Shown here: one piece after another, positions 1 to 64,000 of the stretch | Layout of the letters: every line of letters begins with the position of its first letter | How positions within the stretch are numbered: the stretch's first letter is position 1 | Assembly (NCBI GenBank): GCA_023230565.1 | Contig: JALNXD010000001.1 | Span: 1,075 to 65,074 of the forward strand | Source of the DNA: Syntrophales bacterium | GTDB lineage: Bacteria; Desulfobacterota; Syntrophia; Syntrophales; UBA2210 | DNA length: 64,000 nt | Reading direction: 5' to 3' | Made by a program: the position numbers and the translations under genes | The notes under the pieces: generated by a model | What the model saw: the letters and a program-made list of their open reading frames with translations, nothing else | Told to the model about the DNA's origin: nothing | The model's database searches: none

Positions 1-623
1 ATTCTCATGTGCCCCTTTCTGTCAAGTTTCTTTTCCCGCCATCTAACCGAAGCCATAGCTCTGAATGCCTCATAAGCCGACTCGGTCAGTTGCCGCCTTT
101 TTAAATCTTCATCCAGTTTCCTGTAAAGAGGAATCAGAAATATGACATCCTGAGCTGCATAGCGCATCTGTTCTCTTGATAAGGGACGAATATCCCACCG
201 GGAACGCTGCAGATTTCTATCCTTTTTCAATTCAACCCCGAGATAATCTTTCAAAATGGAAGGCAATGACAAAAGCGGACTGCCCAAAAGAGCGGCAGCT
301 CTATGGGTGTCGAAAATATTTGAAAACTCAAATGAATAATCCCTGCTTAAGAGGCGGATATCGTTATCACAGGCATGGAGTATCTTTCTGGTATTCCTGT
401 CGGCAAACTTTGATCCCAGAAAAGATAAATCCAAATCACCTAATGGATCGAAAAGATAGGCAGCAGAATCGGTACTCACCTGGATAAGACAAAGCACTTC
501 TCTGAAGTACCGGAAAGAATCGTATTCGGTGTCGACACCGATTTCAACCGCCTCATTGATGTATTTTTTCGCATTTTCCCACTGCCCCACTGTTTCCACG
601 AGAATAATATCAGGTTGATCCAT
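1..623 (-). CDS. rnd: Ribonuclease D-like 3'-5' exonuclease (DEDDy family); C-terminal part cut by the window edge
   Basis: Absent from the ORF track because it runs off the left edge. My own minus-strand translation from the ATG at 621-623 is stop-free to position 1: MDQPDIILVETVGQWENAKKYINEAVEIGVDTEYDSFRYF... It carries Exo I (VDTEYDS), Exo II (HACDNDIRLL) and Exo III (YAAQDV) motifs. The start overlaps the stop of the upstream symporter gene by 14 nt. Confidence 0.75.
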   Translation of the reverse strand, partial: MDQPDIILVETVGQWENAKKYINEAVEIGVDTEYDSFRYFREVLCLIQVSTDSAAYLFDPLGDLDLSFLGSKFADRNTRKILHACDNDIRLLSRDYSFEFSNIFDTHRAAALLGSPLLSLPSILKDYLGVELKKDRNLQRSRWDIRPLSREQMRYAAQDVIFLIPLYRKLDEDLKRRQLTESAYEAFRAMASVRWREKKLDRKGHMR

Positions 624-2007
624 TTCGCTTCCTCATGAAAGTGATCATCGCCGGTTTCCAGTAACTGCCTGCAAAAAGAAGGACAGCTGAAATCGGGAGC
701 GTCCACAACAGAAGATTGTCAAATCCTTTTAATTTGAAAAAGAGACCTGCCGCACCGCCTCCAATTATTGAAAAAATAGCGCCGGTTTCCGTAAGACGCA
801 ATGATTTGCGATAAAATCCCAATACGATTGGAATGACAAGCCCAGCTGAATATATTGTGTATGCGAGAAGAAGTGAGGCAATGATTCCCTTCACTGCAAG
901 CGCGATATAAAGTGAAAAAAGACCTATTACCACGACTCCCGCTCTTGAGAGTAAAAGTACTTTTTTTTCATTGTGCCGATACCGGTCAATCGAACCGAGA
1001 ATATCAGACGCAATTATTGTGCCTGCCGTAAGAAGACACGTATCTGCGGACGACATTACAGCAGCAATAAGCGCCGCCATGACAAGCCCATTAATCCCTG
1101 CAGGCGCCAGTTTCATTACCAGTGCCGGGAAAGCGCTCTCGGCCTGAATACCGGGAAGAAGCACATGAGCCGCTAATCCTATAAAAATTACCGCAAAGGC
1201 AACCACTGAAAGAATGAAAGCTGAAATTAAAAGCGAGATTCTTGCTGTGCCGGAATCTTTTGATGAAAGAATTCTGGAGTAGATATCAGGTCCGACAAGA
1301 TAGGCAGCCCCTACAAAAAAAAGAAACGAAAGAAGATGTTTCCAGCTGAATTGTGCTGATGTAGGAAAGGAAAGGTGAGATTCCGGAAGATTCTGCCAAA
1401 TAGACCCGCCGGCCGATGATAATCCCATAGCAAGGCAAATAAAAATACCTGCCACAATGATAATTGCCTGGATCGCATCAGTTCTTAAAATCGAATATTG
1501 ACCCCCCAGAACCGTATAAACGATGAAGATTGCTGCAGCCACGACTGTGAGCATTTCAAACTGGCCCGGCCAGAGTTCGTTCAATATTTTGCCTGCTGCA
1601 ACCATCTGTGCTGCAATAATTCCAACCCATGCAGTCACAATTAAAATCGAGGCCGCAATTCTTGCAGAATTTCCTCCATACTGTCTCTTTAAAATCTCAG
1701 GCAAAGTAAAAGCTCCCGTTCGCCTTACTTTTTCCGTAAGAAAAAACGCACAGGCTGCCATTCCTATTGCACCAACCAGAAGCCACCATGAACCAACCAC
1801 TCCTTTTGAATAGCCTAATCCTGCCAGACCGATAGTGCTTGACCCTCCCAGAGCAGTTGCCGTAAGAGACCCCGTGATGATTAGAATTCCCCCTTTTCTG
1901 TCGGCAACAAAATAGCTTTCCTGTCCTCTTATTTTTTTTACGCTATAGATGCCAAGAATAATCATGACAATAAAGAATACTCCTATAACAGCAACATTGA
2001 TATTCAT
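610..2007 (-). CDS. Sodium:solute symporter family (SSF) transporter
   Basis: 465-aa polytopic membrane protein. The N-terminus (GIYSVKKIRGQESYFVADRKGG) and overall hydrophobic pattern are typical of the PutP/PanF-type SSF family. Substrate not assignable. Confidence 0.8.
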   Translation of the reverse strand: MNINVAVIGVFFIVMIILGIYSVKKIRGQESYFVADRKGGILIITGSLTATALGGSSTIGLAGLGYSKGVVGSWWLLVGAIGMAACAFFLTEKVRRTGAFTLPEILKRQYGGNSARIAASILIVTAWVGIIAAQMVAAGKILNELWPGQFEMLTVVAAAIFIVYTVLGGQYSILRTDAIQAIIIVAGIFICLAMGLSSAGGSIWQNLPESHLSFPTSAQFSWKHLLSFLFFVGAAYLVGPDIYSRILSSKDSGTARISLLISAFILSVVAFAVIFIGLAAHVLLPGIQAESAFPALVMKLAPAGINGLVMAALIAAVMSSADTCLLTAGTIIASDILGSIDRYRHNEKKVLLLSRAGVVVIGLFSLYIALAVKGIIASLLLAYTIYSAGLVIPIVLGFYRKSLRLTETGAIFSIIGGGAAGLFFKLKGFDNLLLWTLPISAVLLFAGSYWKPAMITFMRKRNGST

Positions 2008-2109
2008 AATGATTAATTCTCTTTCTGATTTGTATCGGATAAGAGGTATATCTTCAAACTCCAGATCTCCGGCAACGCAGTTCCATTGCGCATCTTTTAT
2101 TCACGTAGA

Positions 2110-3282
2110 TTAAGTTCGTCTCGCATATGCCGGTCCATGAGCCTGTATTTTAAGAAGATAATAGCTGAGCAAGGTTTTTGGAATCCGGGGCAGCAGCCAA
2201 AATAAAAAATCAGGATATTGCCCTTTCATGGCAGGAATGTCAAGAAAGCGGTGTGCGATAGAATCATTTGCCGCTGCAAGATCAAAGAAAAAAGATGGAA
2301 ATCGCAGGACTGTTTCCTTCATTATGCGGGCATATCCAAAGTTTCGGGTGAAGTTACGGCATGCGGCGGTGTACAGATCTTGTCGCAGTGTTCCCTCTTT
2401 CTGAACTGCGTCAGCTATTGTATCAGCCGCAATTTTTCCTGATATGACAGCATAAGAAATTCCTTCTCCCAGGAAAGGATCTATATATCCTGCCGCATCA
2501 CCTGCTGAAAGAATTCGGGAACCGCGATTCTCCCTTGGTTCTTTCAAAGGTATAATCTGTCCTCTCATTTTCGGTATTTTTTCAAAACCGAGTTTTTTAA
2601 CAAAATCTCTCATCACGGCCTTCGGATCTTTAAAAGATTCTTCCGCACCCCAAATACCCACTGAATAATAATTATCATGGGGGAAAAACCATCCATATCC
2701 TTGACAAAAATCAAGATATATTTCGAATACTCCTGAAAGACGATCGTCGATGTCATGATTTTCTGCCTCTATTTCAGCCACGAGCGAAAGAGCGCATTTG
2801 TATTTTTTTTTCATACCCGAACTATGCCGCATTACCTGTCCACGAGCCCCTTCTGCAATGATGGCATACCGGCTGAAATACGAACCCCGATCAGTTACGA
2901 TTTTCAAATGATTGCCATTATCCCTGATGTTCAAGACTTTTTCGCAGGTATTAATCGTTGCGCCCTGAGCCGCTGCTCTGTTAAGAAGCAAGTCGTCAAA
3001 GGCACTCCGGGTCACCGTTATACCTATTATGGATTGTGATCTTTTTTCAACTTTTTTCCCTTTTGCGCATAATCTTAATCCGTATATGTCTTTCTCCTTT
3101 ATACGTTCAGGAATTTCAAAATCGAGATATTTCAGTGCTCGACGTGTAAGACCTCCTGCACAGGGCTTATATCTGGGAAAACTTTTTTTTTCTATAACAA
3201 GTGTTTTCAATCCCCTCTCAGCCGCTTTGAAACCAGCCGACGAACCACAGGGGCCTCCGCCTGCAATAATTAAATCGTACAT
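2110..3282 (-). CDS. FAD-dependent oxidoreductase, geranylgeranyl-reductase family
   Basis: Dinucleotide-binding fingerprint at the N-terminus (MYDLIIAGGGPCGSSAG...ERGLKTLVIEKK) and a GD motif (SAGDAAGYIDPFLGEGI). Start trimmed from 3324 to the Met directly preceding the GxGxxG motif. Confidence 0.65.
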   Translation of the reverse strand: MYDLIIAGGGPCGSSAGFKAAERGLKTLVIEKKSFPRYKPCAGGLTRRALKYLDFEIPERIKEKDIYGLRLCAKGKKVEKRSQSIIGITVTRSAFDDLLLNRAAAQGATINTCEKVLNIRDNGNHLKIVTDRGSYFSRYAIIAEGARGQVMRHSSGMKKKYKCALSLVAEIEAENHDIDDRLSGVFEIYLDFCQGYGWFFPHDNYYSVGIWGAEESFKDPKAVMRDFVKKLGFEKIPKMRGQIIPLKEPRENRGSRILSAGDAAGYIDPFLGEGISYAVISGKIAADTIADAVQKEGTLRQDLYTAACRNFTRNFGYARIMKETVLRFPSFFFDLAAANDSIAHRFLDIPAMKGQYPDFLFWLLPRIPKTLLSYYLLKIQAHGPAYARRT

Positions 3283-3718
3283 GGCAGATGATCCTCGCTT
3301 AAAAGATAAGATTTCTAGATACAAGGGTTTTCGGGAACCGTCAATAAAATAGTCCGATTACCAAAAAAACAGAAAGAATAAATATTTTAAGACATAGCCG
3401 GGACGAACGCTTTGCATTGACGGCGGCATGGTACAAGAAAAACAGCTGATTCCCGGTCACAATCTCTTGCCTGTAAATAAAAAAACACGTATGCGAAAGC
3501 TTCCCTTGCTTCCCGTTATAGCCAGCTCGGCAGACATAAAAAGCTGTTTTACGGGATCATCAATACTGTTATGACTGAAAGTACGTCCACACACGAAAAT
3601 CGAATTAAAAACATTGAAAAATTTCGAAAGATATACTAATTTTTTAAATAACTGGATAAGGGAAGAGCGGTAAACGGCACTGTTGAGTTCTCTTAGAACG
3701 CCAGAAAAGGAGGCGCGT

Positions 3719-4450
3719 ATGATGACGAAACCCACTTCAACAACTCGGATAGATCATCTTATCGAAGAGCAAGTACTTAAGTGGCAAAAAGCAAGCGACC
3801 GGAGAAAAAAGAAAAGCGAACCTCCTCCGCCCGTCATTACCATCTCACGGCAATCAGGAAACGAATCCGCAGCTTTGATAAGCAAAATTTCTGAAGAATT
3901 GAAACTTGACATATTCGACAACCAGATAATTCACGAAGTTTCCCAAAGCGTAAAAATGAGCGACAGAGTTGTGGAATCTTTGGATGGAAAAACGAGAAGT
4001 ACCCTGGATAACTGGATTCAGTTTTTAAAAGCCAACCGCTATATATTTCCGGATACATACCTTACCCACTTGACCAAGGTCATTGGAACCATCGGCGAAC
4101 AGGGGGGCGCCATAATCCTGGGAAGAGGTGCAAATCACATTCTTCCGCCTGAAGAAACGCTAAGACTCCGGTTAATAGCACCGCTGGGACATCGTATTCA
4201 GAATGTAGCCAAGAATGAAAGCATTTCTATTGAAGCGGCAGAAAGGCAGATAACAAAAAAAGAATCGGAGCAGCGCGCTTTCATAAAAAAATATTTTGAA
4301 GTCGATATTGACGATCCTATTTACTATGATCTAATTATAAATACTCAATTCTTAAGTTCTGAAAAGATAGTAAATCTGATCAAGGCATCGGTGAAATACA
4401 AAAAACTTCCCGCGCGACGCCGCTTTGATAAAAAACCGGAAGGCGAATGA
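3719..4450 (+). CDS. Cytidylate-kinase-like family protein (uncharacterised AAA/NMP-kinase-like)
   Basis: The segment PVITISRQSGNESAALISKISEELKLDIFDNQII resembles the cytidylate kinase-like family. Start placed at the ATG at 3719, which follows a strong RBS (AAGGAGG, 3706-3712) rather than the upstream TTG at 3683. Confidence 0.55.
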   Translation: MMTKPTSTTRIDHLIEEQVLKWQKASDRRKKKSEPPPPVITISRQSGNESAALISKISEELKLDIFDNQIIHEVSQSVKMSDRVVESLDGKTRSTLDNWIQFLKANRYIFPDTYLTHLTKVIGTIGEQGGAIILGRGANHILPPEETLRLRLIAPLGHRIQNVAKNESISIEAAERQITKKESEQRAFIKKYFEVDIDDPIYYDLIINTQFLSSEKIVNLIKASVKYKKLPARRRFDKKPEGE

Positions 4451-4586
4451 GCTGAAAGAGGATCTCGCAGAGATGCCTGTGGAGAAACGGGCTGAATCAC
4501 ATACACGCCCATGACTTTTGCTTTGCAAACCCGTTGCACTGCTTTTATTCCTGAAACCTGCTTGGGAACCCCGAGGAGGGTGTGGC

Positions 4587-5423
4587 ATGAAAACTATTCT
4601 GGTTCCTACTGACGGTTCCGAATATAGTAAAACCGCCCTTGAATATGGAATATATCTGGCATCACTCTTTGGCGCCACGTTGAAAGGACTTTGTATAGTA
4701 GATGCCAAGGTAATACAGGGCCCGTTGTTCAGCGATATATCCGGATTTGCCGGCCTTACCCCTTCACAGGATTTCCTCTGGTCCATAGAAAAAGGACTCG
4801 ACGAAAGGGCTTCCTCCATTCTCGAAGATTTCTCTCATCGCTGCTATCAGCGAAATGTCTCCTCATTGACGACAAAGACCACGGGACTTATTGATGAAAC
4901 CATTATTGAAGAGAGCAAGGATGCAGACTTTATAATTCTTGCACAAAGAGGAGAACATTTTAAACTTACAGGGGGAGGGCTCATGGGCTCAACAGCGGAA
5001 TCTGTAGTGAGAAAATCAGGAAAGCCCGTCTTCATCACTCCCTATAGTTTTCAACAAATAAATGGAGTCGGCCTTGCCTATGACGGAAGCGATCCCGCCT
5101 TCAATGCGTTAAAACTCTCAGCAGATATTCTCCCAATCACAGGGTGGGCATTAACGGTGATAATAATTTCAGAAGACATGGATCATAGCCGATATCTTTC
5201 GGAACAGGTGAATTCATATCTAAAAATGCATAAGATCGAAAGCATTATCGTTGTCCGCTCAGGCAAGGAAGAACAGGAGTTAATCCGTTTTATAGAAGAA
5301 GGTTCTATTCAGCTTCTTATAATGGGCGCCTACGGGAAAAGCAGGATTAAAGAATTCATTCTTGGCAGCACAACAGCCTCAGTCATAAGGAAGAGTGCAG
5401 TACCGGTTCTTATGGTGAAATGA
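4587..5423 (+). CDS. Universal stress protein, tandem UspA domains
   Basis: Two Usp repeats (MKTILVPTDGSEYSKTAL... and a second half ending GSTTASVIRKSAVPVLMV). ATG at 4587 is preceded by the RBS GAGGAGGG. Confidence 0.8.
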   Translation: MKTILVPTDGSEYSKTALEYGIYLASLFGATLKGLCIVDAKVIQGPLFSDISGFAGLTPSQDFLWSIEKGLDERASSILEDFSHRCYQRNVSSLTTKTTGLIDETIIEESKDADFIILAQRGEHFKLTGGGLMGSTAESVVRKSGKPVFITPYSFQQINGVGLAYDGSDPAFNALKLSADILPITGWALTVIIISEDMDHSRYLSEQVNSYLKMHKIESIIVVRSGKEEQELIRFIEEGSIQLLIMGAYGKSRIKEFILGSTTASVIRKSAVPVLMVK

Positions 5424-5462
5424 AATGACGGTTTCGTAAAAAGCTCCGCATCGGCTGAAACA

Positions 5463-6233
5463 TTATAAAACAAAGTCTTTTAAAGAATGCCTTACTTCCC
5501 CTATGGCAGTATGACACGTAAGGTCATGCTGAATCGGTGTAATTGATATATACCCTTTGCTGAGTGCCCATGCATCAGATTCCATGCTTTCTTTCTCCGG
5601 GAAGAGAGTTTCTCCTGCAAGCCAATAATAGGTATTTGACCTGGGATCAAGTCTTTTTTCAAAGACTTCCACCAGTCGCGCAGCGCCCTGTTTGGTTACG
5701 GCAATTCCTTTAATCCCGTTCTCAGGGAGAGATGGAATATTCACATTTAGCGTCAAACCGGCAAATGCTTTTTTTTCTATCAAATACGTTACAAGGCGAG
5801 AGGAAAAACGGGCGGCATAGGAAAAATCCGATTGACCCCTCCGGGTATCCAGAGAAATAGCCATTGAAGGAACACCCAGAATGGCGCCTTCGGTGGCCGC
5901 CGATACTGTTCCAGAATAAAGCATGTTGAATCCTACATTTGCCCCCGCATTGATACCGGATATTATGAGATCCACAGGCCTGTCGGTAAGCTCTTTTATT
6001 CCGATTTTCACACAGTCGGCAGGGGTTCCTGTTACGGCATGCCCCAGAAATGAACCTCCTTTCCTTGCACTTCTGACCCGTAAAGGACGATAGAGTGTTA
6101 TGGCATGGCCTACTGCACTTTGCTCAGTCTCAGGCGCCACAATTATGCATTCGGCCACTTTTGACAGCTCGTGAAACAGGGCTGAAAGCCCCTCCGCATA
6201 TATGCCGTCATCATTTGTTAACAAAATCAACAT
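5463..6233 (-). CDS. surE: 5'/3'-nucleotidase SurE
   Basis: Canonical SurE N-terminus MLILLTNDDGIYAEGL, plus GINAGANVG and YSGTVSAATEG motifs. 256 aa. Confidence 0.9.
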   Translation of the reverse strand: MLILLTNDDGIYAEGLSALFHELSKVAECIIVAPETEQSAVGHAITLYRPLRVRSARKGGSFLGHAVTGTPADCVKIGIKELTDRPVDLIISGINAGANVGFNMLYSGTVSAATEGAILGVPSMAISLDTRRGQSDFSYAARFSSRLVTYLIEKKAFAGLTLNVNIPSLPENGIKGIAVTKQGAARLVEVFEKRLDPRSNTYYWLAGETLFPEKESMESDAWALSKGYISITPIQHDLTCHTAIGEVRHSLKDFVL

Positions 6234-6323
6234 TTACAATCCTCTATTTTTTAAGAACCATCTCTGAACCCGGTTTTTAAAACACTTTGCGAGTCCATCG
6301 ATTCTGAAATCCGTAATCAGTAA

Positions 6324-8234
6324 TTACCTGATTTGAATGATTTCACCATCTAAAATTGTAAGTATGTAAAGCTCTTTTTCAGCATCACCGGTTTCGGAAA
6401 AATCGGTAATTCCCGTAACTCCTCTGTAGTTTCTCAGTTCCAGAAGTCGATCGCGCATTTCTCTTCGCGTATTCGCATTTCCCTCATTGATAATATCAGC
6501 GACAATGCGTGCCGCATCATACGAAAGCGCTTCAATTCCATCAGGTACCCTTCCATATGCCGTATAAAATCGATCCATAAAATCGATCACCTCATGATAA
6601 TAACTTTTCTGGAAAAATACATCAGTAAAAACAGCGCCTTCCAAATACTCGCTTTCGCCATCTAAAAGATCCTGAGTGTTCCAGCTGCTCATCCCAAGCA
6701 ATCGTATTCCTTCAACATTGTAAAAGGCAAGTTGCGGTGCAATCATTTGGGCCTTGATTGCAGAACCGACGATAAAAAGGGCATCGAAATCAACGATCGG
6801 TATTGAATCTTTTTCTTTTGCCTTTTTTGTGATATCGACGCTCGTAAGGCGTTTGATCTCTTCCCCGAAATCCGTTGTATTCTCATCATAAGCTTCAGCA
6901 GCTCTGATTTCGCCTCCCCGCTTCACCACTTCATCCCAGAACAGGTTCATGATCTCCGATCCATAGGATGTATCAGGATACAAGACGGCAAAATGCCTTA
7001 CTCCCAAATTGTAAAGAGCATAGCTGACCAGATTTTGAATTTCTTTACGGCTGGTCAGAAAATTTCGAAAAACATACTCACCAATCGTCGTGATAGTATC
7101 GTGCTGTGTGAGGGTTATGATGGGAACCTTCAGTTCATGGGCTTTATGAGCAGCCGATATTGCCGCGGTGCTTCCCAGAGGGCCCATAATGGCAATTACC
7201 CGGTCTTGCGTTGCAAGCAATTCCACTGCACGCGCTGCTTCCGAAGGATCACTTTTTGAATCCCTTACAACAAGCCTGACTGGATGTTCACTTACTGAGT
7301 CAAATATCCCCATTGCCAATTTTAATGCATCCAGCACTTTTGAACCGTAAGGCGCATACCGCCCGGAAAGCGGAACAATGCAGCCTATTGAAAATTTATC
7401 TATATCCCGTTGTTCCTCTTCGGCTATTATCATCCGGTAGAGAGACTCTGCCGTATCATATCCAGGATGCTCCTGGTGGACAGCAAAAAAATCCGCCAAG
7501 GCCATCTTTGCCTTTTCGAACTCTTCTATTTCCGCATAAAGAGCGCTTAATCTGATGAGAATAAATCCCCCCGGATACGCATGTTCGCATTCTTTCCTTA
7601 TATTCTCCAAATCTTCAAGTGTGAGAGTTTCTATTATCTCTTCTATTTGTTCTTTCGCACGGGTTAAAAGAGAAGCCGGGGGATTCTCATCAAGAACATC
7701 GGTGTATGAAATAAGGGCCTCCTGCAATCTGTTCTCCCGGCGATAGTTATCACCCAACATATATTCAATCTCAGGCTTTCTGTGTGTAATTGTTTCCTTC
7801 TCTTTCAGGGCCAACAATATTTCGATCGATTTACTGTATGATCCCAGTTGCATATAAGAGAAGCCTTGCCAATAGAGACCCTCCAAATAAATGGAATCAT
7901 TTGGGGCTGGCTGAGGGATGGTGCCGAGCACCTCAAGTGCTTCGCCATACTGCCCGGTCGTGGCAAAGATCTGACCTTTTCTTAAACAAATCCAGGAAAG
8001 GACTTTCCCTCGGGGATCTTTAGTAAGCGCAATATCGAAAAGACGCAAAGACTCGCTGAATCGTTCGTTTTTAAACGCATTTTCCGCTTTTTGAATATAA
8101 GGTCGGATTTCAAGCGGAATTTCTTCCGGTGCGAGCGTCGGCTCTAGCACCGGGGGTTTTTCAATTACAGTCGCACAGGAAAATAAAAGCATTACAAGTG
8201 CTGCAACAATAGCCATTTCCTTATTCAGCCTCAA
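6324..8234 (-). CDS. Lipoprotein with N-terminal TPR region and C-terminal type-I periplasmic binding fold (LpoA/LppC-like penicillin-binding-protein activator family)
   Basis: Lipobox LLFSC after a signal peptide. TPR-like helical repeats occupy the first ~250 aa. They are followed by a Leu/Ile/Val-binding-protein-like domain (IGCIVPLSGRYAPYGSKVLDALKLA...). 636 aa. Confidence 0.5.
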   Translation of the reverse strand: MRLNKEMAIVAALVMLLFSCATVIEKPPVLEPTLAPEEIPLEIRPYIQKAENAFKNERFSESLRLFDIALTKDPRGKVLSWICLRKGQIFATTGQYGEALEVLGTIPQPAPNDSIYLEGLYWQGFSYMQLGSYSKSIEILLALKEKETITHRKPEIEYMLGDNYRRENRLQEALISYTDVLDENPPASLLTRAKEQIEEIIETLTLEDLENIRKECEHAYPGGFILIRLSALYAEIEEFEKAKMALADFFAVHQEHPGYDTAESLYRMIIAEEEQRDIDKFSIGCIVPLSGRYAPYGSKVLDALKLAMGIFDSVSEHPVRLVVRDSKSDPSEAARAVELLATQDRVIAIMGPLGSTAAISAAHKAHELKVPIITLTQHDTITTIGEYVFRNFLTSRKEIQNLVSYALYNLGVRHFAVLYPDTSYGSEIMNLFWDEVVKRGGEIRAAEAYDENTTDFGEEIKRLTSVDITKKAKEKDSIPIVDFDALFIVGSAIKAQMIAPQLAFYNVEGIRLLGMSSWNTQDLLDGESEYLEGAVFTDVFFQKSYYHEVIDFMDRFYTAYGRVPDGIEALSYDAARIVADIINEGNANTRREMRDRLLELRNYRGVTGITDFSETGDAEKELYILTILDGEIIQIR

Positions 8235-8252
8235 GGTTATCGTACCTCCGAA

Positions 8253-8828
8253 TTACCTGCAAAGTGAATTGATATATTGAACTGCTTCAACGGCTGCATC
8301 GGGCGAATCAATTACAAGAGATACTTCATTATTATATTTAAGCGCTGAATTCGTCATATTGTGACTCCCCACAAAAGTGAGTCTTTTATCAATCACTACT
8401 AATTTCACGTGCGTTGTCACTGAAGGAGAGTCAAATCGAACATCTATTCCTTTTTTTCTTAACCTGTGGGCAGTCATTCTATTCAGCGAATCGAGCGAAG
8501 TGTCTTCCCTTTTCGTCCGTTCCAGAACTACCGTTACTTTCACACCCCGTTTTACTGCCGAAGCAAGCCCCTCAATGAATCTGTCAGGGTAATTTCCCTT
8601 GTATCCATTTGTTTTAAAAATATAGAAAGCCATCACTATTTCTCTATGAGCATCTGCAACAGCTTTCATCATTTCCGTGAAGTATTCGTCATCTGCGAGA
8701 ATCCGCACCGAGCATTTATGACCGCTGCGTATTACATCCGGCTCTGCGTGCGTCTGATTGGCAGGAGTCAAACTGAAAGCAACAAGCACATATATCCAAA
8801 GACATATCTTTATTGACCGATGAATCAT
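8253..8828 (-). CDS. Secreted phospholipase D-like protein with a single HKD motif (Nuc-type nuclease/PLD family)
   Basis: N-terminal signal peptide (ICLWIYVLVAFSLTPANQTHA) and one HxK(x)4D(x)6GSxN motif (HVKLVVIDKRLTFVGSHNMTNSAL). 191 aa, the size of Nuc-like dimeric enzymes. Confidence 0.7.
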   Translation of the reverse strand: MIHRSIKICLWIYVLVAFSLTPANQTHAEPDVIRSGHKCSVRILADDEYFTEMMKAVADAHREIVMAFYIFKTNGYKGNYPDRFIEGLASAVKRGVKVTVVLERTKREDTSLDSLNRMTAHRLRKKGIDVRFDSPSVTTHVKLVVIDKRLTFVGSHNMTNSALKYNNEVSLVIDSPDAAVEAVQYINSLCR

Positions 8829-9052
8829 TGTATACTCATAAAAGTGATCGCTCTGTGAGACGACTTCGTAAAAATCTTCTCATACCGTCTGCGCCGGGTC
8901 AAAACACAACTCTGAGCGGAAAAACCCATAGCTGTAAATCGGAAAATCGATGGGCTGCTCTTATATTTTCTGCTCAGAAGCTTACTTGCCGGAGCATGCT
9001 GAACTATATGCATGTGCAGAAATGATACACAAGCACATGCTGAAAGTCGACA

Positions 9053-9088
9053 TAAAAAATGCCCGGTCGTTCATGTGAAAGACCGGGC
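9053..9088 (-). terminator. Rho-independent terminator downstream of dnaK
   Basis: Perfect 8-bp GC-rich stem (GCCCGGTC at 9061-9068 pairs with GACCGGGC at 9081-9088). On the minus strand it is followed by a T-run (plus-strand AAAAAA at 9054-9059). Located 23 nt after the dnaK stop. Confidence 0.6.
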
Positions 9089-9110
9089 AACGCTCAAGCT
9101 GCGGATATTC

Positions 9111-11042
9111 TTATTTCACTTCTTCAAAATCTGCGTCAACTACATCTTCATCTCCTTTGCCTGCTCCCGCCTGTCCCGCACCGGCAGCTGGGCCTGCGCC
9201 CGCTCCTTGATCCGGGCCTTGACCCTCGGTTTTGGAAGATGCTTTTGCATACATTGCCTCAGCCAATTTGTGAGATGCCTGCGTCAGTTCCTCTTGAGCC
9301 GAACTGATGGCAGCGAGATCATCTCCTTCCATCGCTTTTTTCAATGCCGATATCTTACTTTCTATATTGGATTTTTCCCCTGCATCAATCTGTTCTCCCA
9401 TATCTTTGAGATTTTTTTCCACACTATATACTAACGTATCGGCTTGATTCCTGGCCTCGATCAGATCCTTCTTCCTCTTGTCCTCTTCTGCATTCGCCTC
9501 CGCATCTTTTACCAGCTTTTCAATTTCCTCTTCCGTAAGTCCGCTTGAGGAGGTTATTTTTATACTCTGTTCCTTGCCCGTACCGAGATCTTTCGCGGAT
9601 ACATGCACGATTCCGTTTGCATCTATATCAAAGCTGACTTCAATTTGCGGAACCCCTCGAGGCGCGGGTGGTATTCCTGTCAATTCGAATCGGCCAAGTG
9701 TCCTGTTGTCGGCCGCCATGGGGCGTTCACCCTGAAGGACGTGAATACTTACAGCAGGCTGATTATCGGCGGCAGTTGAAAATACCTGGCTTTTTTTCGT
9801 TGGGATTGTTGTATTTTTTTCGATGAGTTTCGTCATGACCCCCCCTAAAGTCTCGATTCCAAGAGAAAGGGGAGTTACATCAAGCAGCAGTACATCTTTC
9901 ACATCACCCGCGAGAACTCCCGCCTGAATGGCGGCGCCTATCGCCACTACTTCATCAGGATTGACTCCTTTATGCGGTTCTTTGCCGAAAATTTCTTTTA
10001 CCTTCTGCTGAACTTTGGGCATTCTGGTCATTCCGCCCACAAGTATGACCTCATTAATGTCCTTTGGGCTAAGTCCTGCATCTTTGAGTGCCTGCTTGCA
10101 CGGTTCTTGAACCCGGTCGACCAGATCCGATACGAGCATTTCTAATTTAGCTCTGGTAATTTTTATATTCAGATGTTTCGGTCCCGATGCATCGGCCGTT
10201 ATGAACGGAAGGTTAATATCCGTTTCCATGGAGCTTGACAACTCCATTTTTGCTTTTTCGGCAGCCTCTTTAATCCTCTGGAGGGCCATTTTATCGTTTC
10301 TCAGATTGATTCCCTGATCTTTTTTAAATTCATCAGCCACATAATCTATCAGCCGCTGATCAAAATCCTCGCCTCCCAAGTGAGTATCGCCATTTGTGGA
10401 TTTTACCTCAAAAACGCCGTCTCCCAATTCAAGTATGGAAATATCGAAAGTTCCGCCGCCTAAATCGAAAACCGCAATTTTTTCGTCTTTCTTTTTATCA
10501 AGACCGTAAGCAAGTGAAGCGGCCGTCGGTTCATTGATGATCCTCAGAACATTCAATCCGGCAATACGGCCCGCGTCTTTTGTTGCCTGTCTCTGCGAAT
10601 CGTTAAAATAGGCAGGCACTGTTATGACTGCATCGGTAACTTTCTCGCCAAGATAATCCTCTGCGGTTTGCTTCATCTTCGTTAGAACCATCGACGATAT
10701 TTCTGCCGGACTGTAATTTTTTCCCTTGATAGTTACCTGTGCATCGCCGTTTGGCGCTTCAGTGATTTTAAAGGGGCTGATCGTAATATCATACTGGACT
10801 TCTTTCGAAGAATACCTCCTTCCGATCATTCTTTTAATGGCGTATACCGTATTTTCCGGATTCGTTATCGCTTGCCTTTTAGCAGTCTGTCCGACTAATC
10901 TTTCTCCGCTGTCAGTGAAGGCGACAACAGAAGGCGTAGTTCTGTTCCCCTCTTGATTTGCTATTACTACAGGATCTCCTCCTTCCATGACGGCAACACA
11001 GGAATTTGTCGTCCCGAGATCAATGCCTATGATTTTTGCCAT
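9111..11042 (-). CDS. dnaK: Molecular chaperone DnaK (Hsp70)
   Basis: [22 protein letters not shown]..., DLGGGTFD and the full-length Hsp70 architecture. 643 aa. Confidence 0.98.
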
Positions 11043-11087
11043 TTCACTAGTCCTCCTTAGTTATATCATAGTTCTCTTTTTCATTAT

Positions 11088-11654
11088 TTATTGCACCTGT
11101 CTGGCAACGGACACTTTAGCTGGACGCAAAAGTCTCCCGTTCAGCAGATACCCCTTTTCGAATTCCTCTACAATTTCATTTTGATTGTGCTCGGCACTGT
11201 CTATTTGGAGCATTGCCTCGTGAATGTTGGGATCAAAAGTGCGCCCAACAGAATCTATCGCCGTAATTCCGTTTTTTTCCAAAACGGACTGGAGCTGTTC
11301 TTTTATAAGTTTTAACCCCTGAAAAAATGTATTTTCTGTATCCTCCGATAAGTTCAGAGCCCTTTCCAATGCATCCATAACCGGGAGAATATCACGGAGC
11401 AATTTTTCATTACCGTAATTTAAAAGTTCGGTACGATCCTTCTGAACCCTCTTTTTATAGTTTTCAAATTCAGCGGCCAACCGCAGGTATTTATCATAAT
11501 TTTCGGCACATTCTTTCCGGGCCGCTTCAAGTTCCGGTAATTGCTCCGGTTGGGGCTCTTCTTTTTTCATTATTTGTTCCGTTTCTTCGTCTTCCCGGAT
11601 TTTTTCTTTATCTTCCCTTTTTTTCCCTCTCATCATACGCACCCTTCCTGCCAC
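11088..11654 (-). CDS. grpE: Nucleotide exchange factor GrpE
   Basis: GrpE core (YLRLAAEFENYKKR...LLRDILPVMDALERAL...GYLLNGRLLRPAKV), located directly upstream of dnaK. Confidence 0.9.
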   Translation of the reverse strand: MAGRVRMMRGKKREDKEKIREDEETEQIMKKEEPQPEQLPELEAARKECAENYDKYLRLAAEFENYKKRVQKDRTELLNYGNEKLLRDILPVMDALERALNLSEDTENTFFQGLKLIKEQLQSVLEKNGITAIDSVGRTFDPNIHEAMLQIDSAEHNQNEIVEEFEKGYLLNGRLLRPAKVSVARQVQ

Positions 11655-11659
11655 TTCCT

Positions 11660-12250
11660 TTATTCATCAGGCCGTTTAAAGAGCCGGAAATCGATCATTT
11701 CGCAAATTACATGAGCCGCCGTTATATGGGTCTCTTGAATTCTGGGAACGCTGGTTGCAGACACATTAAGACAGTAATCAGCTGTTTTTGCTGACAATCC
11801 ACCATCTTTTCCGGTAAAAGCGACGGTGATCAGGTCAAGCCGCTTTGCAGCCTCAAACGCTCTTACAACATTCACCGAGTTCCCGCTCGTAGTTATGCCC
11901 CATGCGATATCTCCGGCATGACCAAGAGCCCTTATCTGCTTTGCAAATATCTCTGAATAATCATAATCATTTGCAATACTGGTTAAAACCGAAGTATCAG
12001 TTGACAGCGCAATTGCAGGAAGAGGCGGCCGTTCAATCAGAAACCGGTTAACGAATTCGGCAGCTATATGCTGAGCATCGGCAGCGCTGCCGCCGTTTCC
12101 GAAAAGCAATATTTTATTACCTTTTTTTAACGCCTCTGTAATGATGTTGATAACTTTCACCATACGCGAGAGGTTTTCGTTTACAAATACCTCTTTATGA
12201 TGAATGCTTTCCCTGAAATTGCGTATAATTATATCTTCGATCTCTTCCAT
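11660..12250 (-). CDS. gmhA: SIS-domain protein, phosphoheptose isomerase GmhA / DiaA family
   Basis: ILLFGNGGSAADAQHIAAEFVNRF, ALSTDTSVLTSIANDYDY and GITTSGNSVNV are GmhA/DiaA signatures. The stop lies 5 nt before the grpE start. Confidence 0.65.
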   Translation of the reverse strand: MEEIEDIIIRNFRESIHHKEVFVNENLSRMVKVINIITEALKKGNKILLFGNGGSAADAQHIAAEFVNRFLIERPPLPAIALSTDTSVLTSIANDYDYSEIFAKQIRALGHAGDIAWGITTSGNSVNVVRAFEAAKRLDLITVAFTGKDGGLSAKTADYCLNVSATSVPRIQETHITAAHVICEMIDFRLFKRPDE

Positions 12251-12277
12251 GCGGCTAAAGAATTTCAGTTTTCAGCT

Positions 12278-12305
12278 AATATATTGATCAATTTTTTGAT
12301 GTCAA
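12278..12305 (-). promoter_or_regulatory. Putative sigma70-type promoter for the SIS-grpE-dnaK operon
   Basis: Minus-strand TTGACA (12300-12305), a 16-nt spacer, then TATATT (12278-12283), located 28 nt upstream of the SIS gene start. Sequence match only. Confidence 0.35.
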
Positions 12306-12368
12306 GGAAGGCGGGGGAGAAATCAGATTTCCTGTTTCAAATTCGTGTATGAAAAAATAATAGTGACA

Positions 12369-14423
12369 TTAAAGTTTTCCTGTTCTCCTGTCCCTGAGTT
12401 CAGCTAATTTCCCCTTATTAAGGTTCGAAACTTTTGAATAATATCCTGTTATCCGGCTTATCCCTTCAACCTCTTCCGAACCGCAGAAAATACAGCAGCT
12501 GTCTAATCCTCTGAAAGTGCGCCCACAGAAAACACATGTTGTAAATTCAGGTGAAAAAGCGATCTGCCGGCTTGCTGTTTCCTTGAATACGCTTTCAACA
12601 AAATTCGCCAAATCTTCTTTCTTCGGCTGAGTACTTCCAAGCCAAAAATAAGATATCGCTTCTCCCTCCACTAGAGAATGGAGGTATCCTTCATATCGAA
12701 CTTTTTTAAGGTTTTCTATTGTGGAACCTATATCAAAGAGGAGCGAATTAGTATAGTATATCGCTCCTTTCGTAATATCACCTTTCACCGCATGGCCTGC
12801 AGCGGGTGAAAAATACTTGAGATCAAGACGGGCAAAGCGATACGGTGTACTTTCCGCAGGCGACTGTTCAAGGATAAAATTAAGGCCGTATTCATCCGAA
12901 AGAAGATCTGCGTTTTCTTTCATTTTCAATATGACATTATATCCGAATGTCCAGGCATCATCTGATTCATGCAGTTCACTCCCTTTGTGAATTTTTACGA
13001 GTTCGTTAAGGCCTACTATCCCCATAAGATACACAGCGTGCGCGAGCTTCAAATAGGGGGCTCCATCCAAATCCGCTGTAAGCAGAGACAAGGGACCATC
13101 ATTTCCGTGAGAAAGGAGTTTTTCGATAAAATATTTTTTTTGCATGTGAGCCTTAGCAACCAGATTCATTTGGCTTTTTAAAAGAGAAAAGAGCAGCGTG
13201 TCATCGCCGCCTGCTTTATACCCCAGGCGCGGAAGATTTATGGAAATATTCTGAATCGCACTGAAGCGCATGGACCAGGGGTCACGAAAGTTGTTATTTC
13301 CTGCTCCCCTGATCTTTATGCGGCCGCACTCGGAAAGATTCATGAAATTTTCCCTGTCAAACATAAAATAGGGATTGCCTTTTTCAGCCGCCGCCTCGCA
13401 CACATGATGGAGAACCTTTCGATAACCGGGATTCTCGAAAAAAGATTCAGTTATATGAATGATCGGCCGGGGGAACACGAAAGGCCGCCCGGATGCATCC
13501 CCTTTTTTATACACTTCGAAAAGAGCCCAGAAAAAACGTTGAGCTTCATCTGCATAAAAATCATAGGTTTCACCGGTATAAAGACCCGCCGGTCCGATAG
13601 CGGGAATATGGCTTAAATAACAAGGCACATCCCATTGCAAATGCAGATCGGTAAACAGGGTCTGCCCTCCCCTGCCGACAGCCTGCTGGGCGAACTCATA
13701 CACCAGCATTTGAGCGAGCTGCTCAACTTCTTTATAACTCAATCCCTTAAGATAGGGAGCAAAAAGAATATTTACATCGAGCCAGCCGATAGCGCCCGAA
13801 TAATTGCCCTGAAGCGCCGCCGCAAAGCGTACCATGTGGGCCAGCAGCACCTCGGCATGTTTTGCAGGTGCTGCCACTGCAAGAGAGTGAGGCACATTCA
13901 AACCGTATTTTTTTATATATTCCAAAGATTGGCAAGAACAGTAGGCTCGGTCTATATATCCCAAGTGATGAAGATGGATATCACCTGTTAAATGGGCATA
14001 CCCTACATCTTCGGAAAAAACGTTGAGAAGAGCATAGTCACGTTTAATACCCTCTGCAAGGATAAGATTCGTCCCCTCGGGACTATGAGGCACATTAGCA
14101 TTTTGATTATTTTTATAAAATATAAGATGGTCTACATCGTACGGGGGGAAGCCCAGCCTTCCGTGCATTTTTGTAGCCCTGTCGAGGCCTCTCTCTATAA
14201 GTTTCGCATTGACAAGTTCACGAATCAACGGACTGGTGAGAATGCCGATTGAAGAGGCAGAAATCTGCCTTTCCACTTCTTCGCTTATCTCTTCTGCTGT
14301 TGCCATATCAACATTGGTTTCCCGAATGAGAGCGTCAATAATCTTCTGTCTGTTCCATACAGTGATATCATCTCTCGATGTTCTTACGAATAATGTCAGA
14401 TCTGTTGTTTCCTTGGTTTTCAT
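12369..14423 (-). CDS. nrdD: Anaerobic ribonucleoside-triphosphate reductase (class III), NrdD
   Basis: N-terminal ATP-cone (VWNRQKIIDALIRETNVDMATAEEISEEVERQI). C-terminal Zn site (CVFCG...CCIFCG) and glycyl-radical motif (RITGYYS). 684 aa. Confidence 0.9.
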   Translation of the reverse strand: MKTKETTDLTLFVRTSRDDITVWNRQKIIDALIRETNVDMATAEEISEEVERQISASSIGILTSPLIRELVNAKLIERGLDRATKMHGRLGFPPYDVDHLIFYKNNQNANVPHSPEGTNLILAEGIKRDYALLNVFSEDVGYAHLTGDIHLHHLGYIDRAYCSCQSLEYIKKYGLNVPHSLAVAAPAKHAEVLLAHMVRFAAALQGNYSGAIGWLDVNILFAPYLKGLSYKEVEQLAQMLVYEFAQQAVGRGGQTLFTDLHLQWDVPCYLSHIPAIGPAGLYTGETYDFYADEAQRFFWALFEVYKKGDASGRPFVFPRPIIHITESFFENPGYRKVLHHVCEAAAEKGNPYFMFDRENFMNLSECGRIKIRGAGNNNFRDPWSMRFSAIQNISINLPRLGYKAGGDDTLLFSLLKSQMNLVAKAHMQKKYFIEKLLSHGNDGPLSLLTADLDGAPYLKLAHAVYLMGIVGLNELVKIHKGSELHESDDAWTFGYNVILKMKENADLLSDEYGLNFILEQSPAESTPYRFARLDLKYFSPAAGHAVKGDITKGAIYYTNSLLFDIGSTIENLKKVRYEGYLHSLVEGEAISYFWLGSTQPKKEDLANFVESVFKETASRQIAFSPEFTTCVFCGRTFRGLDSCCIFCGSEEVEGISRITGYYSKVSNLNKGKLAELRDRRTGKL

Positions 14424-14440
14424 TTTCCTTTGGGTCTTCT

Positions 14441-15859
14441 TTATATATTGGTGGGCATGACTTCCGAGGATGATTCGAGCATACGCTGGGATGCCTGAGC
14501 AAGAACTTCATCATGACGGTGATTCAGTGAAAATATCCTGAAATGAACCACTCGAGAAGGGATGAAGCGGTAAATGTCTCTCAGCGGCTCCCAGGAGGTT
14601 GTTTCAGTTGAAGGGTTGTAAATATTGATTCGCTTGTCCCCTTCCGCCATCGGATTTATTGGTCTTGGGTCCTGAGTTGCAAGATCAACCTTGAATCTTA
14701 TCCGCTTAAGCGACGAAGGAAGATGCTCTCTTATCCATCCCTCGTAATCACGGACTTTGGCAAATGCGGCTCCCCTCTGGATTTGATCTACGGAGAGATC
14801 TGCAAAATAGCACATTTTCCACTTGATTTGCCGCATATGAAGTTTTTTCCATTCATTACCAAGTTGTTTTTTCTTTTTATCTGTTGCAGTAAGCCAGCCC
14901 TTGACTTCATAAAATAAAGTCCATTCATCACAATCAAGATAGCTGTCAACTGCCTCCAGGGGATTCTGCGGGAAAAGTATATTCATTGTATCCATGAAAA
15001 TCTCTTGAAGGTGCAGATCGAGTGCGCGGGTTGTACGGTGATAGTACACGTTTGAATAAAGGTTTATTCGCGCATTAAGAAAACGACTTAATGCCGATGT
15101 CCCGGCTTGATGAAGCGTCACTCCCTCTTCCGTAAAAAATGAATAGAAACAAAGCCGTTGAATGTCGACAATATCTATCGAAAAACCGGACATATACGCA
15201 TCGCGCTGCACGTAATCCATATTATCTACCGTATAAATTCCGGAAAAAAGCTGACGTAAAAGAAAGAGCCATAAAGGCTGTCTTGTCTCTTTTCCCTGTG
15301 GTTTTCGAATAAGAAAAGCGACTTGACCCGGATCGAGTCGTTCTCCCTTTTCGAAATACCCTGCAGGGCTCCTTTTTATCTTCTTTATCATATCTCCTAA
15401 TTTTTCGATTATAATTTTCTGGCCCAGGATCTCATGGTTGAGCTCAAACTGGCTTAAAAAATGCTCATCAAAAAAATGTCCGTAAGGACCATGCCCCACA
15501 TCATGAAGAAGGCCGGCCACTCTTAAAAGCTCTTCCACACAATTGATTGATGGCATCTGAGGGCAAATCTCCTTGAGCCCCCGGTAGAGATGTCTTCCGA
15601 ATTCACCCGCCATATGCATCGTACCCAAGGCATGCTGGAATCGCGTATGTTCCGCAGCGGGGAATACCCACCGGGCGCTCTGGAGCTGATATATTCTTCT
15701 GAGCCTCTGGATCCAGGGTGAATCAATAAGATCCTTTTCCGTTTTTTCCGAGGTGAAATCGCTCTCAGGCACTGTAAATAAAATATAGTGATAAATTGGA
15801 TCGGCAATAAGCGCTTTTCCCTGGTATGTCTTCGCAAATTCGGCTTTATTGACTATCAT
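14441..15859 (-). CDS. HD-domain phosphohydrolase, dNTP triphosphohydrolase (dGTPase/SAMHD1)-like
   Basis: The HD superfamily metal ligands are in the expected order (RFQHALGTMHMAG ... GLLHDVGHGPYGHFFD ... DNMDYVQRDAY). 472 aa. The stop lies 17 nt upstream of the nrdD start. Confidence 0.65.
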   Translation of the reverse strand: MIVNKAEFAKTYQGKALIADPIYHYILFTVPESDFTSEKTEKDLIDSPWIQRLRRIYQLQSARWVFPAAEHTRFQHALGTMHMAGEFGRHLYRGLKEICPQMPSINCVEELLRVAGLLHDVGHGPYGHFFDEHFLSQFELNHEILGQKIIIEKLGDMIKKIKRSPAGYFEKGERLDPGQVAFLIRKPQGKETRQPLWLFLLRQLFSGIYTVDNMDYVQRDAYMSGFSIDIVDIQRLCFYSFFTEEGVTLHQAGTSALSRFLNARINLYSNVYYHRTTRALDLHLQEIFMDTMNILFPQNPLEAVDSYLDCDEWTLFYEVKGWLTATDKKKKQLGNEWKKLHMRQIKWKMCYFADLSVDQIQRGAAFAKVRDYEGWIREHLPSSLKRIRFKVDLATQDPRPINPMAEGDKRINIYNPSTETTSWEPLRDIYRFIPSRVVHFRIFSLNHRHDEVLAQASQRMLESSSEVMPTNI

Positions 15860-15959
15860 GGCACTACGATTTCACTGGCATGGATTTTTGATTTTTTCAT
15901 TACCGGCTCAGTCCTCAGAGCTCTAAAAAAGATTTTCTGCATGCGCGGGACCGGTTTCA

Positions 15960-15988
15960 TGTATATAAAATGTTCCCCTGAAGATCAA
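15960..15988 (-). promoter_or_regulatory. Possible sigma70-type promoter for the HD-nrdD operon
   Basis: Minus-strand TTGATC (15983-15988), a 17-nt spacer, then TATACA (15960-15965). Weak match, sequence only. Confidence 0.25.
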
Positions 15989-16054
15989 TAGATACAGCCC
16001 AGGCGAACGCGGCAGGGCATGCATGTTTCGAGTACCCATTGGAGAAAGTAAAAT

Positions 16055-17287
16055 TCAGCACCTCTCATTGGGCAGCGGTATATTTTCTCCCAGATAGAGA
16101 CCCAGAAGATAAGGCTTCTGCGAAAGAAAGGCCCAGGCATGATTGCGAACTTCTTCTTCCGCAAATTGCGCGCTGTATTTTCGGGTCAAATAATCGAACG
16201 TAATGCTCCTGGCAAAATAGAGCGGCTTCAGCACATTGATCACGTCGTTCTTTACAGGTTCCTGTGCGCCGTCAAACAAAAAAAGCATTGTGTAGACAAT
16301 CTGCGACCAAAGCATAATATCCATATCATAGTAATCAACAGCGAACATGTCATTAATCTTCTGATATGCATATGGACTAAGATACCACTCGACCAGATCA
16401 TGATATTTGCTGTATTCTTCCTGACAGTCTCTTTTCAGTTTCAAAACATCTATATTCAGAGCCTGACTGTCTCCCATATTTTTCAATCCATATCTCTCTA
16501 TATCACGGATACGCGTATGCCAGTAAGTCTTTCCACCCCTTACCAGCCATGATCCCAGCCATTTACTTTTATATTCAAGCAGAACCGAGAATAATGTGTA
16601 AATTACTTCTTCGAACATTCTGCCTAATTTAGGAGAGCTCGCGTTATGAATCTTTGAACCGAGTCCCGACTCAATAATACGGAAATTCCCAAAGAAGGCA
16701 TGAAGCGACATGAATATATCAATTCCATACTGTCTCGTCATTTCATTCCACTCCTGGTTAAGCCAATGGGAACAGAGTCTGCGTGAAAAAGCGAAATCAC
16801 CACCGATAGGCTGTCGGATATTGAGACCCGCCAGAGAGAAAACTAACGGATAGCAGAGATGATTCGTAATCGTTCCGTCAAAATGATGGCGGGAATATGC
16901 AGGAGCGACAAAATCGACTCCTTTATTTACAGGATAGCCAAGATATTTCATCCATCTTGGAGTAATCGACCGCAGATCGGCATCGACGACTATATTGATC
17001 TTCGATTCCACTTCCTCTACAAATTTGAACAGATTGAAAAAATTGTTCCCCTTCCCTACCACGTTTTCGGGAGTGGTAATGTATTTCTTTGCTATTTTCG
17101 GATGCACCTCTGTCGACAGAAAGGCTTCTCTGGTTCCATCAGAACTGTGATTGTCGCAATTGACAATGACGCTCTTTGCATCGGGAAAATACTTTTCAAG
17201 CCCCTTCCCTATTGTGTGTGCCACATACCCGATTGTTCCGGATTCATTATAAGAGGGAATCCCTACGACAATATCGTATTTTTTCAT
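16055..17287 (-). CDS. GT-A fold glycosyltransferase, mannosylglycerate/glucosylglycerate-synthase-like
   Basis: GIPSYNESGTI, VNCDNHSSDGT, GKGNNF, the DxD motif (VVDADLRS), QPIGGDFAF and YGIDIF appear collinear, from memory, with Rhodothermus mannosylglycerate synthase motifs (GKGDGM, YDADITS, QPLGGELL, WGIDTL). 410 aa. Confidence 0.55.
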   Translation of the reverse strand: MKKYDIVVGIPSYNESGTIGYVAHTIGKGLEKYFPDAKSVIVNCDNHSSDGTREAFLSTEVHPKIAKKYITTPENVVGKGNNFFNLFKFVEEVESKINIVVDADLRSITPRWMKYLGYPVNKGVDFVAPAYSRHHFDGTITNHLCYPLVFSLAGLNIRQPIGGDFAFSRRLCSHWLNQEWNEMTRQYGIDIFMSLHAFFGNFRIIESGLGSKIHNASSPKLGRMFEEVIYTLFSVLLEYKSKWLGSWLVRGGKTYWHTRIRDIERYGLKNMGDSQALNIDVLKLKRDCQEEYSKYHDLVEWYLSPYAYQKINDMFAVDYYDMDIMLWSQIVYTMLFLFDGAQEPVKNDVINVLKPLYFARSITFDYLTRKYSAQFAEEEVRNHAWAFLSQKPYLLGLYLGENIPLPNERC

Positions 17288-17460
17288 AGAAAATCCTTCA
17301 GCGCCCTTTGAGTATCGATATGATCTTGAGAAAACTTAAGCTCAAATCAATGGATTATGGGTATAAGGAATTCACTTCGCACCTTTTCGAAAACTCGATA
17401 CAGTGGCAAAAGAATATTGTCAGACCTTTGTGAAAACAACGATGAAATTGAATAAAAATC

Positions 17461-17536
17461 TGGTGGAGATGAGGGGGATCGAACCCCTGACCTCGGCATT
17501 GCGAACGCCGCGCTCTCCCAGCTGAGCTACATCCCC
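17461..17536 (-). tRNA. tRNA-Ala (anticodon CGC)
   Basis: The reverse complement GGGGATGTAGCTCAGCTGGGAGAGCGCGGCGTTCGCAATGCCGAGGTCAGGGGTTCGATCCCCCTCATCTCCACCA folds as a cloverleaf. It has a 7-bp acceptor stem with the G3:U70 Ala identity pair, anticodon loop UUCGCAA, T-loop GGTTCGATCC and an encoded CCA. Confidence 0.95.
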
Positions 17537-17657
17537 ACAATGAATCCGAATTGGATTTGTCAATATCCCAAAAACGGCCCCTCTGTCAAGGAATACTTAA
17601 CCTCCGAAATAACTAAATTCTGAGGTTTTTTCTTCCTCTGAAATAACACAGGCCTTT

Positions 17658-18623
17658 TTAATTGAAAACTTTTCTTTTTATGGCTTGCCTGTATATTTCC
17701 CGGGCCCTGTCATCAAAACCGCCTTTTTCACAGGCTTTAAAAAGGCCCAGGTAATAAAACGGATTATCCGGTTCTTCTTCAATAGCCTCCTCAAATGCAT
17801 CCGCAGCTTCTGCATTGAACCCTTCTTTTGTCAGAGCATTTCCCAGACGATTCAAATATACAGCCCTGGAAGCGGGATCTATTTCGATTGCACGTCTGTA
17901 AGATACGTGTGCTTCGACCAGTTTTCGTTCCTTGATATATATATCTCCTAAACTGCAGTGGTTAAGCGGTTTTTCGCAATCAGCATCAATAGACCTGCAT
18001 AAAGCCTCTTCAGCCCTTTGATAGCAGCCATTTTTTAAATACGCATCTGCCATCCGAAAGTAAATCGATCCTGCCTCATCTGGATCCAGAGCACATGCCT
18101 TTTCATATGCTTCTTCAGCCCGGACGAAATCCGCGGCTGCAATAAGAGCATTACCAAGAAAGCACCAGTACACGACAGAGTCCGGCTCCATACGGGTAAT
18201 TCGCTCGAAGACATCAACTGCATTTTGCACTTTACCTCCTCTTAGGTACGATTCACCCAGTGTTGCGATAAACGCACAATCACAAGGCTGCGCGTTTACC
18301 ACCTTTTCACAGATTTCAATAAGTTTGTCACTTTCCCCTTTTTCTCTCAATATTTTGACTAATTCATCATACGCAAACCCTGTAAAGATATCTCTGGCAA
18401 GTTCTTTCTCCAATAGAGATTCGAGACATGTTATTGCATTTTCAGTATCACCGCTGTCTCTATAAGTCCATGCCATTGACATTATTAATGATTCGTCATT
18501 CGGATTCATTCGGGAAAGCCTTAAATACAAATCCAATGCCTCAGTGTACCTTTTTTCCCCGGCTAATTTATCTGCGCGATCATATAATTCCCGATACGTA
18601 TACTGTCTGTCATTTAACGACAC
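17658..18623 (-). CDS. Tetratricopeptide-repeat (TPR) protein
   Basis: Repeated 34-aa A/Y/L-rich units throughout (e.g. YTEALDLYLRLSRMNPND, AEEAYEKACALDPDE, AHVSYRRAIEIDPAS). 321 aa. Confidence 0.8.
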   Translation of the reverse strand: MSLNDRQYTYRELYDRADKLAGEKRYTEALDLYLRLSRMNPNDESLIMSMAWTYRDSGDTENAITCLESLLEKELARDIFTGFAYDELVKILREKGESDKLIEICEKVVNAQPCDCAFIATLGESYLRGGKVQNAVDVFERITRMEPDSVVYWCFLGNALIAAADFVRAEEAYEKACALDPDEAGSIYFRMADAYLKNGCYQRAEEALCRSIDADCEKPLNHCSLGDIYIKERKLVEAHVSYRRAIEIDPASRAVYLNRLGNALTKEGFNAEAADAFEEAIEEEPDNPFYYLGLFKACEKGGFDDRAREIYRQAIKRKVFN

Positions 18624-19083
18624 TTATTTTCTCACTCCTTCTTTTTTTAATTTATCATCCTTTCACCCGCGCACATCATAATGCCTGCAGCCGAGCCTTT
18701 CAACTAATTATATCCGCTTCCAAGATAAGTGATGCGACAGCTTACATATCCTCCAATTCAGGGAATGCGGTTTTGACCTCGAATCAGCTGTATTTCATGT
18801 ACAATGCTTTCCGTGCGAAAAGCCCGCCCCCGGCTTATCCATATTCTATCGGTAAAAAAATGATTGTCAATTATTCACTCACGATAATCAAGATAGTGAC
18901 ATTTCTTTATCCCTTTGATATATAGGTCGGGTTTCTCAGGATACAGGCACAGCGGATTTAAAAATTTTTCACAAGGGAAGCCGGTAATGCAGCTATTTGT
19001 ATCCATGGTTTCTACCGGCAATCCATTTACTTTTTTATTTGAAGAAATATTCAAAACCAATAGTGCACAGGAAGGAGATAGGT

Positions 19084-19887
19084 ATGACATACTCGGGACG
19101 TCTCAACGGCAAAGTCGCCATTATTACAGGCGCCGCCAGCGGCATAGGAAAAGCGGCAGCGCGGCTTTTTGCCCGTGAGGGAGCCAAACTGGTACTTGCA
19201 GATATAAGTGTAGAGGCTCTGAAAGAAGTGGCAGAAGAAATCAAAGACCAAGGCGGCGCGGCGGTTCTTAAAAAGGCGGATGTGTCGAAGGAAGACGAAG
19301 TAAAAGAACTTATCGATTTTTCACTCAGTACATATACTGAGGTTCATATACTTTGCAATAATGCCGGCATAACCGGAAACTTTCTTTACAGCAATCCTGA
19401 AGATCAAAATAGTGAAGATTGGTTTCAAGTATATGCAGTAAACGTTATGGGCGCAATGTACGGCATCAAGCATATTGCCGCTCATATGAAGCAGAGAGGC
19501 AGCGGTGCCATTGTTAATACAGCATCTGTAGCCGGTATAAGAGCGGGTGCCGGAACAAATGCGTATAGTGCAAGCAAAGCAGCCGTAATCAGTCTCACCC
19601 AGACTGGCGCCTGTGATCTCGGGAAATTCAATGTTAGAGTGAATGCAGTGTGCCCAGGTCTCACAGAAACCGGCATGTCCAAACCTTTATTCGATTACGC
19701 CCGTGAAACAGGAAAGGAAGGAAAACTTGGGAATCGATGCGAATTAAGACGCTATGGCAAACCGGAAGAAATTGCTGCAGCGATTCTCTTTTTGGCAAGC
19801 GATGAAGCCAGCTACATCACGGGACAAGCTCTCCCCGTCGACGGCGGCAATACTGCATCTCTGAATCTCCCGGGGATGAAATATTAG
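19084..19887 (+). CDS. Short-chain dehydrogenase/reductase (SDR) family oxidoreductase
   Basis: TGxxxGxG (GKVAIITGAASGIGKA), NNAG and catalytic YxxxK (YSASKAAV). Start moved to the ATG at 19084, behind the RBS AGGAGATAGG. Confidence 0.85.
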   Translation: MTYSGRLNGKVAIITGAASGIGKAAARLFAREGAKLVLADISVEALKEVAEEIKDQGGAAVLKKADVSKEDEVKELIDFSLSTYTEVHILCNNAGITGNFLYSNPEDQNSEDWFQVYAVNVMGAMYGIKHIAAHMKQRGSGAIVNTASVAGIRAGAGTNAYSASKAAVISLTQTGACDLGKFNVRVNAVCPGLTETGMSKPLFDYARETGKEGKLGNRCELRRYGKPEEIAAAILFLASDEASYITGQALPVDGGNTASLNLPGMKY

Positions 19888-19969
19888 CGGTCGCCAGAGT
19901 TCGTACCACAGACAATAAAAAAGGTTAATAGTTTCTTATCCATCAAGTGGAGTGTGAGGGAGGTTTTTC

Positions 19970-21730
19970 ATGACGGCTGCCATCGTCATCATCGGATCTT
20001 TTATTTACCTCGTATGTTATTTTATATATGGTACACGGCTCGAGCGGAATCTCGTGCGATCATCCGATGCTGCAGAAGCCCCGGCAAGGCGGCTATTTGA
20101 TGGGCTTGATTACGTGCCGGCACGAAAGGAAATTCTTTTTGGACATCATTTCGCTTCGATTGTCGGCGCGGCACCGGCCATAGGACCAGCACTCGCAATC
20201 TGCTGGGGATGGGCTCCCGCCCTCCTATGGGTATGGGTGGGCAATATTTTCATAGGTGCCGTTCATGATTACCTGGCACTAATGGTCTCGGTTCGATATG
20301 AAGGAAAATCCATACAGCATGTCGCACTTGATCTAATGGGAAAGCGTACAGGTTATTTCTTCTACCTCATCGTTTTCTTTTTTCTTATCTTCTTGACGGC
20401 AGTATTTACCGCCATTCTGGGTGACCTGTTCGTTAATATACCCGCGTTAGGTTCTGCTTATTTGTGGACCCTTTTGACAGCTCTGATTTTCGGTATTCTT
20501 TTTTACAGGATAAAACTGAAGCTTGCTCTTTCGACGGTGATAGGGTTATTCCTGCTAATTGCAGCGCTGTGGTGTGGGACTCTTACTCCTCTAAAGCTTT
20601 CTTATGGAACGTGGATGTGGATATTTTTTTTCTATATTGTGATCGCATCTTCCATACCGGTGAAAGTGCTTCTGCAGCCCCGCGATTATCTGAATTCGTG
20701 GCTCCTTTACGCGGGTATCGCCATTGGCTTTATTGCAGCTGTTTTCGCCTTCCGCGGATTCGAGGTGCCGGCTTTCGCAGGTTTTTCGCCCATTATTATC
20801 GGCGGTAAACCGACTCCTTTATGGCCTGCAATAATTCTCATTGTTTCTTTCAGTTCTATTTCGGGCTTTCATTCTCTCGTAGCGTCGGGAACAACATCAA
20901 AACAACTTGAAAAAGAAAGTGATGCCCTTTGGGTAGGATACGGCGCCATGCTTGCACAAGGTTTTTTTTCCACAATCGTGATAATTGTCATTGCAGGCTT
21001 CGGGTACACCACGCTTTTGCAGAAAGGAATAACACCCGACGTGCTGAATTATGAAAACTGGGGAGCCATGTGTGCCGAAGCTTCAGCTCACGCAGGACTT
21101 TCTCATGTGAATCTGTTCATTCAATCATATGCCACTATGGTAAAAGCAACATGGTTGAAAATAATACCGGAACAGTGGATTATCGCTCTCGCAGGTGTAT
21201 GGATCGCGTCCTTTGTTATGTCCGCGCTTGATACAACTAACCGCGTAGCCCGATACTGCTTTACCGAAATGACCTTCCCCCTGCAGAATAAACTTTCACT
21301 CTTCAAACTGCTGACCAATCGCTGGATCGCTTCAATGATTCCGGCAGCACTCGGGATTTATCTTGCTGTGTGCATTAATGATTTCCTGATGGATACGTTA
21401 TTCCATAAAGGCAACTGGTGGCTCGTTATATGGAGCTCATTAGGTATAATCAACCATTTGATCGCATCGATCGCACTTTTGACGGGTACCGCTTACGTTG
21501 CAAAGATAATGAAATCTTCCTCCGCCTACGCCGCTATGATCCCTGCTTGGATTCTCTGGATCACGGTAACGGCAGCAATGATCTGGTTTTTCTTTGCCAT
21601 TCAACCTATCGTCATGTCCTCAAATCCGAAAGCAGGGTGGGGCATGGCACTTGCGCTGATCACTTTGTGTATGTTGAATTTCATCTTTATTGCTGATTTC
21701 ATAAGATCGCGGTCCTTCCGGGCAGGCTAA
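19970..21730 (+). CDS. cstA: Carbon starvation protein A (CstA) family peptide/pyruvate transporter
   Basis: Polytopic membrane protein with the CstA signature FGHHFASIVGAAPAIGPALA. 586 aa. Confidence 0.85.
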   Translation: MTAAIVIIGSFIYLVCYFIYGTRLERNLVRSSDAAEAPARRLFDGLDYVPARKEILFGHHFASIVGAAPAIGPALAICWGWAPALLWVWVGNIFIGAVHDYLALMVSVRYEGKSIQHVALDLMGKRTGYFFYLIVFFFLIFLTAVFTAILGDLFVNIPALGSAYLWTLLTALIFGILFYRIKLKLALSTVIGLFLLIAALWCGTLTPLKLSYGTWMWIFFFYIVIASSIPVKVLLQPRDYLNSWLLYAGIAIGFIAAVFAFRGFEVPAFAGFSPIIIGGKPTPLWPAIILIVSFSSISGFHSLVASGTTSKQLEKESDALWVGYGAMLAQGFFSTIVIIVIAGFGYTTLLQKGITPDVLNYENWGAMCAEASAHAGLSHVNLFIQSYATMVKATWLKIIPEQWIIALAGVWIASFVMSALDTTNRVARYCFTEMTFPLQNKLSLFKLLTNRWIASMIPAALGIYLAVCINDFLMDTLFHKGNWWLVIWSSLGIINHLIASIALLTGTAYVAKIMKSSSAYAAMIPAWILWITVTAAMIWFFFAIQPIVMSSNPKAGWGMALALITLCMLNFIFIADFIRSRSFRAG

Positions 21731-21826
21731 AAGTAAGGACCGGCAGCGGCATTACCGGGGGAATAAAAGATCAGCTCATGTGTAGGAAATAATTGGATAA
21801 TTTAAAATATTTAACGTTGCAGGCGG

Positions 21827-22531
21827 ATGGATTTACGATTTCCGCGTGCGGCTTTTGAACCGGTGACCGAATCGATGTTCAAGTACGAACTCACAGGGCA
21901 ACCGCTTTTTTACCTTTTTGCAGCCTTTTCTTTCTTACTGGCCGCAGGTTATTTCTGGGGAAAGCGGCAGAACAAAAAAATCTTTCTGGCGGCATTTCGC
22001 GATATAATTGATGTGATCAAACCCGATGATCAGCGCTTCGTCAATATCGGAGGTTCCATCGGGTATCATGCCAACTTGTTTATTAAAAAGAAAAAAGCCG
22101 CTATCTCGCAGGTTGATGCAACTATTGTTCTTCTCCCGAGACAATCATGGCTCTATTTGCCGGTTTCCAAATTAATCAGACATTTTGATCGGCTGTTTAT
22201 AACTTTTTATTTTAAAAAAAAGCCTCTCGCAGAGGGGCATCTAATAGAGAACCGTTACAATAAGATGAAAAGATCATCAGTGGCAAATGCAGAACATCTT
22301 CAGAAAGAGGCACTGCGATGGGGAACATATGATTTCCTGCTTTACTATGATGGAGAAGATATAAAGAATAAATTAATTAATTTGATGGATAATAATCCTG
22401 ATCCGGGGATTATAAGGCATATTGCTGTAGTACCGGAACAAAAAAAGGGATTTCTCTTCATGATTCCGAAAAAAAATCAGGTCGCCCAGTATTTTACATC
22501 CGTCTACTACTGGCTTTCCTCTCTTGTATAG
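21827..22531 (+). CDS. Hypothetical membrane-anchored protein
   Basis: Long ORF with one N-terminal hydrophobic helix (LFYLFAAFSFLLAAGYFW). No motif I recognise. Start uncertain; an alternative Met lies at 21875. Confidence 0.4.
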   Translation: MDLRFPRAAFEPVTESMFKYELTGQPLFYLFAAFSFLLAAGYFWGKRQNKKIFLAAFRDIIDVIKPDDQRFVNIGGSIGYHANLFIKKKKAAISQVDATIVLLPRQSWLYLPVSKLIRHFDRLFITFYFKKKPLAEGHLIENRYNKMKRSSVANAEHLQKEALRWGTYDFLLYYDGEDIKNKLINLMDNNPDPGIIRHIAVVPEQKKGFLFMIPKKNQVAQYFTSVYYWLSSLV

Positions 22532-22604
22532 GAATTCGAAGATATCACGCTCTCGCTCAATACATAAAAAAGTAGTACAGAGCTGCTTTATAATGACTTT
22601 TTAC

Positions 22605-22644
22605 TTGACAATAGACTCAACAGTTTTTACACTGACTGGCCAGT
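22605..22644 (+). promoter_or_regulatory. Putative sigma70 promoter with overlapping palindromic operator upstream of the TetR gene
   Basis: TTGACA (22605-22610), a 17-nt spacer, then TACACT (22628-22633). A perfect 10-bp palindrome ACTGGCCAGT (22635-22644) lies at the predicted transcription start. Confidence 0.4.
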
Positions 22645-22670
22645 TCAAAAAGTGACCGGATAGTCAGAGC

Positions 22671-23321
22671 ATGCTCATGAGTGTCAATAAAAAAATAGAA
22701 CGCAAAAAGATACTTGATGCCGTTACACGCAAGGATATCATCGATGCGGTGGCTGCCACTCTCATCAATGAAGGGATGCAGGGGTTTACTATGGATAAGG
22801 TGGCAACCGCGGCGGGTGTTGCAAAAGGGACTCTTTATACTCATTTTAAGAATAAAGATGAAGCAATTGAAGTGACGATGGATTCGATTGTGGAACCCTT
22901 GATAGAACAATTGGACGCCATTGTTACCAGCAATATCCCCCCCTCGCACAAATTAACAAGATATTCGGCTCTTAGCTTTACTTTTTTTGATGACAACAGA
23001 GATCTTTTCCGCGTTATTTTGTATGACCGAGGGCAGGCTCATGCCCCTAAACAGCGCTTCCATGACAGCCGCTACTGGTCTTTTGTTCAAAAACTCGCCA
23101 ATATCTTTGAAGAAGGTGTTCGAGAAGGAGATTTTCTTCCCTTGCCTGCACTGAAAATCGCCGCAATGTTTATAGATGCAAATTTATCGGTAGTAATGCA
23201 GCGTCTTGCCAATAAGATTACAGGTAATATACAAGAGGATGTTTCACTCGTTACGGGGGTGTTTTTCCGGGGAATCGGGAATCGTGACAATGAATCAAAA
23301 AAGTCGGGATGTGAGAATTAG
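22671..23321 (+). CDS. TetR/AcrR family transcriptional regulator
   Basis: N-terminal HTH (GFTMDKVATAAGVAKGTLYTHFKNKDEA), located upstream of RND efflux genes. Confidence 0.85.
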   Translation: MLMSVNKKIERKKILDAVTRKDIIDAVAATLINEGMQGFTMDKVATAAGVAKGTLYTHFKNKDEAIEVTMDSIVEPLIEQLDAIVTSNIPPSHKLTRYSALSFTFFDDNRDLFRVILYDRGQAHAPKQRFHDSRYWSFVQKLANIFEEGVREGDFLPLPALKIAAMFIDANLSVVMQRLANKITGNIQEDVSLVTGVFFRGIGNRDNESKKSGCEN

Positions 23322-23504
23322 ATGACCGGGTTCGGATTTTTACCTTGCGCTCTACCGGATCAGTTTCAGAAATCAAGCCTCAAAGTAGATACAAGGCAGG
23401 CCGGCAACAGGAAGCACAGCGTGTGCTTCGCATAACTATTTCTTATAATTCCAGCTTAAATTCAGATAGAAAGGCACTGATCTTTATGGTATCAGAGGTG
23501 CAGC

Positions 23505-24704
23505 ATGAAAATACATAAAATGGTAAAAATAATCGCAAGTACAATAGCACTCAGCGGTATTATAATATTGCCGGGATGCAGCCGGCAGGAAGCTGAAAGC
23601 GGAATTCCTCAAACAATTACGCCCGAAGTTGCAGTCGTCACATTGCAACCGCAGCGACTGGTCGTCTCAAATGAATTGACAGGCCGGACATGTGCCTGCA
23701 AAGTTGCTGAAGTGCGCCCCCAGGTAAGTGGAATTATAAAAGAACGCCTTTTTGAAGAAGGTTCAGATGTGAAAGAAGGCCAGATACTTTTTAAAATCGA
23801 TCCGGCACTTTTTGAAACGGCGCTTGATAATGCGAAGGCAGGGCTCAGCAGAGCCCAGGCAAACCTTACCGCAATCCGGCTCAAGGTTGACCGTCTGCGT
23901 GAGCTGCTGGCAGACAAGGCCGTAAGTCAGCAGGACTACGATGATGCATCAGCGGCTCTAAAACAGACTGAAGCGGATATCCGCTATTGGGAGGCTACTG
24001 TAAAAACTGCCCGCATTAACCTGAAATATACCTCCGTTACTGCGCCAATTTCCGGCCGGATAGGCAAATCAAATATATCGGAAGGTGCCCTGGTGACGGC
24101 ACAGCAGCCGATGGCTCTGGCTACGATTCAGCAACTGGATCCTATTTACGTTGATTTGCCCCAGTCGACGGCCCAGCTCCTGCGCCTGCGCCAGCGTATG
24201 GAGAAAGGACTTCTCCAGAAAGGGCACATCCGAAATAATGCCAGCCTTGTTCTTGAGGACGATACACAATATCCCTTAAAAGGAGAGCTTAAATTTCGTG
24301 ATATTACCGTCGACCCTACAACCGGATCGGTCATTGTCCGTGCCGTTTTTCCGAATCCGAACATGATACTGCTCCCGGGTATGTTCGTCAGAGCCGTAGT
24401 CGAAGAGGGTATCAATGAAAATGCGATACTTGTTCCGCAGCAGGGGGTTTTTCGGGATCTCAAGGGGAATCCTCTTTCTCTGATTGTTGATACAGAAGAC
24501 AAGGTCCGGCAGCGCACATTGACTGTCAACCGCGCTATCGGCGATAAATGGCTGGTCTCTTCAGGTCTGACGGCTGGAGACAGAGTGATTATCGAAGGAA
24601 TGCAAAAAGTGCAACCAGGAGATTCTGTTAAAATCGTACCCTTTAGAGAAACGGGCAATCAGGACAGCAGCGCTAATGCCCCAGCGACCGCGCAATCCAA
24701 TTAA
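23505..24704 (+). CDS. RND efflux periplasmic adaptor (membrane fusion protein), AcrA/MexA-like lipoprotein
   Basis: Lipobox ILPGC. Coiled-coil hairpin region and beta-barrel motifs (TSVTAPISGRIGKSN, MILLPGMFVRA). Confidence 0.9.
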   Translation: MKIHKMVKIIASTIALSGIIILPGCSRQEAESGIPQTITPEVAVVTLQPQRLVVSNELTGRTCACKVAEVRPQVSGIIKERLFEEGSDVKEGQILFKIDPALFETALDNAKAGLSRAQANLTAIRLKVDRLRELLADKAVSQQDYDDASAALKQTEADIRYWEATVKTARINLKYTSVTAPISGRIGKSNISEGALVTAQQPMALATIQQLDPIYVDLPQSTAQLLRLRQRMEKGLLQKGHIRNNASLVLEDDTQYPLKGELKFRDITVDPTTGSVIVRAVFPNPNMILLPGMFVRAVVEEGINENAILVPQQGVFRDLKGNPLSLIVDTEDKVRQRTLTVNRAIGDKWLVSSGLTAGDRVIIEGMQKVQPGDSVKIVPFRETGNQDSSANAPATAQSN

Positions 24705-24716
24705 ACGGAGGCACCG

Positions 24717-27700
24717 ATGTTATCGAAGTTCTTTTTGGATCGTCCGGTTTTTGCCTGGGTAATCGCAATTATCATTATGGCGGCGGGAGGTCTTGCCATT
24801 TACAATCTGCCAATTTCCCAATATCCTCCCATCGCCCCTCCAACCATCGCCCTTTATGCAATGTACCCGGGGGCCTCGGCCGAGACGGTTGAAAACAGTG
24901 TGACTCAGATTATCGAACAGAAGATGACAGGATTCGAGAATCTTCTTTATCTGTCGTCAACAAGCGATTCCGCGGGAATGTCCCGTATCGAATTGACATT
25001 CGAGGCAGGAACCGATCCTGATATTGCATGGACACAGGTACAGAACAAACTTCAACTCGCAATGTCGTCTCTGCCGGAGGTTGTACAGAAGCAGGGTGTA
25101 AATGTTCGTAAATCAACGAGAAATTACCTGCTGTTCGTGGGACTCATTTCAGAAGACGGCAGCATGGATGGAAAAGATTTAAGAGATTATGCAAAATCCA
25201 ATCTGGAAAGTGTACTGGCGAGAGTACCGGGCGTGGGAGAAGTAGAAGTATTCGGAGCAGGCTATGCAATGCGGATATGGATTGATCCGGAAAAATTGAT
25301 GTCATACGGCCTTACAGTGCAAGAGGTGATTGCAGCACTTGAGACATACAATGCAGAGGTCTCTGCAGGACAGTTTGGAGGAGGGCCGGCTGTAGAAGGG
25401 CAGCGCCTCAATGCCTCTATTGTGGTTCAGAACATGCTGAAAACTCCCGATGAGTTCGCCGCAGTTCCTCTTCGCATAAACCCGAACGGATCGGTCGTCC
25501 GCATTAATGATATTGGTTGGACAGAACTGGGAACCGAGTATTACGATGTGGAGACCAGTTATAACGGAATGCCCATAGCCGGCATTGCTATCCGGCAGGC
25601 TTCAGGTGCCAATTCGCTGGATGCAGCTGATGCCGTTAAGGCAAAAATGGAAGAAATGACCCCGTTCTTGCCGCCTGGAATCAAGGTGGTCTATCCTCAT
25701 GATACAACTCCTTTTATCCGTGTTGCCATTGATGAGGTAGTTAAAACTCTTATTGAAGCAATCATCCTCGTGTTCCTTGTAATGTGGCTTTTCCTGGGTA
25801 ATATGAGAGCGACGCTCATTCCTACAATTGCCGTACCGGTGGTAATCCTGGGAACATTTGCAATGCTTGGATTTTTCGGATTTTCCATCAATATGCTGAC
25901 CATGTTTGCAATGGTGCTGGCAATCGGCCTTTTGGTGGATGATGCTATTGTAGTGGTTGAAAATGTAGAACGAATTATGACTGAAGAAGGCCTCCCGCCA
26001 AAAGAGGCCACTCGAAAATCCATGAATCAGATTACCAGTGCTCTTATAGGCATCGGCCTGGTACTCTCGGCAGTTTTCGGCCCTATGGCCTTTTTCCCGG
26101 GTTCTACCGGAGTCATCTACCGTCAATTTTCTGTGACAATCATCGCTGCTATGCTTTTATCGGTTGTCGTGGCATTGATCCTTACACCAGTTTTGTGCGC
26201 TTCTCTTCTCAAGCCTGTCCCTGCGGGACACGAACCTTCGGAAAATGCAATATTTTTCCTTCGCCCGTTTTTTCGTCTTTTCGATCGTATCTTCTTCGGA
26301 TTGAGAGATATTTATGTACGTTTTGTCGGACATTCTCTTTCCAGAACAATCCGCTATGTGGTTGTCTTTCTTGTGATCGTTACAGTGATGGGCGGTCTGT
26401 ATGTGCGCATGCCCACCTCTTACCTGCCTGATGAAGATCAGGGATCGCTGCTCGCGCAAGTTATACTTCCAAGCGGCGCCACCCTGGAGCAAACAAAGGC
26501 AATTGCCAGAGAGATCGAAAACTATTTTCATACACAGGAGAAAGAGGCCGTAGCATCGACCTTTATGATTTCCGGCTACGGTTTCTCCGGAAGAGCTCAG
26601 AACAACGGCATGGTGTTCATTAAGCTGAAAGACTGGAATCTGAGGAGCAGAGATGATTTAAAAGTCAAAGCCGTAGCGGAAAGAGCCACTCAAGCCCTTT
26701 CTTATATCAGGGGCGCTATCGTATTTGTATTTGCTCCTCCGGCAGTTACGGAACTGGGCCATGCCCAGGGGTTCGATTTTCAACTTCTTGACCGGGGCGG
26801 TCTCGGGCATAAGAAGCTCATGGAGGCACAATATCATCTTCTTGATATAGCGGCAAAGGATCCTCATCTGACTTCCGTCCGTCCGAACAGCATGGAAGAT
26901 GTATCGGAATACAGGATTGATGTAGATTGGGAAAAGGCAGGCGCCCTGGGAGTGCCCATAATTTCCATACACAGAACGATTTCGGCGGCCTTCGGCAGCG
27001 CCTATGTAAACGATTTTGTCCAGGGGGGAAGGGTAAAAAAGGTCTTTGTCCAGGCAGACGCGGCGTATCGAATGCTGCCACAGGACCTCGAAAAACTCTA
27101 CGTCAGGAACACCTCGGGCACAATGGTCCCATTTTCTTCGTTTGCATCAGGCTACTGGACATCCGGTCCTCCCAGGTTGGCTCGCTTCAACGGATTCCCC
27201 TCCATAAATATCTGGGGGGAACCGGCATCGGGAAAGAGTTCGGGAGAAGCCATGGAGGCAATGGAAGAAGCGGTTCGAAAGCTGCCCCGCGGAGTCGGCT
27301 TCGACTGGTCCGGACTTTCCTACCAGGAAAAGATCGCAAGTACTCAAGCGACGCTTTTGTATGCATTTTCGATATTTGTAATCTTTTTGTGTCTTGCGGC
27401 GCTGTATGAAAGCTGGACTATACCGGTTTCCATATTGATAGTTCTCCCTCTGGGCGTGATCGGCGGTATAATTGCAACAAGTATGCGTGGACTTTCAAAT
27501 GATGTGTATTTCCAAATCGGACTCCTGACTACCCTTGGTCTGGCAACGAAAAACGCTATTCTTATCGTTCAGTTTGCCAAGGAGAGACTGGCAAGAGGAA
27601 TGAATCTTGTCGATGCAACTCTTGAAGGATCAAAATTGAGATTTCGTCCTATTATTATGACTTCGCTCGCCTTCGGATTTGGCGTGCTTCCTCTTGCACT

Positions 27701-27893
27701 GGCAACAGGAGCCGGTGCCGGCGCTCAGAATGCCATAGGAACAAGCGTTCTGGGAGGAATGATAACGGCAACCTTGCTGGTAATTATTTTTGCACCCCTC
27801 TTTTTCGTACTCATAGAGAAACTTTTCGGCAGGCAGAAAAAACGTGAGGCAACCGAACTTACCTTGAAAACTTCTGAGGAAGAACCGCTATGA
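24717..27893 (+). CDS. RND multidrug efflux permease, AcrB/MexB (HAE1) family
   Basis: 1058 aa. MLSKFFLDRPVFAWVIAIIIM..., GLLVDDAIVVVENVER, 12-TM architecture with two large periplasmic loops. Confidence 0.95.
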   Translation: MLSKFFLDRPVFAWVIAIIIMAAGGLAIYNLPISQYPPIAPPTIALYAMYPGASAETVENSVTQIIEQKMTGFENLLYLSSTSDSAGMSRIELTFEAGTDPDIAWTQVQNKLQLAMSSLPEVVQKQGVNVRKSTRNYLLFVGLISEDGSMDGKDLRDYAKSNLESVLARVPGVGEVEVFGAGYAMRIWIDPEKLMSYGLTVQEVIAALETYNAEVSAGQFGGGPAVEGQRLNASIVVQNMLKTPDEFAAVPLRINPNGSVVRINDIGWTELGTEYYDVETSYNGMPIAGIAIRQASGANSLDAADAVKAKMEEMTPFLPPGIKVVYPHDTTPFIRVAIDEVVKTLIEAIILVFLVMWLFLGNMRATLIPTIAVPVVILGTFAMLGFFGFSINMLTMFAMVLAIGLLVDDAIVVVENVERIMTEEGLPPKEATRKSMNQITSALIGIGLVLSAVFGPMAFFPGSTGVIYRQFSVTIIAAMLLSVVVALILTPVLCASLLKPVPAGHEPSENAIFFLRPFFRLFDRIFFGLRDIYVRFVGHSLSRTIRYVVVFLVIVTVMGGLYVRMPTSYLPDEDQGSLLAQVILPSGATLEQTKAIAREIENYFHTQEKEAVASTFMISGYGFSGRAQNNGMVFIKLKDWNLRSRDDLKVKAVAERATQALSYIRGAIVFVFAPPAVTELGHAQGFDFQLLDRGGLGHKKLMEAQYHLLDIAAKDPHLTSVRPNSMEDVSEYRIDVDWEKAGALGVPIISIHRTISAAFGSAYVNDFVQGGRVKKVFVQADAAYRMLPQDLEKLYVRNTSGTMVPFSSFASGYWTSGPPRLARFNGFPSINIWGEPASGKSSGEAMEAMEEAVRKLPRGVGFDWSGLSYQEKIASTQATLLYAFSIFVIFLCLAALYESWTIPVSILIVLPLGVIGGIIATSMRGLSNDVYFQIGLLTTLGLATKNAILIVQFAKERLARGMNLVDATLEGSKLRFRPIIMTSLAFGFGVLPLALATGAGAGAQNAIGTSVLGGMITATLLVIIFAPLFFVLIEKLFGRQKKREATELTLKTSEEEPL

Positions 27894-29308
27894 CCAAAAA
27901 CCAGATTCTCTATCCTCTTTTGCTTGCGATACTGTTTGGCAGCTGTTCTTTTGCCCCGGAATACAGAAAACCTGCAGCTCCCATACCGGACAAGTGGCCT
28001 TCTGGACCAGCTTACAACAATATAAAAGCCGATGAAGCAGCCCCTTTTGCAAAAGAACTTATGTGGCAGGAATTCATTACTGACCGCCATATGCAAGAAG
28101 TTATCAAAACCGCAATCGCATACAACCGTGATATGCGCATCGCAAGCCTGAATGTTCAAAGGGCCAGAGCACTTTATGGTGTACAGAAAGCCGAGCTTTG
28201 GCCGCAAGTCAGTGCTGTGGGCCTGGGGGTTAAAGAGCGCATGCCTGCGGATCTCTCGCCCACAGGTACGTCAATAACTGCAGAACAGTATAGTGTGGAT
28301 GTTGGTATAACTTCATGGGAACTGGACTTCTTCGGTCGCATCCGAAACTTGAAAAAGAGGGCTCTTGAGGAATATCTTGCAACTGATGCTGCTCGCAGAA
28401 GTGCGGAAATACTGCTGATAACCTCAACGGCTACGGCATATCTTTCTCTGGCAGCAGATCACGAAAACCTCAATCTGGCCCGTTTTACGCTTGAAGCCCA
28501 GAAAACATCATATGATCTCATCAGGAAACGTTTCAACGTGGGACTTGCGTCTGAACTGGATCTCAGACGCGCCCAAAGCCAGGTCGATGCAGCCAAAGGG
28601 GATGTCGCCCTTTATACTCAGCTGACTGCACAAGATGAAAACGCATTGCGCCTGCTGATCGGACAGTCATTACCATCAAGACTTCTACCAGCCAATCTGT
28701 CAAGTGTCATTCCTCCCCGCGAGATTTCAGCAGGCTTGTCATCAGAGCTGCTTCTGAGGCGTCCCGATGTCATTGCAGCGGAACACCGGCTTAAAGCTTC
28801 ACATGCAAATATCGGCGCAGCACGCGCCGCTTTTTTCCCTCGTATAACGTTGACTTCGGCGGTGGGAACAGCCAGCACAGATCTGTCAGGACTCTTTAAT
28901 AGCGGTTCCGGCGTGTGGAGTTTTATGCCCCGGATCAGCATACCCATATTCGATCCCCGCATAGGACCCGCATATGAAGTAACAAAAGTGGACAAAGAAA
29001 TAATCCTTGCCCAATATGAAGATATCATCCAGAAAGCCTTTCGTGAAGCGGCCGATGCCCTTGCGATTCGCGGTACTGTAAATGAACGTATCAGAGCTCA
29101 GCAGGATCTCGTTGAAGCTATCGAAAAAACGTATCGTCTCTCTAATGCCCGATACTTGAAAGGAATCGACAGTTATCTCGGCGTTCTCGATGCTCAGCGT
29201 TCTCTTTATGCCGCGCAGGAGGGATTGATAAATCTATATCTTTTACGGCTCATCAACCGGGTAACACTCTACCAAGTACTGGGAGGCGGAGACGAGTCTT
29301 CTGAATGA
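27890..29308 (+). CDS. Efflux outer-membrane factor lipoprotein (NodT/OprM family)
   Basis: Lipobox LFGSC and duplicated OEP repeats (RRPDVIAAEHRLKASHANIGAARAAFFPRITLT). The ATG overlaps the RND stop (ATGA). Confidence 0.9.
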   Translation: MTKNQILYPLLLAILFGSCSFAPEYRKPAAPIPDKWPSGPAYNNIKADEAAPFAKELMWQEFITDRHMQEVIKTAIAYNRDMRIASLNVQRARALYGVQKAELWPQVSAVGLGVKERMPADLSPTGTSITAEQYSVDVGITSWELDFFGRIRNLKKRALEEYLATDAARRSAEILLITSTATAYLSLAADHENLNLARFTLEAQKTSYDLIRKRFNVGLASELDLRRAQSQVDAAKGDVALYTQLTAQDENALRLLIGQSLPSRLLPANLSSVIPPREISAGLSSELLLRRPDVIAAEHRLKASHANIGAARAAFFPRITLTSAVGTASTDLSGLFNSGSGVWSFMPRISIPIFDPRIGPAYEVTKVDKEIILAQYEDIIQKAFREAADALAIRGTVNERIRAQQDLVEAIEKTYRLSNARYLKGIDSYLGVLDAQRSLYAAQEGLINLYLLRLINRVTLYQVLGGGDESSE

Positions 29309-29318
29309 ACTTTCCAGT

Positions 29319-30416
29319 GTGTGTAAAGAGAGGAGGAAGAAAAATATTTTGGCATCGAGGATCCGTAGTATTGTACTTTTGATTGCGGCATTTTTTTGCC
29401 TCTTTTCTTCATCATCATTCGCCCGTTCAGGCGATAATCCTGCAAATGTCGTTGTCGCAAAAATAACCAGGGGAACAATCATTCCTGAAAAAACATTCAT
29501 CGGAAGCGTCTACTACCCTGAAGTATCTGATATCGCAGCAGAAGTTAGTGGAAGAGTAGAAGAGGTTGCCTATGAGGAAGGCCAGGCGGTAGTCAAAGAC
29601 AGCGTGCTCGTGAGGATGGATTCGAGCCTCCTCAAAAAGACATTTCTGTCGAAAACGGCATCTTTCGAAGAAATCCTTTCTGATTTGGCACGTGCTAAGA
29701 AGGATCTGGAAAGGACCAAAAACCTGTACGAAAGAAAAATTCTGGCTGAAAAAGATCTTGATGATCAGATTTTTACCGTCAAAGGTCTTGAAAAAAAAGC
29801 AGCTTCCCTGAAAGCTGAAGCGGAACATCTTGAAATTGAACTTGGAAAAACTGTAATTCGAGCCCCGTTTAGCGGTGTTATCATTAAGAAGAATACGGCG
29901 GTCGGCGAATGGCTGTCGCCAGGTTCAGCTGTTGCAACAATCGCAATGAATAACTCTTTCGATGTTATGATATCGGTTCCCGAGGATATTATCTTTCATC
30001 TACAAAGGGGCATGAAAATACCTGTTACCGCAGGACGTATTGAAACAGAAGGAACAATCACCGCCATTATACCGCAGGGAGATGTTGCCACCCGAACATT
30101 TCCTGTAAAAATCAGAATAGAAAAGGCTCCTTCTCTGATGGAAGGCATGGAAGCAAAAGTAACTCTTCCGGCGGGACAGAGTATAGATTCTTTTTTCGTG
30201 CCCCGTGACGCCATTTTAAATGTATACAATGAAACCTTTATAGTGGCCGTCGATAATTCCAGGGCATCTCTCATCAAAGTTGATGTTGTAGGCTACGAAA
30301 ACATGTATGCAGGCATCAAAGGGAACAGAATAAAGGAATCTCTCAAAGTGGTCGTCAAGGGAAATGAACGGCTGCGGGACGGAGATCCTGTCAATGTTCT
30401 GGAGGAAACCGAATAA
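29319..30416 (+). CDS. Second RND efflux periplasmic adaptor (membrane fusion protein)
   Basis: HlyD_D23/biotinyl-lipoyl-like motifs (VIRAPFSGVIIKKN, GMEAKVTLP) and a signal peptide without a classical lipobox. Start ambiguous: GTG at 29319, or TTG at 29349 downstream of the RBS GAGGAGG. Confidence 0.8.
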   Translation: MCKERRKKNILASRIRSIVLLIAAFFCLFSSSSFARSGDNPANVVVAKITRGTIIPEKTFIGSVYYPEVSDIAAEVSGRVEEVAYEEGQAVVKDSVLVRMDSSLLKKTFLSKTASFEEILSDLARAKKDLERTKNLYERKILAEKDLDDQIFTVKGLEKKAASLKAEAEHLEIELGKTVIRAPFSGVIIKKNTAVGEWLSPGSAVATIAMNNSFDVMISVPEDIIFHLQRGMKIPVTAGRIETEGTITAIIPQGDVATRTFPVKIRIEKAPSLMEGMEAKVTLPAGQSIDSFFVPRDAILNVYNETFIVAVDNSRASLIKVDVVGYENMYAGIKGNRIKESLKVVVKGNERLRDGDPVNVLEETE

Positions 30417-30418
30417 TT

Positions 30419-33400
30419 GTGGACCCGGTTATTTTTTCAATTAAGGAACCCGTTAAAGTAGCCGTAATTGTTCTCGTAATAGTGCTCTTCGGCTTTATCG
30501 GCCTTTTAAAAATGCCCTATCAGTTAAGTCCCGACCTTACAGTTCCTCTTATCACTATACGTACCACATGGGACGGGGCTACACCATACGAGGTAGAACG
30601 GGAAATTATCGAAGAACAGGAAAAAGTTTTCAAAGGCATACCCAATCTGGAGGAAATGGAAAGCCAGTCTTCTAATAACAGGGGCTCGGTGACTCTCAAG
30701 TTTAAAATTGGAACAGATATCAATGAAGCCCTTCTGCGAGTATCAAACAAACTAAACGAGGTAAGGTCTTACCCTGCAAATGTAGAACGCCCGGTTATCA
30801 GTGCCACAGGCGAATCGACTTCTCCGGTCATTTGGATGGCACTCATGGCGGAAAAAGAAAATGACAGATCAATATATGAATATAGAACTTTTTTTGAAAA
30901 TGAAATCAGACAGTATCTTGAACGGGTTGATGGCGTCGCCGATCTTTTTGTTGGCGGAGGGACCGAAGAGGAAATGCATGTTACCGTAGATCCTCAAAAA
31001 CTTGCTTCATATAAATTGACAATCGGGGATGTAGCAGGATTATTGTCCAGGGAGAATGTAAATATATCTGCGGGCAATCTCTTTATTGGCAGAAGAGATT
31101 TCAGAATAAGGACCGTATCGGAATTTCAATCGGCTGAAGAGCTTGAAAAACTTGTTATAATGTCCACAGGACAAAAACGCATATTTCTTTCCGATATTGC
31201 TGAAGTGACACCGGGGTTTGAAAAAAGAAGCTGGTCCTATCTTCAGAATGATCAGGAAAGTATCGGTATCGGCATCAGACCTCAATCGGGGGTTAATATT
31301 CTTGAATTAACCGACAGAATGGAAAGGGCAGTAGAGTGGTTAAATACAAATAAGCTAAAATCACAGAAAATACGGTTACATTGGAGTTACGATCAGCGCC
31401 CTTACATAAAAAGTGCAATTGGGCTAGTGCAGAGCAATATTCTTATCGGCGGGATTCTCGCAGTATTTGTTTTACTCCTCTTCCTGAGGAGCTTCATGTC
31501 CACTCTTGTAGTTGCAACAGCGTTACCCATAAGTGTAATAGGAAGCTTTTTCTTTCTTAATGCATTCGGCCGCACGCTCAATGTAGTGTCGCTTGCGGGA
31601 ATTTCCTTCGCCATCGGCATGCTTCTGGATAGTGCGATTGTAGTTCTTGAAAATATCGACCGTCATAGAAAAATGGGTAAATCAGCCTTCAATGCGACCT
31701 ATGAAGGGACTAAAGAGGTCTGGGGAGCTATTCTTGCTTCTTCGCTTACGACCGTCGCCGTATTCCTTCCGGTAGTTTTTATTGAGGAAGAAGCCGGCCA
31801 GCTATTCAGAGATATAGCGATTGCCGTAACCTGTGCGATTGTTTTAAGTCTCTTCGTCTCGATATCGGTCATTCCCTCATATGCAAACATGCTGTTTTCC
31901 TTAAGAAAAGAACACAACCATAAAAAAAGCAGAATTTCCAGAACAGGCACTTCAATTTCCAACGGGATAATGAAACTGGTTTCCTGCTCCCTTAAAAACA
32001 GGGCAACTCGCCTTTCAACAATTGCTGTTCTGGCAATTTTTTCCATTTTGACGGCATACCTGCTCGCGCCAAAAATGGAATATCTTCCTCAAGGAAACAG
32101 AAACTACATCTACAATCTCCTTGTTCCGCCACCGGGGCTTTCATACGAGGAAAGGCGCGATATAGGTAAAACGATTTTCAAAGAAATCAAGCCGTATATG
32201 AATAAAGAAAGCTATAACGGGCTGCCTGGCATTAAAAATGCTTTCTACACCGGAGCGGACCGGTTTATGTTTTGCGGTGCCATCAGTACCAATGACGAAC
32301 GTGCCGGTGACTTGGTTCCCCTTTTTTCCCGAATTATTAACAGCATACCGGGAGTATTCGGAGTAAGCAGCCAGGGAGGGATATTCCAGAGTCGTCTGGG
32401 GGGAGGAAGAACGATCGACTGTGATATCAGCGGATCGGATATGGAAGGTATTGTAAAAGCCGCTGAGGCTCTTTTCGATATTATCAAGGAAAAAATTCCG
32501 GATTGTCAGATCAGACCAAAACCTTCAATCGAAATTCTTTATCCGGAGGTAAATATCATCCCCGATAGGGACCGTCTGAGAGCATCGGGAATGAATGCAG
32601 GTGATTTGGGCATTTCTCTCGATGTTCTTCTCGATGGCCGTAAAATAAGCGAGTTCAAAAAAGAGGGACAAAAAAAAATCGATCTCGTTTTGCGTGCTTC
32701 AGAAAAAAGGTTCGAGACTCCCGAACAACTCTATGATGCCCTTATTTCGACACCGCAAGGGAAAATTGTTCCTGTCTATCAGCTCGCTGATATTGAGAAA
32801 ACGACTGGAGTTACTGAAATACGGCATCTGGAGAGGCAACGCACAATTACATTGCAAGTAACGCCACCGAAAACGACATCATTGGAAGAAGCCATGGATC
32901 GCATAAACAAGGCTGCCGTCCCTCAGGCCAGGTCGGAAGGATTACTCGATGGAATCGATGTAACCATGAGTGGCGAAGCAGACAAGCTGACTCAGACAAG
33001 AAGGGCCCTTCAGTGGGATTTTCTGCTGGCTGCCGCAATAATCTATCTTCTCATGGCAGGACTTTTCAGCAATTTCCTTTATCCTCTCATCATCCTTTTT
33101 ACTCTGCCTCTGGCTGCTGCGGGAGGTTTGATAGGACTCCGCCTTGTCAACCTTCTCATCCTTCCTCAGCCCCTCGATATATTGACAATGCTCGGCTTTG
33201 TCATTTTGATAGGAGTGGTGGTTAATAACGCGATACTTATCGTCTATCAGTCACTCAATAATGTAAGGACCGGAAACATGGACTATCGCGATGCGATACT
33301 CGAAGCAACAAGAACCCGGCTGAGGCCCATCTATATGAGCACCTTTACCAGTATTTTCGGTATGCTTCCTCTTGTAGTGCTGCCCGGAGCAGGGTCCGAA

Positions 33401-33532
33401 ATATACAGAGGGCTTGGAAGCGTGATTCTCGGAGGTCTTGCAATCTCTTCCATTTTCGTGATATTCATCATTCCTTCATTACTTATGTTTCTCATAAAAA
33501 AAGAAAGGTTCAAGGAGAATAAGAGCGCATGA
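30419..33532 (+). CDS. Second RND efflux permease (AcrB/AcrD/AcrF superfamily, divergent from the first)
   Basis: 1037 aa. GTG start 2 nt after the adaptor stop. GMLLDSAIVVLENIDRH and the 12-TM RND architecture. Confidence 0.9.
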   Translation: MDPVIFSIKEPVKVAVIVLVIVLFGFIGLLKMPYQLSPDLTVPLITIRTTWDGATPYEVEREIIEEQEKVFKGIPNLEEMESQSSNNRGSVTLKFKIGTDINEALLRVSNKLNEVRSYPANVERPVISATGESTSPVIWMALMAEKENDRSIYEYRTFFENEIRQYLERVDGVADLFVGGGTEEEMHVTVDPQKLASYKLTIGDVAGLLSRENVNISAGNLFIGRRDFRIRTVSEFQSAEELEKLVIMSTGQKRIFLSDIAEVTPGFEKRSWSYLQNDQESIGIGIRPQSGVNILELTDRMERAVEWLNTNKLKSQKIRLHWSYDQRPYIKSAIGLVQSNILIGGILAVFVLLLFLRSFMSTLVVATALPISVIGSFFFLNAFGRTLNVVSLAGISFAIGMLLDSAIVVLENIDRHRKMGKSAFNATYEGTKEVWGAILASSLTTVAVFLPVVFIEEEAGQLFRDIAIAVTCAIVLSLFVSISVIPSYANMLFSLRKEHNHKKSRISRTGTSISNGIMKLVSCSLKNRATRLSTIAVLAIFSILTAYLLAPKMEYLPQGNRNYIYNLLVPPPGLSYEERRDIGKTIFKEIKPYMNKESYNGLPGIKNAFYTGADRFMFCGAISTNDERAGDLVPLFSRIINSIPGVFGVSSQGGIFQSRLGGGRTIDCDISGSDMEGIVKAAEALFDIIKEKIPDCQIRPKPSIEILYPEVNIIPDRDRLRASGMNAGDLGISLDVLLDGRKISEFKKEGQKKIDLVLRASEKRFETPEQLYDALISTPQGKIVPVYQLADIEKTTGVTEIRHLERQRTITLQVTPPKTTSLEEAMDRINKAAVPQARSEGLLDGIDVTMSGEADKLTQTRRALQWDFLLAAAIIYLLMAGLFSNFLYPLIILFTLPLAAAGGLIGLRLVNLLILPQPLDILTMLGFVILIGVVVNNAILIVYQSLNNVRTGNMDYRDAILEATRTRLRPIYMSTFTSIFGMLPLVVLPGAGSEIYRGLGSVILGGLAISSIFVIFIIPSLLMFLIKKERFKENKSA

Positions 33533-34494
33533 ATATAAAAGAAGTAATTCTCGAAAATCTCAATATCGCATCGTATATCGAAGAAAAAGTGAATGAGATT
33601 GCTTCAGCCGTTGGCGAAGGCTCTGCTGTCAACGCATTATCGGGAGGCGTCGATTCAGCAGTGGTGACCATGCTCGGCCATAAAGCACTGGGCGATCGCC
33701 TTAAATCTTATTTCATAAACAGCGGGCTGATGAGAGAAGGTGAACCCCGGCAAATCGTTTCCTGGTTTGCGCAACTTGGGGTAACGGTAATTGTAATCGA
33801 TGCTCAAAGCGAATTCTTTGAAGCGCTGAAAGGCAAAACCGACCCCGAAGAAAAACGTGAGGCCATTACGCACACCTTCTACAAAAAAGTATTCGGCAAA
33901 CTCGTAAAAAAGAGCGGGGCAAAATACCTTTTACAGGGAACTAATTTCACTGATATAGAAGAAACAGTTGCAGGAATAAAACGTCAGCATAATATATTGG
34001 AACAATTAGGGATAGATCCGCAGGAGCATTTCGGGTATAAAATATTGGAACCACTTATAGATGTGAGAAAACCGGCTATTCGGCTCATAGGAAAAGCTGC
34101 GGGACTGCAAAAGGAAATTTATTCACGTCCTCCCTTTCCCGGACCGGCCCTTGCTGCTCGTGTCATAGGCGAAGTTACCCCGGAGAAGATCGCGTTGGTG
34201 AGAGCAGCGACGGCTATAGTAGAAAGACACCTTTCAACATCAGGTGCTTTTCAGTACCTGGCACTATTACATGAGGATCGGGTGACGGGTATCAGAAACG
34301 GCAAGAGAGATTTCGGACTGCAGATCGAAATCAGATGCTGGGACAGCGAAGATGCGGTCACGGCATCACCTACAAGAGTTCCTTATGAAATACTTGAAAA
34401 AATGGCAAGCGAAATAACTTCGATGATTCCCGGTGTAACCAGCGTCACTTACAATATTACACAGAAACCACCGTCCACGATAGAACCGATATAA
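33529..34494 (+). CDS. Stand-alone GMP-synthase-like ATP pyrophosphatase (PP-loop; GuaA C-terminal / archaeal subunit-B type), no glutamine amidotransferase domain
   Basis: PP-loop ALSGGVDSAVV, KRQHN motif, PFPGPALAARVIGEV, and a C-terminal dimerisation tail KPPSTIEPI (compare GuaA KPPATIEWE). Collinear with the ATP-PPase half of GuaA. The ATG overlaps the RND2 stop (ATGA at 33529-33532). Confidence 0.7.
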   Translation: MNIKEVILENLNIASYIEEKVNEIASAVGEGSAVNALSGGVDSAVVTMLGHKALGDRLKSYFINSGLMREGEPRQIVSWFAQLGVTVIVIDAQSEFFEALKGKTDPEEKREAITHTFYKKVFGKLVKKSGAKYLLQGTNFTDIEETVAGIKRQHNILEQLGIDPQEHFGYKILEPLIDVRKPAIRLIGKAAGLQKEIYSRPPFPGPALAARVIGEVTPEKIALVRAATAIVERHLSTSGAFQYLALLHEDRVTGIRNGKRDFGLQIEIRCWDSEDAVTASPTRVPYEILEKMASEITSMIPGVTSVTYNITQKPPSTIEPI

Positions 34495-34605
34495 AGGTTC
34501 GGTATTCTAAAGTTTTACGTTCTTTTTCCTTACTCAGTATGTACTCTCTAACAGAAGCAGAATACGCAGCTTCATGATACGGCAATTCGTCCAGGAGGCG
34601 CAGCA

Positions 34606-35193
34606 ATGGTGAAAGAAACACCAATGATACTGCAGGATACAACGGCAAATCCTGCCCCATTAGGATTAATGGGATTCGGAATGACAACGGTTTTGTTGAA
34701 CATTCATAATGCCGGATTTTATGAATTGAACACGATGATTCTCGCTATGGGTATATTTTATGGTGGTATAGCCCAGATTATAGCGGGGATAATGGAATGG
34801 AAAAAAAACAATACATTTGGAACGACGGCATTTACTTCATACGGACTCTTCTGGCTGAGTCTGGTTTTCCTCATCCTTATGCCGAAATTCGGATGGTGGA
34901 ATGGTACGACCGCGGGTGCAATGGCGATCTATCTGTTCATGTGGGGTCTTTTTACAACTTTCATGTTTATCGGAACATTGAAATTGAATAGAGCGCTTCA
35001 ATTTGTATTCCTCACCTTGGCGGTATTATTCTTTCTTCTGGCAATAGGTGATGCAACGGGGAGTTCCGCCGTTACACATCTCGCGGGGTACGAAGGAATC
35101 ATCTGCGGCTTATCGGCATTCTATGCAGCAATGGCACAAGTTTTAAACGAAATTTACGGTAAAACAGTTATGCCGATCGGCCCGGTAAAATAA
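34606..35193 (+). CDS. satP: Acetate/succinate uptake channel, GPR1/FUN34/YaaH (SatP) family
   Basis: Family signature [18 protein letters not shown] and six TM helices. RBS AGGAGG upstream of the ATG. Confidence 0.85.
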
Positions 35194-35256
35194 CACACAC
35201 TCAGTTCTATAACGCAGTAAACAGAAGTTGCGTATCTTCTTGCATGGCTGTGGAAA

Positions 35257-35288
35257 ACGGTGCAGTTATGAAACTGCACCGTTTTTTA
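35257..35288 (+). terminator. Rho-independent terminator after satP
   Basis: Perfect 10-bp stem (ACGGTGCAGT at 35257-35266 pairs with ACTGCACCGT at 35273-35282), a 6-nt loop, then TTTTTATT. Confidence 0.7.
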
Positions 35289-35460
35289 TTGGCATGCACT
35301 CTGTAGCCGATATGTTATTCAACTGGTCATTTTCAAGGTTTTATAGTACATTAAATTCAAATAATCTCGGCACAGCGCTTCTGCAGTTTCGTTTTCCAGG
35401 AGAATCAGAAAAAGATGACCGGACTCTACCTGGCCGGATATTGAAGAAAGGAGAACGAAC

Positions 35461-37566
35461 ATGGAGAAGAAAAAAGCTCTCTTTGTCAATCATCTTGAAG
35501 GTGAGTCAAGTCCCTATCTCATTTCCCATCTCCATAATCCTGTCGACTGGTATCCTTGGGGGGAAGAAGCTTTTAAAAAAGCACGGGAGGAAAACAAACC
35601 GGTTTTTCTCTCCGTGGGTTATGCGACATGTCACTGGTGCCATGTCATGGCACGGGAATCTTTTGAAAATCCAGAGGTTGCCAGGCTCATGAATGAAACA
35701 TTCGTTTCAATTAAAGTAGATCGAGAAGAAAGACCTGATATCGATAAAATGTATATGTCGGTATGCCAGCTCATCACAGGAAGCGGCGGATGGCCTCTTA
35801 CAATCGTCATGACACCGAAAGGCGAACCTTTTTTTGCCGCAACGTATATTCCCCGGAAGAGTCGTTTCGGAATGAAAGGTATGCTGGATTTAATTCCCCG
35901 CATCAGAGAAATCTGGGAGAAAGAAAAAGAAGAGGTATCAAGGACTGCTCTTCGAATTATTGAGGCGCTGAAAGAACTCTCTACAAACAAAAATAAGGGC
36001 GCCCTCCCGGAAAATATTTTCAGAGAAGCACTCAATCAGACAAGCCGTATGTACGACAGACAAAGCGGAGGATTCGGAAAGGCTCCCAAATTTCCTGCAC
36101 CTCATATTTTTCTTTTTCTCCTCCGCATCTGGAAAAGAACAAATGATAACGAAGCCCTTCGAATGATTACTCACTCCCTGGTCAAGATGCGGTCAGGAGG
36201 TATTTACGATCAGATCGGTTTCGGTTTCCACCGCTATTCCACTGATACAAATTGGCTTGTTCCTCATTTCGAAAAGATGCTTTATGATCAAGCGCTGCTC
36301 ACATTCACGTATACTGAAGCATATCAGGCAACAAAAAATGAATTTTTTAAAGATACGGCAGAGGAGATTATAGAGTATGTGTTTCGGACACTGACCGATC
36401 AACAGGGAGGATTCTATTCGGCTGAAGATGCGGAGAGCGAAGGAGTAGAAGGAAAGTTTTACGTATGGGCAAAGACGGAATTGAAAGAAATTCTGGATGA
36501 GGAGGATTTCGATCTCGCTTGCAACATCTTCAATGTAAAAGAAAAAGGTAATTTTATCAGCGAAGAAAAAATGACAGGTACAAGCATTTTGCATCTTGAC
36601 GAAACACTGGATGTACAAGCGAAGAAACTTCAGATTCCGGAAGAGAAACTCCGTATGCATTTAGAAAATCTGCGACAGAAGCTTTTCCGTAAACGGGAGA
36701 AAAGAATTCATCCTCATAAAGATGACAAAATTCTCCTCGACTGGAATGGCTTGATGATCGCCGCACTTGCAAAAGCCGGTCGGGTTTTTAAGCAGGATGC
36801 GTATGTAAATGCCGCAGAAAAGGCCACCCGGTTTGTTCTTGAAAATATGCAAGACAAAAAGGGACGCCTTCTTCACCGTTATAGAAATGGAAGTTCGGGG
36901 ATAGAAGCTCAGCTCGATGACTATGTTTTTTTTACATGGGGTTTACTGGAACTTTACGAAGCGATTTTTAAAGAAGAATATCTCGCCTTTGCCTGCAGTA
37001 TTACTGATGATCTCATCAATCGTTTCTGGGATGAGCAATTCGGAGGATTTTATTTTACTTCAAAAGACGCGCATGAGCTACTCGTCCGGCAAAAAGATAT
37101 CTATGATGGCGCTTTGCCTTCCGGAAATTCCGTGGCTCTTTTTAATCTAGTCCGCCTGAGCATGCTCACATTTGATTACCGCTATCTGGAAAAGGCTTCG
37201 GAATTGGGCGCCTGTTTTTCGGAAGACATTATGAGGGCACCTTCCGGCAGCTCCTTTTTTCTCGCGGCCTATGATCTTGCCCTGGGCCCTTCGTATGAGA
37301 TTATCGTTTCGGGAAAACGCCGGGCCGGGGATACTGAAGAGATGCTCTTGACACTTGCATCAGAATACCTGCCTCATGTCACCATTTTATTTCACCCCGA
37401 GAATGGGGAAAAATCACATATAAGAAGCATCTCCGAATTCACGAAAAACTTACCTCCTTTTGGTGGCGCAGCAGCCGCATATATCTGCCAAAGCGGAGCT
37501 TGCACACTCCCTGCGACACGCACTGAAGAGATATTAAAAACTCTCGATGCTTCAAGAAAATTATAG
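35461..37566 (+). CDS. Thioredoxin-domain protein (DUF255/YyaL family; thioredoxin fold plus six-hairpin glycosidase-like domain)
   Basis: [38 protein letters not shown] is the DUF255 signature. 701 aa. Confidence 0.85.
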
Positions 37567-37867
37567 TACAGATCGGCTGCGTCTGCCATTTCGCTGCCCC
37601 GGATTTGCCTTTTAGCACATTTTCTGCTATTTCGGACACTGCAAAGGGAGAAAAACAGCACTTGCTAAAAAAAATCAAGGATCTCAAGAAGCTGCTTGCA
37701 TAAATTGAAATATACCTCTATTCATCGTTTTTAAATTTTCTCAAATGTCGTATAACAGCTGCTGAATCAGTTATAGTATCTTCTGAGAACTATAAAAAAA
37801 CAAATTGACACGGTTATTTTTAGCCGGAAGGTATAAAAGGACACGCATCAGTTAAGGAGTACCCGAA

Positions 37868-38557
37868 ATGTCAAAAGACTTACTGGCTCGTTGCAGCCGC
37901 TGCAACATTCCGGTTAATGAACGCAGCTGCCTTCGTCCCAAGGGAAAAGGGATGGGAGGCTGCCCGACATTAACAAAAACTGATCTGATAAACGAAGCGC
38001 TTTTGGAATATGATCGCCCGGAAATTGCTCAATTCGCAAGGGAAGCATCAATTCAGGAAAGTTCGTGCTACCATGAAAGAGAGAAATCCCCCTATGTAAT
38101 GCATCCGATTAAACCCCGTATACAGGAAATATGTGAATTTGCCGTCAGGATGGGATACCTGCGGCTGGGGTTAGTATATTGCGCCGGACTTGCTATCGAA
38201 GGGAATATGGTAGACAGGATATTGGATGCACAGGGATTCGAAATTGTATCAGTCTGGTGCAAGGCAGGTTCCATTCCTAAAGAGCGCATCGGGTTGAAAG
38301 AAGAAGACAAAGTTTACATTGATCAGTATGAACCTATGTGCAATCCAATTTTGCAAGCCAAAATAGTAAACGATGCAAAGACGCACTTTAATATTTTACT
38401 GGGACTATGCGTAGGCCACGATTCTCTTTTCTTCAAATATGCTGATGCGCCTACAACTGTTCTTGCTGTAAAAGACAGAGTACTGGGGCATAATCCATTG
38501 GGGGCTCTTTACACGAAAGGCAGTTATTATGAACGGCTGCTTCGAAAAGGTTTTTGA
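37868..38557 (+). CDS. DUF1847-like cysteine-rich metal-binding protein
   Basis: N-terminal Cys cluster (CSRCN...C...GGCP) and an LGLCVGHDSLFFKY segment that I associate with DUF1847. Family assignment is from memory only. Confidence 0.45.
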   Translation: MSKDLLARCSRCNIPVNERSCLRPKGKGMGGCPTLTKTDLINEALLEYDRPEIAQFAREASIQESSCYHEREKSPYVMHPIKPRIQEICEFAVRMGYLRLGLVYCAGLAIEGNMVDRILDAQGFEIVSVWCKAGSIPKERIGLKEEDKVYIDQYEPMCNPILQAKIVNDAKTHFNILLGLCVGHDSLFFKYADAPTTVLAVKDRVLGHNPLGALYTKGSYYERLLRKGF

Positions 38558-38654
38558 TTAAAGTACCCGGATGTGATCTGAATGTGAAAATCAGTCTAAT
38601 TTTCAGACATGATAATGCCCTTATCTTAGAATCAAAAAGAAAGGAATTGCACCT

Positions 38655-39188
38655 ATGTTTAAAACTGATACTACTGTTCTTGTCATCATCGATGTTCAGG
38701 AGAAGCTTGCTCTCGCAATGCATGATGCCGCTTCAATGATTCAAAATTTGCAGAAAATCATAAAAGGCGCACATATACTCGGAGTACCTATAATTGCGAC
38801 GCAGCAGATAAATCTCGGTCCTACCCTGCCCGAAATAAAAGATCTTATACCCGAAGCTCCGATAATCGAAAAAAGAAGCTTCAGCTGTTGCGGTGAAGAG
38901 GGGTTTATAGATATCCTCACTCAAATTAACCGCAATCAGATTCTGGTTGCCGGCATCGAGTGCCACATTTGCGTGTATCAGACTGCCTTGGATCTTGTGC
39001 GCCTCGGATATGAAGTGCAGGCTGTAGCCGATTGCATCTCTTCTCGAGCATTAGCGAACCGGAATACAGGCATTGAAAGGATGCAGCGGGAAGGAGTTGA
39101 TGTAACTTCTGTGGAAATGGCGCTTTTCGAGCTTTTGAAGGTAGCTGAAGGCGAAAACATACGGCAGATAAGCAGACTCGTAAAATAA
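38655..39188 (+). CDS. Isochorismatase-family hydrolase
   Basis: TVLVIIDVQEKL at the N-terminus and LVAGIECHICVYQTALDL containing the catalytic Cys. 177 aa. Confidence 0.75.
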   Translation: MFKTDTTVLVIIDVQEKLALAMHDAASMIQNLQKIIKGAHILGVPIIATQQINLGPTLPEIKDLIPEAPIIEKRSFSCCGEEGFIDILTQINRNQILVAGIECHICVYQTALDLVRLGYEVQAVADCISSRALANRNTGIERMQREGVDVTSVEMALFELLKVAEGENIRQISRLVK

Positions 39189-39207
39189 ATTCCTTCCGCA
39201 GAGAATT

Positions 39208-40062
39208 ATGACGTATTTTTGGGTATTTATTGCAATCATCGTCACAATTGCGGCGTTTTTTATCAAGGTGCGCCGCCTTTATGTAGAAAAGAGGCGCAGA
39301 CGAATTCAGTCTGCCCCTTTTCCTGATGCATGGGAGAAGATACTTGCCCGAAATGTTTCCCTTTACCGCAGGGTTCCTCCTATCCTTAAAGAAGGGCTGA
39401 GAAATAATATCAAACTGTTTCTCGCGGAAAAGAGATTTGAAGGATGCGGAGGACTTGCCATCACCGATGAAATCAGACTGACTATTGCAGGGCAGGCGTG
39501 CCTTTTGCAAATGAATAAACCCTTCAAAAATTTTCCAGGTCTTACGGCTATTTTGGTGTACCCCGGCATGTACGTGGTCTCTGGGAAAACTTATATCGGG
39601 GGAGGCGCCTTCCTTGAGGGAGAAGAATTGCGTGCAGGAGAATCATGGACCAGAGGAGTCGTGATTCTTGCGTGGGATCAGGTAAAAAAAGAATCATTCA
39701 GGAGCATTGGGTCAAAAAATGTAGTCTTGCATGAGTTCGCTCATCAACTTGATCAGGAAGACGGTATTGCAAACGGAGCCCCTATCTTGTCAACCCGATT
39801 CCTTTATAAATCATGGGCCGCCACATTTGAAAAAGAATACCGGAAATTAATAAAAGAAACAGCTCTTCAAAGAGAATATCTCTTCAATGAATACGGCGCC
39901 TCGAATCCGGCCGAATTTTTTGCTGTTGCTACAGAGACCTTCTATAAGAAACCTCTCGAGATGAAAGCTGGAGCCCCTTCTCTTTACAAAGAATTAAAAG
40001 AATACTATTGTGTCGATCCCGCAGTATGGACTGAACCGGAAAATGGAAGCGAACAGATGTAA
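39208..40062 (+). CDS. Membrane-anchored zinc peptidase, MtfA (M90)-like
   Basis: N-terminal TM helix, then the MtfA-like core with the HEFAHQLD zinc motif and NPAEFFAVATE. Confidence 0.65.
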   Translation: MTYFWVFIAIIVTIAAFFIKVRRLYVEKRRRRIQSAPFPDAWEKILARNVSLYRRVPPILKEGLRNNIKLFLAEKRFEGCGGLAITDEIRLTIAGQACLLQMNKPFKNFPGLTAILVYPGMYVVSGKTYIGGGAFLEGEELRAGESWTRGVVILAWDQVKKESFRSIGSKNVVLHEFAHQLDQEDGIANGAPILSTRFLYKSWAATFEKEYRKLIKETALQREYLFNEYGASNPAEFFAVATETFYKKPLEMKAGAPSLYKELKEYYCVDPAVWTEPENGSEQM

Positions 40063-40180
40063 ATTGCGATTCAGGCGCTGTCGTTTCATTTATGATCGTA
40101 ATATATAATGGATACCTGAAAAGGGCGACTGCAATTTTCCCGAACTGCGATCAGGATATCAAAGCATCCTTTTATAATTG

Positions 40181-40210
40181 GAAAAAGGGGCGTTATACAA
40201 TAACGCCCCT
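40181..40210 (-). terminator. Rho-independent terminator closing the transporter/CoA-transferase operon
   Basis: Perfect 10-bp stem (AGGGGCGTTA at 40186-40195 pairs with TAACGCCCCT at 40201-40210). On the minus strand it is followed by TTTTT (plus-strand AAAAA at 40182-40186). Located 31 nt after the binding-protein stop. Confidence 0.7.
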
Positions 40211-40240
40211 GCACAGATTCGGCAAAGATCATTCTGCCGC

Positions 40241-41602
40241 TTATCTCTTCCTCAGCTCGGCAGGATACACGTAATCGGCCGTCGATCCTACACCTTTGAA
40301 TTTGGGCTCATTCTCTACACATGAAGCACCCAGATATTGAATTTTTCCATTATTCTGGAATTGAGCTATCGGCTGGTAAAAAGCTCCGGGTATCGTTTTC
40401 GTCATCGGATCGGACAGATCAATTCTGACCTTTGAATGGAAATAGGGTTTCATTTTCTTCGTTTCGTACGCCATCTTGCCAAGCGAGTAAGTGGTTTCCG
40501 AAGTTTCCATTGCATTTATCAGTTTGTCTATATCGTCAATTCCACCGGCATTTTCAATAACCTTTTTAAAGAAGTAGATGTCGGCGTAGGCAAGGTGTAC
40601 GTGAATCTGGGTCGGAATATTCTTTTTCTTGGCCATCTGGACAAAGGGGATGGTCTTCTCGGTAAGCGGCAGTTCACATTCAGTAAATGATGAGATCACA
40701 CCGAGCGCTTTTCCACCCGTCATCGCCCAGAAATCAGATGTCTGGGCGACCCCGCCATAAAGATTGACGGGAATATCGCGTGCCGCAGATTCGGCCCATT
40801 GTTTAGTGAACGATTCGGTATCCGTAAACCATGAACTTATGTAGAGGATCACCTGGGCTTTTTTCATCGCGATCTGCTGCAGAAGAGGCATGTACATGGT
40901 TCCCCGGGGTTTGACCGCCTTGCTGTAGACAACGTCAATTCCATGTTTCTTCTCCAGAAGTTCTTCCCATGGCGGCATATTCAAATAGTCGATTCCCTCT
41001 CTCCACTGGGTCGTCCATGCAAGGTCTTCCCACAGAAACGCCATCCTCTTTAAATTAGGGAACATTTGAGGCCATGTTGTACCCCAGAAATAATTCATCT
41101 GAGGATAATGGGCCGGCTCAGGATCCCAGTCACGAAAACAGAATTTGTATTTATCGTATTCATCGAGCACCCTGCTGGTAAGTTCCGCCCCCATAGGTCC
41201 GTTAAATATCAGGATATGAGGATAATTTTTGAACATGGCTGCAGAATTTTCCTGAGCAGCAAGACAGATCTCAGTTCGCCCTTCGACTGAAATGAATTTC
41301 GCCTTATCTTCGATCAGCAGTCTCCGGGCACCTTCGACTGTAAGTGAGGTATCACCTTTATTATCGGCAACAATGTACTTTACCGGACGACCGAGAATAC
41401 CCCCTGCCTGATTTATCTCTTCTACGGCAATTTTCTGGATATCCATACAAGGTCTCGTTCCCGGTGAGAGTATCATTCCCACATACCCGATTACTATGGG
41501 CTCTCCTGTTGGAGGCGCGGCGGCAACCGGCGTAACAAGTGCCGGAATCGCAATTAGAAGAGCCGCAGTTACCAAAACTCCCAACATCAATCTTTTCTTC
41601 AT
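40241..41602 (-). CDS. ABC transporter periplasmic substrate-binding protein, Leu/Ile/Val-binding (Peripla_BP_6) fold
   Basis: Signal peptide MKKRLMLGVLVTAALLIAIPALVTPVAAA, then PIVIGYVG...EEINQAGGILGRPVKYIVADNKGD. Start moved to the ATG at 41602, behind the RBS GAAAGGAGGG; the track's GTG at 41620 lies inside that RBS. Confidence 0.85.
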   Translation of the reverse strand: MKKRLMLGVLVTAALLIAIPALVTPVAAAPPTGEPIVIGYVGMILSPGTRPCMDIQKIAVEEINQAGGILGRPVKYIVADNKGDTSLTVEGARRLLIEDKAKFISVEGRTEICLAAQENSAAMFKNYPHILIFNGPMGAELTSRVLDEYDKYKFCFRDWDPEPAHYPQMNYFWGTTWPQMFPNLKRMAFLWEDLAWTTQWREGIDYLNMPPWEELLEKKHGIDVVYSKAVKPRGTMYMPLLQQIAMKKAQVILYISSWFTDTESFTKQWAESAARDIPVNLYGGVAQTSDFWAMTGGKALGVISSFTECELPLTEKTIPFVQMAKKKNIPTQIHVHLAYADIYFFKKVIENAGGIDDIDKLINAMETSETTYSLGKMAYETKKMKPYFHSKVRIDLSDPMTKTIPGAFYQPIAQFQNNGKIQYLGASCVENEPKFKGVGSTADYVYPAELRKR

Positions 41603-41733
41603 ACCCTTCCCTCCTTTCACTATACGTGCACCTTCATCATTTTTTCCCTTTGTCCATATTGGACTCCAGGGCTCTTAAACAACAAAGACGGTATCGGAGA
41701 CGAATACCGCAGAACCAGCCTGGTTCGGCGTAT

Positions 41734-43074
41734 CTACAGGTATTTCGACTTCACATATTCGTTGTCCTTTCCTATTTCTACGGCAACCCATTTTACTTGA
41801 GGAGGAGATTCGGTCATCTTGACAAATCCGGATGTGATCATAAATTTCCCTATGCGTTCGTCCTCGATCTTTTTGAAAGATTTTCGTATTTCCCATTGCT
41901 TATTTTGCATCGTATTTTCCGGACTCATCACTCTCATTACTATGGGAACCCCTCCGCCCCTCCATTTGGATTTTGCGGCTTTCATGGCATAAGTAAGCGC
42001 TTTTGCAGTTAATTCATCAGCAGTATATTTCATGGTTTCCTTTTCGATCTCGCGATGAAGTTCCATTGCCATATCTATAATGTCAGGAATGCGATCAGGC
42101 GTATATTTGAAATCATCTTCCAGGTCCCAACGCCCCAAGATCTTGAGCAGAGCGCGAAAATCATGATCTCTCGGAGCAGCTATAGCGACAAGACCATCTT
42201 TGCACTTCCAGTGCCCGTATGGGTACAGAATAAAATCCAGCACACCGATCCGGGGCCTCGACTTCTCCCATGTAAACCCGATAGTGGCAGGAAATCCCGT
42301 CATAGATGAATACGCATCCATCCCGGCAATATCAATTATCTGACCTTCACCCGTTTTCCGCCGATGAATAATCGCCATCATTCCCCCTAATGCGGCACTG
42401 ATTCCGGATATGTACCAGCCCATCCACATACCAGCTTTTAGGGGCCAATTATAAGGTTCAGGTTCCGTTGGCAAATCGCCTATTTGTGCCGACAAGCCGG
42501 ATCCAGTCTGAGTTGTAATATCCGTATCCGGAAAGTTCACAAAGTTTTTCGCCTTTTCCGTATACTGCCCGTAGGCCGTTACGGCGATATATATCAATCC
42601 GGGATTTTGTACCGATAACTGCCTATATCCGATTCCCCAGGAATCCATTAAGCCCGCCGGATAGGTCTCGATAACAACGGATGCCTTCTGTGCCAGTTTT
42701 GCAAATATCTCGCGATCATCCGGACTGTTTTCAAGATCGAGCGTCATGTATTTCTTATTGCGGCCCTCCATGATAAAGGGAATACCTGTTCCGTTCACAT
42801 GTGTGCCAAAGGGAGTCATCTTCCTGCAGGGGTCCCCTTCGGCAGGTTCAATCTTTATTACCTCGGCTCCAAATTCGGCAAAAAGGCTCGCAGCGATAAT
42901 TCCGGAAAAATTCGCCGAGCTGGCATCAAGAATCAATACATCTTTCAATACTTCGGGGCGTCCCTCGGGTGTCATGAGTTTTTCCACCGTTTCTTTCCAA
43001 CGGGACACTCCGCCCCCGGCTGTAGAATATCTCGTATACACCCGTTCTTTGCTTTTTCTTTTGAACATGCTCAT
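41734..43074 (-). CDS. Family III CoA-transferase (CaiB/BaiF type), subunit 2
   Basis: LKDVLILDASSANFSGIIAASLFAEFGAEVIKIEPAEGDPCR is the family III N-terminal Rossmann signature. 446 aa. The start overlaps the upstream paralogue's stop by 4 nt. Confidence 0.85.
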   Translation of the reverse strand: MSMFKRKSKERVYTRYSTAGGGVSRWKETVEKLMTPEGRPEVLKDVLILDASSANFSGIIAASLFAEFGAEVIKIEPAEGDPCRKMTPFGTHVNGTGIPFIMEGRNKKYMTLDLENSPDDREIFAKLAQKASVVIETYPAGLMDSWGIGYRQLSVQNPGLIYIAVTAYGQYTEKAKNFVNFPDTDITTQTGSGLSAQIGDLPTEPEPYNWPLKAGMWMGWYISGISAALGGMMAIIHRRKTGEGQIIDIAGMDAYSSMTGFPATIGFTWEKSRPRIGVLDFILYPYGHWKCKDGLVAIAAPRDHDFRALLKILGRWDLEDDFKYTPDRIPDIIDMAMELHREIEKETMKYTADELTAKALTYAMKAAKSKWRGGGVPIVMRVMSPENTMQNKQWEIRKSFKKIEDERIGKFMITSGFVKMTESPPQVKWVAVEIGKDNEYVKSKYL

Positions 43075-44432
43075 TTTACAACCCCTCTGCCGTAATTAAA
43101 AATAGCATCTTTATCAAGATCGTAATAAATCGGCGGTTTCAAACCGGGTTTATCGTCATAGGTTCCTATGACTTTTTTCTTCTGGAGATCGTTTAAATCC
43201 TGCTCTGAGAGACCAAGGATTTTTTTCAGGATGAACCTGTTATGATATCCGAGCGGGCGCGCAAGCCATTTTGTACGTCCCGGGGTCTTGCTCAACCGCG
43301 CAGACGGTCCGGCAAGCGCAAGTTCCCCGTACATCTCATCTTTGAATAGAATGACACTTCCTCTTTCCCTTCTCCATTGATCGTAGCAGATTTGTTTATC
43401 GTCCATCACTTCGGCAGCGGCAAATCCCTTTTCCTGAGCTAAATTAACAATTTCGTCACAATCCATGGACGAAATCCAGTCAGCAACGATTTTTCTTAAA
43501 TCCGCAGCATTCTCCGGTTTAAGAGCTTCCATATAATCAGAAAATCGAGCATCCGACAACAGCTCTTCTTTTCCCATCGCTTTGCAAAGACCTTCAAAAT
43601 GTTTTTTCGTAGCACAGGCCAATCCGAGAAATTTTTCATCTTTTGTCTTAAACATCGAAGCCGCCATCATTGAGGGGTCTGTATGACCCGTCCTTCCAAG
43701 GCTTTCTCCTGTGAGACTTTGAAATGTAAAATGAGGAAGCACACGCATCATCGAATCGGTCTGAGACAGATCGAGATATTGGCCTTTGCCGGTTTCATTT
43801 TTATAGTAAAGTGCCATGAGCAGTACCAATGCTCCCAAATTTCCGGGAACAAAATCTCCCAGATAATCAGGAAGCTTGAAATATTTATCGGTTCCATCAA
43901 AACCATTGAGACTCAGAACTCCGCTTGCCGCCTGTGCAAGAAGATCCCAGCCCGGGAAATATCTCATCGGTCCGTACTGCCCGTATGTCGAGCAGCTGAG
44001 ATAAATTATTTCAGGATTTACTTCACTTATTTTTGAATAGCCTACCCCCCATGCCTCCGCTGTTCCCGGTGCAAAATTTTCAAGCACAATATCGGATACT
44101 TCCGCAAGGCGATAAATAAGATCTTTTGCCTCAGCCCGTTTTAAATCAACTGAGACGAAATATTTGTTTTGCGTAACAAAATGCCAAATTGGGTTCGAAT
44201 GCTTCCAGTATCTTCCCCAGTACGTTGCAGGCCGCCAGAGATCTCCGTAAAAAGGAAGTTCCAGCTTTATGACCTCGGCGCCGTAATTTGCAAGAACTCT
44301 CGATGCCGTAGGCCCGAAGATTACGTGAGTGAAATCGAGAACTCTAATCCCTTTTAGAACTTCAGGTTTCTCATTTACCTTTGACGGGTCGAACAGCTGT
44401 TCCATATACGAAAAATAATCTTGCATAATCAT
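43071..44432 (-). CDS. Family III CoA-transferase (CaiB/BaiF type), subunit 1
   Basis: LKGIRVLDFTHVIFGPTASRVLANYGAEVIKLELPFYGDLWR and GWDLLAQAASGV (catalytic Asp region). 453 aa. The start overlaps the ATPase gene's stop by 4 nt. Confidence 0.85.
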   Translation of the reverse strand: MIMQDYFSYMEQLFDPSKVNEKPEVLKGIRVLDFTHVIFGPTASRVLANYGAEVIKLELPFYGDLWRPATYWGRYWKHSNPIWHFVTQNKYFVSVDLKRAEAKDLIYRLAEVSDIVLENFAPGTAEAWGVGYSKISEVNPEIIYLSCSTYGQYGPMRYFPGWDLLAQAASGVLSLNGFDGTDKYFKLPDYLGDFVPGNLGALVLLMALYYKNETGKGQYLDLSQTDSMMRVLPHFTFQSLTGESLGRTGHTDPSMMAASMFKTKDEKFLGLACATKKHFEGLCKAMGKEELLSDARFSDYMEALKPENAADLRKIVADWISSMDCDEIVNLAQEKGFAAAEVMDDKQICYDQWRRERGSVILFKDEMYGELALAGPSARLSKTPGRTKWLARPLGYHNRFILKKILGLSEQDLNDLQKKKVIGTYDDKPGLKPPIYYDLDKDAIFNYGRGVVK

Positions 44433-45133
44433 CTCCCCAGGTATGCCTTCTTCACCAGATCACTCTTCATGAGGCCTTCGGATTTTCCCTCCATTATAAT
44501 TTTACCGTCCTGAATCACATATCCTCTGTCGGCAAGCTGGAGGGCTCTTAGAGCGTTTTGTTCCGGGAGAAGAATTGTAATGCCTTTTTCACGGAGCGTT
44601 TCCAGTGATTCGAAAAGGCTATCTACGATCACCGGCGCAAGTCCAACCGAAGGCTCATCAACCATAATGAATCGGGGATGCGACATGAGTCCGCGCCCGA
44701 TATTGAGCATCTGCTGTTCTCCACCTGATAATAATCGCGCCTGCTGGTTCGATCTCATTTTCAGAATAGGAAACAGATCCATCACCCATTCAGCGGAATC
44801 GTTTCTTTCTTTCCAGGATTGACCTGCATATGCGCCCAGATAGAGATTTTCTTTCACTGTCAAATATGGAAATACTCTATGCCCTTCGGGTATGTGAATC
44901 ACTCCTTCTTCGACAATTTTATGCGGTGGCAATCCCGTAATATCTTTTCCCTGAAAAAGTACTGCTCCCGATGTAGGCTTCATTATTCCTTGCACAGCAT
45001 TCAAAATTGTGCTTTTACCGGCCCCGTTGGACCCGAGGAGAGTCACTATTTCATCAGGATAGACATTAAAACTGACTTCATGCAGTACGGAAAGTGTTCC
45101 ATATGATGCACTCAGATTTTTTACTTCAAGCAT
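44429..45133 (-). CDS. ABC transporter ATP-binding protein, LivF type
   Basis: Walker A GSNGAGKST, signature LSGGEQQML, Walker B IMVDEPS. 234 aa. Confidence 0.9.
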   Translation of the reverse strand: MLEVKNLSASYGTLSVLHEVSFNVYPDEIVTLLGSNGAGKSTILNAVQGIMKPTSGAVLFQGKDITGLPPHKIVEEGVIHIPEGHRVFPYLTVKENLYLGAYAGQSWKERNDSAEWVMDLFPILKMRSNQQARLLSGGEQQMLNIGRGLMSHPRFIMVDEPSVGLAPVIVDSLFESLETLREKGITILLPEQNALRALQLADRGYVIQDGKIIMEGKSEGLMKSDLVKKAYLGR

Positions 45134-45872
45134 AATCCCTCCACCCCTTGCCTAAATACGCCTCAATTACCCTGTCGTTATTCACGACCTCATCGGGAGT
45201 TCCATCTGCAATTAATTGACCGTATAAAATAGCGATAATACGCTCAGCCGCTTCTACGAGCACCGCCATGACATGTTCGATCCAGAACACTGTAAGACCG
45301 AACTGCTCTTTCGCCCGGACGATCATATCAACTGCTTTTGTTGCTTCTCCCGGATTGAGTCCCGCCATAACTTCATCGATAAAGAGCAGCTTCGGAGTCG
45401 TGGCAAGTGCCCGGGCCAGTTCAAGCATCCTTAATTCATAAAATGTAAGATCTCTCGCAAGAATATTCCTTTTACTGAACAGTCCTACGAATTCCAGGTA
45501 GTGAGTCGCTTCCCCCGCAGCATCCTCAAAGCTTTGATTTACCCTCTTTTTTCCACACAATACCGCTACTATAACACTCATGAGTGCCGTCAGTTCGAGA
45601 AAAGGCCTCGGAATCTGGTATGTGCGCGCAAGTCCGAGACGGGCCCGCTCGTAAGGCTTTTTTCTTGTAATATCGATATCTTGCATGACAATCTTACCAG
45701 AATCTGCCGTAAGATATCCGCTCATCACGTTGACCATCGTCGATTTTCCGGCACCATTTGGACCTATAAACCCCAGTGTTTCCCCTTCTCTTATTTTAAA
45801 ACTTACATTATCAACCGCCGTCAGCCCGCCGAATTTCTTGGTTACGTTAGTTACGGTCAGAATATCAGCCAT
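45126..45872 (-). CDS. ABC transporter ATP-binding protein, LivG type
   Basis: Walker A GPNGAGKST, Walker B LLFIDEVMAGL, and the LivG-type C-terminal extension (VIEAYLG). Confidence 0.9.
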   Translation of the reverse strand: MADILTVTNVTKKFGGLTAVDNVSFKIREGETLGFIGPNGAGKSTMVNVMSGYLTADSGKIVMQDIDITRKKPYERARLGLARTYQIPRPFLELTALMSVIVAVLCGKKRVNQSFEDAAGEATHYLEFVGLFSKRNILARDLTFYELRMLELARALATTPKLLFIDEVMAGLNPGEATKAVDMIVRAKEQFGLTVFWIEHVMAVLVEAAERIIAILYGQLIADGTPDEVVNNDRVIEAYLGKGWRDYA

Positions 45873-45878
45873 CAGATT

Positions 45879-46925
45879 TTACCTCCTCACGTGAATTGTC
45901 GGCATATATTCCCGGTAATGACGTCTGCGATAAAGGCCGAAAAGTCCTTCTCCCCTTGGAAGGGCAAAAAGAAGTATCAAAAGTATTATCGGGAATGCAA
46001 CGGGCTGAAATTGACCCATCGTCCTTATGAGAATCATCTCAAGGAAGGCCACGAAATATCCGCCCACGACACATCCGAATACCTGTGCGCGGCCTCCTAC
46101 CATAAAAACCAAAAGAATTTTCAGCATGTATGTCATAGGAAGATAGGTTATACCGGCAAACGTTCCGAAATAATGCGCCAAAAACCATCCTACTATGCCT
46201 ATCATGCCCGAGGCGCATACGAAGGTAATGATTTTGGTTTTTGCGATATTTACCCCGAGACCATGGGCTACATCTTCGTCATCGTTGACTGTCGCCATGA
46301 TCAAACCGTATCGCGATTTCAGAACCTTATTCGTAATTAAAAGATAAAGAAGCATAATTCCTGCCGAAATGTAAGCAGCGGAAAGGAAATTCAGTTTTGC
46401 ATTCTCGAACTGAACCAGAAGCTCGATACCGAAAAGACCCACATCACCCTTAAAGATCCCGGTATAGATAAAGGTCACTTCGAGAAAAACAAGCGGAAGG
46501 AGCAAGGTCAGAAGCACATAATAAAGACCCCGAGCCATAATAACCAGCGGGCTGAAAATCACAGCTGCAAAAAGTGATAAAATAATTGCAAAAGGCAGTG
46601 TGGCAATTGGACCCCATCCGAGGTGAATGCTCAAAAGCGCCGCTGTATAACCTCCTATACCTACATAGAAGTTTGGGCCGAAATTGATCCTCCCGGTACC
46701 GACGGTCATAAGAGAAAGCGGTATCGCAATTGCCGCATAAATATTTGCCGCCACCATTGTATTGATAAGACCGGGACTCAAAAAATACGCAATAAGGGGA
46801 AAGAGAAGCAATCCTATAGTCCAGTACAGGGTGTTTCTCCAGTATCGCGGTTCAATCATCCAGTCCCATTTCTTCCCTCCGGCTCTTATGACAATGCGGT
46901 CTCTTTTTATCTCGACGTCTACCAT
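45879..46925 (-). CDS. ABC transporter permease, LivM type
   Basis: Polytopic membrane protein of the branched-chain-amino-acid-type permease family (GRINFGPNFYVGIGGYTAALL). Overlaps the upstream permease gene by 7 nt. Confidence 0.85.
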   Translation of the reverse strand: MVDVEIKRDRIVIRAGGKKWDWMIEPRYWRNTLYWTIGLLLFPLIAYFLSPGLINTMVAANIYAAIAIPLSLMTVGTGRINFGPNFYVGIGGYTAALLSIHLGWGPIATLPFAIILSLFAAVIFSPLVIMARGLYYVLLTLLLPLVFLEVTFIYTGIFKGDVGLFGIELLVQFENAKLNFLSAAYISAGIMLLYLLITNKVLKSRYGLIMATVNDDEDVAHGLGVNIAKTKIITFVCASGMIGIVGWFLAHYFGTFAGITYLPMTYMLKILLVFMVGGRAQVFGCVVGGYFVAFLEMILIRTMGQFQPVAFPIILLILLFALPRGEGLFGLYRRRHYREYMPTIHVRR

Positions 46926-47803
46926 AATGATTCACTCCTTGCGATTCCCTGGGGTCTTATCACTAAAATTACCATGACCAGTATCAGGGCCGATAGATTC
47001 ATGAACCTGGGTTCGCCTACTACAAAACACATAAATGCATGAGTAATTCCAATCATGAAACTCGCAATGATAGTACCTTTGATATTTCCAAGTCCTCCCA
47101 GAACGGCAATCAAAATTGCTATTATCATATATTGCCATCCCATTCCCGGCTCAACCGTCCAGACAGGAACGACAAGAAGCATGCCGACAATGACCGGAAT
47201 AAGCACCAGCATCATCGTAAGCGTATAAAGCTTTTCCACATTAATGCCAATAATCCTTGAACTCGGGATATCCTGAGAAAGGGCTCTTACCGCCAGACCG
47301 GATTTTGTTTTAATGAAAAAAAGAGCAAATAAGCCGGTCATTACAAGGGCAACAAGAGACCCAATTATCAATTGTTTGGGAATGACTGCAGGACCGATCT
47401 CCCAGATCCCCGAAAGAAGCGTGGTCTGAAGATAGACCCCTTCCTGTATTGGATACCGCCATGAAGCGGCCTGCTCGACAATAAGGGCAACAAGAAGAAG
47501 AGCCGTCAGAAGCGTCATCTCATCATCCCAGTATCGCCGTATCATGAACGTATAGATGAGGTAAGATACGATGAATTGTACAATTACCATCCCGATTATT
47601 GAAGGAATCAGGCTCAAGCCGAATTCTCTCATAAAAAACCATGTTCCGTAGACAGTGAGAGGAAACAGGTATGCATACCCGAGATGAAAAATCCTCAAGA
47701 CACCGCAGATAAGAGAAAATCCAAGCGCAACAAGCAGGTAAATTGCACCCATTACAAATCCGAAAATCAGAATAAACAAGACAGTGTCAACCATTAAGCC
47801 CAA
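46919..47803 (-). CDS. ABC transporter permease, LivH type
   Basis: Polytopic membrane protein (GAIYLLVALGFSLICGVLRIFHLGYAY). First gene of the transporter operon. Confidence 0.85.
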   Translation of the reverse strand: MGLMVDTVLFILIFGFVMGAIYLLVALGFSLICGVLRIFHLGYAYLFPLTVYGTWFFMREFGLSLIPSIIGMVIVQFIVSYLIYTFMIRRYWDDEMTLLTALLLVALIVEQAASWRYPIQEGVYLQTTLLSGIWEIGPAVIPKQLIIGSLVALVMTGLFALFFIKTKSGLAVRALSQDIPSSRIIGINVEKLYTLTMMLVLIPVIVGMLLVVPVWTVEPGMGWQYMIIAILIAVLGGLGNIKGTIIASFMIGITHAFMCFVVGEPRFMNLSALILVMVILVIRPQGIARSESLW

Positions 47804-48034
47804 CTCCTTTCTGGAGGTATTTCAAAATTCATTGCGGCTTAATCACATGCTCTTACGATTCTAACGATTAAGCCCGGGCGAATCGCCGTGTCCTGTCTGA
47901 TTACGCAATTTGCTATTTCTTTTAAGAGATCTCGACTGTAATACTCACTTATTTACTGAGGATTTAAAGGCAGGCAGCACAATATGGTTGCATTGGCAAC
48001 ACACTTTGCGCCGCATTTAAAAAGATGTTTGTTT

Positions 48035-48063
48035 TTATAACAAGTCTTGATCAGGGGTGTCAA
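48035..48063 (-). promoter_or_regulatory. Putative sigma70 promoter for the transporter/CoA-transferase operon
   Basis: Minus-strand TTGACA (48058-48063), a 17-nt spacer, then TTATAA (48035-48040). It would give a leader of roughly 225 nt before the ATG at 47803. Confidence 0.4.
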
Positions 48064-48209
48064 GCTAAAATTTAGAAAACGCTGAGTATATCTAAAAAGA
48101 CACGCACGAAAAACAGGCAAAAGTATTTTTTTCCTGTACTCTATTTTTTCAATTTAAAGTAAGGTATTGGAGAATCGATATTTTTAAAAGCAGATGCCTG
48201 AGAACTGAA

Positions 48210-48866
48210 TTATGTTTCCAGCGAAGTCAAGCCTTCCCGGATCGCATACTTGACCAGTTCCGATATGCTATGGATATTAAGCTTCTCCATGATATTGCGC
48301 CGGTGTGTCTCTACCGTCTTGACACTAATGTTAAGGTGGTAGGCGATCTTTTTTGTACTCATCCCCTCTGCGAGAATCTGGAGTATCTCCCGCTCGCGCG
48401 GTGTAAGATTCGTGAATACCGATGATTCGCTTCCTGGCGATTTACCGATATAACGGTTCACTACTATCCCGGCAATCGTAGGGCTGAGATAGATTTGATT
48501 CGACATAACTGAGCGGATCGCTCGCACCAGTTCCTCGAATGCACAATCTTTCAGCAAATATCCCGATGCACCCGCTTCAAGCATACCTGAAACGAATCGC
48601 CTGTCCGAATACATTGAAAGTGCAATAACTTTTACTTTCGGATTCTCACGAATAATCACTCGCGTCGCATCTATTCCGTTCATATCGGGCATTGCGATAT
48701 CCATAATGATTACATCCGGCGATAATTCATGCGCCAGGCGCACTGCGGAACGGCCATCCTCGGCCTCCGCAACTACTTCCATTCCGGGTTCGCTTCCGAT
48801 GAGCGTCCGCAGGCCATCCCGCACTATCTTATGATCTTCAGCCAATAATATTTTTGCATTACTCAT
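48210..48866 (-). CDS. Two-component response regulator, NarL/FixJ (LuxR-type HTH) family
   Basis: Receiver domain (ILLAEDHKIVRDGL...VIIMDIAMPDMNGI) plus LuxR HTH (LTPREREILQILAEGMSTKKIAYHLNISVKTVETHRRNI). Confidence 0.9.
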   Translation of the reverse strand: MSNAKILLAEDHKIVRDGLRTLIGSEPGMEVVAEAEDGRSAVRLAHELSPDVIIMDIAMPDMNGIDATRVIIRENPKVKVIALSMYSDRRFVSGMLEAGASGYLLKDCAFEELVRAIRSVMSNQIYLSPTIAGIVVNRYIGKSPGSESSVFTNLTPREREILQILAEGMSTKKIAYHLNISVKTVETHRRNIMEKLNIHSISELVKYAIREGLTSLET

Positions 48867-51109
48867 CTAACCTTCTCCTTATACTCACGACGCCCTGGAC
48901 GAGAGTACATTATCATCCTTGCCCTCGTCCCGTTTCCGGGCGACGATTCTATATTAAATTGCCCTCCCAGATAGCTTAAACGCTCTTTAATACTGAACAA
49001 GCCGAAACCCTTCGTCCAGTCTGCCGGAGTTTTTATCTTCCGGACATCAAAGCCTGCGCCATCATCTTCAACGCCGACTTCCACACTTTTTCCGTTTTTT
49101 TTCATCCATACCAATACATGCGTCGCATTGGCATGTTTCGTAATATTAACAAGTAGTTCCTGTACGCATCTGAAAAGGACAAAGGCTCTATCCTTTGTAA
49201 GGATTTCCTTGCTTGTCCCTTTTTTATTGAAGACTATCTCGAGACCGTATTTCTCCTGATGTTGTTCTGTGAGCCATTCCAGAGCTGCTTCAAGCCCCAG
49301 GATATAAAGTACCGGGGGACTTAAATCAAATGTAAGCGATCGCGTATCTGAAATCAGCTGGTCTAAGATATGAACAATTTCTTCCAGAGATTCCGAATAT
49401 TCTGTTGAAGCCGCGTCTTTCTGAAGGGCTTCCAGTTTCATCTTGGCTACGGCCATAGTCTGGCCGATCCGGTCGTGCAACTCAGTCGCAAGCTGCTGGC
49501 GCTCCCGTTCCTCGGTGCGTGTTAATTCGGAAGATAAGTACCGCAGCTTTTCGTAATTTTCAGAAAGTTTCTGTTCCGCCTCCTTCGTCTCTGTAACATC
49601 CTGCCCGATGAGAAGCAGTCCGACTAAGTCGCCGTTGCTGTCGCGAAGTGTCTTGTTTGACCAGCTTACCAGGCGTTTCGAACCGTTGCGGGCTATAATG
49701 GTATTCACCTGTTTTGCCTGCTTGTCTCTCAGAGCGTCTCCGAAACTTTTGATGGTTGCAGACCATTCTTCTCTGGGAATGAAATTTTTCAACCAATCTT
49801 TTCCTCTCATCTCCTCAAGCGCATATCCGACAAGCTCTTCCGTGTAAGGATTATACCGCACGATCAGTCCCTGAGTGTCCAGAACAAGAACAACAGCCTG
49901 AGCCGTCTCGATTAAACTCTCGGCAAAATCCCGCTCACGGACCAGCGCACGTTCCGCCTGGCGCCGTTCTGTTATATCTTCATATACCGCAACCGCTTTC
50001 CTGCTTCTCGTGTTTGTACCGAGTTTCGATGCCGTAAAGGAACATAAAATTTCTCTGCCGTCACGACATTGGCAGTGCATCTCGTCAATGCAGATTTTTC
50101 TTTTTCTACGCTGATCGTAAAGAGCCTTGCCGGTTTGCTCATACTCGGAGTCACTTCCATATAATATACGGCTGTTTTTTCCTATCAATTCCTCAGGTTT
50201 CCAGCCGAAAACCTGTTGTGCGGCATTATTGGCAAAAATGATCCTCCTGTTTTCCAACCCTATAACTGCATGGGGAATAGTCTCGAGGATAGATGATTCC
50301 AGTGCTTCGATCTCTTCCAGCTTTTCCCTGGCTTCCCGAAGTTCAGTCACATCCATTGAATTGCCGAGAATTGCGGGTCTTCCCTCATAATAAATAGGTG
50401 ACACGACTCCCATCATCCGGCGTATCCGCCCATCTTTAGTGATGATTCTGTACTCATACGGCGAAGTGACTTCGCCTCTGAGCATTTTCCCCGCATGCTC
50501 TCGAACTTTCTTTCGATCCCGTGGGTGGACCATCACCATTCCGTTTTGTCCTATGACCTCACTTCTCCTGTATCCTGCATATGCTTCCACCATTGAGTTT
50601 ACAAAGCGGATTTTTCCATCTTGAACAATATAGACGCCTGCCTGCATCTTATCTGTCAGAATGCGGTAGAGTTCTTCCGCCCTTTTTCTTTCGGTGATGT
50701 CCCTGAATGACGTTATACGGATCGTTTTACCTTCGAAGGCTACATTTTTACCTTGAACTTCCATAGGAAATGTAGATCCATCTTTTCTTAACGCAAGCAC
50801 TTCATATGGCTTTTCAAATCCTTCCTTTACTTGTGAACGTACAATGCTTCGATATTCCGGAGCAATAAGGTTAATCACATTCATGCTCTTGAGTTCATCG
50901 GGTGAATATCCTGTTATATCTGACAGCACATTATTGGCATCCAGAAGGCACCCTTCGGCATGAATGCAGATCCCTTCGAAAGAAGGAAAATGAAATCGAT
51001 TGAATACATTCTTTCGGCCCAGCATTTTCGTGAGTGCGCCATCAATTCCCCCATCTGACTTTGTATCGGTTTGAACCTCTAAATCAGCTTTCGCTGCCTT
51101 ACGGGTCAT
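48863..51109 (-). CDS. Cytoplasmic multi-PAS sensor histidine kinase (HisKA_3 / NarX-type transmitter)
   Basis: Several PAS/PAC repeats (each ending ...DITERKRAEE / DVTELREAREKLE / DITERRQAERAL / DVTETKEAEQKL). H-box ELHDRIGQ and HATPase_c (EDDGAGF...GFGLFSIKERL...GNGT). I see no hydrophobic TM segment. Confidence 0.9.
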   Translation of the reverse strand: MTRKAAKADLEVQTDTKSDGGIDGALTKMLGRKNVFNRFHFPSFEGICIHAEGCLLDANNVLSDITGYSPDELKSMNVINLIAPEYRSIVRSQVKEGFEKPYEVLALRKDGSTFPMEVQGKNVAFEGKTIRITSFRDITERKRAEELYRILTDKMQAGVYIVQDGKIRFVNSMVEAYAGYRRSEVIGQNGMVMVHPRDRKKVREHAGKMLRGEVTSPYEYRIITKDGRIRRMMGVVSPIYYEGRPAILGNSMDVTELREAREKLEEIEALESSILETIPHAVIGLENRRIIFANNAAQQVFGWKPEELIGKNSRILYGSDSEYEQTGKALYDQRRKRKICIDEMHCQCRDGREILCSFTASKLGTNTRSRKAVAVYEDITERRQAERALVRERDFAESLIETAQAVVLVLDTQGLIVRYNPYTEELVGYALEEMRGKDWLKNFIPREEWSATIKSFGDALRDKQAKQVNTIIARNGSKRLVSWSNKTLRDSNGDLVGLLLIGQDVTETKEAEQKLSENYEKLRYLSSELTRTEERERQQLATELHDRIGQTMAVAKMKLEALQKDAASTEYSESLEEIVHILDQLISDTRSLTFDLSPPVLYILGLEAALEWLTEQHQEKYGLEIVFNKKGTSKEILTKDRAFVLFRCVQELLVNITKHANATHVLVWMKKNGKSVEVGVEDDGAGFDVRKIKTPADWTKGFGLFSIKERLSYLGGQFNIESSPGNGTRARMIMYSRPGRREYKEKVR

Positions 51110-51260
51110 TCAAAACTCCTGATTTCTACTGGCACAAGGCATCATACTCCCTGTGTTTTACGTTCTCCATCTTGAGCAGTCAAGAACCAGCAATCGGCGA
51201 AAATGTACGGTTATTTCCAGTATCCATTTACGCGGGAAACGCATGTTGGCTTAACAAAGG

Positions 51261-52469
51261 TTAAACTCCTGGAAGCCCTACAATTCCGACGAAAATAGCA
51301 CACCCGTCGGGGCTTCCTCCCAAATTGTGCGTAAGCCCGAGTTTGGGGTTGGCAAGCTGTCTTGAAGGAAAGCCCGGGTTGAGCAGTTCATCCGCCCTCC
51401 CCTGAAGCTGCAAATACATTTCATACAACATGCGCAATCCGCTTGCCCCTATTGGATGCCCGAAACACTTTAACCCTCCGTCAAGTTGTACCGGCAATCC
51501 TCCGTCAAGATCAAAAAAGCCATTTTCGATATCGTCTCTGACCTTTCCACGGGGACTGAATCTGAGGTCTTCCATCGTAACGGCTTCAGTGATGGAAAAA
51601 CAATCATGAACTTCTGCCATGCTGATTTCCTCACGCGGGTTTTTAATACCCGCTTCCTTATATGCAGCTTCCGCAGCTCTTACTGTCGCTTCAACGTGCA
51701 GGAAATCATAGTTGGTATTGAAATTGCCATCTCGGGGCGCCATTGAAATTTGCAGCGCCTTTACATACACAGGGTCTTTCCTCATGCTCTGAGCTATTTC
51801 AGGTGTAGTAATAATCGCCGCTGCCGCTCCATCGCTTACTCCGCAACAATCAAATAAACCGAGCGGCCAGGCAACCATAGGAGCATTGAGAATCGTATCC
51901 ATACTGACATCTTTCTGGAAATGAGCGTTTTTGTTACGCATACCATTTTGATGGCTTTTCCATGACACTCGCCCTATCATGTGTTTGCCTTCTTCGAAAC
52001 TAAGCCCGTATTTTGAAAAATATGTAGTTGCAAGCATGGCGAACTGCCTCGGAGGCGTGCTTTCTGCCTCCATGGCATGCGAAGGTCCAGGTGCACCACC
52101 ATCACCCAAACCGCTGATTCCGCTATCTTTGAATTTGTCGACCCCGACGGCAAGTACCATATCGTAAATGCCGGCAGCCACGGCATAACAAGCATTCCTG
52201 AATGCATCAGAGGCAGTTGCGCAGGCATTCTCAACCCTTGTAACTGGAATGTATTGAAGCCTCAGAGGCTCGGAGAGAACCATTCCTGTCATGCCGGTTG
52301 CTGTTCCCAGCCAGGCCGCCTGAATATCTTTGGTTTCGATTCCGGCATCTTCGTAAGCCTGATAGACCGCCTCTACTATCATGTCGGCGGCACTGACATC
52401 CCAGCGTTCACCGAATCTTGTGCAACCCATTCCCACAATGGCTACCCTGTCCTTAATACTTCCTGGCAT
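51261..52469 (-). CDS. Thiolase, SCP-x/archaeal type (thiolase-domain protein)
   Basis: VAIVGMGCTRFGE, active-site Cys in VENACATASDA, and C-terminal GHPIGASG and NLGGS motifs. 402 aa. Confidence 0.85.
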   Translation of the reverse strand: MPGSIKDRVAIVGMGCTRFGERWDVSAADMIVEAVYQAYEDAGIETKDIQAAWLGTATGMTGMVLSEPLRLQYIPVTRVENACATASDAFRNACYAVAAGIYDMVLAVGVDKFKDSGISGLGDGGAPGPSHAMEAESTPPRQFAMLATTYFSKYGLSFEEGKHMIGRVSWKSHQNGMRNKNAHFQKDVSMDTILNAPMVAWPLGLFDCCGVSDGAAAAIITTPEIAQSMRKDPVYVKALQISMAPRDGNFNTNYDFLHVEATVRAAEAAYKEAGIKNPREEISMAEVHDCFSITEAVTMEDLRFSPRGKVRDDIENGFFDLDGGLPVQLDGGLKCFGHPIGASGLRMLYEMYLQLQGRADELLNPGFPSRQLANPKLGLTHNLGGSPDGCAIFVGIVGLPGV

Positions 52470-52488
52470 ATTCGGACCTCCTTTGCTG

Positions 52489-53925
52489 TTAATCTCTCAC
52501 CGGCTTACACTTCCAGAAATAGGTATGTGTGCCTTGAGTATATTGCAATTTTCTGAAAGTCATTTCCACTTTCATCCCAACACTGCATTCATCTGGCTCA
52601 CGGTCTACCATATTAAACTGGCCGCGGCCTCCCCCTTCAAAATCAATGACTGCCGCTGTTGTAGGCGGATCGGTGCCGGCCGCAAGAAAATCATGACTGA
52701 AGCTGGCTACCTGCCCCCTTCTGTTTGCAAAGCGGTATGGTTCAAATTCATCTTTTCGGCCACAATTAAGACAAATTCGCGCTCGAGTAGAGGAGGAACT
52801 GAGGTAAAGCTGAGGAGTGCCGCAATTTTTGCACTTCACCCCGTAAAGCGGCAGTGCCGTAGAATGCTCTCTCCATTGTGCCGACATTGAAGCGGCTCCC
52901 GCCGGGGGGCGTGGCGGAGGTGCTATGTCCACCATATCGCGCCATCTCAGATATCTTCCATAATTATCTAATGTTTTTTTGATCTTGAGGTGTCTTTTTA
53001 TTCCTCTTCTACCTCTGATGTTATCGATTTCTTCATTTACCCTGAATATTATGGCATCACTCCCATTGCCCCAACTTACCAGTAAAATCCGATCACCCGG
53101 CTTTGCATCCTCAAGCGCGCCTATCAGAATCATCAAAGGCTGTGCCGTACCGGTATTCCCCACATCTGCGAGCAATGGATCCTGTATTTGCTCCTTGCTG
53201 AATCCCATTTTTGCGGCCAGCGCCGCATGGCTCCTCAAATTTGCTCCGCAAAGACATAACCTGGAAATGTCTTCTTTTTTGAGTCCGCATTTCTTCATCG
53301 CCCCGGCAGCAGCCTCGACAGGTAATCTCATATAACCCTCTTCTCTGCCGAATCGATCTTCCCAATGCCGCACATAAGTATCCTCGTGCGATCTCCAGTA
53401 GTCCGCCAGGTCTTCAGACAAGCAGTGATATGCTTCTATTTCAACAGCAACATTATTACTGCCAAAGAGCAACGCACCACTTCCATCTCCAAAGTCCTGC
53501 TCATCCTCACCAGCCGCTCCTGCAAGCCGCATGTCGGCAGCAGTAACAAGAACCGATTTGAGTGTACCTGCCTCTACAGAATCAAGAGCAGCCATAATAG
53601 CATTTGTTCCGGCTCTCAAACAGTTTGCAAAGTCTGTATTCCTGGCCGCTTGGGGAAGATCGAGCGCTGTTGCCACAATCGTTGAATTTTGCCGCTCTTT
53701 GTAGGGCGCACAGGTTGTTGCAAGGAAAAGCGCTTCGACTGTTCTAGGATCCACGTCTCTCAAACAGTCTAATCCTGCGGCAACAGACATCGTGATAGGG
53801 TCTTCATCAAAACCGGCCACTGCCTTCTCCCCGCGTCCCCCTTTCGCATCCCACATTTTTCCGATTGCAGCCCGGGGCAGTCTGTAGTATGGGATATACG
53901 CTCCGTATGATATTATTCCTGCCAT
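52489..53925 (-). CDS. HMG-CoA-synthase-like condensing enzyme fused to a C-terminal DUF35 (zinc-ribbon + OB-fold) domain
   Basis: N-terminal ~340 aa are HMGCS-like (IISYGAYIPYYRL, Cys in DFANCLRAGTNA, VGNTGTAQ). The C-terminal ~125 aa hold the zinc ribbon CKNCG...CLNCG and an OB-fold segment (VASFSHD...VIDFEGGGRGQFNMVD...VGMKVEMTF). Confidence 0.8.
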   Translation of the reverse strand: MAGIISYGAYIPYYRLPRAAIGKMWDAKGGRGEKAVAGFDEDPITMSVAAGLDCLRDVDPRTVEALFLATTCAPYKERQNSTIVATALDLPQAARNTDFANCLRAGTNAIMAALDSVEAGTLKSVLVTAADMRLAGAAGEDEQDFGDGSGALLFGSNNVAVEIEAYHCLSEDLADYWRSHEDTYVRHWEDRFGREEGYMRLPVEAAAGAMKKCGLKKEDISRLCLCGANLRSHAALAAKMGFSKEQIQDPLLADVGNTGTAQPLMILIGALEDAKPGDRILLVSWGNGSDAIIFRVNEEIDNIRGRRGIKRHLKIKKTLDNYGRYLRWRDMVDIAPPPRPPAGAASMSAQWREHSTALPLYGVKCKNCGTPQLYLSSSSTRARICLNCGRKDEFEPYRFANRRGQVASFSHDFLAAGTDPPTTAAVIDFEGGGRGQFNMVDREPDECSVGMKVEMTFRKLQYTQGTHTYFWKCKPVRD

Positions 53926-54068
53926 TTTTCCTCCTTTTCCATTAAGAAAATTGTTGGTATACCAGATTGAACATACATCTTCGGACTATTTTTACTTTGC
54001 ATTGCTTCATCCGCCAACGACCGGCCGACTGCATATTCGAGGGAATTATTTCTTTCAAACAGGCGAAA

Positions 54069-54097
54069 TATATAACAAGAACATTATAAAGTGTCAA
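54069..54097 (-). promoter_or_regulatory. Putative sigma70 promoter for the HMGCS-DUF35/thiolase operon
   Basis: Minus-strand TTGACA (54092-54097), a 17-nt spacer, then TATATA (54069-54074), about 140 nt upstream of the ATG at 53925. Confidence 0.45.
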
Positions 54098-54518
54098 CAT
54101 TCTTTGGTTGTTGTGTTGCTGAGTGCCATGACCTGCCGGGCGCATATGTCTGAGCTGCCGCGCGCGAGTGTGCCGGGAACGCTTCACGAGATGCTGCATG
54201 GTCGGAAAACAGATCTGAACGGGCAATCTCATGCCCGTAATTGGAAAGTCAATACGCTCTCGCATCACTTACTTAGAAGCTCCAGAGGCAAGGCGCGCGA
54301 ATCACGGAGAATGAGGCATATGTCGAGGTACTCCGCAGTTACGAAGGATTATGCATAATGCAGCATCGGACTTTTACAAAAGCTTTAACGTTAATGGGCA
54401 AAGGTATTGCCTTTCAATCCCTGGCGTATTTGTGCTTTCTTAATGAGAGTCTCTTTTTAAATTGATCTTATTATGATATAGAATATTCCATCACCAATTT
54501 GAGAGGAGGTGAATCAGC

Positions 54519-55304
54519 ATGAACTCACAAGATATAGAAGCGAAAATTGATGCCGCAGCAGCTGCAATTGTTGCTTCAAAACGTATTGTAGTCTTTACGG
54601 GAGCCGGGGTCAGCACGGAATCCGGAATACCTGATTTCAGAAGTCCCGGGGGAATTTGGACAAAATTCGATCCTGAAGATTTTACGATCGAGAAATTTCT
54701 TACCAGCAGAGATTCAAGAAAAAAACAATGGGAAGTTCTCCTCGAAGGGGGTCTTTTTGGAGCCGTGGCGCCGAATCCTGCCCATTATGCCATTGCACAG
54801 CTCGAAAAACTTGGAAAACTTGACTGTATAATAACGCAGAATATAGATAACCTTCATCAGAAAGCGGGAAATTCGCCCGATATTGTATTTGAACTTCATG
54901 GTAACATGCAGTGGGTCATCTGTATGCATTGCGGCAAAAGATATTCAACAGAAACAATCATTGAAAAGTTGCAATCAGGAATCGAGATTCCTGATTGCGA
55001 TCACTGCCTGGGCATATTAAAACCTGATGTAGTTTTCTTCGGTGAATCGCTCCCCTTTTTAATATTGAATACCGCAATTGAGCGTTCAAAAAAAGCGGAT
55101 CTTTTCATATCCATCGGTTCTTCCCTTGTGGTGACTCCGGCAGCTTACATGCCTTCATACGCACTTGAATCGGGAGCAAAATTAATAATCGTCAATATTG
55201 GCGAGACCTCTCTCGATAACAGAGCGCATATTCTCATCAATGGAAAAGCGGGAGACGTAATGACAAGAATATTGGAAAAGGTAAGTACATATCTGTGTGT
55301 CTGA
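54519..55304 (+). CDS. cobB: NAD-dependent protein deacylase, Sir2/CobB family
   Basis: GAGVSTESGIPDFRSPGGIW, QNIDNLH, catalytic His in FELHGN, and the Zn ribbon CMHCG...CDHC. RBS GAGAGGAGG upstream. Confidence 0.9.
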   Translation: MNSQDIEAKIDAAAAAIVASKRIVVFTGAGVSTESGIPDFRSPGGIWTKFDPEDFTIEKFLTSRDSRKKQWEVLLEGGLFGAVAPNPAHYAIAQLEKLGKLDCIITQNIDNLHQKAGNSPDIVFELHGNMQWVICMHCGKRYSTETIIEKLQSGIEIPDCDHCLGILKPDVVFFGESLPFLILNTAIERSKKADLFISIGSSLVVTPAAYMPSYALESGAKLIIVNIGETSLDNRAHILINGKAGDVMTRILEKVSTYLCV

Positions 55305-56086
55305 TTGTAATTGCATATAAAGTCAATGCGAATTATCCGCTCGTCATTGCCGCGAACCGGGACGAATTCTACAATCGTCCATCTGAAGCGGCATCATTCT
55401 GGCCGGATGCCCCTAATGTGCTTGCCGGACGTGATCTGAAAGGGGGCGGCACGTGGCTTGGGCTGACATCCGAAGGTCGCGTAGCGGCCATTACAAATTT
55501 CAGGAACCCGACCCTCGCCAAATCAGGAGCCCCGTCAAGAGGGCTTCTTGTAAGTAATTATCTCCGCGGCTCATCAAAAGCTGAAGAATATTTGAAAGAA
55601 ATCCAGCATGAAGCTGCTGCCTACAATGGTTTCAATCTAATCGCCGGCGATCTCTCCCGGCTTTTTTGCTTTTCAAATATAAATAATTCTATTGTACGCA
55701 TCACCCCGGGGATTCACGGATTGAGCAACCACCTTCTCGATACGCCCTGGCCGAAAGTGACACGCGCAAAAAAGCTTTTAATGGATGCTGTCACCGGCAT
55801 CGAAAAGCCATCGCCTCAGCTGATACTGGAAATCCTCTCCGATACGCTGCATCCTCCCGATGAAGAGCTTCCGGATTCAGGGATAGGTCTCGACTGGGAA
55901 AGAATGCTCTCACCTCTTTTCATATCAAGTTCCTGCTATGGAACGTGTTCGTCGACAGTAATTCTTGTCGACATGAATATGAAAGCGACATTTATGGAAA
56001 GGGTTTCGGAAACCGGATATACAAAACCCGGTACAAAGACTTTTTCTTTCGACCTCTCCGCTGATCGCATTTCGAAGGATCTTTAA
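55295..56086 (+). CDS. NRDE-family protein (DUF833; TANGO2 homologue)
   Basis: N-terminal MC (GTG start at 55295, MCLIVIAYK) and the eponymous AANRDEF motif. Overlaps the sirtuin gene by 10 nt. Confidence 0.8.
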   Translation: MCLIVIAYKVNANYPLVIAANRDEFYNRPSEAASFWPDAPNVLAGRDLKGGGTWLGLTSEGRVAAITNFRNPTLAKSGAPSRGLLVSNYLRGSSKAEEYLKEIQHEAAAYNGFNLIAGDLSRLFCFSNINNSIVRITPGIHGLSNHLLDTPWPKVTRAKKLLMDAVTGIEKPSPQLILEILSDTLHPPDEELPDSGIGLDWERMLSPLFISSSCYGTCSSTVILVDMNMKATFMERVSETGYTKPGTKTFSFDLSADRISKDL

Positions 56087-56087
56087 A

Positions 56088-56515
56088 ATGACGCCAGAAA
56101 GCAGGTATCCCACACAGCCGCAGGTAGGTGTGGGGGCAGTGGTTATCAAAGACGGCTCAATACTGCTTGTAAAAAGGGGCCGGTCTCCGGGCATAAATCT
56201 CTGGGCGATCCCGGGCGGACGGATTAATCTCGGAGAAACGCTTAAAAAAGCTGTAGAACGGGAAGTAGAGGAAGAAACAGGAGTGCTCATACGTGCAGGC
56301 GACCCGATCTATACATTTGATTTTATTGAGCGAGACAAAAAAACCGCATAGTGTTCCACTATGTAATAGTCGACTTCTACGGTCAGTACCTCAGTGGAGA
56401 TCCATGCGGGAATGATGATGCTCTTGAGGCAAAATGGATCAAGAAAGAACAGTTGAATAGCCTTGAAATCTCCCGTAATATGCTACACCTGCTTAAAATT
56501 ATTAATTTTTGTTAA
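56088..56515 (+). pseudogene. Nudix hydrolase interrupted by a frameshift in an A7 run (pseudogene, sequencing error or recoding site)
   Basis: The frame-3 ORF (56088-56351) has a complete Nudix box GGRINLGETLKKAVEREVEEETGV but stops at a TAG at 56349. The C-terminal half (VFHYVIVDFYGQYLSGDPCGNDDALEAKWIKKEQL...) continues in the -1 frame to the TAA at 56513-56515. One extra A in the run at 56337-56343 would give the contiguous sequence ...ERDKKNRIVFHYVIVDF... Confidence 0.7.
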
Positions 56516-56589
56516 ACCCCTGTACCATTATCCGCATATCTGCACACAAGGGGAGAGTCTACCCATACCCATCCCGCTCTCTCACGCGT

Positions 56590-57045
56590 TTACAGGCTAT
56601 AAATCTTTTTACCCGGCAAAATTACGAAACCATTTTCCTGCAGTGCGGCGATCGCCTCTTCCGTGCGGTCAAACCTGAATATAATAATGGCATTTTCCCC
56701 GCTTCTTTCAACGAAAGCGTAAGTATATTCTATATTAATACCTTTCCGGGAAAGAGTTTCAACGATACTGTGAAGTCCCCCTGGCCTATCAGGAATCTCG
56801 ACTGCTACCACGAATGAGCGACGAACAGTAAACCCTTCATCTTGAAGACTTTTTTCAGCCCGCTCCGTATCGTTGACGATAAGTCTCAAGATACCGAAAT
56901 CTGAAGTATCTGCAAGTGACAATGCACGGATATTGATATTAGCATTTTTAAGAACTCTCGTTACATACTCGAGCCCTCCCGGCTTATTTTCCAGAAATAT
57001 TGAAATTTGTTCTACTTTCATATCTTCCTCCCGGTCAATTTTCAA
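56590..57045 (-). CDS. ACT-domain protein (tandem ACT), partner of the aryl-CoA ligase
   Basis: Two ACT-like beta-alpha-beta-beta-alpha-beta units ([15 protein letters not shown]...; [12 protein letters not shown]...). The start overlaps the PaaK stop by 4 nt. Confidence 0.75.
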
Positions 57046-58343
57046 ATCCGGCGCTTGTCAATTACACGCTGGGCCTTCCCTTCAAAACGCTCCAGAGTTT
57101 TTGCTTCCACTAGTTTGACCGCCGCTGTCACACCAAGATAATCTTTGATATCTTTTGTAATGCGCCTTTCAATTTGCTGAAGTCCCCTTACCTGGTCCGA
57201 AAATATCTTCTCACTGACTTCCACCCTTATTTCAAGGGTATCAAGAGTGCCCTCTCTTTCTACAATAAGCTGATAATGCGGTTCCAGTCCTTCTATCCCC
57301 AAAAGAACGCTTTCAATCTGCGATGGAAAGACATTGACCCCCCGGATGATCAGCATATCATCACTCCTTCCAGAAACTCTTGCCATCCTTGTAAGAGTTC
57401 TCCCGCACCGGCACGGTGTCCTTACAAGCTTCGACAAATCGCGTGTACGATACCTGATCAACGGGAAGGCCTCTTTCGTAAGTGTGGTAAATACCAATTC
57501 CCCTATTTCACCATTTTTTACCGGTGATCCGGTAGCTGGATTTATTGCCTCTACAATAAAATGATCTTCGAATACATGAAGGCCGCTTCTGCCTTCTTTG
57601 CATTCTATTGCAACACCGGGACCGATAATTTCCGACAGACCGTAAATATCCAGAGCTGTTATACCTAAACGCTCCTCTATTTCTTCCCTCATCTGCTCAC
57701 TCCAGGGTTCCGCACCCAGTATGCCTACTCTGAGCCTGAGTGATTTCATATCCACACCCATCTCTTCCCCTTGCTCTGCCAGATAAAGTGCATAAGAAGG
57801 AGTGCAGCATATAGCCGTAGGGCCAAAGTCCTGTAATATCAGGATCTGTTTTTTCGTACTTCCGCCTGACATTGGAATAACACTCGCACCAAGTCTCTCC
57901 GCTCCATAATGAGCACCCAGTCCTCCTGTAAACAGTCCATACCCGTAAGCATTATGAATGATGTCGTTCCTGGTGAGACCTGAAGCGACAAAAGATCGAG
58001 CCATTAAAACCGACCACGTATCAATATCTCTTTTCGTATATCCGACAACGGTGGGTTTTCCTGTTGTGCCCGATGATGCATGAAGCCTTATAACATTTCC
58101 CATTGGAACAGCGAAAAGCCCGAAAGGGTAATTATCCTGCAGGTCCTTCTTTGTTGTGAATGGAAGACGCCTGATATCATCGAGTGTCTTTATATCATCC
58201 GGCGTAACGCCGGCTTCGTCAAAGGCATTCCGGTAAAACCCTACTGTATGATACACCCGTTCAGCGACCTGCTGAAGTCTCTTCAATTGAAGTGCTTCCA
58301 GTGCCTCCCGCGGTAATGTTTCAAACTCCTCATCAAAAATCAT
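57042..58343 (-). CDS. paaK: Phenylacetate-CoA ligase family (PaaK-type aryl/arylalkyl-CoA ligase)
   Basis: [21 protein letters not shown] (AMP-binding P-loop), [11 protein letters not shown], and C-terminal [11 protein letters not shown]. 433 aa. Confidence 0.85.
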
Positions 58344-58411
58344 TCCATGATCTCCTTTTTATTTATCATATCACTTTATCTGCAACCGGTGTATATCAGA
58401 CCGGTTTTACA

Positions 58412-60220
58412 CTATTGGCCGTAAAGAGCTTCAATTTCATTTCCATATTTCTCCAGCACTATTCTTCTTTTCAGTTTCATCGTCTGAGTCAGGGTTCCGT
58501 TTTCAAGTGAAAATCCTTCTTTGAGATAGAGAAACTTTTTTGGAATTTCGTAGTGTCCGTACTTCCCTTCGAGACTTTTCGTAACTGCATCGCCGATTAT
58601 CTCCTGAATCTCTTCATTTGCAATCATTTCGGCCTGGCTGCCGGGAAGCCCTCTTTCCCGGGCATACTTCTCAAGGACTGTAAAATCAGGGACTATCAAG
58701 GCAACCGTATACGCTCGGCCTTCTCCAAAAATCATGGCCTGCTCCACAAACGGAACAAGTTTTATATCCTCTTCAAGAGAAGCCGGAAATACAAATTTAC
58801 CGTTCTCAAGCTTGAATTGTTCCTTGATACGTCCTGTAATATATAAAAATCCGTCATCATCAAGCCGTCCCCGGTCGCCTGTCCGAAATCCTCCATCGGG
58901 GGTCATCACTTTTTCAGTCTCCTCAAGTTTATTATGATATCCTTTCATAACATTCGGGCCGTACACGATAATTTCACCGTCATCTTTTTCGGGATCTCCC
59001 AGGCTTTTATCTATCACCACCCGAACCTTGTCGATGGCCTTTCCCACGCTTCCCAGACGATTTTCCGAAGGGGAGTTGATGGTAACCGCCGGAGATGTTT
59101 CAGTCAAGCCATAGCAGTCATATGTAGGGATTCCTATGTCACAGAAAAAATGTGCAATTTCGATATTCATCACGGCACTTGCCGTCAAGGCACCTTTTAA
59201 ACGGCCTCCAAAGCGCTTGCGTATTTTAGAAAAAACCAACGTATCGGCAATAGCGAATTTCGCGTTTACCAATGCATTTGATTTACCATTCGCCGCAAGC
59301 TCTCTTCTTTTTTTTGCACTTTCGACTCCCATGACAAATAATTTTTTTGCCAATCCGCCTTCCTCATTCATCTTTGCCCATAATGCATCATATACACGAT
59401 TGAATATCCGGGGTACCGCAATGAGAAATGTCGGTTTTACCTTCCCGAGATCTTCTGCAATCGTATTGACATTCTCTGCCAGTCCCATGGAGGCTCCCAA
59501 ATGAATAAAAGAATAGAGGTCTGCTGTCTGACCGTATGAATGGGCCCAAGGCAGGATAGGAAGAGTACGGTCGTTTTCTCCGAATTCCGGATACAGTTTA
59601 GTCGCCGCAAGGGCATTACTGGTAAAATTGCCATGACTCAGAAGAACGCCTTTGGGTTCTCCCGTCGTTCCCGAAGTGTAGATCAAAACGGCAATATCCC
59701 CGGCATCCGGATGAATTGAGGGAACCGGATTCGCCTCTCCCACTTTTTCGAGATTCTCCATAGTTTCCCCGCCTTCGCCCTCAATGATGAATACACGCTC
59801 AAGCGTTGGTATTTCTTTTTCGAAGTTCCTGATTTTTTCGTAAATTTCAGGTTTTGAAACAAAAAGGATCTTAAGAGCGCTATCGGTTATTATATACTTC
59901 CAGATATGAATCAGCTCCGCTTCATACATGGGAACATAGCGTGCACCGAGACCGTAGGCGGCAAAGGCTATGACCGCCCATTCCTCTCTATTGTTTGCAA
60001 TAATGCCCACAGCATCTCCCGCGGCAATACCGAGTGATGCGAGCCCTCCTCGAAGATTATCCACTCTTCGGGCAACCTCAGCATATGTACTCCATCGGTA
60101 TTCTCCATCCGGCCCTTTTGTCCCGAAAAGAGGGTTACGGCTGTGACGGGAAACGCTTCCTTCAAACAAATCGACCAGATTATCCGGTTTATCAAGTTGG
60201 TACACAGGCTCCCTCCTCAA
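58412..60220 (-). CDS. Long-chain-type AMP-forming acyl-CoA ligase (FadD/FAA-like)
   Basis: YTSGTTGEPKGVLLSHGN, YGLTETS, TGDRGRLDDDGFLYITGR, and a C-terminal motif A10-like TQTMKLKRR. 602 aa. Confidence 0.85.
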   Translation of the reverse strand: MRREPVYQLDKPDNLVDLFEGSVSRHSRNPLFGTKGPDGEYRWSTYAEVARRVDNLRGGLASLGIAAGDAVGIIANNREEWAVIAFAAYGLGARYVPMYEAELIHIWKYIITDSALKILFVSKPEIYEKIRNFEKEIPTLERVFIIEGEGGETMENLEKVGEANPVPSIHPDAGDIAVLIYTSGTTGEPKGVLLSHGNFTSNALAATKLYPEFGENDRTLPILPWAHSYGQTADLYSFIHLGASMGLAENVNTIAEDLGKVKPTFLIAVPRIFNRVYDALWAKMNEEGGLAKKLFVMGVESAKKRRELAANGKSNALVNAKFAIADTLVFSKIRKRFGGRLKGALTASAVMNIEIAHFFCDIGIPTYDCYGLTETSPAVTINSPSENRLGSVGKAIDKVRVVIDKSLGDPEKDDGEIIVYGPNVMKGYHNKLEETEKVMTPDGGFRTGDRGRLDDDGFLYITGRIKEQFKLENGKFVFPASLEEDIKLVPFVEQAMIFGEGRAYTVALIVPDFTVLEKYARERGLPGSQAEMIANEEIQEIIGDAVTKSLEGKYGHYEIPKKFLYLKEGFSLENGTLTQTMKLKRRIVLEKYGNEIEALYGQ

Positions 60221-60389
60221 TCTGCATTTAGGATCAACATGTTTTTTTTGATATTCGTCTGTTCACACGATTATAATCACAATGACAACTCATGTGCATA
60301 CCATATTTCCATCGTTAAAGCCTCGTATCGAAGTACCAAACTATTCAGCAAAAAACAAGAAATAACACTTTGAAGATTGCAAATACATC

Positions 60390-60447
60390 TTGACAGAACG
60401 GACTGATTAACCTATTTTTTTAACTAATCAGTATAACTGATCGGTTA
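60390..60447 (+). promoter_or_regulatory. Putative sigma70 promoter plus palindromic TetR operator
   Basis: TTGACA (60390-60395), a 17-nt spacer, then TATTTT (60413-60418). It is followed by the palindrome ATCAGTATAACTGAT (60427-60441), extendable to TAACTAATCAGTATAACTGATCGGTTA (60421-60447, 10 of 12 arm positions). A further ACTGAT half-site lies at 60402-60407. Confidence 0.45.
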
Positions 60448-60455
60448 AAACTTTC

Positions 60456-61169
60456 ATGCAGAAAATACATTCTCACGTCAACAGAATCGATAAAAAAAGA
60501 AACGAAACTGACCAACGTATCCTTGAGGCCGCAAAGGAAGTATTTGCCGAATCTGGATTCTCCGGGGCAAGAGTCGACGAAATCGCTTCAAGGGCAAAAA
60601 TCAACAAAGCCACCATCTATTATCACATTGGTGATAAAAAAAAGCTTTACGAAGAGGTTCTGCACAGGGTGATCGGAAATATCGCAGAAAAAATCACCGT
60701 CATCCTTGATGAAAACGGAAGTCCTGAGGAAAAGTTACGTCTCTATATCCGCACTGTCTCTAAAACAATGGATAGTAACCCGGAAATGGCACCGATCATC
60801 ATGCGTGAAATAGCCTCAGGAGCAAATAATCTTCCCGAAGTCATTCCGGAAGATTTACTCAGGATAGTCGGTCTGCTCTCCAGAATCCTGCAAGAAGGGA
60901 AGGATGAGGGTATATTTACAGAAGTATCGCCTCTGGTCATACACTTGATGGTAATAGGCGTTCTCCTGTTTTATAAAGCCGGTGCCAAAATACACGATAC
61001 AAACGTTACACTCGCAGGCATTTTTAATATCGACGACTTCAAAAAGCCTGCAGAGATAATCCTTGAGATCGAGAGACTCATTCTCTCCGCGGTTACTGGA
61101 CGACCCGAAAGTTCTCCAGCACACAACACGCGTAATACCAGGAAAAAGGGAGCACTATGTGAAGAGTAG
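60456..61169 (+). CDS. TetR/AcrR family transcriptional regulator
   Basis: HTH FSGARVDEIASRAKINKATIYYHIGDKKKLY. Located divergent from the acyl-CoA ligase gene and upstream of the HlyD/ABC-2 genes. Confidence 0.85.
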   Translation: MQKIHSHVNRIDKKRNETDQRILEAAKEVFAESGFSGARVDEIASRAKINKATIYYHIGDKKKLYEEVLHRVIGNIAEKITVILDENGSPEEKLRLYIRTVSKTMDSNPEMAPIIMREIASGANNLPEVIPEDLLRIVGLLSRILQEGKDEGIFTEVSPLVIHLMVIGVLLFYKAGAKIHDTNVTLAGIFNIDDFKKPAEIILEIERLILSAVTGRPESSPAHNTRNTRKKGALCEE

Positions 61170-62325
61170 ATGGATAGGAATAATTCTTATTATTGCTTTG
61201 ATTTCTGCAGCACTTTTCGTCTATTCAGGTCAATGGCGGCGCAATCGGGATGCAGTATATTATTCGGGTATATTCGAGGCTACTCAGGCAGCGCTGTCCT
61301 TTCAGATTGCCGGTAAAGCACAATGCATACATGTCCGGGAAGGTCAAACCGTAACCGGGGGTCAGCTCCTTGCAGAACTGGACAGCCGTGAGTTTACAGC
61401 TCTCTATAATCAGGCCGCGGCAAATTTCGATCAGGCGCGTTCCCTGTATGATCAACGTGTAGCTGTTCTGGAATTATACAGCCTGACTCTGCCCGCTGAG
61501 GTAGAACGTGCCGAATCGGCGGCCAGATCGGCCTTATTTCATCTTGCAGAACTTGAAGCAGGAACCCGGGTCCAGAATATTGAACAGGCGCGGCAGGCTA
61601 TGTTGGCCGCTCGCTCCGTTATGGAAGATGCACAAAAAAATGCCGGCAGATACGAAGCACTATACCAAAAAGGAATTGTATCTGAAAAAGAAAGGGATTC
61701 TCTGGTACTCGGATACAAAACCTCATTACGGGAATATGAACGCAGCCGCAAGGCATATGATCTTGCAAAAGAGGGATCCCGCACCGAAACAATACAAGCT
61801 GCCCGTGCGAGGCTTGACGAGGCCCAGGCCGCTGTGAAAGAGTCGCAAAGCAATCTTAAAAGATTGGACGCTTTGCGGGAAGACGTGGAAGCCGGGAAGG
61901 CTCAAATTCGACTGGCTGAGGCTGCTCTTGAAAAGGCAAAAATCAATCTCGAGTATACTCAATTAAAGGCCCCCTTTAGTGGAAGAATCACCAGTCGCAG
62001 TCTTGAACCGGGCGAATATGCCGTGCCGGGACAGGAGATTCTGAGGTTGTCTGATTTATCGAGAATGGATCTTAAAATTTTTGTGGATGAAACCCGCATT
62101 GGCACAGTCAAGCCGGAACAAAAAGCGGAGGTCCGTGTGGACAGTTTTCCTGACAAAATTTTTTACGGCAGTGTTTCTTTTATTTCACAGGAAGCAGAAT
62201 TTACACCAAAATTTATCCAGACTCATAAAGAAAGGGTAAAACTCGTATATCTGGTGGAAATTTCGATACCGAATCCTGAATCTCTGCTTAAACCCGGAAT
62301 GCCGGCCGATGCCTGGCTGAAATGA
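61159..62325 (+). CDS. HlyD-family periplasmic adaptor (YbhG-like)
   Basis: N-terminal TM helix (WIGIILIIALISAALFVY), long coiled-coil, LKAPFSGRITSRS and FTPKFIQT motifs. Start set at the GTG at 61159, after the RBS AAAAAGGGAG. The track's upstream Met would overlap the TetR gene by more than 100 nt. Confidence 0.8.
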   Translation: MKSRWIGIILIIALISAALFVYSGQWRRNRDAVYYSGIFEATQAALSFQIAGKAQCIHVREGQTVTGGQLLAELDSREFTALYNQAAANFDQARSLYDQRVAVLELYSLTLPAEVERAESAARSALFHLAELEAGTRVQNIEQARQAMLAARSVMEDAQKNAGRYEALYQKGIVSEKERDSLVLGYKTSLREYERSRKAYDLAKEGSRTETIQAARARLDEAQAAVKESQSNLKRLDALREDVEAGKAQIRLAEAALEKAKINLEYTQLKAPFSGRITSRSLEPGEYAVPGQEILRLSDLSRMDLKIFVDETRIGTVKPEQKAEVRVDSFPDKIFYGSVSFISQEAEFTPKFIQTHKERVKLVYLVEISIPNPESLLKPGMPADAWLK

Positions 62326-62329
62326 AAAG

Positions 62330-63130
62330 ATGATTTTACACTCAAACAAAATCAAGAATTTTGAAAAAACCAATGGCGATACATTTATTGAAGTCGTAGA
62401 TCTTTCAATTCAATATGGAGGTGTCTGGGCGGCCAAAGATATCTGCCTGAGGATACACAAGGGTGAAATCTTCGGGATAGTAGGGTCGGACGGGGCGGGC
62501 AAATCAACACTGCTTCGTGCGATGGCAACATTAATACCTCCAACTACCGGGCATATCACAATAGAAAAATTTGATACATCAGCCGACAGGAAATTCGTCA
62601 AATCAATACTGGGCTACATGCCCCAGCGGTTTGCTCTTTATCCGGACCTTACAGTGCTGGAAAATATGGAATTTTTTATGGATGTCTTCCACATGGAGAA
62701 GCAAAAAAGAGGAATCATGAGAAACAAATTTCTTGCATTTACAAAGCTTGAGCCTTTCTCAGACAGAAGGGCAGGAGATCTTTCGGGTGGAATGAAGCAG
62801 AAACTGGGACTTGCCTGTGTTCTGTTGCATGAACCAAAAGTTCTCATTCTTGATGAACCCACTAACGGCGTGGATCCGCTATCGCGGATGGAATTCTGGC
62901 AGATGCTCACCCGAATGCGCAATGAAGACTGCATGACCATTGTAGTTGCCACAAGTTATCTTGATGAAGGGGAAAAATGCGATCGTCTGGCACTTATGCA
63001 TAATTCAGAGCTCATCGAAGTCGCCGCTCCTGTGATTCTTCGCAAAGGATTTGCCGATCTGGAAGAGGCAATTATCGATCGCCTCACGAAAACAGACAGG
63101 GAATTGGCATATGACACCTTCCGGCGATAA
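62330..63130 (+). CDS. ABC transporter ATP-binding protein (ABC-2 exporter type), first of two
   Basis: Walker A GSDGAGKST, signature LSGGMKQKL, Walker B LILDEPTNGVD. Confidence 0.85.
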   Translation: MILHSNKIKNFEKTNGDTFIEVVDLSIQYGGVWAAKDICLRIHKGEIFGIVGSDGAGKSTLLRAMATLIPPTTGHITIEKFDTSADRKFVKSILGYMPQRFALYPDLTVLENMEFFMDVFHMEKQKRGIMRNKFLAFTKLEPFSDRRAGDLSGGMKQKLGLACVLLHEPKVLILDEPTNGVDPLSRMEFWQMLTRMRNEDCMTIVVATSYLDEGEKCDRLALMHNSELIEVAAPVILRKGFADLEEAIIDRLTKTDRELAYDTFRR

Positions 63131-63854
63131 TGTTATTTATGCAGAGAATCTAACGAAAACATTCGGTGCCTTTACCGCTGTCGATCATATCAGTTTCTCT
63201 GTCAGTCGAGGAGAGATCTTCGGCTTTCTGGGATCGAACGGATCCGGAAAATCGACTACCATCCGCATGCTCTGCGGCATCCTTATGCCGACTTCCGGAT
63301 ATGGGTGTGTTGCAGGTCACGATATTGCCACTGAACCTGAATTGATAAAAAAATCAATTGGCTATATGTCCCAGAAATTCTCTTTATATGGAGAATTGAC
63401 ACCTTACGAAAACCTGCGCTTCTTTTTGGGGATTTACAAAGTTCCTGCCCGGCAATGGGAGGGCAGGATCCGTAAGGCTATTGAAATGACGCACCTCTCG
63501 GAAATAAAGAACCGCCTGACAAAGGATCTCTCTCAAGGATGGAAGCAGAGGCTGGCGCTGGCGTCTTCGCTTTTACATGAACCGGAGATACTTTTTCTGG
63601 ATGAACCGACATCTGGTGTCGATCCCGTTACCCGCCGTCATTTCTGGAATTTCATAGGTCATCTGTCACGAAACGGGATGACGGTTTTTGTTACAACACA
63701 TTATATGGATGAAGCAAGAAACTGCGATCGCCTGGTCATGCTCAACAAGGGAAAAACAGTAATCTCCGGATCCCCTTCGCAGATAATCGGCAGTACCTGT
63801 CCCGACAGGCCGAATGCCGATTTGAATGATGCATTTATCTCTATTATGTCATAA
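63111..63854 (+). CDS. ABC transporter ATP-binding protein (ABC-2 exporter type), second of two
   Basis: Walker A GSNGSGKST, signature LSQGWKQRL, Walker B LFLDEPTSGVD. Start set at the ATG at 63111 (MTPSGDNVIYAENL), overlapping the previous gene by 20 nt. Confidence 0.85.
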   Translation: MTPSGDNVIYAENLTKTFGAFTAVDHISFSVSRGEIFGFLGSNGSGKSTTIRMLCGILMPTSGYGCVAGHDIATEPELIKKSIGYMSQKFSLYGELTPYENLRFFLGIYKVPARQWEGRIRKAIEMTHLSEIKNRLTKDLSQGWKQRLALASSLLHEPEILFLDEPTSGVDPVTRRHFWNFIGHLSRNGMTVFVTTHYMDEARNCDRLVMLNKGKTVISGSPSQIIGSTCPDRPNADLNDAFISIMS

Positions 63855-63859
63855 GAATA

Positions 63860-64000
63860 ATGAAAACCAAAACCATCTCCGCAGTAGCGCGAAAAGAATA
63901 TTATCATCTGATAAGGGACTTCCGGAGTCTCTATCTTGCTTTTGCAATACCGGTCATACTCATACTTCTCTTCGGGTACGCCTTAAGTCTCGATGTGGAC
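63860..64000 (+). CDS. ABC-2 type transporter permease (YbhS/YbhR-like), N-terminal fragment cut by the window edge
   Basis: My own translation from the ATG at 63860: MKTKTISAVARKEYYHLIRDFRSLYLAFAIPVILILLFGYALSLDVD. This is the typical ABC-2 permease N-terminus. Not in the ORF track because no stop falls in the window. Confidence 0.6.
   Translation, partial: MKTKTISAVARKEYYHLIRDFRSLYLAFAIPVILILLFGYALSLDVD

Follow-up and report, generated by a model that had tools for sequence, protein, structure and literature searches.

Family III CoA-transferases can be encoded by two adjacent genes. BbsEF (benzylsuccinate), SmtAB (malate/citramalate) and the phthalate enzyme are of this kind, and they use succinyl-CoA and dicarboxylates. 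Other members are homodimeric single-gene enzymes, such as SUGCT, a succinyl-CoA:glutarate / hydroxymethylglutarate CoA-transferase, and YfdE (structure 4hl6, deposited as an uncharacterised protein), which is presumably an acetyl-CoA:oxalate CoA-transferase. For short-chain acids, the usual activating enzymes are family I CoA-transferases. A further two-gene enzyme of family III, LssDE (limonenylsuccinate), also uses succinyl-CoA and a dicarboxylate (PMC12583861).

Uptake followed by thioesterification can be found in anaerobic degraders of aromatic and dicarboxylic acids. Their Liv/HAAT importers, including the pim-cluster transporters, consist of two BPD_transp_2 permeases, LivG/F-type ATPases and a type I binding protein, and are encoded beside CoA-activating enzymes; in the known cases this neighbour is an AMP-forming ligase.

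The window analysed here is a stretch of 64,000 nt from a Syntrophales bacterium (GCA_023230565.1, contig JALNXD010000001.1, positions 1,075 to 65,074, forward strand). The locus under study lies at 40181-54097 of the window, with all genes on the minus strand, and an ORF check recovered 11/11 co-directional minus-strand ORFs. The coordinates given for these eleven genes in an earlier note on this DNA were all correct, as were five overlaps of 4-8 nt, and its domain assignments agreed with domain searches save for one label, "HMGCS". On balance, the locus is better read as three units than as one pathway: a seven-gene cassette (40181-48063), which would be an autonomous system for carboxylic-acid uptake and CoA transfer, a kinase/regulator pair (48210-51109) and a thiolase pair (51261-53925). 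What the analysis established directly is which genes are present, their order and spacing across relatives, the conservation of the catalytic residues, and that the third unit is independent.

The seven-gene cassette

The features of the cassette are, in the direction of transcription:

48035-48063, minus strand: cassette promoter; TTGACA, 18-nt spacer, extended -10 TGTTATAAA
47804-48034, minus strand: 5' leader of the cassette, about 230 nt, downstream of this promoter
40241-47803, minus strand: conserved cassette; livH-livM-livG-livF, CoA-transferase A, CoA-transferase B, binding protein
46919-47803, minus strand: permease 1 (LivH/UrtB-like), first cassette gene; PF02653, 82.6 bits
45879-46925, minus strand: permease 2 (LivM/UrtC-like); PF02653, 96.9 bits
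45126-45872, minus strand: ABC ATPase (LivG-like); ABC_tran and BCA_ABC_TP_C
44429-45133, minus strand: ABC ATPase (LivF-like); ABC_tran
43071-44432, minus strand: family III CoA-transferase A, 453 aa; PF02515, 303 bits, full length
41734-43074, minus strand: family III CoA-transferase B, 446 aa, probable partner subunit of A; PF02515, 250 bits
41688-41710, minus strand: intercistronic stem-loop with U-rich tail, between the transferase B and binding-protein genes; z = -1.85
40241-41602, minus strand: periplasmic type I binding protein, last cassette gene; Peripla_BP_6, PF13458
40181-40210, minus strand: Rho-independent terminator after the last cassette gene; 11-bp stem, -17.5 kcal/mol, z = -4.5, then U5

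Of 165 related genome loci, the best 80 were inspected, with neighbourhoods read to +/-10 kb. All locus counts below refer to these best 80 of 165, and the denominators for gene adjacency (61-75) are the loci whose contig leaves room for the check. The cassette is held by Syntrophales/Smithellaceae, Desulfobacterales, Desulfomonilia and Dehalococcoidia, and its gene order is constant across the 80 loci and two phyla. The livF gene stands before transferase A in 75/75 checkable loci, transferase A is followed by transferase B in 73/73, livHMGF is complete in 61/61, and a binding-protein gene is close by in 59/69, again in two phyla. The binding-protein gene is tandemly duplicated in several loci; three near relatives (L005, L006 and L008) carry the cassette without an adjoining copy.

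Spacing is kept as well. The 7-nt overlap of the two permease genes occurs in 55/63 loci, the 8-nt livG/livF overlap in 59/75, and the 4-nt ATGA overlap of transferases A and B in 62/72, while livF and transferase A are separated by +2, +3 or -4 nt in 66/78. Genes beyond the seven vary from locus to locus. The Dehalococcoidia copies are 59-64% identical and unchanged in order, which suggests that the cassette was transferred between phyla as a unit. Synteny thus bears out the earlier note in treating the Liv-type ABC genes, both transferases embedded among them and the binding protein as parts of a single functional unit.

Promoter-like sites occur only at chance frequency (22 found by a consensus scan, 23.2 +/- 5.1 expected). 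The site at 48063-48035 is the only one with real support, because the block CTTGACAC-N17/18-TG(T/C)TATA is common to the window and seven related loci (L002, L004, L005, L006, L008, L009 and L012), while the surrounding intergenic DNA has diverged. The 5' leader gave no Rfam match and no consensus structure. At the other end of the cassette, the strong terminator at 40181-40210 was confirmed, but the earlier account needs correcting in that this is not the sole terminator-like site; the stem-loop at 41710-41688 is a second. This hairpin, also seen earlier, is weak by itself. Stem-loops recur at its position in 52 loci (median z = -1.8, with 21 below -2), and their sequences differ from clade to clade.

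The two transferases are 29% identical to each other, and both are full-length CoA_transf_3 proteins; in transferase A, the Pfam domain is followed by a C-terminal tail of some 50 aa, which is also conserved. Asp163 of transferase A, in a PGWDLLAQ motif, is invariant in 72/72 sequences, and Asp185 of transferase B in 69/69. Both align with the Asp of YfdE, SUGCT and formyl-CoA transferase, which we take to be the catalytic residue of family III CoA-transferases. With full-length domains and an invariant Asp, both proteins look active. They form a clade of their own, with at least 59% internal identity and at most 35% to anything solved or plasmid-encoded; plasmid-encoded homologues of transferase A are all below 35%. 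The solved structures nearest to transferase A are SUGCT (9br6, E 1.8e-46), YfdE (4hl6, E 4.3e-44), formyl-CoA transferase and a benzylsuccinate CoA-transferase subunit (9fn0_B, E 1.2e-37; the other subunit, 9fn0_A, E 1.9e-23). Mesaconate and glutarate enzyme models are among the closest, with scores under cut-off (149 bits against 750 for the NCBIfam succinate-glutarate enzyme).

Compared with BbsEF, SmtAB, the phthalate enzyme and LssDE, the cassette likewise has adjacent, translationally coupled, paralogous PF02515 genes for proteins of about 400-450 aa in an anaerobic host, with a presumed role in ATP-free acid activation by CoA transfer. Unlike them, its transferases belong to a separate clade (about 25-35% identity), and their genes lie within the operon of an ABC importer, not in one for beta-oxidation or a decarboxylase. 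Nor are they accompanied by genes for a fumarate-adding enzyme or a UbiD decarboxylase, or by bbs-type genes. The dicarboxylate-specific SUGCT and YfdE are the best solved matches of transferase A, but even these are weak in sequence, and they lack transporter linkage.

The importer resembles the Liv/HAAT systems described above, but here a transferase pair, at near-zero spacing, takes a place between the ATPase and binding-protein genes. Both permeases are BPD_transp_2 proteins that score better on Urt than on Liv models, and permease 1 is far under the LivH and UrtB equivalog cut-offs. Indeed, every ABC component is far under its Liv cut-off (LivG-like ATPase, 189 bits against 362; LivF-like ATPase, 252 against 441). 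The binding-protein ORF spans 40241-41620, with the ATG at 41602 the likelier start, and encodes a Sec signal peptide ending VAA/AP. Its AF2 model (pLDDT 91), compared by Foldseek, lies at 13-20% identity to binders of Leu, urea, aromatic acids and amides, with no one ligand class standing out. It shares its fold with the Rhodopseudomonas palustris aromatic-acid binders 4ey3, 4evs and 4f8j at just 15-18% identity.

The regulator pair and the thiolase pair

Upstream of the cassette lie the genes of a two-component pair:

48863-51109, minus strand: cytoplasmic sensor kinase; four PAS domains, HisKA_3, HATPase
48210-48866, minus strand: NarL/GerE-type response regulator; Response_reg and GerE

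No hydrophobic N-terminal segment was seen when the kinase translation was inspected by eye. The nearest curated models of the two proteins are MctS and MctR, regulators of monocarboxylate uptake, both below cut-off (200 bits against 300 for MctR). An orthologue of the regulator (82-90% identity) lies immediately upstream of livH in L002, L005, L006 and L008 only. The kinase gene stands next to the regulator gene in the window and in L002 alone; L005, L006 and L008 have it about 7 kb off, beside a second NarL paralogue. L002 is the nearest relative (84% identity), with the same flanks as the window: SIR2, kinase, regulator, cassette, M90 peptidase, isochorismatase and DUF1847. The earlier proposal that the pair controls the cassette is therefore matched by linkage in the closest relatives (4/80) and by none elsewhere. 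In this closest sub-clade, the kinase and regulator probably control the cassette promoter.

The third unit consists of two genes and a possible promoter:

54069-54097, minus strand: putative promoter of the thiolase pair; TTGACA-17-TATATA, TGT in front
52489-53925, minus strand: HMGS-like domain fused to a DUF35 zinc-ribbon/OB-fold, 478 aa; ACP_syn_III_C and DUF35 OB-fold
51261-52469, minus strand: SCP-x/archaeal-type thiolase; NCBIfam equivalog PRK06157

The two stronger sigma70-like promoters of the earlier note have their hexamers, and cross-locus support was found only for the one at the cassette. The 54069-54097 site matches the cassette promoter design (TTGACAC...TGTTATA) and showed no conservation in L082-L085.

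The thiolase passes the PRK06157 acetyl-CoA acetyltransferase model (576 bits, cut-off 403) and, aligned to 6esq_A (192 bits), keeps the Cys nucleophile and the HDCF and GH motifs. The fusion protein belongs to a 478-aa family widespread in Chloroflexota and Thermodesulfobacteriota and falls under both HMG-CoA synthase equivalog cut-offs. Its HMGS-like domain matches PhlA and 6esq_I, and its DUF35 part matches 6esq_E. Across the family, the HMGS tetrad E82/C114/H238/N270 is replaced by T, C (shifted one residue; Ser in some), C/Y/T and N/D. Since the catalytic Glu and His are replaced, the protein is not an HMG-CoA synthase, and the label "HMGCS" was wrong; it is a probable non-catalytic partner of the thiolase.

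In the archaeal HMG-CoA-forming complex (6esq), as here, thiolase, HMGS-like and DUF35 components are encoded together; in the window, the last two are joined in one protein. In the Friedel-Crafts acylases, PhlA and MucA have also lost the HMGS catalytic Glu and His, but the PhlC and MucB thiolases are without canonical motifs (PMC12960953), which the present thiolase keeps. The unit is thus neither of these systems. It forms a thiolase complex of its own, in which a presumably active SCP-x/archaeal-type thiolase is joined by the HMGS-like-DUF35 protein, and its most likely activity is that of an acetoacetyl-CoA or 3-oxoacyl-CoA thiolase.

The earlier note had joined everything into a single pathway, in which import, CoA transfer and thiolase/HMGCS-DUF35 processing are controlled by the PAS kinase/NarL pair. 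The eleven genes are indeed contiguous and co-directional in the window genome. An SCP-x thiolase is also near the cassette in four Dehalococcoidia loci (L071, L074, L076 and L077), so a loose tie to such thiolases recurs in a second phylum; there, a bbs-like beta-oxidation cluster adjoins the cassette, and in L071 and L076 the thiolase is accompanied by a separate DUF35 protein, an acyl-CoA dehydrogenase, an SDR, an enoyl-CoA hydratase and further family III transferases. However, a gene-neighbourhood comparison, which the note had proposed, gave a divided answer: linkage of the transferases to the ABC genes is conserved, but an HMGS-like-DUF35 homologue was found within +/-10 kb of the cassette in 0/80 loci. 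The note had named absence of conserved linkage as grounds against its model, and this is what was found for the thiolase half. Even L002, with its window-like flanks, is without the thiolase and fusion genes. The pair stands alone in unrelated contexts elsewhere, with the thiolase gene always after the fusion gene in L082-L085, and the MAG Zod_Metabat.402 carries cassette and thiolase module on different contigs (L055, L082). Gaps of 151 and 406 nt and the conserved internal promoter split the units, and the HMGS-like domain lacks its catalytic Glu and His. A single pathway is therefore decidedly unlikely.

Possible substrates of the cassette

For the cassette we infer that the two transferases form a heteromer, what donates the CoA, which class of substrate is taken up, and that the regulator pair acts on it. 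The binding protein would hand an organic acid to an ABC importer of the HAAT family, built from two permeases and two ATPases. In the cytoplasm, transferases A and B, as the two subunits of one family III enzyme, would turn the acid into a CoA thioester, holding it inside the cell. An acyl-CoA of central metabolism would be the donor, with succinyl-CoA or acetyl-CoA the likeliest, so that no ATP would be spent on activation. Since no dedicated downstream enzymes accompany the cassette, the product would be, or soon become, an ordinary beta-oxidation or benzoyl-CoA-type intermediate. That A and B form one heteromer is suggested by their likeness to BbsEF, SmtAB, the phthalate enzyme and LssDE; they could also be two homodimeric enzymes with different substrates, as both keep the catalytic Asp.

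As to the substrate, our first guess would be a dicarboxylate, either C5-C7 or substituted (glutarate, adipate, pimelate or succinate derivatives), with aromatic or alicyclic acids as the next guess. One hint comes from transferase A, whose closest relatives of known function use dicarboxylates or oxalate/formate; they are about 30% identical, and all score below curated cut-offs. Another may be the acyl-CoA dehydrogenase of the Dehalococcoidia cluster, whose best model is a non-decarboxylating glutaryl-CoA dehydrogenase, below cut-off.

Other substrates have to be weighed against this. A short-chain monocarboxylate (propionate, butyrate, crotonate, 3-hydroxybutyrate or acetoacetate), feeding the adjacent acetoacetyl-CoA-type thiolase in the window genome, is unlikely. 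The MctS/MctR matches would suit it, as would the thiolase's equivalog assignment, the 3-hydroxyacyl-CoA dehydrogenase and AbfD/HpaB-like genes beside the thiolase pair elsewhere, and the hosts, as Smithellaceae and Syntrophales degrade propionate, butyrate and long-chain fatty acids (PMC11225162). An enoyl-CoA hydratase gene also adjoins the cassette in 17 loci, but it is on the opposite strand and mostly in Smithellaceae, so shared descent may be the cause (a same-strand copy occurs in the L071/L076 beta-oxidation cluster). The thiolase adjoins the cassette in the window genome only, family I enzymes are the usual activators of such acids, and ATP-driven import would be costly for substrates worth a fraction of an ATP in syntrophy.

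Import of branched-chain or other amino acids is very unlikely; the transferases would then act on amino-acid-derived 2-hydroxy or 2-oxo acids, like HadA and FldA in Stickland-type fermentations. The Pfam and NCBIfam names of the ABC parts point this way, as do the Leu-bound protein 4n0q, the binding protein's top match in Foldseek and phmmer, and a gene for an AsnC-type ligand-domain protein after the binding-protein gene in 5 Smithellaceae loci. Yet the Liv scores and the binder identities are as low as described, the enzymes closest to the transferases work on dicarboxylates or oxalate, and none of the 80 loci has a gene for an aminotransferase, a 2-hydroxyacyl-CoA dehydratase or a dehydratase activator linked to the cassette. 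Salvage of a scarce biosynthetic precursor, for instance pimelate to pimeloyl-CoA for biotin, is the most improbable. A high-affinity ABC importer without linked catabolic genes would suit scavenging, and beta-proteobacteria are documented to take up pimelate through an ABC importer (PMC12543098). Against this, cofactor-biosynthesis genes are not consistently linked in the 80 loci, the tandem binding-protein genes suggest a wider nutrient range, and seven genes with two transferases would be heavy for trace salvage.

Some observations count against the preferred reading, a carboxylic-acid uptake and CoA-transfer cassette. The ATP cost of ABC import sits oddly with energy-saving CoA transfer in low-energy syntrophs, the binding protein is equally far from amino-acid, urea, amide and aromatic-acid binders, with a Leu-bound top match, and L005, L006 and L008 have no binding-protein gene beside the cassette. 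If this reading is true, the cassette would allow an organic acid to be imported and CoA-activated without ATP being spent on the activation step.

The seven-gene cassette and its conservation

All eleven minus-strand open reading frames described in the earlier note are present, with its overlaps of 4-8 nt, and the domain content it gave is borne out by profile matches in Pfam and NCBIfam. The genes fall into a thiolase pair, a kinase and regulator, and a cassette at 40181-48063 that consists of livH, livM, livG, livF, two CoA-transferase genes (A and B) and a binding-protein gene. Those discussed individually are:

52489-53925, minus strand: fusion protein, FabH/HMGS-type C-terminal domain and DUF35 OB-fold
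51261-52469, minus strand: SCP-x-type thiolase
48863-51109, minus strand: kinase with four PAS domains, HisKA_3 and HATPase
48210-48866, minus strand: NarL/GerE response regulator
43071-44432, minus strand: transferase A
41734-43074, minus strand: transferase B
40241-41602, minus strand: binding protein

The importer genes encode two BPD_transp_2 permeases and two ABC ATPases, one of which has the LivG-specific C-terminal motif. The binding protein belongs to the Peripla_BP_6 family and has a Sec signal peptide. Two permeases, ATPases of the LivG and LivF types and a type I binding protein with a signal peptide are the make-up of the HAAT family (Liv-type, TC 3.A.1.4), and the importer of the cassette is a member of it.

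Related loci were collected with a profile built from 26 close homologues of transferase A, which was searched against one genome per bacterial or archaeal species and found 165 loci. The best 80 of these were retrieved with 10 kb of flank on either side, and the proteins of the window were mapped onto them; the denominators below are the loci among these 80 whose contig permits the check. Transferase B comes next after transferase A in 73 of 73 loci, livF stands ahead of transferase A in 75 of 75, and livHMGF is complete and in order in 61 of 61. The binding-protein gene is close by in 59 of 69, in inverted orientation in the Dehalococcoidia. The hosts are Syntrophales/Smithellaceae, Desulfobacterales, Desulfomonilia, other Thermodesulfobacteriota and Dehalococcoidia. 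Spacing between the genes is also kept.

Junctions between neighbouring cassette genes (negative values are overlaps)
livH/livM: -7 nt commonest, 55/63 loci
livG/livF: -8 nt commonest, 59/75 loci
livF/transferase A: +2, +3 or -4 nt, 66/78 loci
transferase A/transferase B: -4 nt (ATGA) commonest, 62/72 loci
transferase B/binding protein: about +70 nt median, 42 measured

The gene-neighbourhood analysis proposed in the earlier note divides its locus in two. The linkage of the transferases to the importer is conserved, and that of the HMGS-like-DUF35 gene is absent: none of the best 80 of the 165 loci has a homologue of it within 10 kb, so a single eleven-gene pathway with carbon-carbon chemistry does not hold. 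De novo clustering of 1,171 open reading frames from 82 sequences (81 loci and the window) yielded no further gene family accompanying the seven. Synteny beyond them is restricted to lineages and involves enoyl-CoA hydratase, CstA, carboxylase subunits, MurJ, SerRS and Opp permeases. In L002, the closest relative at 84% identity, the flanks of the window recur (SIR2, kinase, regulator, cassette, M90 peptidase, isochorismatase and DUF1847), with a different 211-aa protein and an SDR at the position of the thiolase pair. The cassette appears to have moved between phyla intact as a unit. Taken together, the evidence indicates that the seven genes make up a single conserved device for uptake and activation, which has a transferase clade to itself.

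Several related loci (L002, L010, L011, L012, L017, L020 and L068) have the binding-protein gene in two or three tandem copies, and three close relatives (L005, L006, L008) lack it beside the cassette. Elsewhere in the window, two genes for AMP-forming acyl-CoA ligases lie 3-6 kb upstream of the locus on the same strand, at 57042-58343 (-) and 58412-60220 (-); one product is PaaK-like (AMP-binding_C_2) and the other is a 602-aa AMP-binding protein. Divergent SIR2 and TANGO2 genes stand between them and the locus, and the PaaK-like gene is syntenic in L005. The 636-aa product of 6324-8234 (-) has TPR repeats together with a Peripla_BP_6/LppC-like domain, an unusual architecture unrelated to the cassette.

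The transferases, the binding protein and the substrate

The two divergent CaiB/BaiF-type transferases of the earlier note are confirmed as full-length members of family III (CoA_transf_3, PF02515, cut-off 23.3). Their scores over profile positions 1-366 are 303 bits for A and 250 bits for B, and the two are 29% identical. Asp163 of A, invariant in 72 of 72 sequences, aligns with Asp185 of B, which is invariant in 69 of 69 and aligns with the conserved Asp of 4ed9, formyl-CoA transferase (10uh), SUGCT and YfdE. This Asp (Asp169 of formyl-CoA transferase) is presumably the catalytic residue of family III CoA-transferases.

The transferase clade is at least 59% identical internally and at most about 35% identical to any PDB entry or to homologues in 72,556 plasmids. 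The 1,365 plasmid matches to transferase A are all below 35% identity, and none of them is informative as a characterised close homologue; the plasmid-borne phthalate clusters were among those sought. The closest characterised relatives of A are SUGCT, YfdE, a formyl-CoA transferase and a benzylsuccinate CoA-transferase subunit, with curated models of mesaconate and glutarate enzymes also among the best. All are dicarboxylate or oxalate/formate enzymes, and every curated family cut-off in NCBIfam is missed widely. The C-terminal tail of A, about 50 residues, is specific to the clade and strongly conserved, with many invariant residues beyond position 420.

Heteromeric family III enzymes such as BbsEF, SmtAB, the phthalate enzyme and LssDE use succinyl-CoA and dicarboxylic acids. 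Their paired, overlapping genes are resembled by those of A and B, which, as in the BbsEF type, encode two differing subunits, are adjacent and share an ATGA overlap. Unlike that type, A and B have no Bbs subunit model among their NCBIfam matches, and they match the solved subunits of benzylsuccinate CoA-transferase only distantly (E 1e-37 to 1e-16). By analogy with these enzymes, we infer that A and B would form a heteromer.

The importer itself misses the Leu/Ile/Val equivalog cut-offs of NCBIfam (LivH 32 vs 379, LivM 23 vs 366, LivG 189 vs 362, LivF 252 vs 441), and the ABC parts of the cassette lie below every Liv and Urt equivalog cut-off there. Solved proteins of the LivJ/K type share 13-20% identity with the binding protein. 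Among the candidates scored, only 475 database proteins match its family at E <= 0.001, and one variant is present on 130 contigs. The binding protein is thus a family of its own.

A search for the ligand from this sequence gave weak PDB matches only. The AlphaFold (AF2) model has a pLDDT of 91, and Foldseek places it about equally near type I binders of leucine, urea, amides, fatty acids, pyroglutamate and aromatic acids, at 13-20% identity. With these binder classes about equally near, no ligand specificity can be called.

In the proposed working, the cassette would import an organic acid by way of the binding-protein-dependent ABC system, and the acid would at once be converted into a CoA thioester with CoA transferred from a central acyl-CoA. 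The product would probably enter general beta-oxidation or benzoyl-CoA-type metabolism, since no catabolic genes accompany the cassette and it seems to have crossed between phyla whole. We consider this model fairly probable. Within it a dicarboxylate is the favoured substrate, though tentatively so, on account of the affinities of the transferases, the heteromer analogy and a bbs-like cluster in Dehalococcoidia described below. Rival readings are that the substrate is a short-chain monocarboxylate or an acid derived from amino acids, or that the cassette salvages a cofactor precursor.

A bolder reading, which we regard as improbable, is that the transferase pair docks on the LivG/LivF ATPases, so that the acid would be thioesterified on leaving the permease, in a vectorial acylation akin to group translocation. 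Several features fit this without proving it. The genes for A and B are invariably flanked by the ATPase genes on one side and the binding-protein gene on the other, and in both phyla A follows livF with almost no gap. The tail of A is conserved and clade-specific, and the cassette apparently moves between phyla as a unit. If docking were true, an ABC importer would here serve as the basis of a mechanism like group translocation that acts on carboxylic acids.

Signals and regulators around the cassette

The terminator placed after the last gene by the earlier note is convincing, with an 11-bp stem (-17.5 kcal/mol, z = -4.5) followed by U5. Its promoters fare unevenly. The hexamers are present where claimed, and a consensus scan finds 22 sites against 23.2 +/- 5.1 expected, a chance frequency that leaves hexamers alone without weight. 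The second promoter (48063-48035) is backed by conservation. A block CTTGACAC-N17/18-TG(T/C)TATA, about 230-300 nt upstream of livH, is kept in the window and in seven related loci (L002, L004, L005, L006, L008, L009, L012), while the intergenic DNA around it has diverged between the eight. Such conservation amid diverged DNA supports this promoter and implies a long 5' leader (47804-48034).

Nothing credible in Rfam points to a riboswitch in this leader at gathering and E-value thresholds, and RNAalifold found no consensus pairs in seven leaders. The single-sequence fold has z = -2.1. Within the leader only the Shine-Dalgarno context GAATACCTCCAGAAAGGAGTTG is conserved; its CUCC could pair with GGAG.

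Directly 3' of the transferase B stop there is a stem-loop (window 41688-41710) that recurs in 52 loci, for example L036-L063, with sequences that differ between clades. It may set the expression of the binding protein relative to the upstream genes. In Smithellaceae its form is GGATCAAAT-N11-ATTTGATC; other clades have CCGTTCC...GGGACGG or long inverted repeats (L021, L026; z = -7 to -10). Smithellaceae loci also have, some 70 nt ahead of livH, a hairpin rich in GC with a U tract behind it, such as GGTTCCCGG...CCGGGAAC TTTTC. Its stem is kept and its loop is variable in L033, L036, L041, L045, L049, L058, L060, L062 and L065, and it could be the terminator of an upstream operon or an attenuator.

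The kinase (HisKA_3 and HATPase) and regulator (receiver and GerE) genes overlap as a pair, as a NarL/HisKA_3 two-component system. No hydrophobic N-terminal segment is visible by eye in the kinase, and the MctS/MctR equivalog cut-offs are missed (128 vs 700 and 200 vs 300). Among the best 80 of the 165 loci, kinase and regulator homologues are found near the cassette only in four close relatives. A NarL-type regulator lies directly upstream of the cassette promoter in the window, L002, L005, L006 and L008, and only the window and L002 have the PAS kinase gene next to that regulator. Given this limited linkage, control of the cassette by the kinase and regulator is plausible for the sub-clade and is not a general feature.

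The thiolase pair and the meaning of the cassette

The 478-aa fusion protein belongs to a large, length-conserved family of Chloroflexota and Thermodesulfobacteriota. A thiolase of 402-405 aa always follows its gene, an adjacency kept in four further loci (L082-L085). The other neighbours vary, and include AbfD/HpaB-like enzymes, 3-hydroxyacyl-CoA dehydrogenase, other thiolases, and TRAP or Opp transporters. The MAG Zod_Metabat.402 carries the two modules on separate contigs, the thiolase pair on 124 (L082) and the ABC/transferase cassette on 50 (L055).

HMG-CoA synthases are defined by a Glu-Cys-His(-Asn) tetrad, which is lost in PhlA/MucA (PMC12960953). Eighteen members of the fusion family were aligned with the archaeal HMG-CoA synthase 6esq_I and with PhlA.

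Tetrad positions of 6esq_I in the fusion family
Glu82: Thr, nearly invariant
Cys114: Cys offset by one residue; Ser in members P0162 and P0185
His238: Cys, Tyr or Thr
Asn270: Asn, or Asp

The tetrad is not kept, and the protein falls below the HMG-CoA synthase equivalogs (PRK04262, 225.9 vs 244; TIGR00748, 178.6 vs 353), so the earlier label "HMGCS" is not sustained. The thiolase passes the NCBIfam acetyl-CoA acetyltransferase equivalog PRK06157 (576 vs 403) and, aligned to 6esq_A, keeps ENACATAS with its Cys nucleophile, VHDCFSI and FGHPIGASG. The pair is like the archaeal-type thiolase/HMGS/DUF35 complex in its thiolase motifs and in the HMGS-like and DUF35 parts encoded alongside. Its thiolase differs from PhlC/MucB in keeping the Cys nucleophile and the HDCF and GH motifs, and the cut-offs for the benzoylsuccinyl-CoA thiolase BbsAB are missed (BbsB 133.8 vs 750, BbsA 20.6 vs 250). 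The simplest reading of these sequences is an active thiolase with a presumably non-catalytic HMGS-like/DUF35 scaffold, rather than a module forming HMG-CoA.

The ribosome-binding context AAAGGAGGAAAAATGGC(A/G) before the fusion gene is nearly identical across distant members (window 53926-53945, L082, L084, L085). A 108-aa GTG-start reading frame 5' of the fusion gene, at 53942-54268 (-), overlaps the putative promoter. Considered as a third gene of the thiolase pair, it has no Pfam match, no similarity to the small reading frames that flank the fusion gene in other genomes and no counterpart in related loci; most likely it is not a gene.

Near the cassette, SCP-x thiolases occur in only four Dehalococcoidia loci among the best 80 of 165, and these are distant (27-31%). 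Four Dehalococcoidia loci have a bbs-like beta-oxidation cluster beside the cassette (for example L071 14633-21329 and L076 2-5251). The cluster contains two extra family III transferases, an acyl-CoA dehydrogenase like glutaryl-CoA dehydrogenase, a BadH-like SDR, enoyl-CoA hydratase, a BbsA-like DUF35 protein and an SCP-x thiolase; in L071 and L076 all members are below curated equivalog cut-offs. Because of this cluster, the earlier idea that such a thiolase processes the transferase product keeps a small probability.

Liv-type importers beside CoA-activating enzymes are known from anaerobic degraders of aromatic and dicarboxylic acids, and heteromeric family III transferases are known as well. 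What is new is the distinct transferase clade, its fixed place inside the transporter operon with near-zero spacing, and the autonomy and breadth of the seven-gene unit. No description of this gene combination was found in the searchable literature.

For the 478-aa "HMG-CoA synthase" fusion of Chloroflexota and Thermodesulfobacteriota, the missing synthase active site means that a likely mis-annotation is corrected. Smithellaceae, other Syntrophales and non-dehalogenating Dehalococcoidia are key, mostly uncultured carbon degraders. Their habitats are digesters, peat, aquifers and sediments, and ideas of what they import are for the most part guesses based on annotation. The cassette is real, common in these important anaerobes and mis-annotated, everywhere as a "branched-chain amino acid transporter" and a "CaiB/BaiF family protein". 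The ligand of its binding protein, once found, would name a substrate niche for these organisms and would add a transporter-linked clade to the family III CoA-transferases.

Follow-up and report, generated by a model that had tools for sequence, protein, structure and literature searches.

A pseudo-HMG-CoA synthase fused to DUF35 as the probable non-catalytic partner of an SCP2-type thiolase in a Syntrophales bacterium

A class of complexes in which an inactive HMGS fused to DUF35 accompanies an intact ACAT was published in January 2026 by Liao et al. in Nat Commun (PMC12960953). This "minimal" class comprises 1,001 of the 1,030 gene clusters mined in that study and includes PfACAT/HMGS-DUF35 of P. 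fluorescens, the member that was assayed. The P. fluorescens complex makes neither HMG-CoA nor acetoacetyl-CoA and cleaves acetoacetyl-CoA, an activity abolished by mutation of the His of the HDxF motif. The same study reports that replacing the E-C-H-N tetrad of the archaeal enzyme abolishes HMG-CoA formation, and that MucB is insoluble or inactive without its partners (PMC12960953). The fusion described here therefore belongs to an architecture that is already known and is not novel.

Three other groups of systems are relevant. The archaeal thiolase/HMGCS/DUF35 complex (PDB code 6ESQ) is built from three modules, all homologous to those described here and encoded by clustered genes, although its HMGCS and DUF35 are separate chains. 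The complexes PhlACB (PDB codes 5M3K and 5MG5), CsATase (9SKH) and MucABC (9VBO and 9VBT) follow the same thiolase-fold/DUF35/thiolase-fold plan, their only active site lying in the subunit that resembles a thiolase, and their dead HMGS-like subunit, PhlA or MucA, is the best structural and sequence match of the present protein. Their subunits are separate, however, and are encoded in secondary-metabolite clusters (type III PKS or NRPS-PKS), in contrast with the primary catabolic context described below. BbsAB benzoylsuccinyl-CoA thiolase (7PXP), IpfDE, Ltp2-ChsH2 and Sal-Shy consist of an SCP2-type thiolase-fold enzyme that needs a zinc-ribbon/OB-fold DUF35 partner and acts degradatively on CoA thioesters, features that the present pair would share, but they lack an HMGCS-like domain, and Ltp2 and Sal are aldolases rather than thiolases.

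The pair analysed here was found in a 64,000-nt stretch of a Syntrophales bacterium MAG (the window, to which all coordinates refer). Its features, with the evidence for each, are as follows.

52489..53925, minus strand: fusion gene, pseudo-HMGCS-DUF35, 478 aa, putative scaffold subunit (ORF and translation)
52927..53925, minus strand: HMGCS/PhlA-like thiolase-fold domain, residues 1-333 (profile match, Foldseek, catalytic columns)
52879..52926, minus strand: Pro/Ala-rich linker between the two modules, residues 334-349 (alignment ends, highest variability)
52492..52878, minus strand: DUF35 module, Cys4 zinc ribbon plus OB fold, residues 350-478 (Pfam OB_ChsH2_C)
52762-52833, minus strand: zinc-ribbon cysteines C365, C368, C385 and C388 (conserved in the family)
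52470..52488, minus strand: spacer of 19 nt with the thiolase RBS AAGGAGG (sequence read)
51261..52469, minus strand: SCP2-type thiolase gene, 402 aa, putative catalytic subunit (NCBIfam NF004810, invariant motifs)
53926..54518, no strand: intergenic region of 593 nt upstream of the fusion gene, presumed promoter region, common to a divergent Sir2 gene
48863-51109, minus strand: sensor kinase with four PAS domains and HisKA_3 (Pfam and NCBIfam)
48210-48866, minus strand: LuxR-type response regulator (Pfam and NCBIfam)
41734-44432: two family III CoA-transferase genes, about 7 kb off, past the two-component system and an ABC transporter

The fusion gene is preceded by the RBS GGAGG and ends with a stop codon at 52489-52491. 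Its product is 100% identical to a database protein annotated "OB-fold domain-containing protein [Syntrophales bacterium]" (P0001). An earlier note on this DNA had described a 478-aa ORF with an HMGCS-like body and a DUF35 module followed 19 nt downstream by a thiolase gene, and each of these elements was recovered at the positions listed. The note had also placed the operon next to CoA-transferases and a sensor kinase; the kinase does lie directly downstream, the kinase/regulator pair beginning 151 nt beyond the thiolase gene on the same strand, whereas the CoA-transferases are some 7 kb away. The two-component system adjoins the pair only in near-identical contigs and is absent from most related loci, one of which (L004) carries a loosely similar kinase/regulator pair. 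It is possibly a local regulator outside the conserved module. Within 53926..54518, no Rfam family was matched, promoter-like matches were not commoner than in shuffled sequence and repeats were short and at chance level; the flanking intergenic regions, scanned for Rfam families, promoters, terminators and repeats, likewise yielded nothing above background.

The identical gene with the same neighbours was present in three independent assemblies (ENA, Logan and JGI), homologs of similar length (about 478 aa) number more than 2,300, and at least 548 species-representative genomes encode a full-length relative. The fusion is thus not the joining of two ORFs by misassembly that the earlier note had entertained. 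Among 50%-identity cluster representatives, 3,351 matched at E ≤ 0.001 and 586 at E ≤ 1e-30. The fusion and its thiolase are present together in many uncultured anaerobes, and proteobacterial full-length members display 30-34% identity (E values of 1e-46 to 1e-71). Some loci also contain an extra stand-alone DUF35 gene. A 723-aa relative with ATP-grasp and molybdopterin-binding domains (P0154) was set aside as an apparent chimeric gene call.

Pairing with the thiolase is a conserved property of the family. The thiolase gene lies directly downstream of the scaffold gene in 65 of 80 genome loci, with similarly tight spacing, and most of the remaining loci are interrupted by contig ends or by one inserted gene. 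Divergence of the scaffold and of the thiolase co-vary (Spearman 0.53, p = 7e-6). From gene order and co-variation, the pairing is predicted to be obligate.

The structure of the fusion protein was modelled with AF2 from a 138-sequence alignment, resulting in a pLDDT of 95 and a pTM of 0.94; an alignment of 33 close homologs had given a pLDDT of 63. Residues 1-333, an HMGCS/FabH-like body, match Pfam ACP_syn_III_C and are spanned by the NCBIfam HMGCS models. Foldseek comparison of the AF2 model with archaeal HMGCS (6ET9_I) revealed a target-normalised TM score of 0.92 and an rmsd of 1.5 Å, TM scores for the N-terminal domain ranging from 0.87 to 0.92. The single-sequence match of the N-terminal half to archaeal HMGCS has an E value of 3e-29. 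With the family profile, E values are 1e-72 to 1e-70 for PhlA-type chains and 5e-66 for archaeal HMGCS, and PhlA is the best solved-structure match of this domain. The DUF35 module matches the DUF35 chain 6ESQ_E (8e-8 by single sequence, 3.6e-29 by profile) as well as PhlB, BbsA and ChsH2-DUF35, and its four zinc-ribbon cysteines are kept in at least 130 of 133 relatives. The alignment to archaeal HMGCS stops at residue 332 and the DUF35 alignment begins at residue 350, so that the two parts match separate chains of 6ESQ and 5M3K. The intervening linker is the most variable segment, with an identity of 31-50% against 45-67% in the flanking domains. Domain and HMM searches thus confirmed the two-domain architecture.

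The covalent joining of a DUF35 scaffold to an HMGCS-like subunit, proposed in the earlier note, is therefore real, but the HMGCS-like half lacks the catalytic triad and is not expected to be an enzyme. In 6ESQ_I numbering, which was used as the reference, the catalytic columns are Glu82, Cys114 and His238, part of the E-C-H-N tetrad, and the fusion protein presents Thr71, Leu103 and Cys226 at these positions. Cys102, which had been taken as the nucleophile within DFANCLRAGTNA, aligns with Ala113; the catalytic position is the next column and holds Leu103. This register is backed by the 1.5 Å superposition on 6ET9_I. The triad is missing from all 120 close homologs, where the three columns are T, L/I and mostly Y, with Leu at the nucleophile column in 119. 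The combination E-C-H was found in none of 133 diverse full-length relatives, and a live triad was likewise looked for, and not found, in tandem paralogs. Only the tetrad Asn is retained here, as Asn257, and this position is variable in the family (48 of 133). Since the Glu, Cys and His are replaced, the N-terminal half is predicted to be a PhlA-like pseudo-enzyme rather than a synthase, and neither HMG-CoA synthesis nor two-site channelling of the kind performed by the archaeal complex would be possible.

It could be argued that the N-terminal half remains an active HMG-CoA-synthase-like enzyme that uses C102 as the nucleophile and receives acetoacetyl-CoA channelled from the thiolase. The overall HMGCS fold, the retained Asn257 and the presence of C102 in 110 of 120 close homologs would fit such an enzyme, as would the name "hydroxymethylglutaryl-CoA synthase" that some databases give to relatives. 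However, C102 is off register by one residue, 111 of 133 diverse members have Ser in its column, and the catalytic Glu and His are missing everywhere in the family. When tested against the active archaeal-type HMG-CoA synthase class (NCBIfam NF003274/TIGR00748), HMGCS model scores were all below the curated cut-offs (225.9 against 244, 178.6 against 353.35 and 52.1 against 360.35). HMG-CoA is made neither by the archaeal enzyme once its tetrad has been replaced nor by the fused P. fluorescens protein (PMC12960953). In agreement with the earlier note, Pfam and domain annotation revealed no mevalonate-pathway gene among the window ORFs of at least 150 aa, and none was found among 116 genes flanking 65 related pairs, which places the module apart from mevalonate synthesis. 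An active synthase is thus very improbable and already close to refuted.

Loss of catalysis has not been accompanied by decay. Within the close clade the N-terminal domain is 62-66% identical across phyla, similar to the DUF35 half, and although predicted to be catalytically dead it appears to be under constraint. Cys224 is kept in 120 of 120 close homologs. With C102 and C224 conserved in this clade, a clade-specific function of the vestigial pocket is conceivable; the two cysteines beside it might have acquired a new redox-sensing or acyl-binding role.

The partner thiolase, in contrast, retains Cys83, the HDCF motif (His288-Asp-Cys-Phe291) and the His of the GHx motif (His338), all invariant in 66 of 66 partner thiolases, and by its motifs is predicted to be catalytically intact. 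It scores 575.8 against the "acetyl-CoA acetyltransferase" equivalog NF004810, above the cut-off of 403. Its match to archaeal ACAT (6ESQ_A and 7YVY) is 1e-55, compared with 3e-35 for BbsB and 1e-19 for PhlC. These features bear on whether the pair could be a Friedel-Crafts C-acyltransferase of the PhlACB/MucABC type that acetylates a small-molecule acceptor, a function suggested by the PhlA match and by the pseudo-HMGS state common to both systems. PhlC and MucB have lost the HDxF His that is kept here and belong to a class with a remodelled acceptor pocket, the thiolase is far nearer to archaeal ACAT than to PhlC, and Pfam annotation detected no PKS or NRPS gene in the whole window. Moreover, thiolase behaviour sets the fused P. 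fluorescens complex apart from the ATases (PMC12960953). A C-acyltransferase is consequently scarcely conceivable.

PfACAT/HMGS-DUF35 is among the systems closest to the present pair. In both, a single chain carries the HMGS-like and DUF35 modules, catalytic residues of the HMGS are missing (E, C and H here), the adjoining SCP2-type thiolase keeps the Cys, HDxF and GHx motifs, and PKS or NRPS neighbours are absent. The two differ in phylum and lifestyle, the present pair deriving from an anaerobic Syntrophales MAG, and in the tetrad Asn, which the present protein retains. Their kinship is judged by architecture; other proteobacterial members are about 30-34% identical to the present protein, and a value of about 30-35% is probable for the P. 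fluorescens homolog.

Taken together, these data favour a two-subunit thiolase holoenzyme in which the SCP2-type thiolase would be the sole catalyst and the 478-aa fusion its non-catalytic partner, acting in the thiolytic direction and probably on acetoacetyl-CoA. We assign this reading a probability of roughly 0.6. The fusion would represent an end-to-end joining of the separate archaeal HMG-CoA synthase and DUF35 subunits, with the synthase half dead. Loss of its catalytic residues makes a scaffold for the thiolase the most likely role of the HMGCS-like half. The solved structures of the archaeal, PhlACB and MucABC assemblies suggest three most likely functions of the fusion: clamping the thiolase dimer with the zinc ribbon and OB fold, maintaining the thiolase in a soluble and active state, and supplying part of the CoA-binding chamber at the interface. 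The physical complex, its substrate and its direction are likewise inferred. The substrate would be a short 3-ketoacyl-CoA, acetoacetyl-CoA being the most probable, and its cleavage to acetyl-CoA units would conclude C4 or beta-oxidation-type catabolism in this anaerobic Syntrophales bacterium. As the triad is lost throughout the family, there would be no second reaction for channelling, and since the unfavourable condensation would lack the pull of a second active site, the complex is most likely thiolytic. The suggestion in the earlier note that the module works on another acyl-CoA or in the cleavage direction gains plausibility from the fused P. fluorescens homolog, which only cleaves acetoacetyl-CoA (PMC12960953), and from the beta-oxidation-like contexts. 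Rosetta-stone fusions, in which the scaffold is joined to SDR or SCP2 domains, also count in favour of the holoenzyme. Any uncoupled thiolase would nevertheless be expected to give no condensation in vitro, so the P. fluorescens result does not prove the direction in vivo.

Genomic neighbourhoods were surveyed in two ways: neighbouring genes were clustered across 80 loci, and Pfam families were counted for the 116 immediate neighbours of 65 related pairs. The count yielded 87 Pfam families, revealing very heterogeneous neighbourhoods, and neither approach identified a conserved partner other than the thiolase. The neighbourhoods are nonetheless enriched in beta-oxidation and C4 genes, with ACAD, AtoDA-type CoA-transferase, ETF and SDR genes recurring across loci. 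Individual loci carry a 3-hydroxyacyl-CoA dehydrogenase with an HpaB/AbfD-family gene (L004), a hydantoinase A/B (acetone-carboxylase-like) with a CoA-transferase (L008), or an ADP-forming acyl-CoA synthetase (L092 and L094). Distant members in Rhodococcus, Azoarcus and Variovorax are surrounded by complete beta-oxidation-like operons. In the window itself no SDR, ACAD, hydratase or dehydrogenase gene adjoins the pair, which leaves the substrate assignment weak.

The same non-catalytic scaffold could serve a 3-oxoacyl-CoA that is bulkier than acetoacetyl-CoA or otherwise unusual, whether aromatic, alicyclic, branched or dicarboxylic, with the pseudo-HMGCS pocket or DUF35 helping to accommodate the substrate as in BbsAB or IpfDE-type systems. 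Distant members are encoded on catabolic megaplasmids, in operons that also specify a ring-hydroxylating dioxygenase, enoyl-CoA hydratases and SDRs. These operons point in this direction, as do the SCP2 lipid-binding domains fused to the scaffold in some members, and the several paralogous pairs in many genomes suggest substrate specialisation. Two ligase genes, one for a PaaK-like aryl-acid CoA ligase and one for a FadD-like enzyme, lie within 12 kb of the pair, as do both family III CoA-transferase genes and a Liv-type ABC importer, but none of the ligase or transferase genes is conserved with it. A BbsEF-like role of the two CoA-transferases was considered and rejected, as they match generic models only, below the cut-offs, and are not conserved with the pair. 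The closest relationship of the thiolase is to archaeal acetoacetyl-CoA thiolases rather than to BbsB, the acetyl-CoA acetyltransferase equivalog was passed, BbsA and BbsB models scored far below their cut-offs (20.6 against 250 and 133.8 against 750, respectively), the SDR, ACAD or hydratase neighbours expected of a bbs operon (BbsCD, BbsG, BbsH) are absent, and contexts in the close clade indicate C4 metabolism. A bulky substrate is thus unlikely, although not far-fetched.

The neighbourhoods also bear on the direction of the reaction. In Sulfolobus acidocaldarius, condensation is driven by a thiolase/DUF35 pair to which an SDR reductase and a MaoC dehydratase bind, an assembly described as a fatty-acid-synthase hub (bioRxiv 10.1101/2024.07.05.601840). 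By extension, the present scaffold might be a docking hub that recruits a ketoacyl-CoA reductase or dehydratase to pull acetoacetyl-CoA formation. The pair would then serve reverse beta-oxidation, CoA-dependent fatty-acid synthesis or the making of storage polymers, as proposed for the Sulfolobus KT/DUF35 complex. The thiolase/DUF35 assembly platform is common to both systems, and the SDR fused to the scaffold in two relatives (P0180 and P0258) offers a parallel. Placement of one pair inside a ribosomal-protein cluster (L096) suggests a housekeeping and possibly anabolic role. Syntrophs, furthermore, are known to run beta-oxidation reversibly. The Sulfolobus hub, however, is archaeal and biosynthetic, lacks an HMGCS-like module and has separately encoded partners; a reductase or dehydratase gene neither adjoins the pair in the window nor occurs consistently elsewhere, and the recurrent ACAD, ETF and AtoDA-type CoA-transferase neighbours are typically catabolic. 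The characterised fused homolog yielded no condensation product (PMC12960953). Operation of the pair as a condensation hub is therefore quite improbable.

Beyond the thiolytic holoenzyme favoured above, the SDR and SCP2 fusions, the extra stand-alone DUF35, the multiple paralogous pairs and the placement in a ribosomal-protein operon prompt a more tentative proposal. The pseudo-HMGCS-DUF35 protein may be an ancient and obligatory subunit, kept by selection, of a major bacterial and haloarchaeal thiolase class, serving as the docking hub of a CoA-dependent (reverse-)beta-oxidation metabolon, and not a leftover "evolutionary intermediate". We regard this as speculative and somewhat doubtful.

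Databases label the fused scaffold "HMG-CoA synthase", "OB-fold protein" or "FabH C-terminal domain protein". If its synthase half is recognised as dead, a false inference of the mevalonate pathway in metagenome-based metabolic models is avoided, and attention turns to a thiolase that would need a pseudo-enzyme partner. The pair is extremely common, including in many of the uncultured anaerobes that dominate subsurface carbon turnover.

The module studied here consists of two ORFs:

53925 to 52489, minus strand, fusion ORF of 478 codons with GGAGG 6 nt ahead of its start
52469 to 51261, minus strand, thiolase ORF of 402 codons, following the fusion ORF after a spacer of exactly 19 nt that holds AAGGAGG

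In the fusion protein, Pfam places ACP_syn_III_C at residues 211-289 and OB_ChsH2_C, the OB fold of DUF35, at residues 399-458; the product of the second ORF has both thiolase domains, N- and C-terminal. The fusion protein is 100% identical to the database entry ‘OB-fold domain-containing protein [Syntrophales bacterium]’. An assembly artefact can be ruled out because three data sets assembled independently (ENA, Logan and JGI) all contain the identical gene next to the same neighbours. The fusion of an HMGCS-like body to DUF35 described in the earlier note is thus genuine and most of the observation holds, but the catalytic claim at its centre proved to be wrong, as will be described below.

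A family profile of the fusion protein was compared with chains of solved structures, and single-sequence searches were also run. Profile positions 2-333 matched PhlA-type chains (9SKH_A, 1.4e-72; 5M3K_A, 1.6e-70), the archaeal HMGCS chain 6ESQ_I (4.6e-66) and MucA (9VBO_A, 3.9e-50), while positions 340-471 matched the DUF35 chain of the same archaeal complex (6ESQ_E, 3.6e-29), PhlB (5.5e-18) and ChsH2-DUF35 (3.5e-15). By these profile matches, each half has its homologs among the separate subunits of known complexes. The AlphaFold2 model (pLDDT 95, pTM 0.94, from a 138-sequence alignment) superposes on the archaeal HMGCS with a TM-score of 0.92 (normalised to target) and an rmsd of 1.5 Å, and on PhlA with a TM-score of 0.88. 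The alignment to archaeal HMGCS ends at residue 332 and that to DUF35 starts at residue 350, showing that two complete subunits are fused end to end. The Pro/Ala-rich linker of ~16 residues is the most variable segment, and the four zinc-ribbon cysteines are kept in at least 130 of 133 diverse full-length members.

The catalytic residues of HMGCS were located through a HMMER alignment to 6ESQ_I and two independent MAFFT alignments, a register that the 1.5 Å superposition of the model supports. The Cys in DFANCLRAGTNA (C102), previously proposed as the nucleophile, pairs with Ala113 of 6ESQ_I, and it is Leu103 that occupies the column of the nucleophile Cys114.

Residues of the fusion protein at the HMGCS tetrad columns (6ESQ_I numbering), with their occurrence in 120 close homologs
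Glu82: Thr71; T in 120/120
Cys114: Leu103; L in 119, I in 1
His238: Cys226; Y in 108, the remainder F, C, V or T
Asn270: Asn257, retained; N in 99, D in 18

The E-C-H combination occurs in 0 of the 133 diverse full-length members, of which 111 carry Ser in the C102 column and which vary in the Asn column; tandem paralogs beside some pairs are equally triad-less. Against NCBIfam HMGCS equivalogs the fusion protein scores 225.9 and 178.6, short of the curated cut-offs of 244 and 353, respectively. Replacing the tetrad of an archaeal enzyme abolished HMG-CoA formation (PMC12960953). The synthase half is predicted to be catalytically dead. Its conservation is similar to that of the DUF35 half (62-66% in the close clade), which points to constraint and not to decay. 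At the sequence level, the readings of the N-terminal half as an active synthase and of the complex as a Friedel-Crafts acylase are effectively excluded.

The partner thiolase passes the NCBIfam equivalog NF004810, ‘acetyl-CoA acetyltransferase’ (575.8, cut-off 403), and is closest to the archaeal acetoacetyl-CoA thiolases 7YVY and 6ESQ_A (1e-55), with BbsB at 3e-35 and PhlC at 1e-19. Cys83, His288-Asp-Cys-Phe291 and His338 are invariant in 66/66 partner thiolases, and the enzyme is predicted to be intact. The thiolase gene directly follows the fusion gene in 65 of 80 genome loci; 3 others stop at a contig edge, 7 have one intervening or overlapping gene, and in 5 (Acidobacteriota, Sumerlaeota) no thiolase gene was found within the locus. 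Divergence of scaffold and thiolase co-varies (Spearman 0.53, p = 7e-6). The thiolase is obligately paired with the fusion protein. In 9/65 loci, mostly from Desulfatiglandales and Deltaproteobacteria, the fusion gene is immediately preceded by a stand-alone DUF35 gene of ~143 aa (e.g. L050:3385-3816, L046:5268-5699 and L063:5204-5635), giving two DUF35 units per thiolase gene there.

The fusion protein belongs to a large and old family. More than 2,300 homologs were recovered in a word-indexed search; the top 120, from Syntrophales, Chloroflexota, Dehalococcoidia and Thermodesulfobacteriota, are all ~478 aa long and 60-78% identical, with the two Pfam domains in common. When 1.84 billion cluster representatives were scanned exhaustively with HMMER, there were 3,351 matches at E <= 0.001 and 586 at E <= 1e-30, the top 150 being nearly all full-length fused proteins with identity down to 32%. 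Relatives are encoded at no fewer than 548 loci in contigs representing one genome per species, including two copies in cultured Desulfotruncus alcoholivorax. Full-length relatives also reside on megaplasmids of Rhodococcus, Variovorax, Azoarcus, Sphingobium, Mycobacterium and several haloarchaea. The haloarchaeal plasmid matches (H45-H59; e.g. Natrinema thermotolerans CP031304.1 628690-630108) are full-length fused proteins of ~22-27% identity, annotated ‘zinc ribbon domain-containing protein’ and adjoining thiolase genes; the fused architecture is therefore not confined to Bacteria. Three database homologs, P0180 (911 aa), P0258 (800 aa) and P0202 (722 aa), are extended C-terminally, either by an SDR, alone or together with SCP2, or by a pair of SCP2 domains. 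Such Rosetta-stone extensions point to links with 3-hydroxyacyl-CoA dehydrogenase and lipid-carrier functions. The SDR-fused members, and analogy with the Sulfolobus KT/DUF35 fatty-acid synthase complex (bioRxiv 10.1101/2024.07.05.601840), make it conceivable that the complex is a docking hub working in the condensation direction.

The mining study of Liao et al. (Nat Commun 2026, PMC12960953) covered 1,030 bacterial clusters in which HMGS, ACAT and DUF35 genes co-localise; 1,001 of these are without PKS or NRPS genes. Their P. fluorescens example combines a fused HMGS-DUF35 lacking the E-C-H-N tetrad with an ACAT retaining Cys, HDxF and GHx. With acetyl-CoA as substrate it made neither HMG-CoA nor acetoacetyl-CoA; it cleaved acetoacetyl-CoA, an activity lost in the HDxF His mutant, and was termed an ‘evolutionary intermediate’ with no defined pathway (PMC12960953). 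Judged by the published description, the window pair has all the sequence-level features of this class, which was described in 2026, and is a new member of it from an anaerobic lineage.

Flanks of related pairs vary greatly, with 87 Pfam families among 116 genes, but are enriched for acyl-CoA metabolism, with recurrent acyl-CoA dehydrogenase, AtoDA-type CoA-transferase, 3-hydroxyacyl-CoA dehydrogenase, ETF, SDR, AMP-ligase and extra thiolase or DUF35 genes. Close relatives (64-78% identical) adjoin 3-hydroxyacyl-CoA dehydrogenase and HpaB/AbfD-family genes, hydantoinase A/B and CoA-transferase genes, or ADP-forming acyl-CoA synthetase genes, and distant members in Rhodococcus DK17, Azoarcus KH32C and Variovorax SRS16 lie inside full beta-oxidation-like operons. 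Some genomic contexts suggest bulkier acyl-CoAs as substrates. One 67% identical pair (locus L096:8001-14776), accompanied by two further thiolase genes and another fusion paralog without the triad, is inserted in a ribosomal-protein cluster between the L11/L1 and L10 genes, downstream of EF-Tu, SecE and NusG, suggesting housekeeping-level expression in that organism.

The window surroundings comprise:

12369-14423, minus strand, anaerobic ribonucleotide reductase NrdD, consistent with a strictly anaerobic host and fitting the assignment of the identical database protein to Syntrophales
16055-17287, minus strand, 410-aa ORF, no Pfam match at E <= 1e-5
17461-17536, minus strand, tRNA-Ala(CGC)
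21827-22531, plus strand, 234-aa ORF, no Pfam match at E <= 1e-5
22671-23321, TetR regulator, with the RND efflux systems downstream
23505-33532, plus strand, two RND efflux systems in succession, the first with MFP, AcrB-like pump and outer-membrane factor, the second with MFP and AcrB-like pump
40241-47803, minus strand, Liv-type ABC importer (two permeases, two ATPases), two tandem family III CoA-transferases, then a periplasmic binding protein
downstream of the pair, same strand, PAS-rich HisKA_3 kinase and LuxR-type regulator
54519-56351, plus strand, compact three-gene run divergent from the fusion gene (Sir2/CobB-type NAD-dependent protein deacylase, TANGO2-family, small NUDIX)
56590-58343, minus strand, PaaK-like phenylacetate-CoA ligase homolog, then a 151-aa ACT-domain-pair protein
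upstream of the pair, after the ACT-pair and PaaK-like genes, FadD-like ligase

The 40241-47803 segment looks like an uptake-and-activation cassette for an organic acid; its CoA-transferases matched only generic models, below cut-offs. A protein deacylase beside acyl-CoA enzymes is suggestive, the adjacency occurring only in near-identical contigs, where the pairing of the PaaK-like ligase (619.7 against TIGR02155, just under the cut-off of 646) with the ACT-pair protein also recurs. Outside near-identical contigs, the kinase/regulator, importer, CoA-transferase, binding-protein, Sir2-TANGO2-NUDIX, ACT-pair and ligase genes are not conserved alongside the pair. The window is free of mevalonate, PKS and NRPS genes, supporting the earlier suspicion of non-mevalonate metabolism.

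Taken together, the analysis shows a conserved two-gene module with its predicted active site in the thiolase only. We infer that the fusion protein would bind the thiolase in the manner of the archaeal, PhlACB and MucABC assemblies, stabilising it and supplying part of the CoA-binding chamber, and that the complex would cleave a short 3-ketoacyl-CoA thiolytically, with acetoacetyl-CoA the most probable substrate. Thiolysis is proposed because no second reaction pulls the condensation forward, in support of the cleavage direction previously raised as a possibility; substrate and direction are the main uncertainties of this explanation. The catalytically dead half corrects ‘HMG-CoA synthase’ annotations in metagenomes, and the main point is a very widespread thiolase with an unexplained need for a pseudo-enzyme partner.

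Follow-up and report, generated by a model that had tools for sequence, protein, structure and literature searches.

The window, i.e., the whole 64,000-nucleotide stretch of DNA that was analysed, belongs to a metagenome-assembled Syntrophales genome and carries three genes on the forward strand predicted to encode a Sir2-family protein deacylase, an NRDE/TANGO2-family protein and a Nudix hydrolase, and three further genes run towards them on the reverse strand (Table 1). The first-pass annotation had located the sirtuin gene, the GTG start of the NRDE gene with its 10-nt overlap and the start of the Nudix gene correctly; it had also let the Nudix gene run to 56515 with no break reported, but this end is reached only across a frameshift in an A7 run.

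Table 1. Features of the sirtuin–NRDE–Nudix locus (coordinates of the window)
Feature	Coordinates	Strand	Basis or remark
Promoter-like candidate TTTAAA-17-TAGAAT	54456..54484	+	Weak consensus match; 35 nt 5' of sirtuin start
Sir2-family NAD-dependent protein deacylase (predicted), 261 aa	54519..55304	+	PF02146, E = 6e-53
NRDE/TANGO2-family protein, 263 aa, GTG start	55295..56086	+	PF05742, E = 6e-74
Nudix hydrolase, 5' part, frame 1, 87 aa	56088..56351	+	Premature TAG 56349–56351
A7 homopolymer, Nudix frame break	56337..56343	+	Comparison with orthologs
Nudix hydrolase, 3' part, -1 frame, NRIVFHYVIVDF...LLKIINFC	56342..56515	+	TAA 56513–56515
8-bp hairpin GCAUAGUG-UUC-CACUAUGU	56346..56364	.	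2 nt past A7 run
ACT-domain pair protein	56590..57045	-	PF19571, E = 8e-27; convergent to trio
PaaK-type aryl-CoA ligase	57042..58343	-	TIGR02155, 620 bits (cut-off 646), and PF14535; possible sirtuin target
FadD/ACSL-type long-chain acyl-CoA ligase	58412..60220	-	PF00501, E = 8e-73, and PF23562; possible sirtuin target

The PF02146 alignment spans model positions 1–180 of 180, corresponding to a full-length Sir2 catalytic domain, and the NF001753 score of 266 bits lies above the cut-off of 243. The sirtuin contains the motifs GAGVSTESGIPDFR, TQNID (TQNIDNLH) and ELHGN together with a four-cysteine zinc site (CMHC...CDHC, i.e., CxxC...CxxC); its catalytic histidine, GAGxS...PDFR NAD pocket, QNID motif and zinc site align with those of its closest solved structures, Sir2-Af2 (1ma3, E = 3e-59) and Sir2Tm (1yc5). 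The protein is 100% identical to an NCBI entry labelled Syntrophales bacterium MAG. A dedicated sirtuin subfamily for NRDE was considered and rejected, since Sir2 proteins of Chloroflexota and Dehalococcoidia that are about 62% identical to that of the window have no NRDE neighbour. An AGGAGG ribosome-binding site lies 5' of the gene; a scan of the region for promoters and terminators gave site counts no higher than in shuffled sequence, and the sirtuin promoter is a weak candidate only. The reading as a structured RNA or riboswitch was dropped, an Rfam scan in and around the operon having yielded zero matches at E ≤ 0.1.

The GTG start of the NRDE gene overlaps the sirtuin stop by exactly 10 nt (55295–55304; CTGTGTGTCTGA), and the PF05742 alignment of its product covers model positions 1–254 of 257. 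The protein begins with MCLI and carries the NRDE motif at residues 21–24; C2, N21, R22, D23, E24, N68, N145 and K154 are invariant, with C2 found in 100% of the compared sequences (n = 82). The AlphaFold2 model (pLDDT 87.3, pTM 0.88) adopts an alpha-beta-beta-alpha Ntn fold, so that the N-terminal cysteine after methionine and the Ntn-like fold that had been pointed out earlier are both borne out. By sequence, the protein matches human TANGO2 (9bwa/8sv7) with E = 4e-45; by Foldseek, the predicted model matches human TANGO2 (TM 0.85), then acyl-CoA:isopenicillin-N acyltransferase, the closest enzyme whose function is known, and then HslV and proteasome subunits. An NRDE subfamily tied to the operon was likewise rejected: linked and unlinked proteins are interspersed in the neighbour-joining (NJ) tree, and no alignment column is differentially conserved. 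To our knowledge, direct biochemistry on the NRDE/TANGO2 family is limited to acyl-CoA binding and a disputed heme binding. It has been stated that no family member has a known substrate, and a Cys-Ntn hydrolase role has been suggested for human TANGO2, with a cavity that fits substrates above 500 Da (PMC13044924).

The Nudix ATG (56088) lies 1 nt past the NRDE stop codon (56084–56086). The 5' part holds a Nudix box, GRINLGETLKKAVEREVEEETGV (G-RINLG-E-TLKKAVE-REVEEETGV), which fits GX5EX7REUXEEXGU perfectly, and the frame-corrected protein, with one base restored, matches PF00293 (E = 7e-19). At the break, the ortholog of locus L002 reads GAC TCT GAA GGC CGC ATT and the window GAC AAA AAA A-C CGC ATA; eight A's or a -1 slip at the A7 run would give ERDKKNRIVFHY, equal in length to the orthologs. 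The 3' part is still open and keeps the invariant columns H91, V95, D96, Y101, G104, D110, D111, A112 and W117. The Nudix coding sequence of the window is thus broken, while orthologs of 143–147 aa are intact; the same frameshift occurs in an independent, nearly identical contig, L001 (99.978% identity over 8979 nt, 2 mismatches, zero gaps). The hairpin just beyond the A7 run has an MFE of -13.8 kcal/mol (z = -2.2) and is absent in the L002 ortholog; read on the minus strand, it is followed by T7 and resembles a terminator, about 230 nt beyond the stop of the ACT gene. Among Nudix relatives of known function in NCBIfam and the PDB, the best matches are NadM-Nudix ADP-ribose pyrophosphatase domains (E about 1e-14 to 1e-10), with all NadM-Nudix-type NCBIfam matches far under the family cut-offs and no curated ADP-ribose pyrophosphatase model matched above cut-off; the top PDB match, 4dyw, is a structure with no assigned function. 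A CoA-type Nudix was set aside because the residues ahead of the box do not fit what we take to be the NuCoA signature.

The convergent ACT–PaaK and FadD-like genes are present as the first-pass annotation had described them, with EGKAQRV at the C-terminus of the PaaK-like ligase, which just misses its TIGR02155 cut-off, and TMKLKRR (TQTMKLKRRIVLEKY) at that of the FadD-like ligase. Their link to the trio is weaker than presented there: the ligases run convergent to it and are not co-transcribed with it, the occurrence of the ACT–PaaK pair beside the trio is restricted to the sub-lineage of the window (L002, L087 and L097), and the FadD-like gene is conserved there only in L002. Adjacency restricted in this way is no evidence for the ligases as sirtuin targets, and acyl-CoA ligases were rejected as order-wide conserved partners. 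AMP-ligase genes also adjoin NRDE in L005, L027 and L092, which is too few to stand out given the abundance of such genes. Acyl-CoA enzymes are numerous around the window locus.

Conservation of the gene order

The gene order was surveyed from both ends of the trio. Among 80 NRDE loci of GTDB species representatives, a Sir2 gene lies directly 5' on the same strand in 12, all of them Syntrophales-like, and a Nudix gene lies directly 3' in 13; additional Sir2–NRDE examples are found in L002, L087, L088 and Smithella sp. ME-1. The Sir2/Nudix link put forward by the first-pass annotation thus holds in Syntrophales-like loci but fails in the other lineages sampled: no NRDE locus of Desulfobacterales, Bacteroidota, Bacillota, Acidobacteriota or Beta-/Gammaproteobacteria has a Sir2 or Nudix neighbour, and the association is therefore not family-wide. 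In Desulfobacterales, NRDE stands divergently beside a thiolase gene in 10 loci.

From the Nudix side, 41 metagenome loci extend far enough upstream to be informative, and 28 of them carry Sir2 and NRDE 5' of the gene. Where both flanks are present (35 loci), there are 13 with Sir2, NRDE and an HDAC-like gene, 7 with Sir2, GNAT, NRDE and an HDAC-like gene, 3 with Sir2 and NRDE only, and 10 with none of these genes; loci with Nudix only show no recurrent partner gene. Sir2 and NRDE share the 10-nt overlap in 5 loci and are separated by gaps of 9–28 nt in 14, and NRDE lies ≤30 nt from Nudix in 22 of 37 loci. In relatives, the operon takes the fuller form Sir2-[GNAT]-NRDE-Nudix-[short HDAC-like deacylase], the extra members matching PF00850 (HDAC-like, E = 4e-37) and PF13302 (GNAT, E = 4e-20). 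GNAT occurs within the operon in 2 GTDB loci and in 8 of those 41 metagenome loci, and the window has neither GNAT nor the HDAC-like gene. In L021, NRDE directly adjoins the HDAC-like gene with no Nudix in between; L026 and L088 consist of Sir2 and NRDE only, so that Nudix is dispensable in some loci. No macrodomain appears in the Pfam assignments of the window locus, L002, L087, L088, L169 or L170. A search with the HDAC-like protein returned almost solely close homologs (at least 78% identical), nearly all labelled Smithella, Syntrophaceae or Deltaproteobacteria, and therefore adds no independent context.

Protein identity has fallen to about 50% and the flanks have been reshuffled into at least six different contexts, yet the three genes have stayed together; in Smithella-type genomes, for instance, the operon follows shikimate-pathway genes and lies close to mnmE-jag-yidC. 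Found again in many related genomes, this order is not a product of chance, and the compact three-gene unit seen in the first pass, with its tight spacing, is a tightly coupled, evolutionarily conserved predicted operon of Syntrophales-like lineages. These comparisons of predicted genes support the view that NRDE persistently adjoins both an NAD-dependent deacylase of canonical type and a Nudix protein whose nearest characterised relatives are ADP-ribose pyrophosphatase domains, and the HDAC-type deacylase and occasional GNAT in the operon of relatives strengthen its acyl-lysine theme. No paper describing a Sir2–NRDE–Nudix linkage was found in the literature searched.

Proposed route and competing explanations

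Sir2 enzymes remove acyl groups from lysine in an NAD+-dependent reaction that releases nicotinamide and 2'/3'-O-acyl-ADP-ribose. The likeliest reading, with a probability of about 0.4, takes the window locus for a pared-down version of a conserved Syntrophales operon for acyl-lysine repair, in which the NRDE protein would act on the sirtuin product and the Nudix protein on ADP-ribose; such a module would serve the housekeeping management of lysine acylation where metabolism abounds in reactive acyl-CoA thioesters. By established chemistry, the sirtuin would deacylate protein lysines, likely substrates including the A10 lysine of AMP-forming acyl-CoA ligases; the N-terminal cysteine of NRDE would then strip the acyl group from O-acyl-ADP-ribose to give ADP-ribose and the free acid, and the Nudix protein, judged by family resemblance, would split ADP-ribose into AMP and ribose-5-phosphate. 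The second step is proposed in view of the translational coupling of NRDE to Sir2 and of its Cys-Ntn acyl-enzyme fold. O-acyl-ADP-ribose resembles acyl-CoA, the reported ligand of human TANGO2, each molecule having an acyl chain as well as an ADP moiety; a role of NRDE in handling the sirtuin product is nevertheless purely conjectural. With its 1-nt frameshift, the window Nudix may have lost the third step or may need frameshifting to perform it. In relatives, the HDAC-like protein would add an NAD-independent deacylase and GNAT an acyl-transferase. It has been reported that Syntrophus aciditrophicus, also of the Syntrophales, contains abundant acyl-lysines derived from acyl-CoAs of the benzoate pathway, that its benzoate-CoA ligases carry five acyl types on the A10 lysine, and that one of its sirtuins, for which orthology to the window sirtuin is not implied, removes glutaryl, succinyl and butyryl groups (PMC8942843).

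Several observations speak against this route. NRDE loci of the other sampled lineages have no Sir2 or Nudix neighbours, the operon-linked NRDE proteins form no distinct subfamily, the Chloroflexota sirtuins about 62% identical to that of the window have no NRDE neighbour, and Nudix is missing in L026 and L088 and broken in the window. The functional evidence is guilt by association within one order, for which a single ancestral arrangement could account. Moreover, the classical targets of Ntn hydrolases are amides rather than esters, and the known O-acetyl-ADP-ribose deacetylases are macrodomain proteins (PMC8556138).

A wider claim, that NRDE/TANGO2 proteins in general, human TANGO2 included, are the missing enzymes that process sirtuin-made O-acyl-ADP-ribose through the N-terminal cysteine, is quite unlikely. 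Under it, long or dicarboxylic acyl groups, poorly handled by macrodomains, would be removed in particular, and the acyl group would pass either to free acid or to CoA, the enzyme in the latter case being an O-acyl-ADP-ribose:CoA acyl-transferase that salvages acyl-CoA. Since the linked NRDE proteins are unspecialised and share all putative catalytic residues with the family, mitochondrial human TANGO2 could have this activity as well; if true, this would explain the binding of acyl-CoA and CoA by TANGO2 and the CoA-related features of TANGO2 deficiency.

NRDE might instead act on acyl-CoA itself, as a thioesterase, a sink or an acyl-transferase through S-acyl-Cys2, lowering the pool of reactive acyl-CoA while Sir2 and the HDAC-like enzyme mend lysines and Nudix clears ADP-ribose independently. 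This division of labour is somewhat unlikely: human TANGO2 binds C16/C18 acyl-CoA and CoA in an NRDE-motif-dependent manner, but acyl-CoA hydrolysis by TANGO2 is not mentioned in the same report (PMC11867700); the nearest fold relative of known function takes acyl-CoA as acyl donor, NRDE neighbours thiolase in the 10 Desulfobacterales loci and acyl-CoA enzymes are plentiful around the window locus, yet neither the translational coupling of NRDE to Sir2 nor its placement between Sir2 and an ADP-ribose-type Nudix would be explained. It is improbable that NRDE is a Cys-Ntn amidase with acyl-lysine or some other N-acyl amine as its direct substrate, which would take on the acyl groups poorly handled by Sir2 and the HDAC-like enzyme. 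We know of no Ntn hydrolase that acts on protein lysines, the buried pocket of the N-terminal nucleophile is better suited to small molecules, and Nudix would receive no role tied to NRDE. On the other side stand the precedent of Ntn hydrolases as amide hydrolases, the two unrelated amide-cleaving deacylases already in the operon, the direct adjacency of NRDE and the HDAC-like gene in L021, and the proposal of fatty-acid amide derivatives as TANGO2 substrates (PMC13044924).

The linkage, confined as it is to one order, might also be an inherited gene order that reflects no common pathway, with NRDE serving an unrelated function such as the heme trafficking proposed for Shewanella HtpA. The Smithella cluster is indeed appended to shikimate genes in ordinary housekeeping territory, and bacterial TANGO2 homologs have been reported as heme-trafficking proteins (PMC10470608); however, a heme role is disputed for the eukaryotic homologs (PMC12782551; PMC13044924), and the retention of the trio at its present divergence across so many flank contexts, the overlapping start and stop codons, and the nature of the inserted or added genes, which are acyl-transfer or deacylation enzymes and not random ones, make this explanation unlikely. 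A NAD+-depleting, Sir2-based anti-phage defence system has a negligible probability and is effectively refuted, a PADLOC scan having given nothing meaningful. Defence and counter-defence systems do include Sir2 and Nudix domains, and the Nudix protein matches the candidate model PDC-S07; however, the PADLOC matches of Sir2 were only marginal local ones of 33 aa and NRDE had none, the sirtuin is a canonical deacylase of full length with Sir2-Af2 and Sir2Tm as its closest solved structures, the flanks are of housekeeping type, the locus is stable across species, and it has no sensor or effector partners.

Mutations in TANGO2 cause severe metabolic and cardiac disease. The roles proposed for the protein (heme transfer, acyl-CoA binding and Ntn hydrolase) conflict, and genomic context had not been used to infer its pathway in the literature searched. 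A conserved operon with an ordinary NRDE protein narrows the testable substrates to O-acyl-ADP-ribose, acyl-CoA and acyl-lysine; the gene order is a testable, unproven clue that TANGO2-type proteins may take part in protein deacylation or in the clearance of its by-products. Meanwhile, the operon adds a candidate repair module for protein deacylation to syntrophic bacteria, in which lysine acylation by acyl-CoA is unusually heavy.

Relation to known systems

Sirtuins and/or HDAC-type deacylases have been reported to be encoded, together with a GNAT, beside the AMP-forming ligase on whose A10 lysine they act (PMC8556138). The operon of relatives resembles the acsA/acuABC and SrtN system of Bacillus subtilis and Pat/CobB of Salmonella in bringing together Sir2, HDAC-like and GNAT genes; in addition, the window sub-lineage has an ACT-domain protein and a PaaK ligase alongside, and AcuB has a predicted ACT domain. 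Of such a system, the window itself holds the deacylase as well as ligases whose C-terminal lysine stands in a GK or KxK context, and GNAT is absent. Unlike the trio, acuABC and pat/cobB contain no counterpart of the core NRDE and Nudix genes; the GNAT of the relatives is RimJ/L-like, unlike AcuA or Pat, and their HDAC-like protein is a short one of 248 aa, closest to class IIb-type enzymes, whereas AcuC belongs to class I. The adjacency to ligases, moreover, is not conserved across the order.

The SirTM–MacroD operons and the YmdB/MacroD deacetylases offer a second parallel, a sirtuin being encoded with an enzyme for an ADP-ribose product (PMC8556138), as is proposed here. However, the window sirtuin is of the canonical deacylase type and not of the ADP-ribosylating class M, the locus has no macrodomain, and the candidate for the processing step is of Cys-Ntn fold, for which such an activity is not known. 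Human TANGO2 (8sv7, 9bwa) and Shewanella HtpA belong to the same family and fold as the window NRDE, and share its N-terminal cysteine, NRDE motif and putative catalytic Asn, Asp, Asn and Lys; the TANGO2 literature searched does not mention the family in connection with a sirtuin, Nudix or HDAC. Isopenicillin-N acyltransferase (2x1d/2x1e) is only 13–14% identical to NRDE in sequence (TM ~0.5) and is made as a precursor that cleaves itself, whereas in NRDE removal of the initiator methionine is enough to expose Cys2; the likeness lies in its N-terminal cysteine, which forms an acyl-thioester from acyl-CoA, an acyl-ADP-containing donor (PMC13044924).

Anatomy of the trio and its flanks

As shown in the table, the sirtuin, NRDE and Nudix genes follow one another on the forward strand, and an ORF scan together with the raw sequence reproduced the boundaries, start codons and 10-nt Sir2–NRDE overlap described in the first-pass annotation; in this overlap, the final ten bases of the sirtuin gene, which closes with CTG TGT GTC TGA, serve as the NRDE start GTG TGT CTG A. 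The window sirtuin matches the entire Pfam Sir2 domain (E = 6e-53, Pfam profile search) and scores above the cut-off of the NCBIfam NAD-dependent protein deacylase model; among solved structures it is nearest to the deacetylases Sir2-Af2 and Sir2Tm, and alignment to both shows that its catalytic and zinc-binding motifs are complete. The window NRDE matches human TANGO2 (E = 4e-45), begins with Met-Cys and carries the NRDE motif at residues 21–24. Its AlphaFold2 model (pLDDT 87, pTM 0.88) reaches a TM score of 0.85 on human TANGO2, and among the matches after TANGO2 is acyl-CoA:isopenicillin-N acyltransferase, with HslV and subunits of the proteasome coming next; because of these matches, the model places the window NRDE in the Ntn-hydrolase fold, in agreement with the earlier description of an Ntn-hydrolase-like protein with Cys after Met.

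Coordinates and basis of the features (window positions unless a locus handle, denoting a homologous locus, is given)
Feature	Position	Strand	Basis or remark
Sirtuin (Sir2) gene	54519–55304	+	PF02146; ORF scan and raw sequence; AGGAGG ribosome-binding site upstream
NRDE gene	GTG start 55295	+	PF05742/TANGO2, E = 6e-74
Nudix gene	start 56088, 1 nt past NRDE stop; end 56515 only across frameshift	+	textbook Nudix box
Hairpin and T7, terminator-like	56337–56364	−	~230 nt past the point where the convergent ACT gene stops
ACT-pair gene	convergent to trio	−	domain matches, ORF scan
PaaK-type ligase	convergent to trio	−	domain matches, ORF scan
FadD-type ligase	convergent to trio	−	domain matches, ORF scan
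Liv-type ABC transporter	left of trio
Family-III CoA-transferases (two)	left of trio
PAS histidine kinase with LuxR-type response regulator	left of trio
SCPx-type thiolase	left of trio
HMG-CoA-synthase-like/DUF35 fusion	left of trio; 51261–53925	−	478 aa; DUF35/zinc-ribbon OB domain; directly upstream of SCPx-type thiolase
Response regulator similar to that of L137 and L157	48210–48866
Short HDAC-like protein	L023 7256–8002; L169/L170 6001–6747; L087 9441–10184		247–248 aa
GNAT between Sir2 and NRDE	L044 5474–6010; L062 5474–6010		PF13302; RimJ/L-like; one sub-clade
TrpF-like gene between NRDE and Nudix	L148 4273–4968; L168 about 4270–4968		NF002298, E = 1e-32
Nudix with weak HD_4 domain	L017 about 6800–7633		single stop-to-stop frame; HD of RelA/SpoT type
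DUF559 gene between Sir2 and NRDE	L019 5527–5895		Vsr-like endonuclease
LuxR-type response regulator in place of NRDE	L137 3778–4452; L157 3924–4586	opposite	between Sir2 and Nudix
~62%-identical sirtuin paired with BPL_LplA_LipB gene	L083, L084, L085: 4072–5789	divergent	Dehalococcoidia, Chloroflexota

The Nudix gene starts where first described, but a break in its frame had been missed. Frame 1 stops at TAG 56349–56351 after 87 codons, what remains of the domain is encoded in the −1 frame, and the break is located in an A7 run at 56337–56343. In L002, a relative with an intact trio, the ortholog has equal length across the break point and encodes ...ERDSEGRIRYHY, while the window gene with eight A's would encode ...ERDKKNRIVFHY; no length difference is seen at this position among Nudix orthologs. 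The A7 run is also present in L001, an independent 10-kb contig of another JGI sample that is 99.978% identical to the window over 8979 nt (two mismatches, no gaps). Since the part past the break is open and retains every invariant residue, the break is one of three things: a 1-nt deletion of very recent date, an error in the homopolymer common to both assemblies, or a site that requires slippage. An 8-bp hairpin begins 2 nt past the run (z = −2.2); programmed frameshifting has a low probability, because L002 lacks this hairpin in its ortholog and the phase of the slippery run is non-canonical. Read with its minus strand, the stretch 56337–56364 may mark a lesion in a pseudogene, an error that both assemblies share in the homopolymer or a place of slippage, or it may be where the convergent operon terminates. 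The operon Nudix has its nearest relative of known function in the NadM-Nudix ADP-ribose pyrophosphatase domain, with scores well under the family cut-offs.

The C-terminal lysine motifs of the convergent PaaK-type and FadD-type ligases read as first quoted, and it is plausible that A10 lysines of ligases are sirtuin substrates in Syntrophales. The adjacency of these ligases, which had been emphasised at first, is unusable as evidence that they are the sirtuin's targets because they are convergent and their position is sub-lineage-specific. Judged by its predicted gene products, the left flank is a neighbourhood rich in acyl-CoA enzymes. The HMG-CoA-synthase-like/DUF35 protein in it looks like a fused form of the thiolase, HMGCS and DUF35 gene set, whose members are separately encoded proteins elsewhere.

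Conservation and extension of the gene order

L002, whose NRDE is 59% identical to that of the window, shows the same Sir2–NRDE overlap and an intact 145-aa Nudix; ACT, PaaK, FadD, TetR and RND genes lie on its right side, and its left flank is unlike that of the window. At least 593 NRDE matches were obtained in species-representative genomes; in the 80 loci most similar to the window's NRDE (45–56% identical), Sir2 lies directly upstream on the same strand in 12 and an operon-type Nudix directly downstream in 13, in two of which NRDE sits near the contig start and the upstream side cannot be seen. Linkage was seen only in Syntrophales-like loci: the positives all carry the label Syntrophales, Syntrophaceae, Smithella or that of an unclassified "delta", and no locus of Desulfobacterales, Bacteroidota, Bacillota, Acidobacteriota, Beta- or Gammaproteobacteria among the 80 shows it. 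The trio order is conserved within one order. Over 40 loci, Sir2 and NRDE overlap by 10 nt in 5 and are 9–28 nt apart in 14, and about 13 have a gap of ~540 nt that holds an inserted gene; the NRDE–Nudix junction is at most 30 nt in 22 of 37. A search from the Nudix side gave the same picture, with Sir2 and NRDE both present in 28 of 41 metagenome loci having at least 2.6 kb upstream.

Further genes extend this unit. A short HDAC-family gene (248 aa; PF00850, E = 4e-37) comes next after Nudix in 10 genome loci and in 28 of 61 metagenome loci with enough downstream sequence; zinc and catalytic motifs are present in its product, which most resembles enzymes of class IIb type (HDAC6, HDAH, APAH). 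A gene for a GNAT acyltransferase stands between Sir2 and NRDE in L044, L062 and 8 of the 41 metagenome loci whose upstream part is long enough. The architecture found most often is Sir2-NRDE-Nudix-HDAC (13 loci), and next comes Sir2-GNAT-NRDE-Nudix-HDAC (7 loci); in Smithella sp. ME-1 (GCA_001483165.1), four operon genes follow aroDE-aroA-aroK-aroC-tyrA on one strand. L087 (Sir2 74% identical), where a convergent ACT-PaaK pair lies between Nudix and the HDAC-like gene, shows an intermediate state, and L088 and L026 retain Sir2-NRDE alone. No HDAC-like gene was found within the 64 kb of the window, whose operon, with its broken Nudix, is a reduced form. The operon clue is real, and its conservation and the further deacylation genes that have joined the unit make it stronger than could first be known. 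It is also narrower than first implied: the linkage is confined to one order, and no NRDE locus sampled from other lineages has it.

Several variants were seen beside these architectures. The HDAC-like protein, unusually short and regularly encoded by the fourth gene in relatives, is highly conserved (at least 78% identical over 120 database clusters) and is named AcuC-like or acetylpolyamine aminohydrolase by the sources. The TrpF-like gene encodes a phosphoribosylanthranilate isomerase, an enzyme whose substrate is a ribose-5-phosphate-amine adduct, and its insertion may or may not bear on ADP-ribose breakdown. The L017 frame suggests a possible HD-Nudix fusion protein in that Syntrophaceae genome, and the DUF559 gene of L019 is probably a selfish insertion.

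In other lineages, the ~62%-identical sirtuins of Chloroflexota and Dehalococcoidia have no NRDE neighbour; their pairing with a biotin/lipoate-ligase family gene brings to mind that some sirtuins are reported to have lipoamidase activity. In ten Desulfobacterales loci (L008, L028, L029, L030, L048, L051, L053, L072, L075, L080), NRDE divergently adjoins an acetyl-CoA acetyltransferase (thiolase) gene at position −1, which gives the family a second acyl-CoA context, one particular to that lineage. In six Cytophagales loci (L047, L050, L055, L073, L074, L077), a NudE/YffH-like (ADP-sugar type) Nudix is divergent from an rnhB-NRDE pair (genes −2 and −1 relative to NRDE); this Nudix is unrelated to the operon Nudix, and its family scores are all under the cut-offs.

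Proposed acylation control, rival readings and known systems

All five operon members are predicted to act on amine-borne acyl groups or on the resulting nucleotide by-products, and the probability that the operon is a functional acylation-control unit is put at roughly 65%. In the favoured model, Sir2 would deacylate lysines and yield O-acyl-ADP-ribose, a reaction that is established chemistry; the N-terminal cysteine of NRDE might then take the acyl group off this product, and Nudix, by family resemblance, would cleave the ADP-ribose. Several features suggest the NRDE step: NRDE is translationally coupled to Sir2, the genes stand in this order, the protein has an Ntn acyl-enzyme fold, and O-acyl-ADP-ribose has its ADP-plus-acyl shape in common with acyl-CoA, the ligand reported for human TANGO2 (PMC11867700). 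As a specific activity it is tentative and less likely than not.

As rivals to this model, NRDE may act on acyl-CoA itself, or it may be a third deacylase, of the amidase type. According to another reading, the order reflects inherited synteny alone and the role of NRDE is unrelated, e.g., heme trafficking. The trio is found in at least six distinct gene contexts and was therefore retained while its surroundings were reshuffled. In operon-linked and unlinked NRDEs alike, 82 alignment columns are identically conserved (C2, N21, R22, D23, E24, N68, N145 and K154 at 100% in both), and alignment of the two groups revealed no column conserved differently; operon-linked NRDEs are thus ordinary family members, and a special subfamily was ruled out. 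A defence-system reading was also rejected.

An acylation-control unit would have a natural home in Syntrophales. It has been reported that many lysines of Syntrophus aciditrophicus carry acyl groups from acyl-CoA intermediates of benzoate degradation, that its benzoate-CoA ligases bear five acyl types on the A10 lysine, and that, of the two sirtuins it has, one takes off glutaryl, succinyl and butyryl groups (PMC8942843).

[quoted passage not shown] The operon narrows the open question of TANGO2 function to a few assays. Every part of it comes from known families, and the logic of a deacylase with product clean-up is already known. Closest among known systems are B. subtilis acsA/acuABC with SrtN, where the target ligase has beside it a GNAT, an ACT/CBS protein and a deacetylase of HDAC type, and the sirtuin–macrodomain pairs, whose macrodomain removes the acetyl group from O-acetyl-ADP-ribose (PMC8556138).
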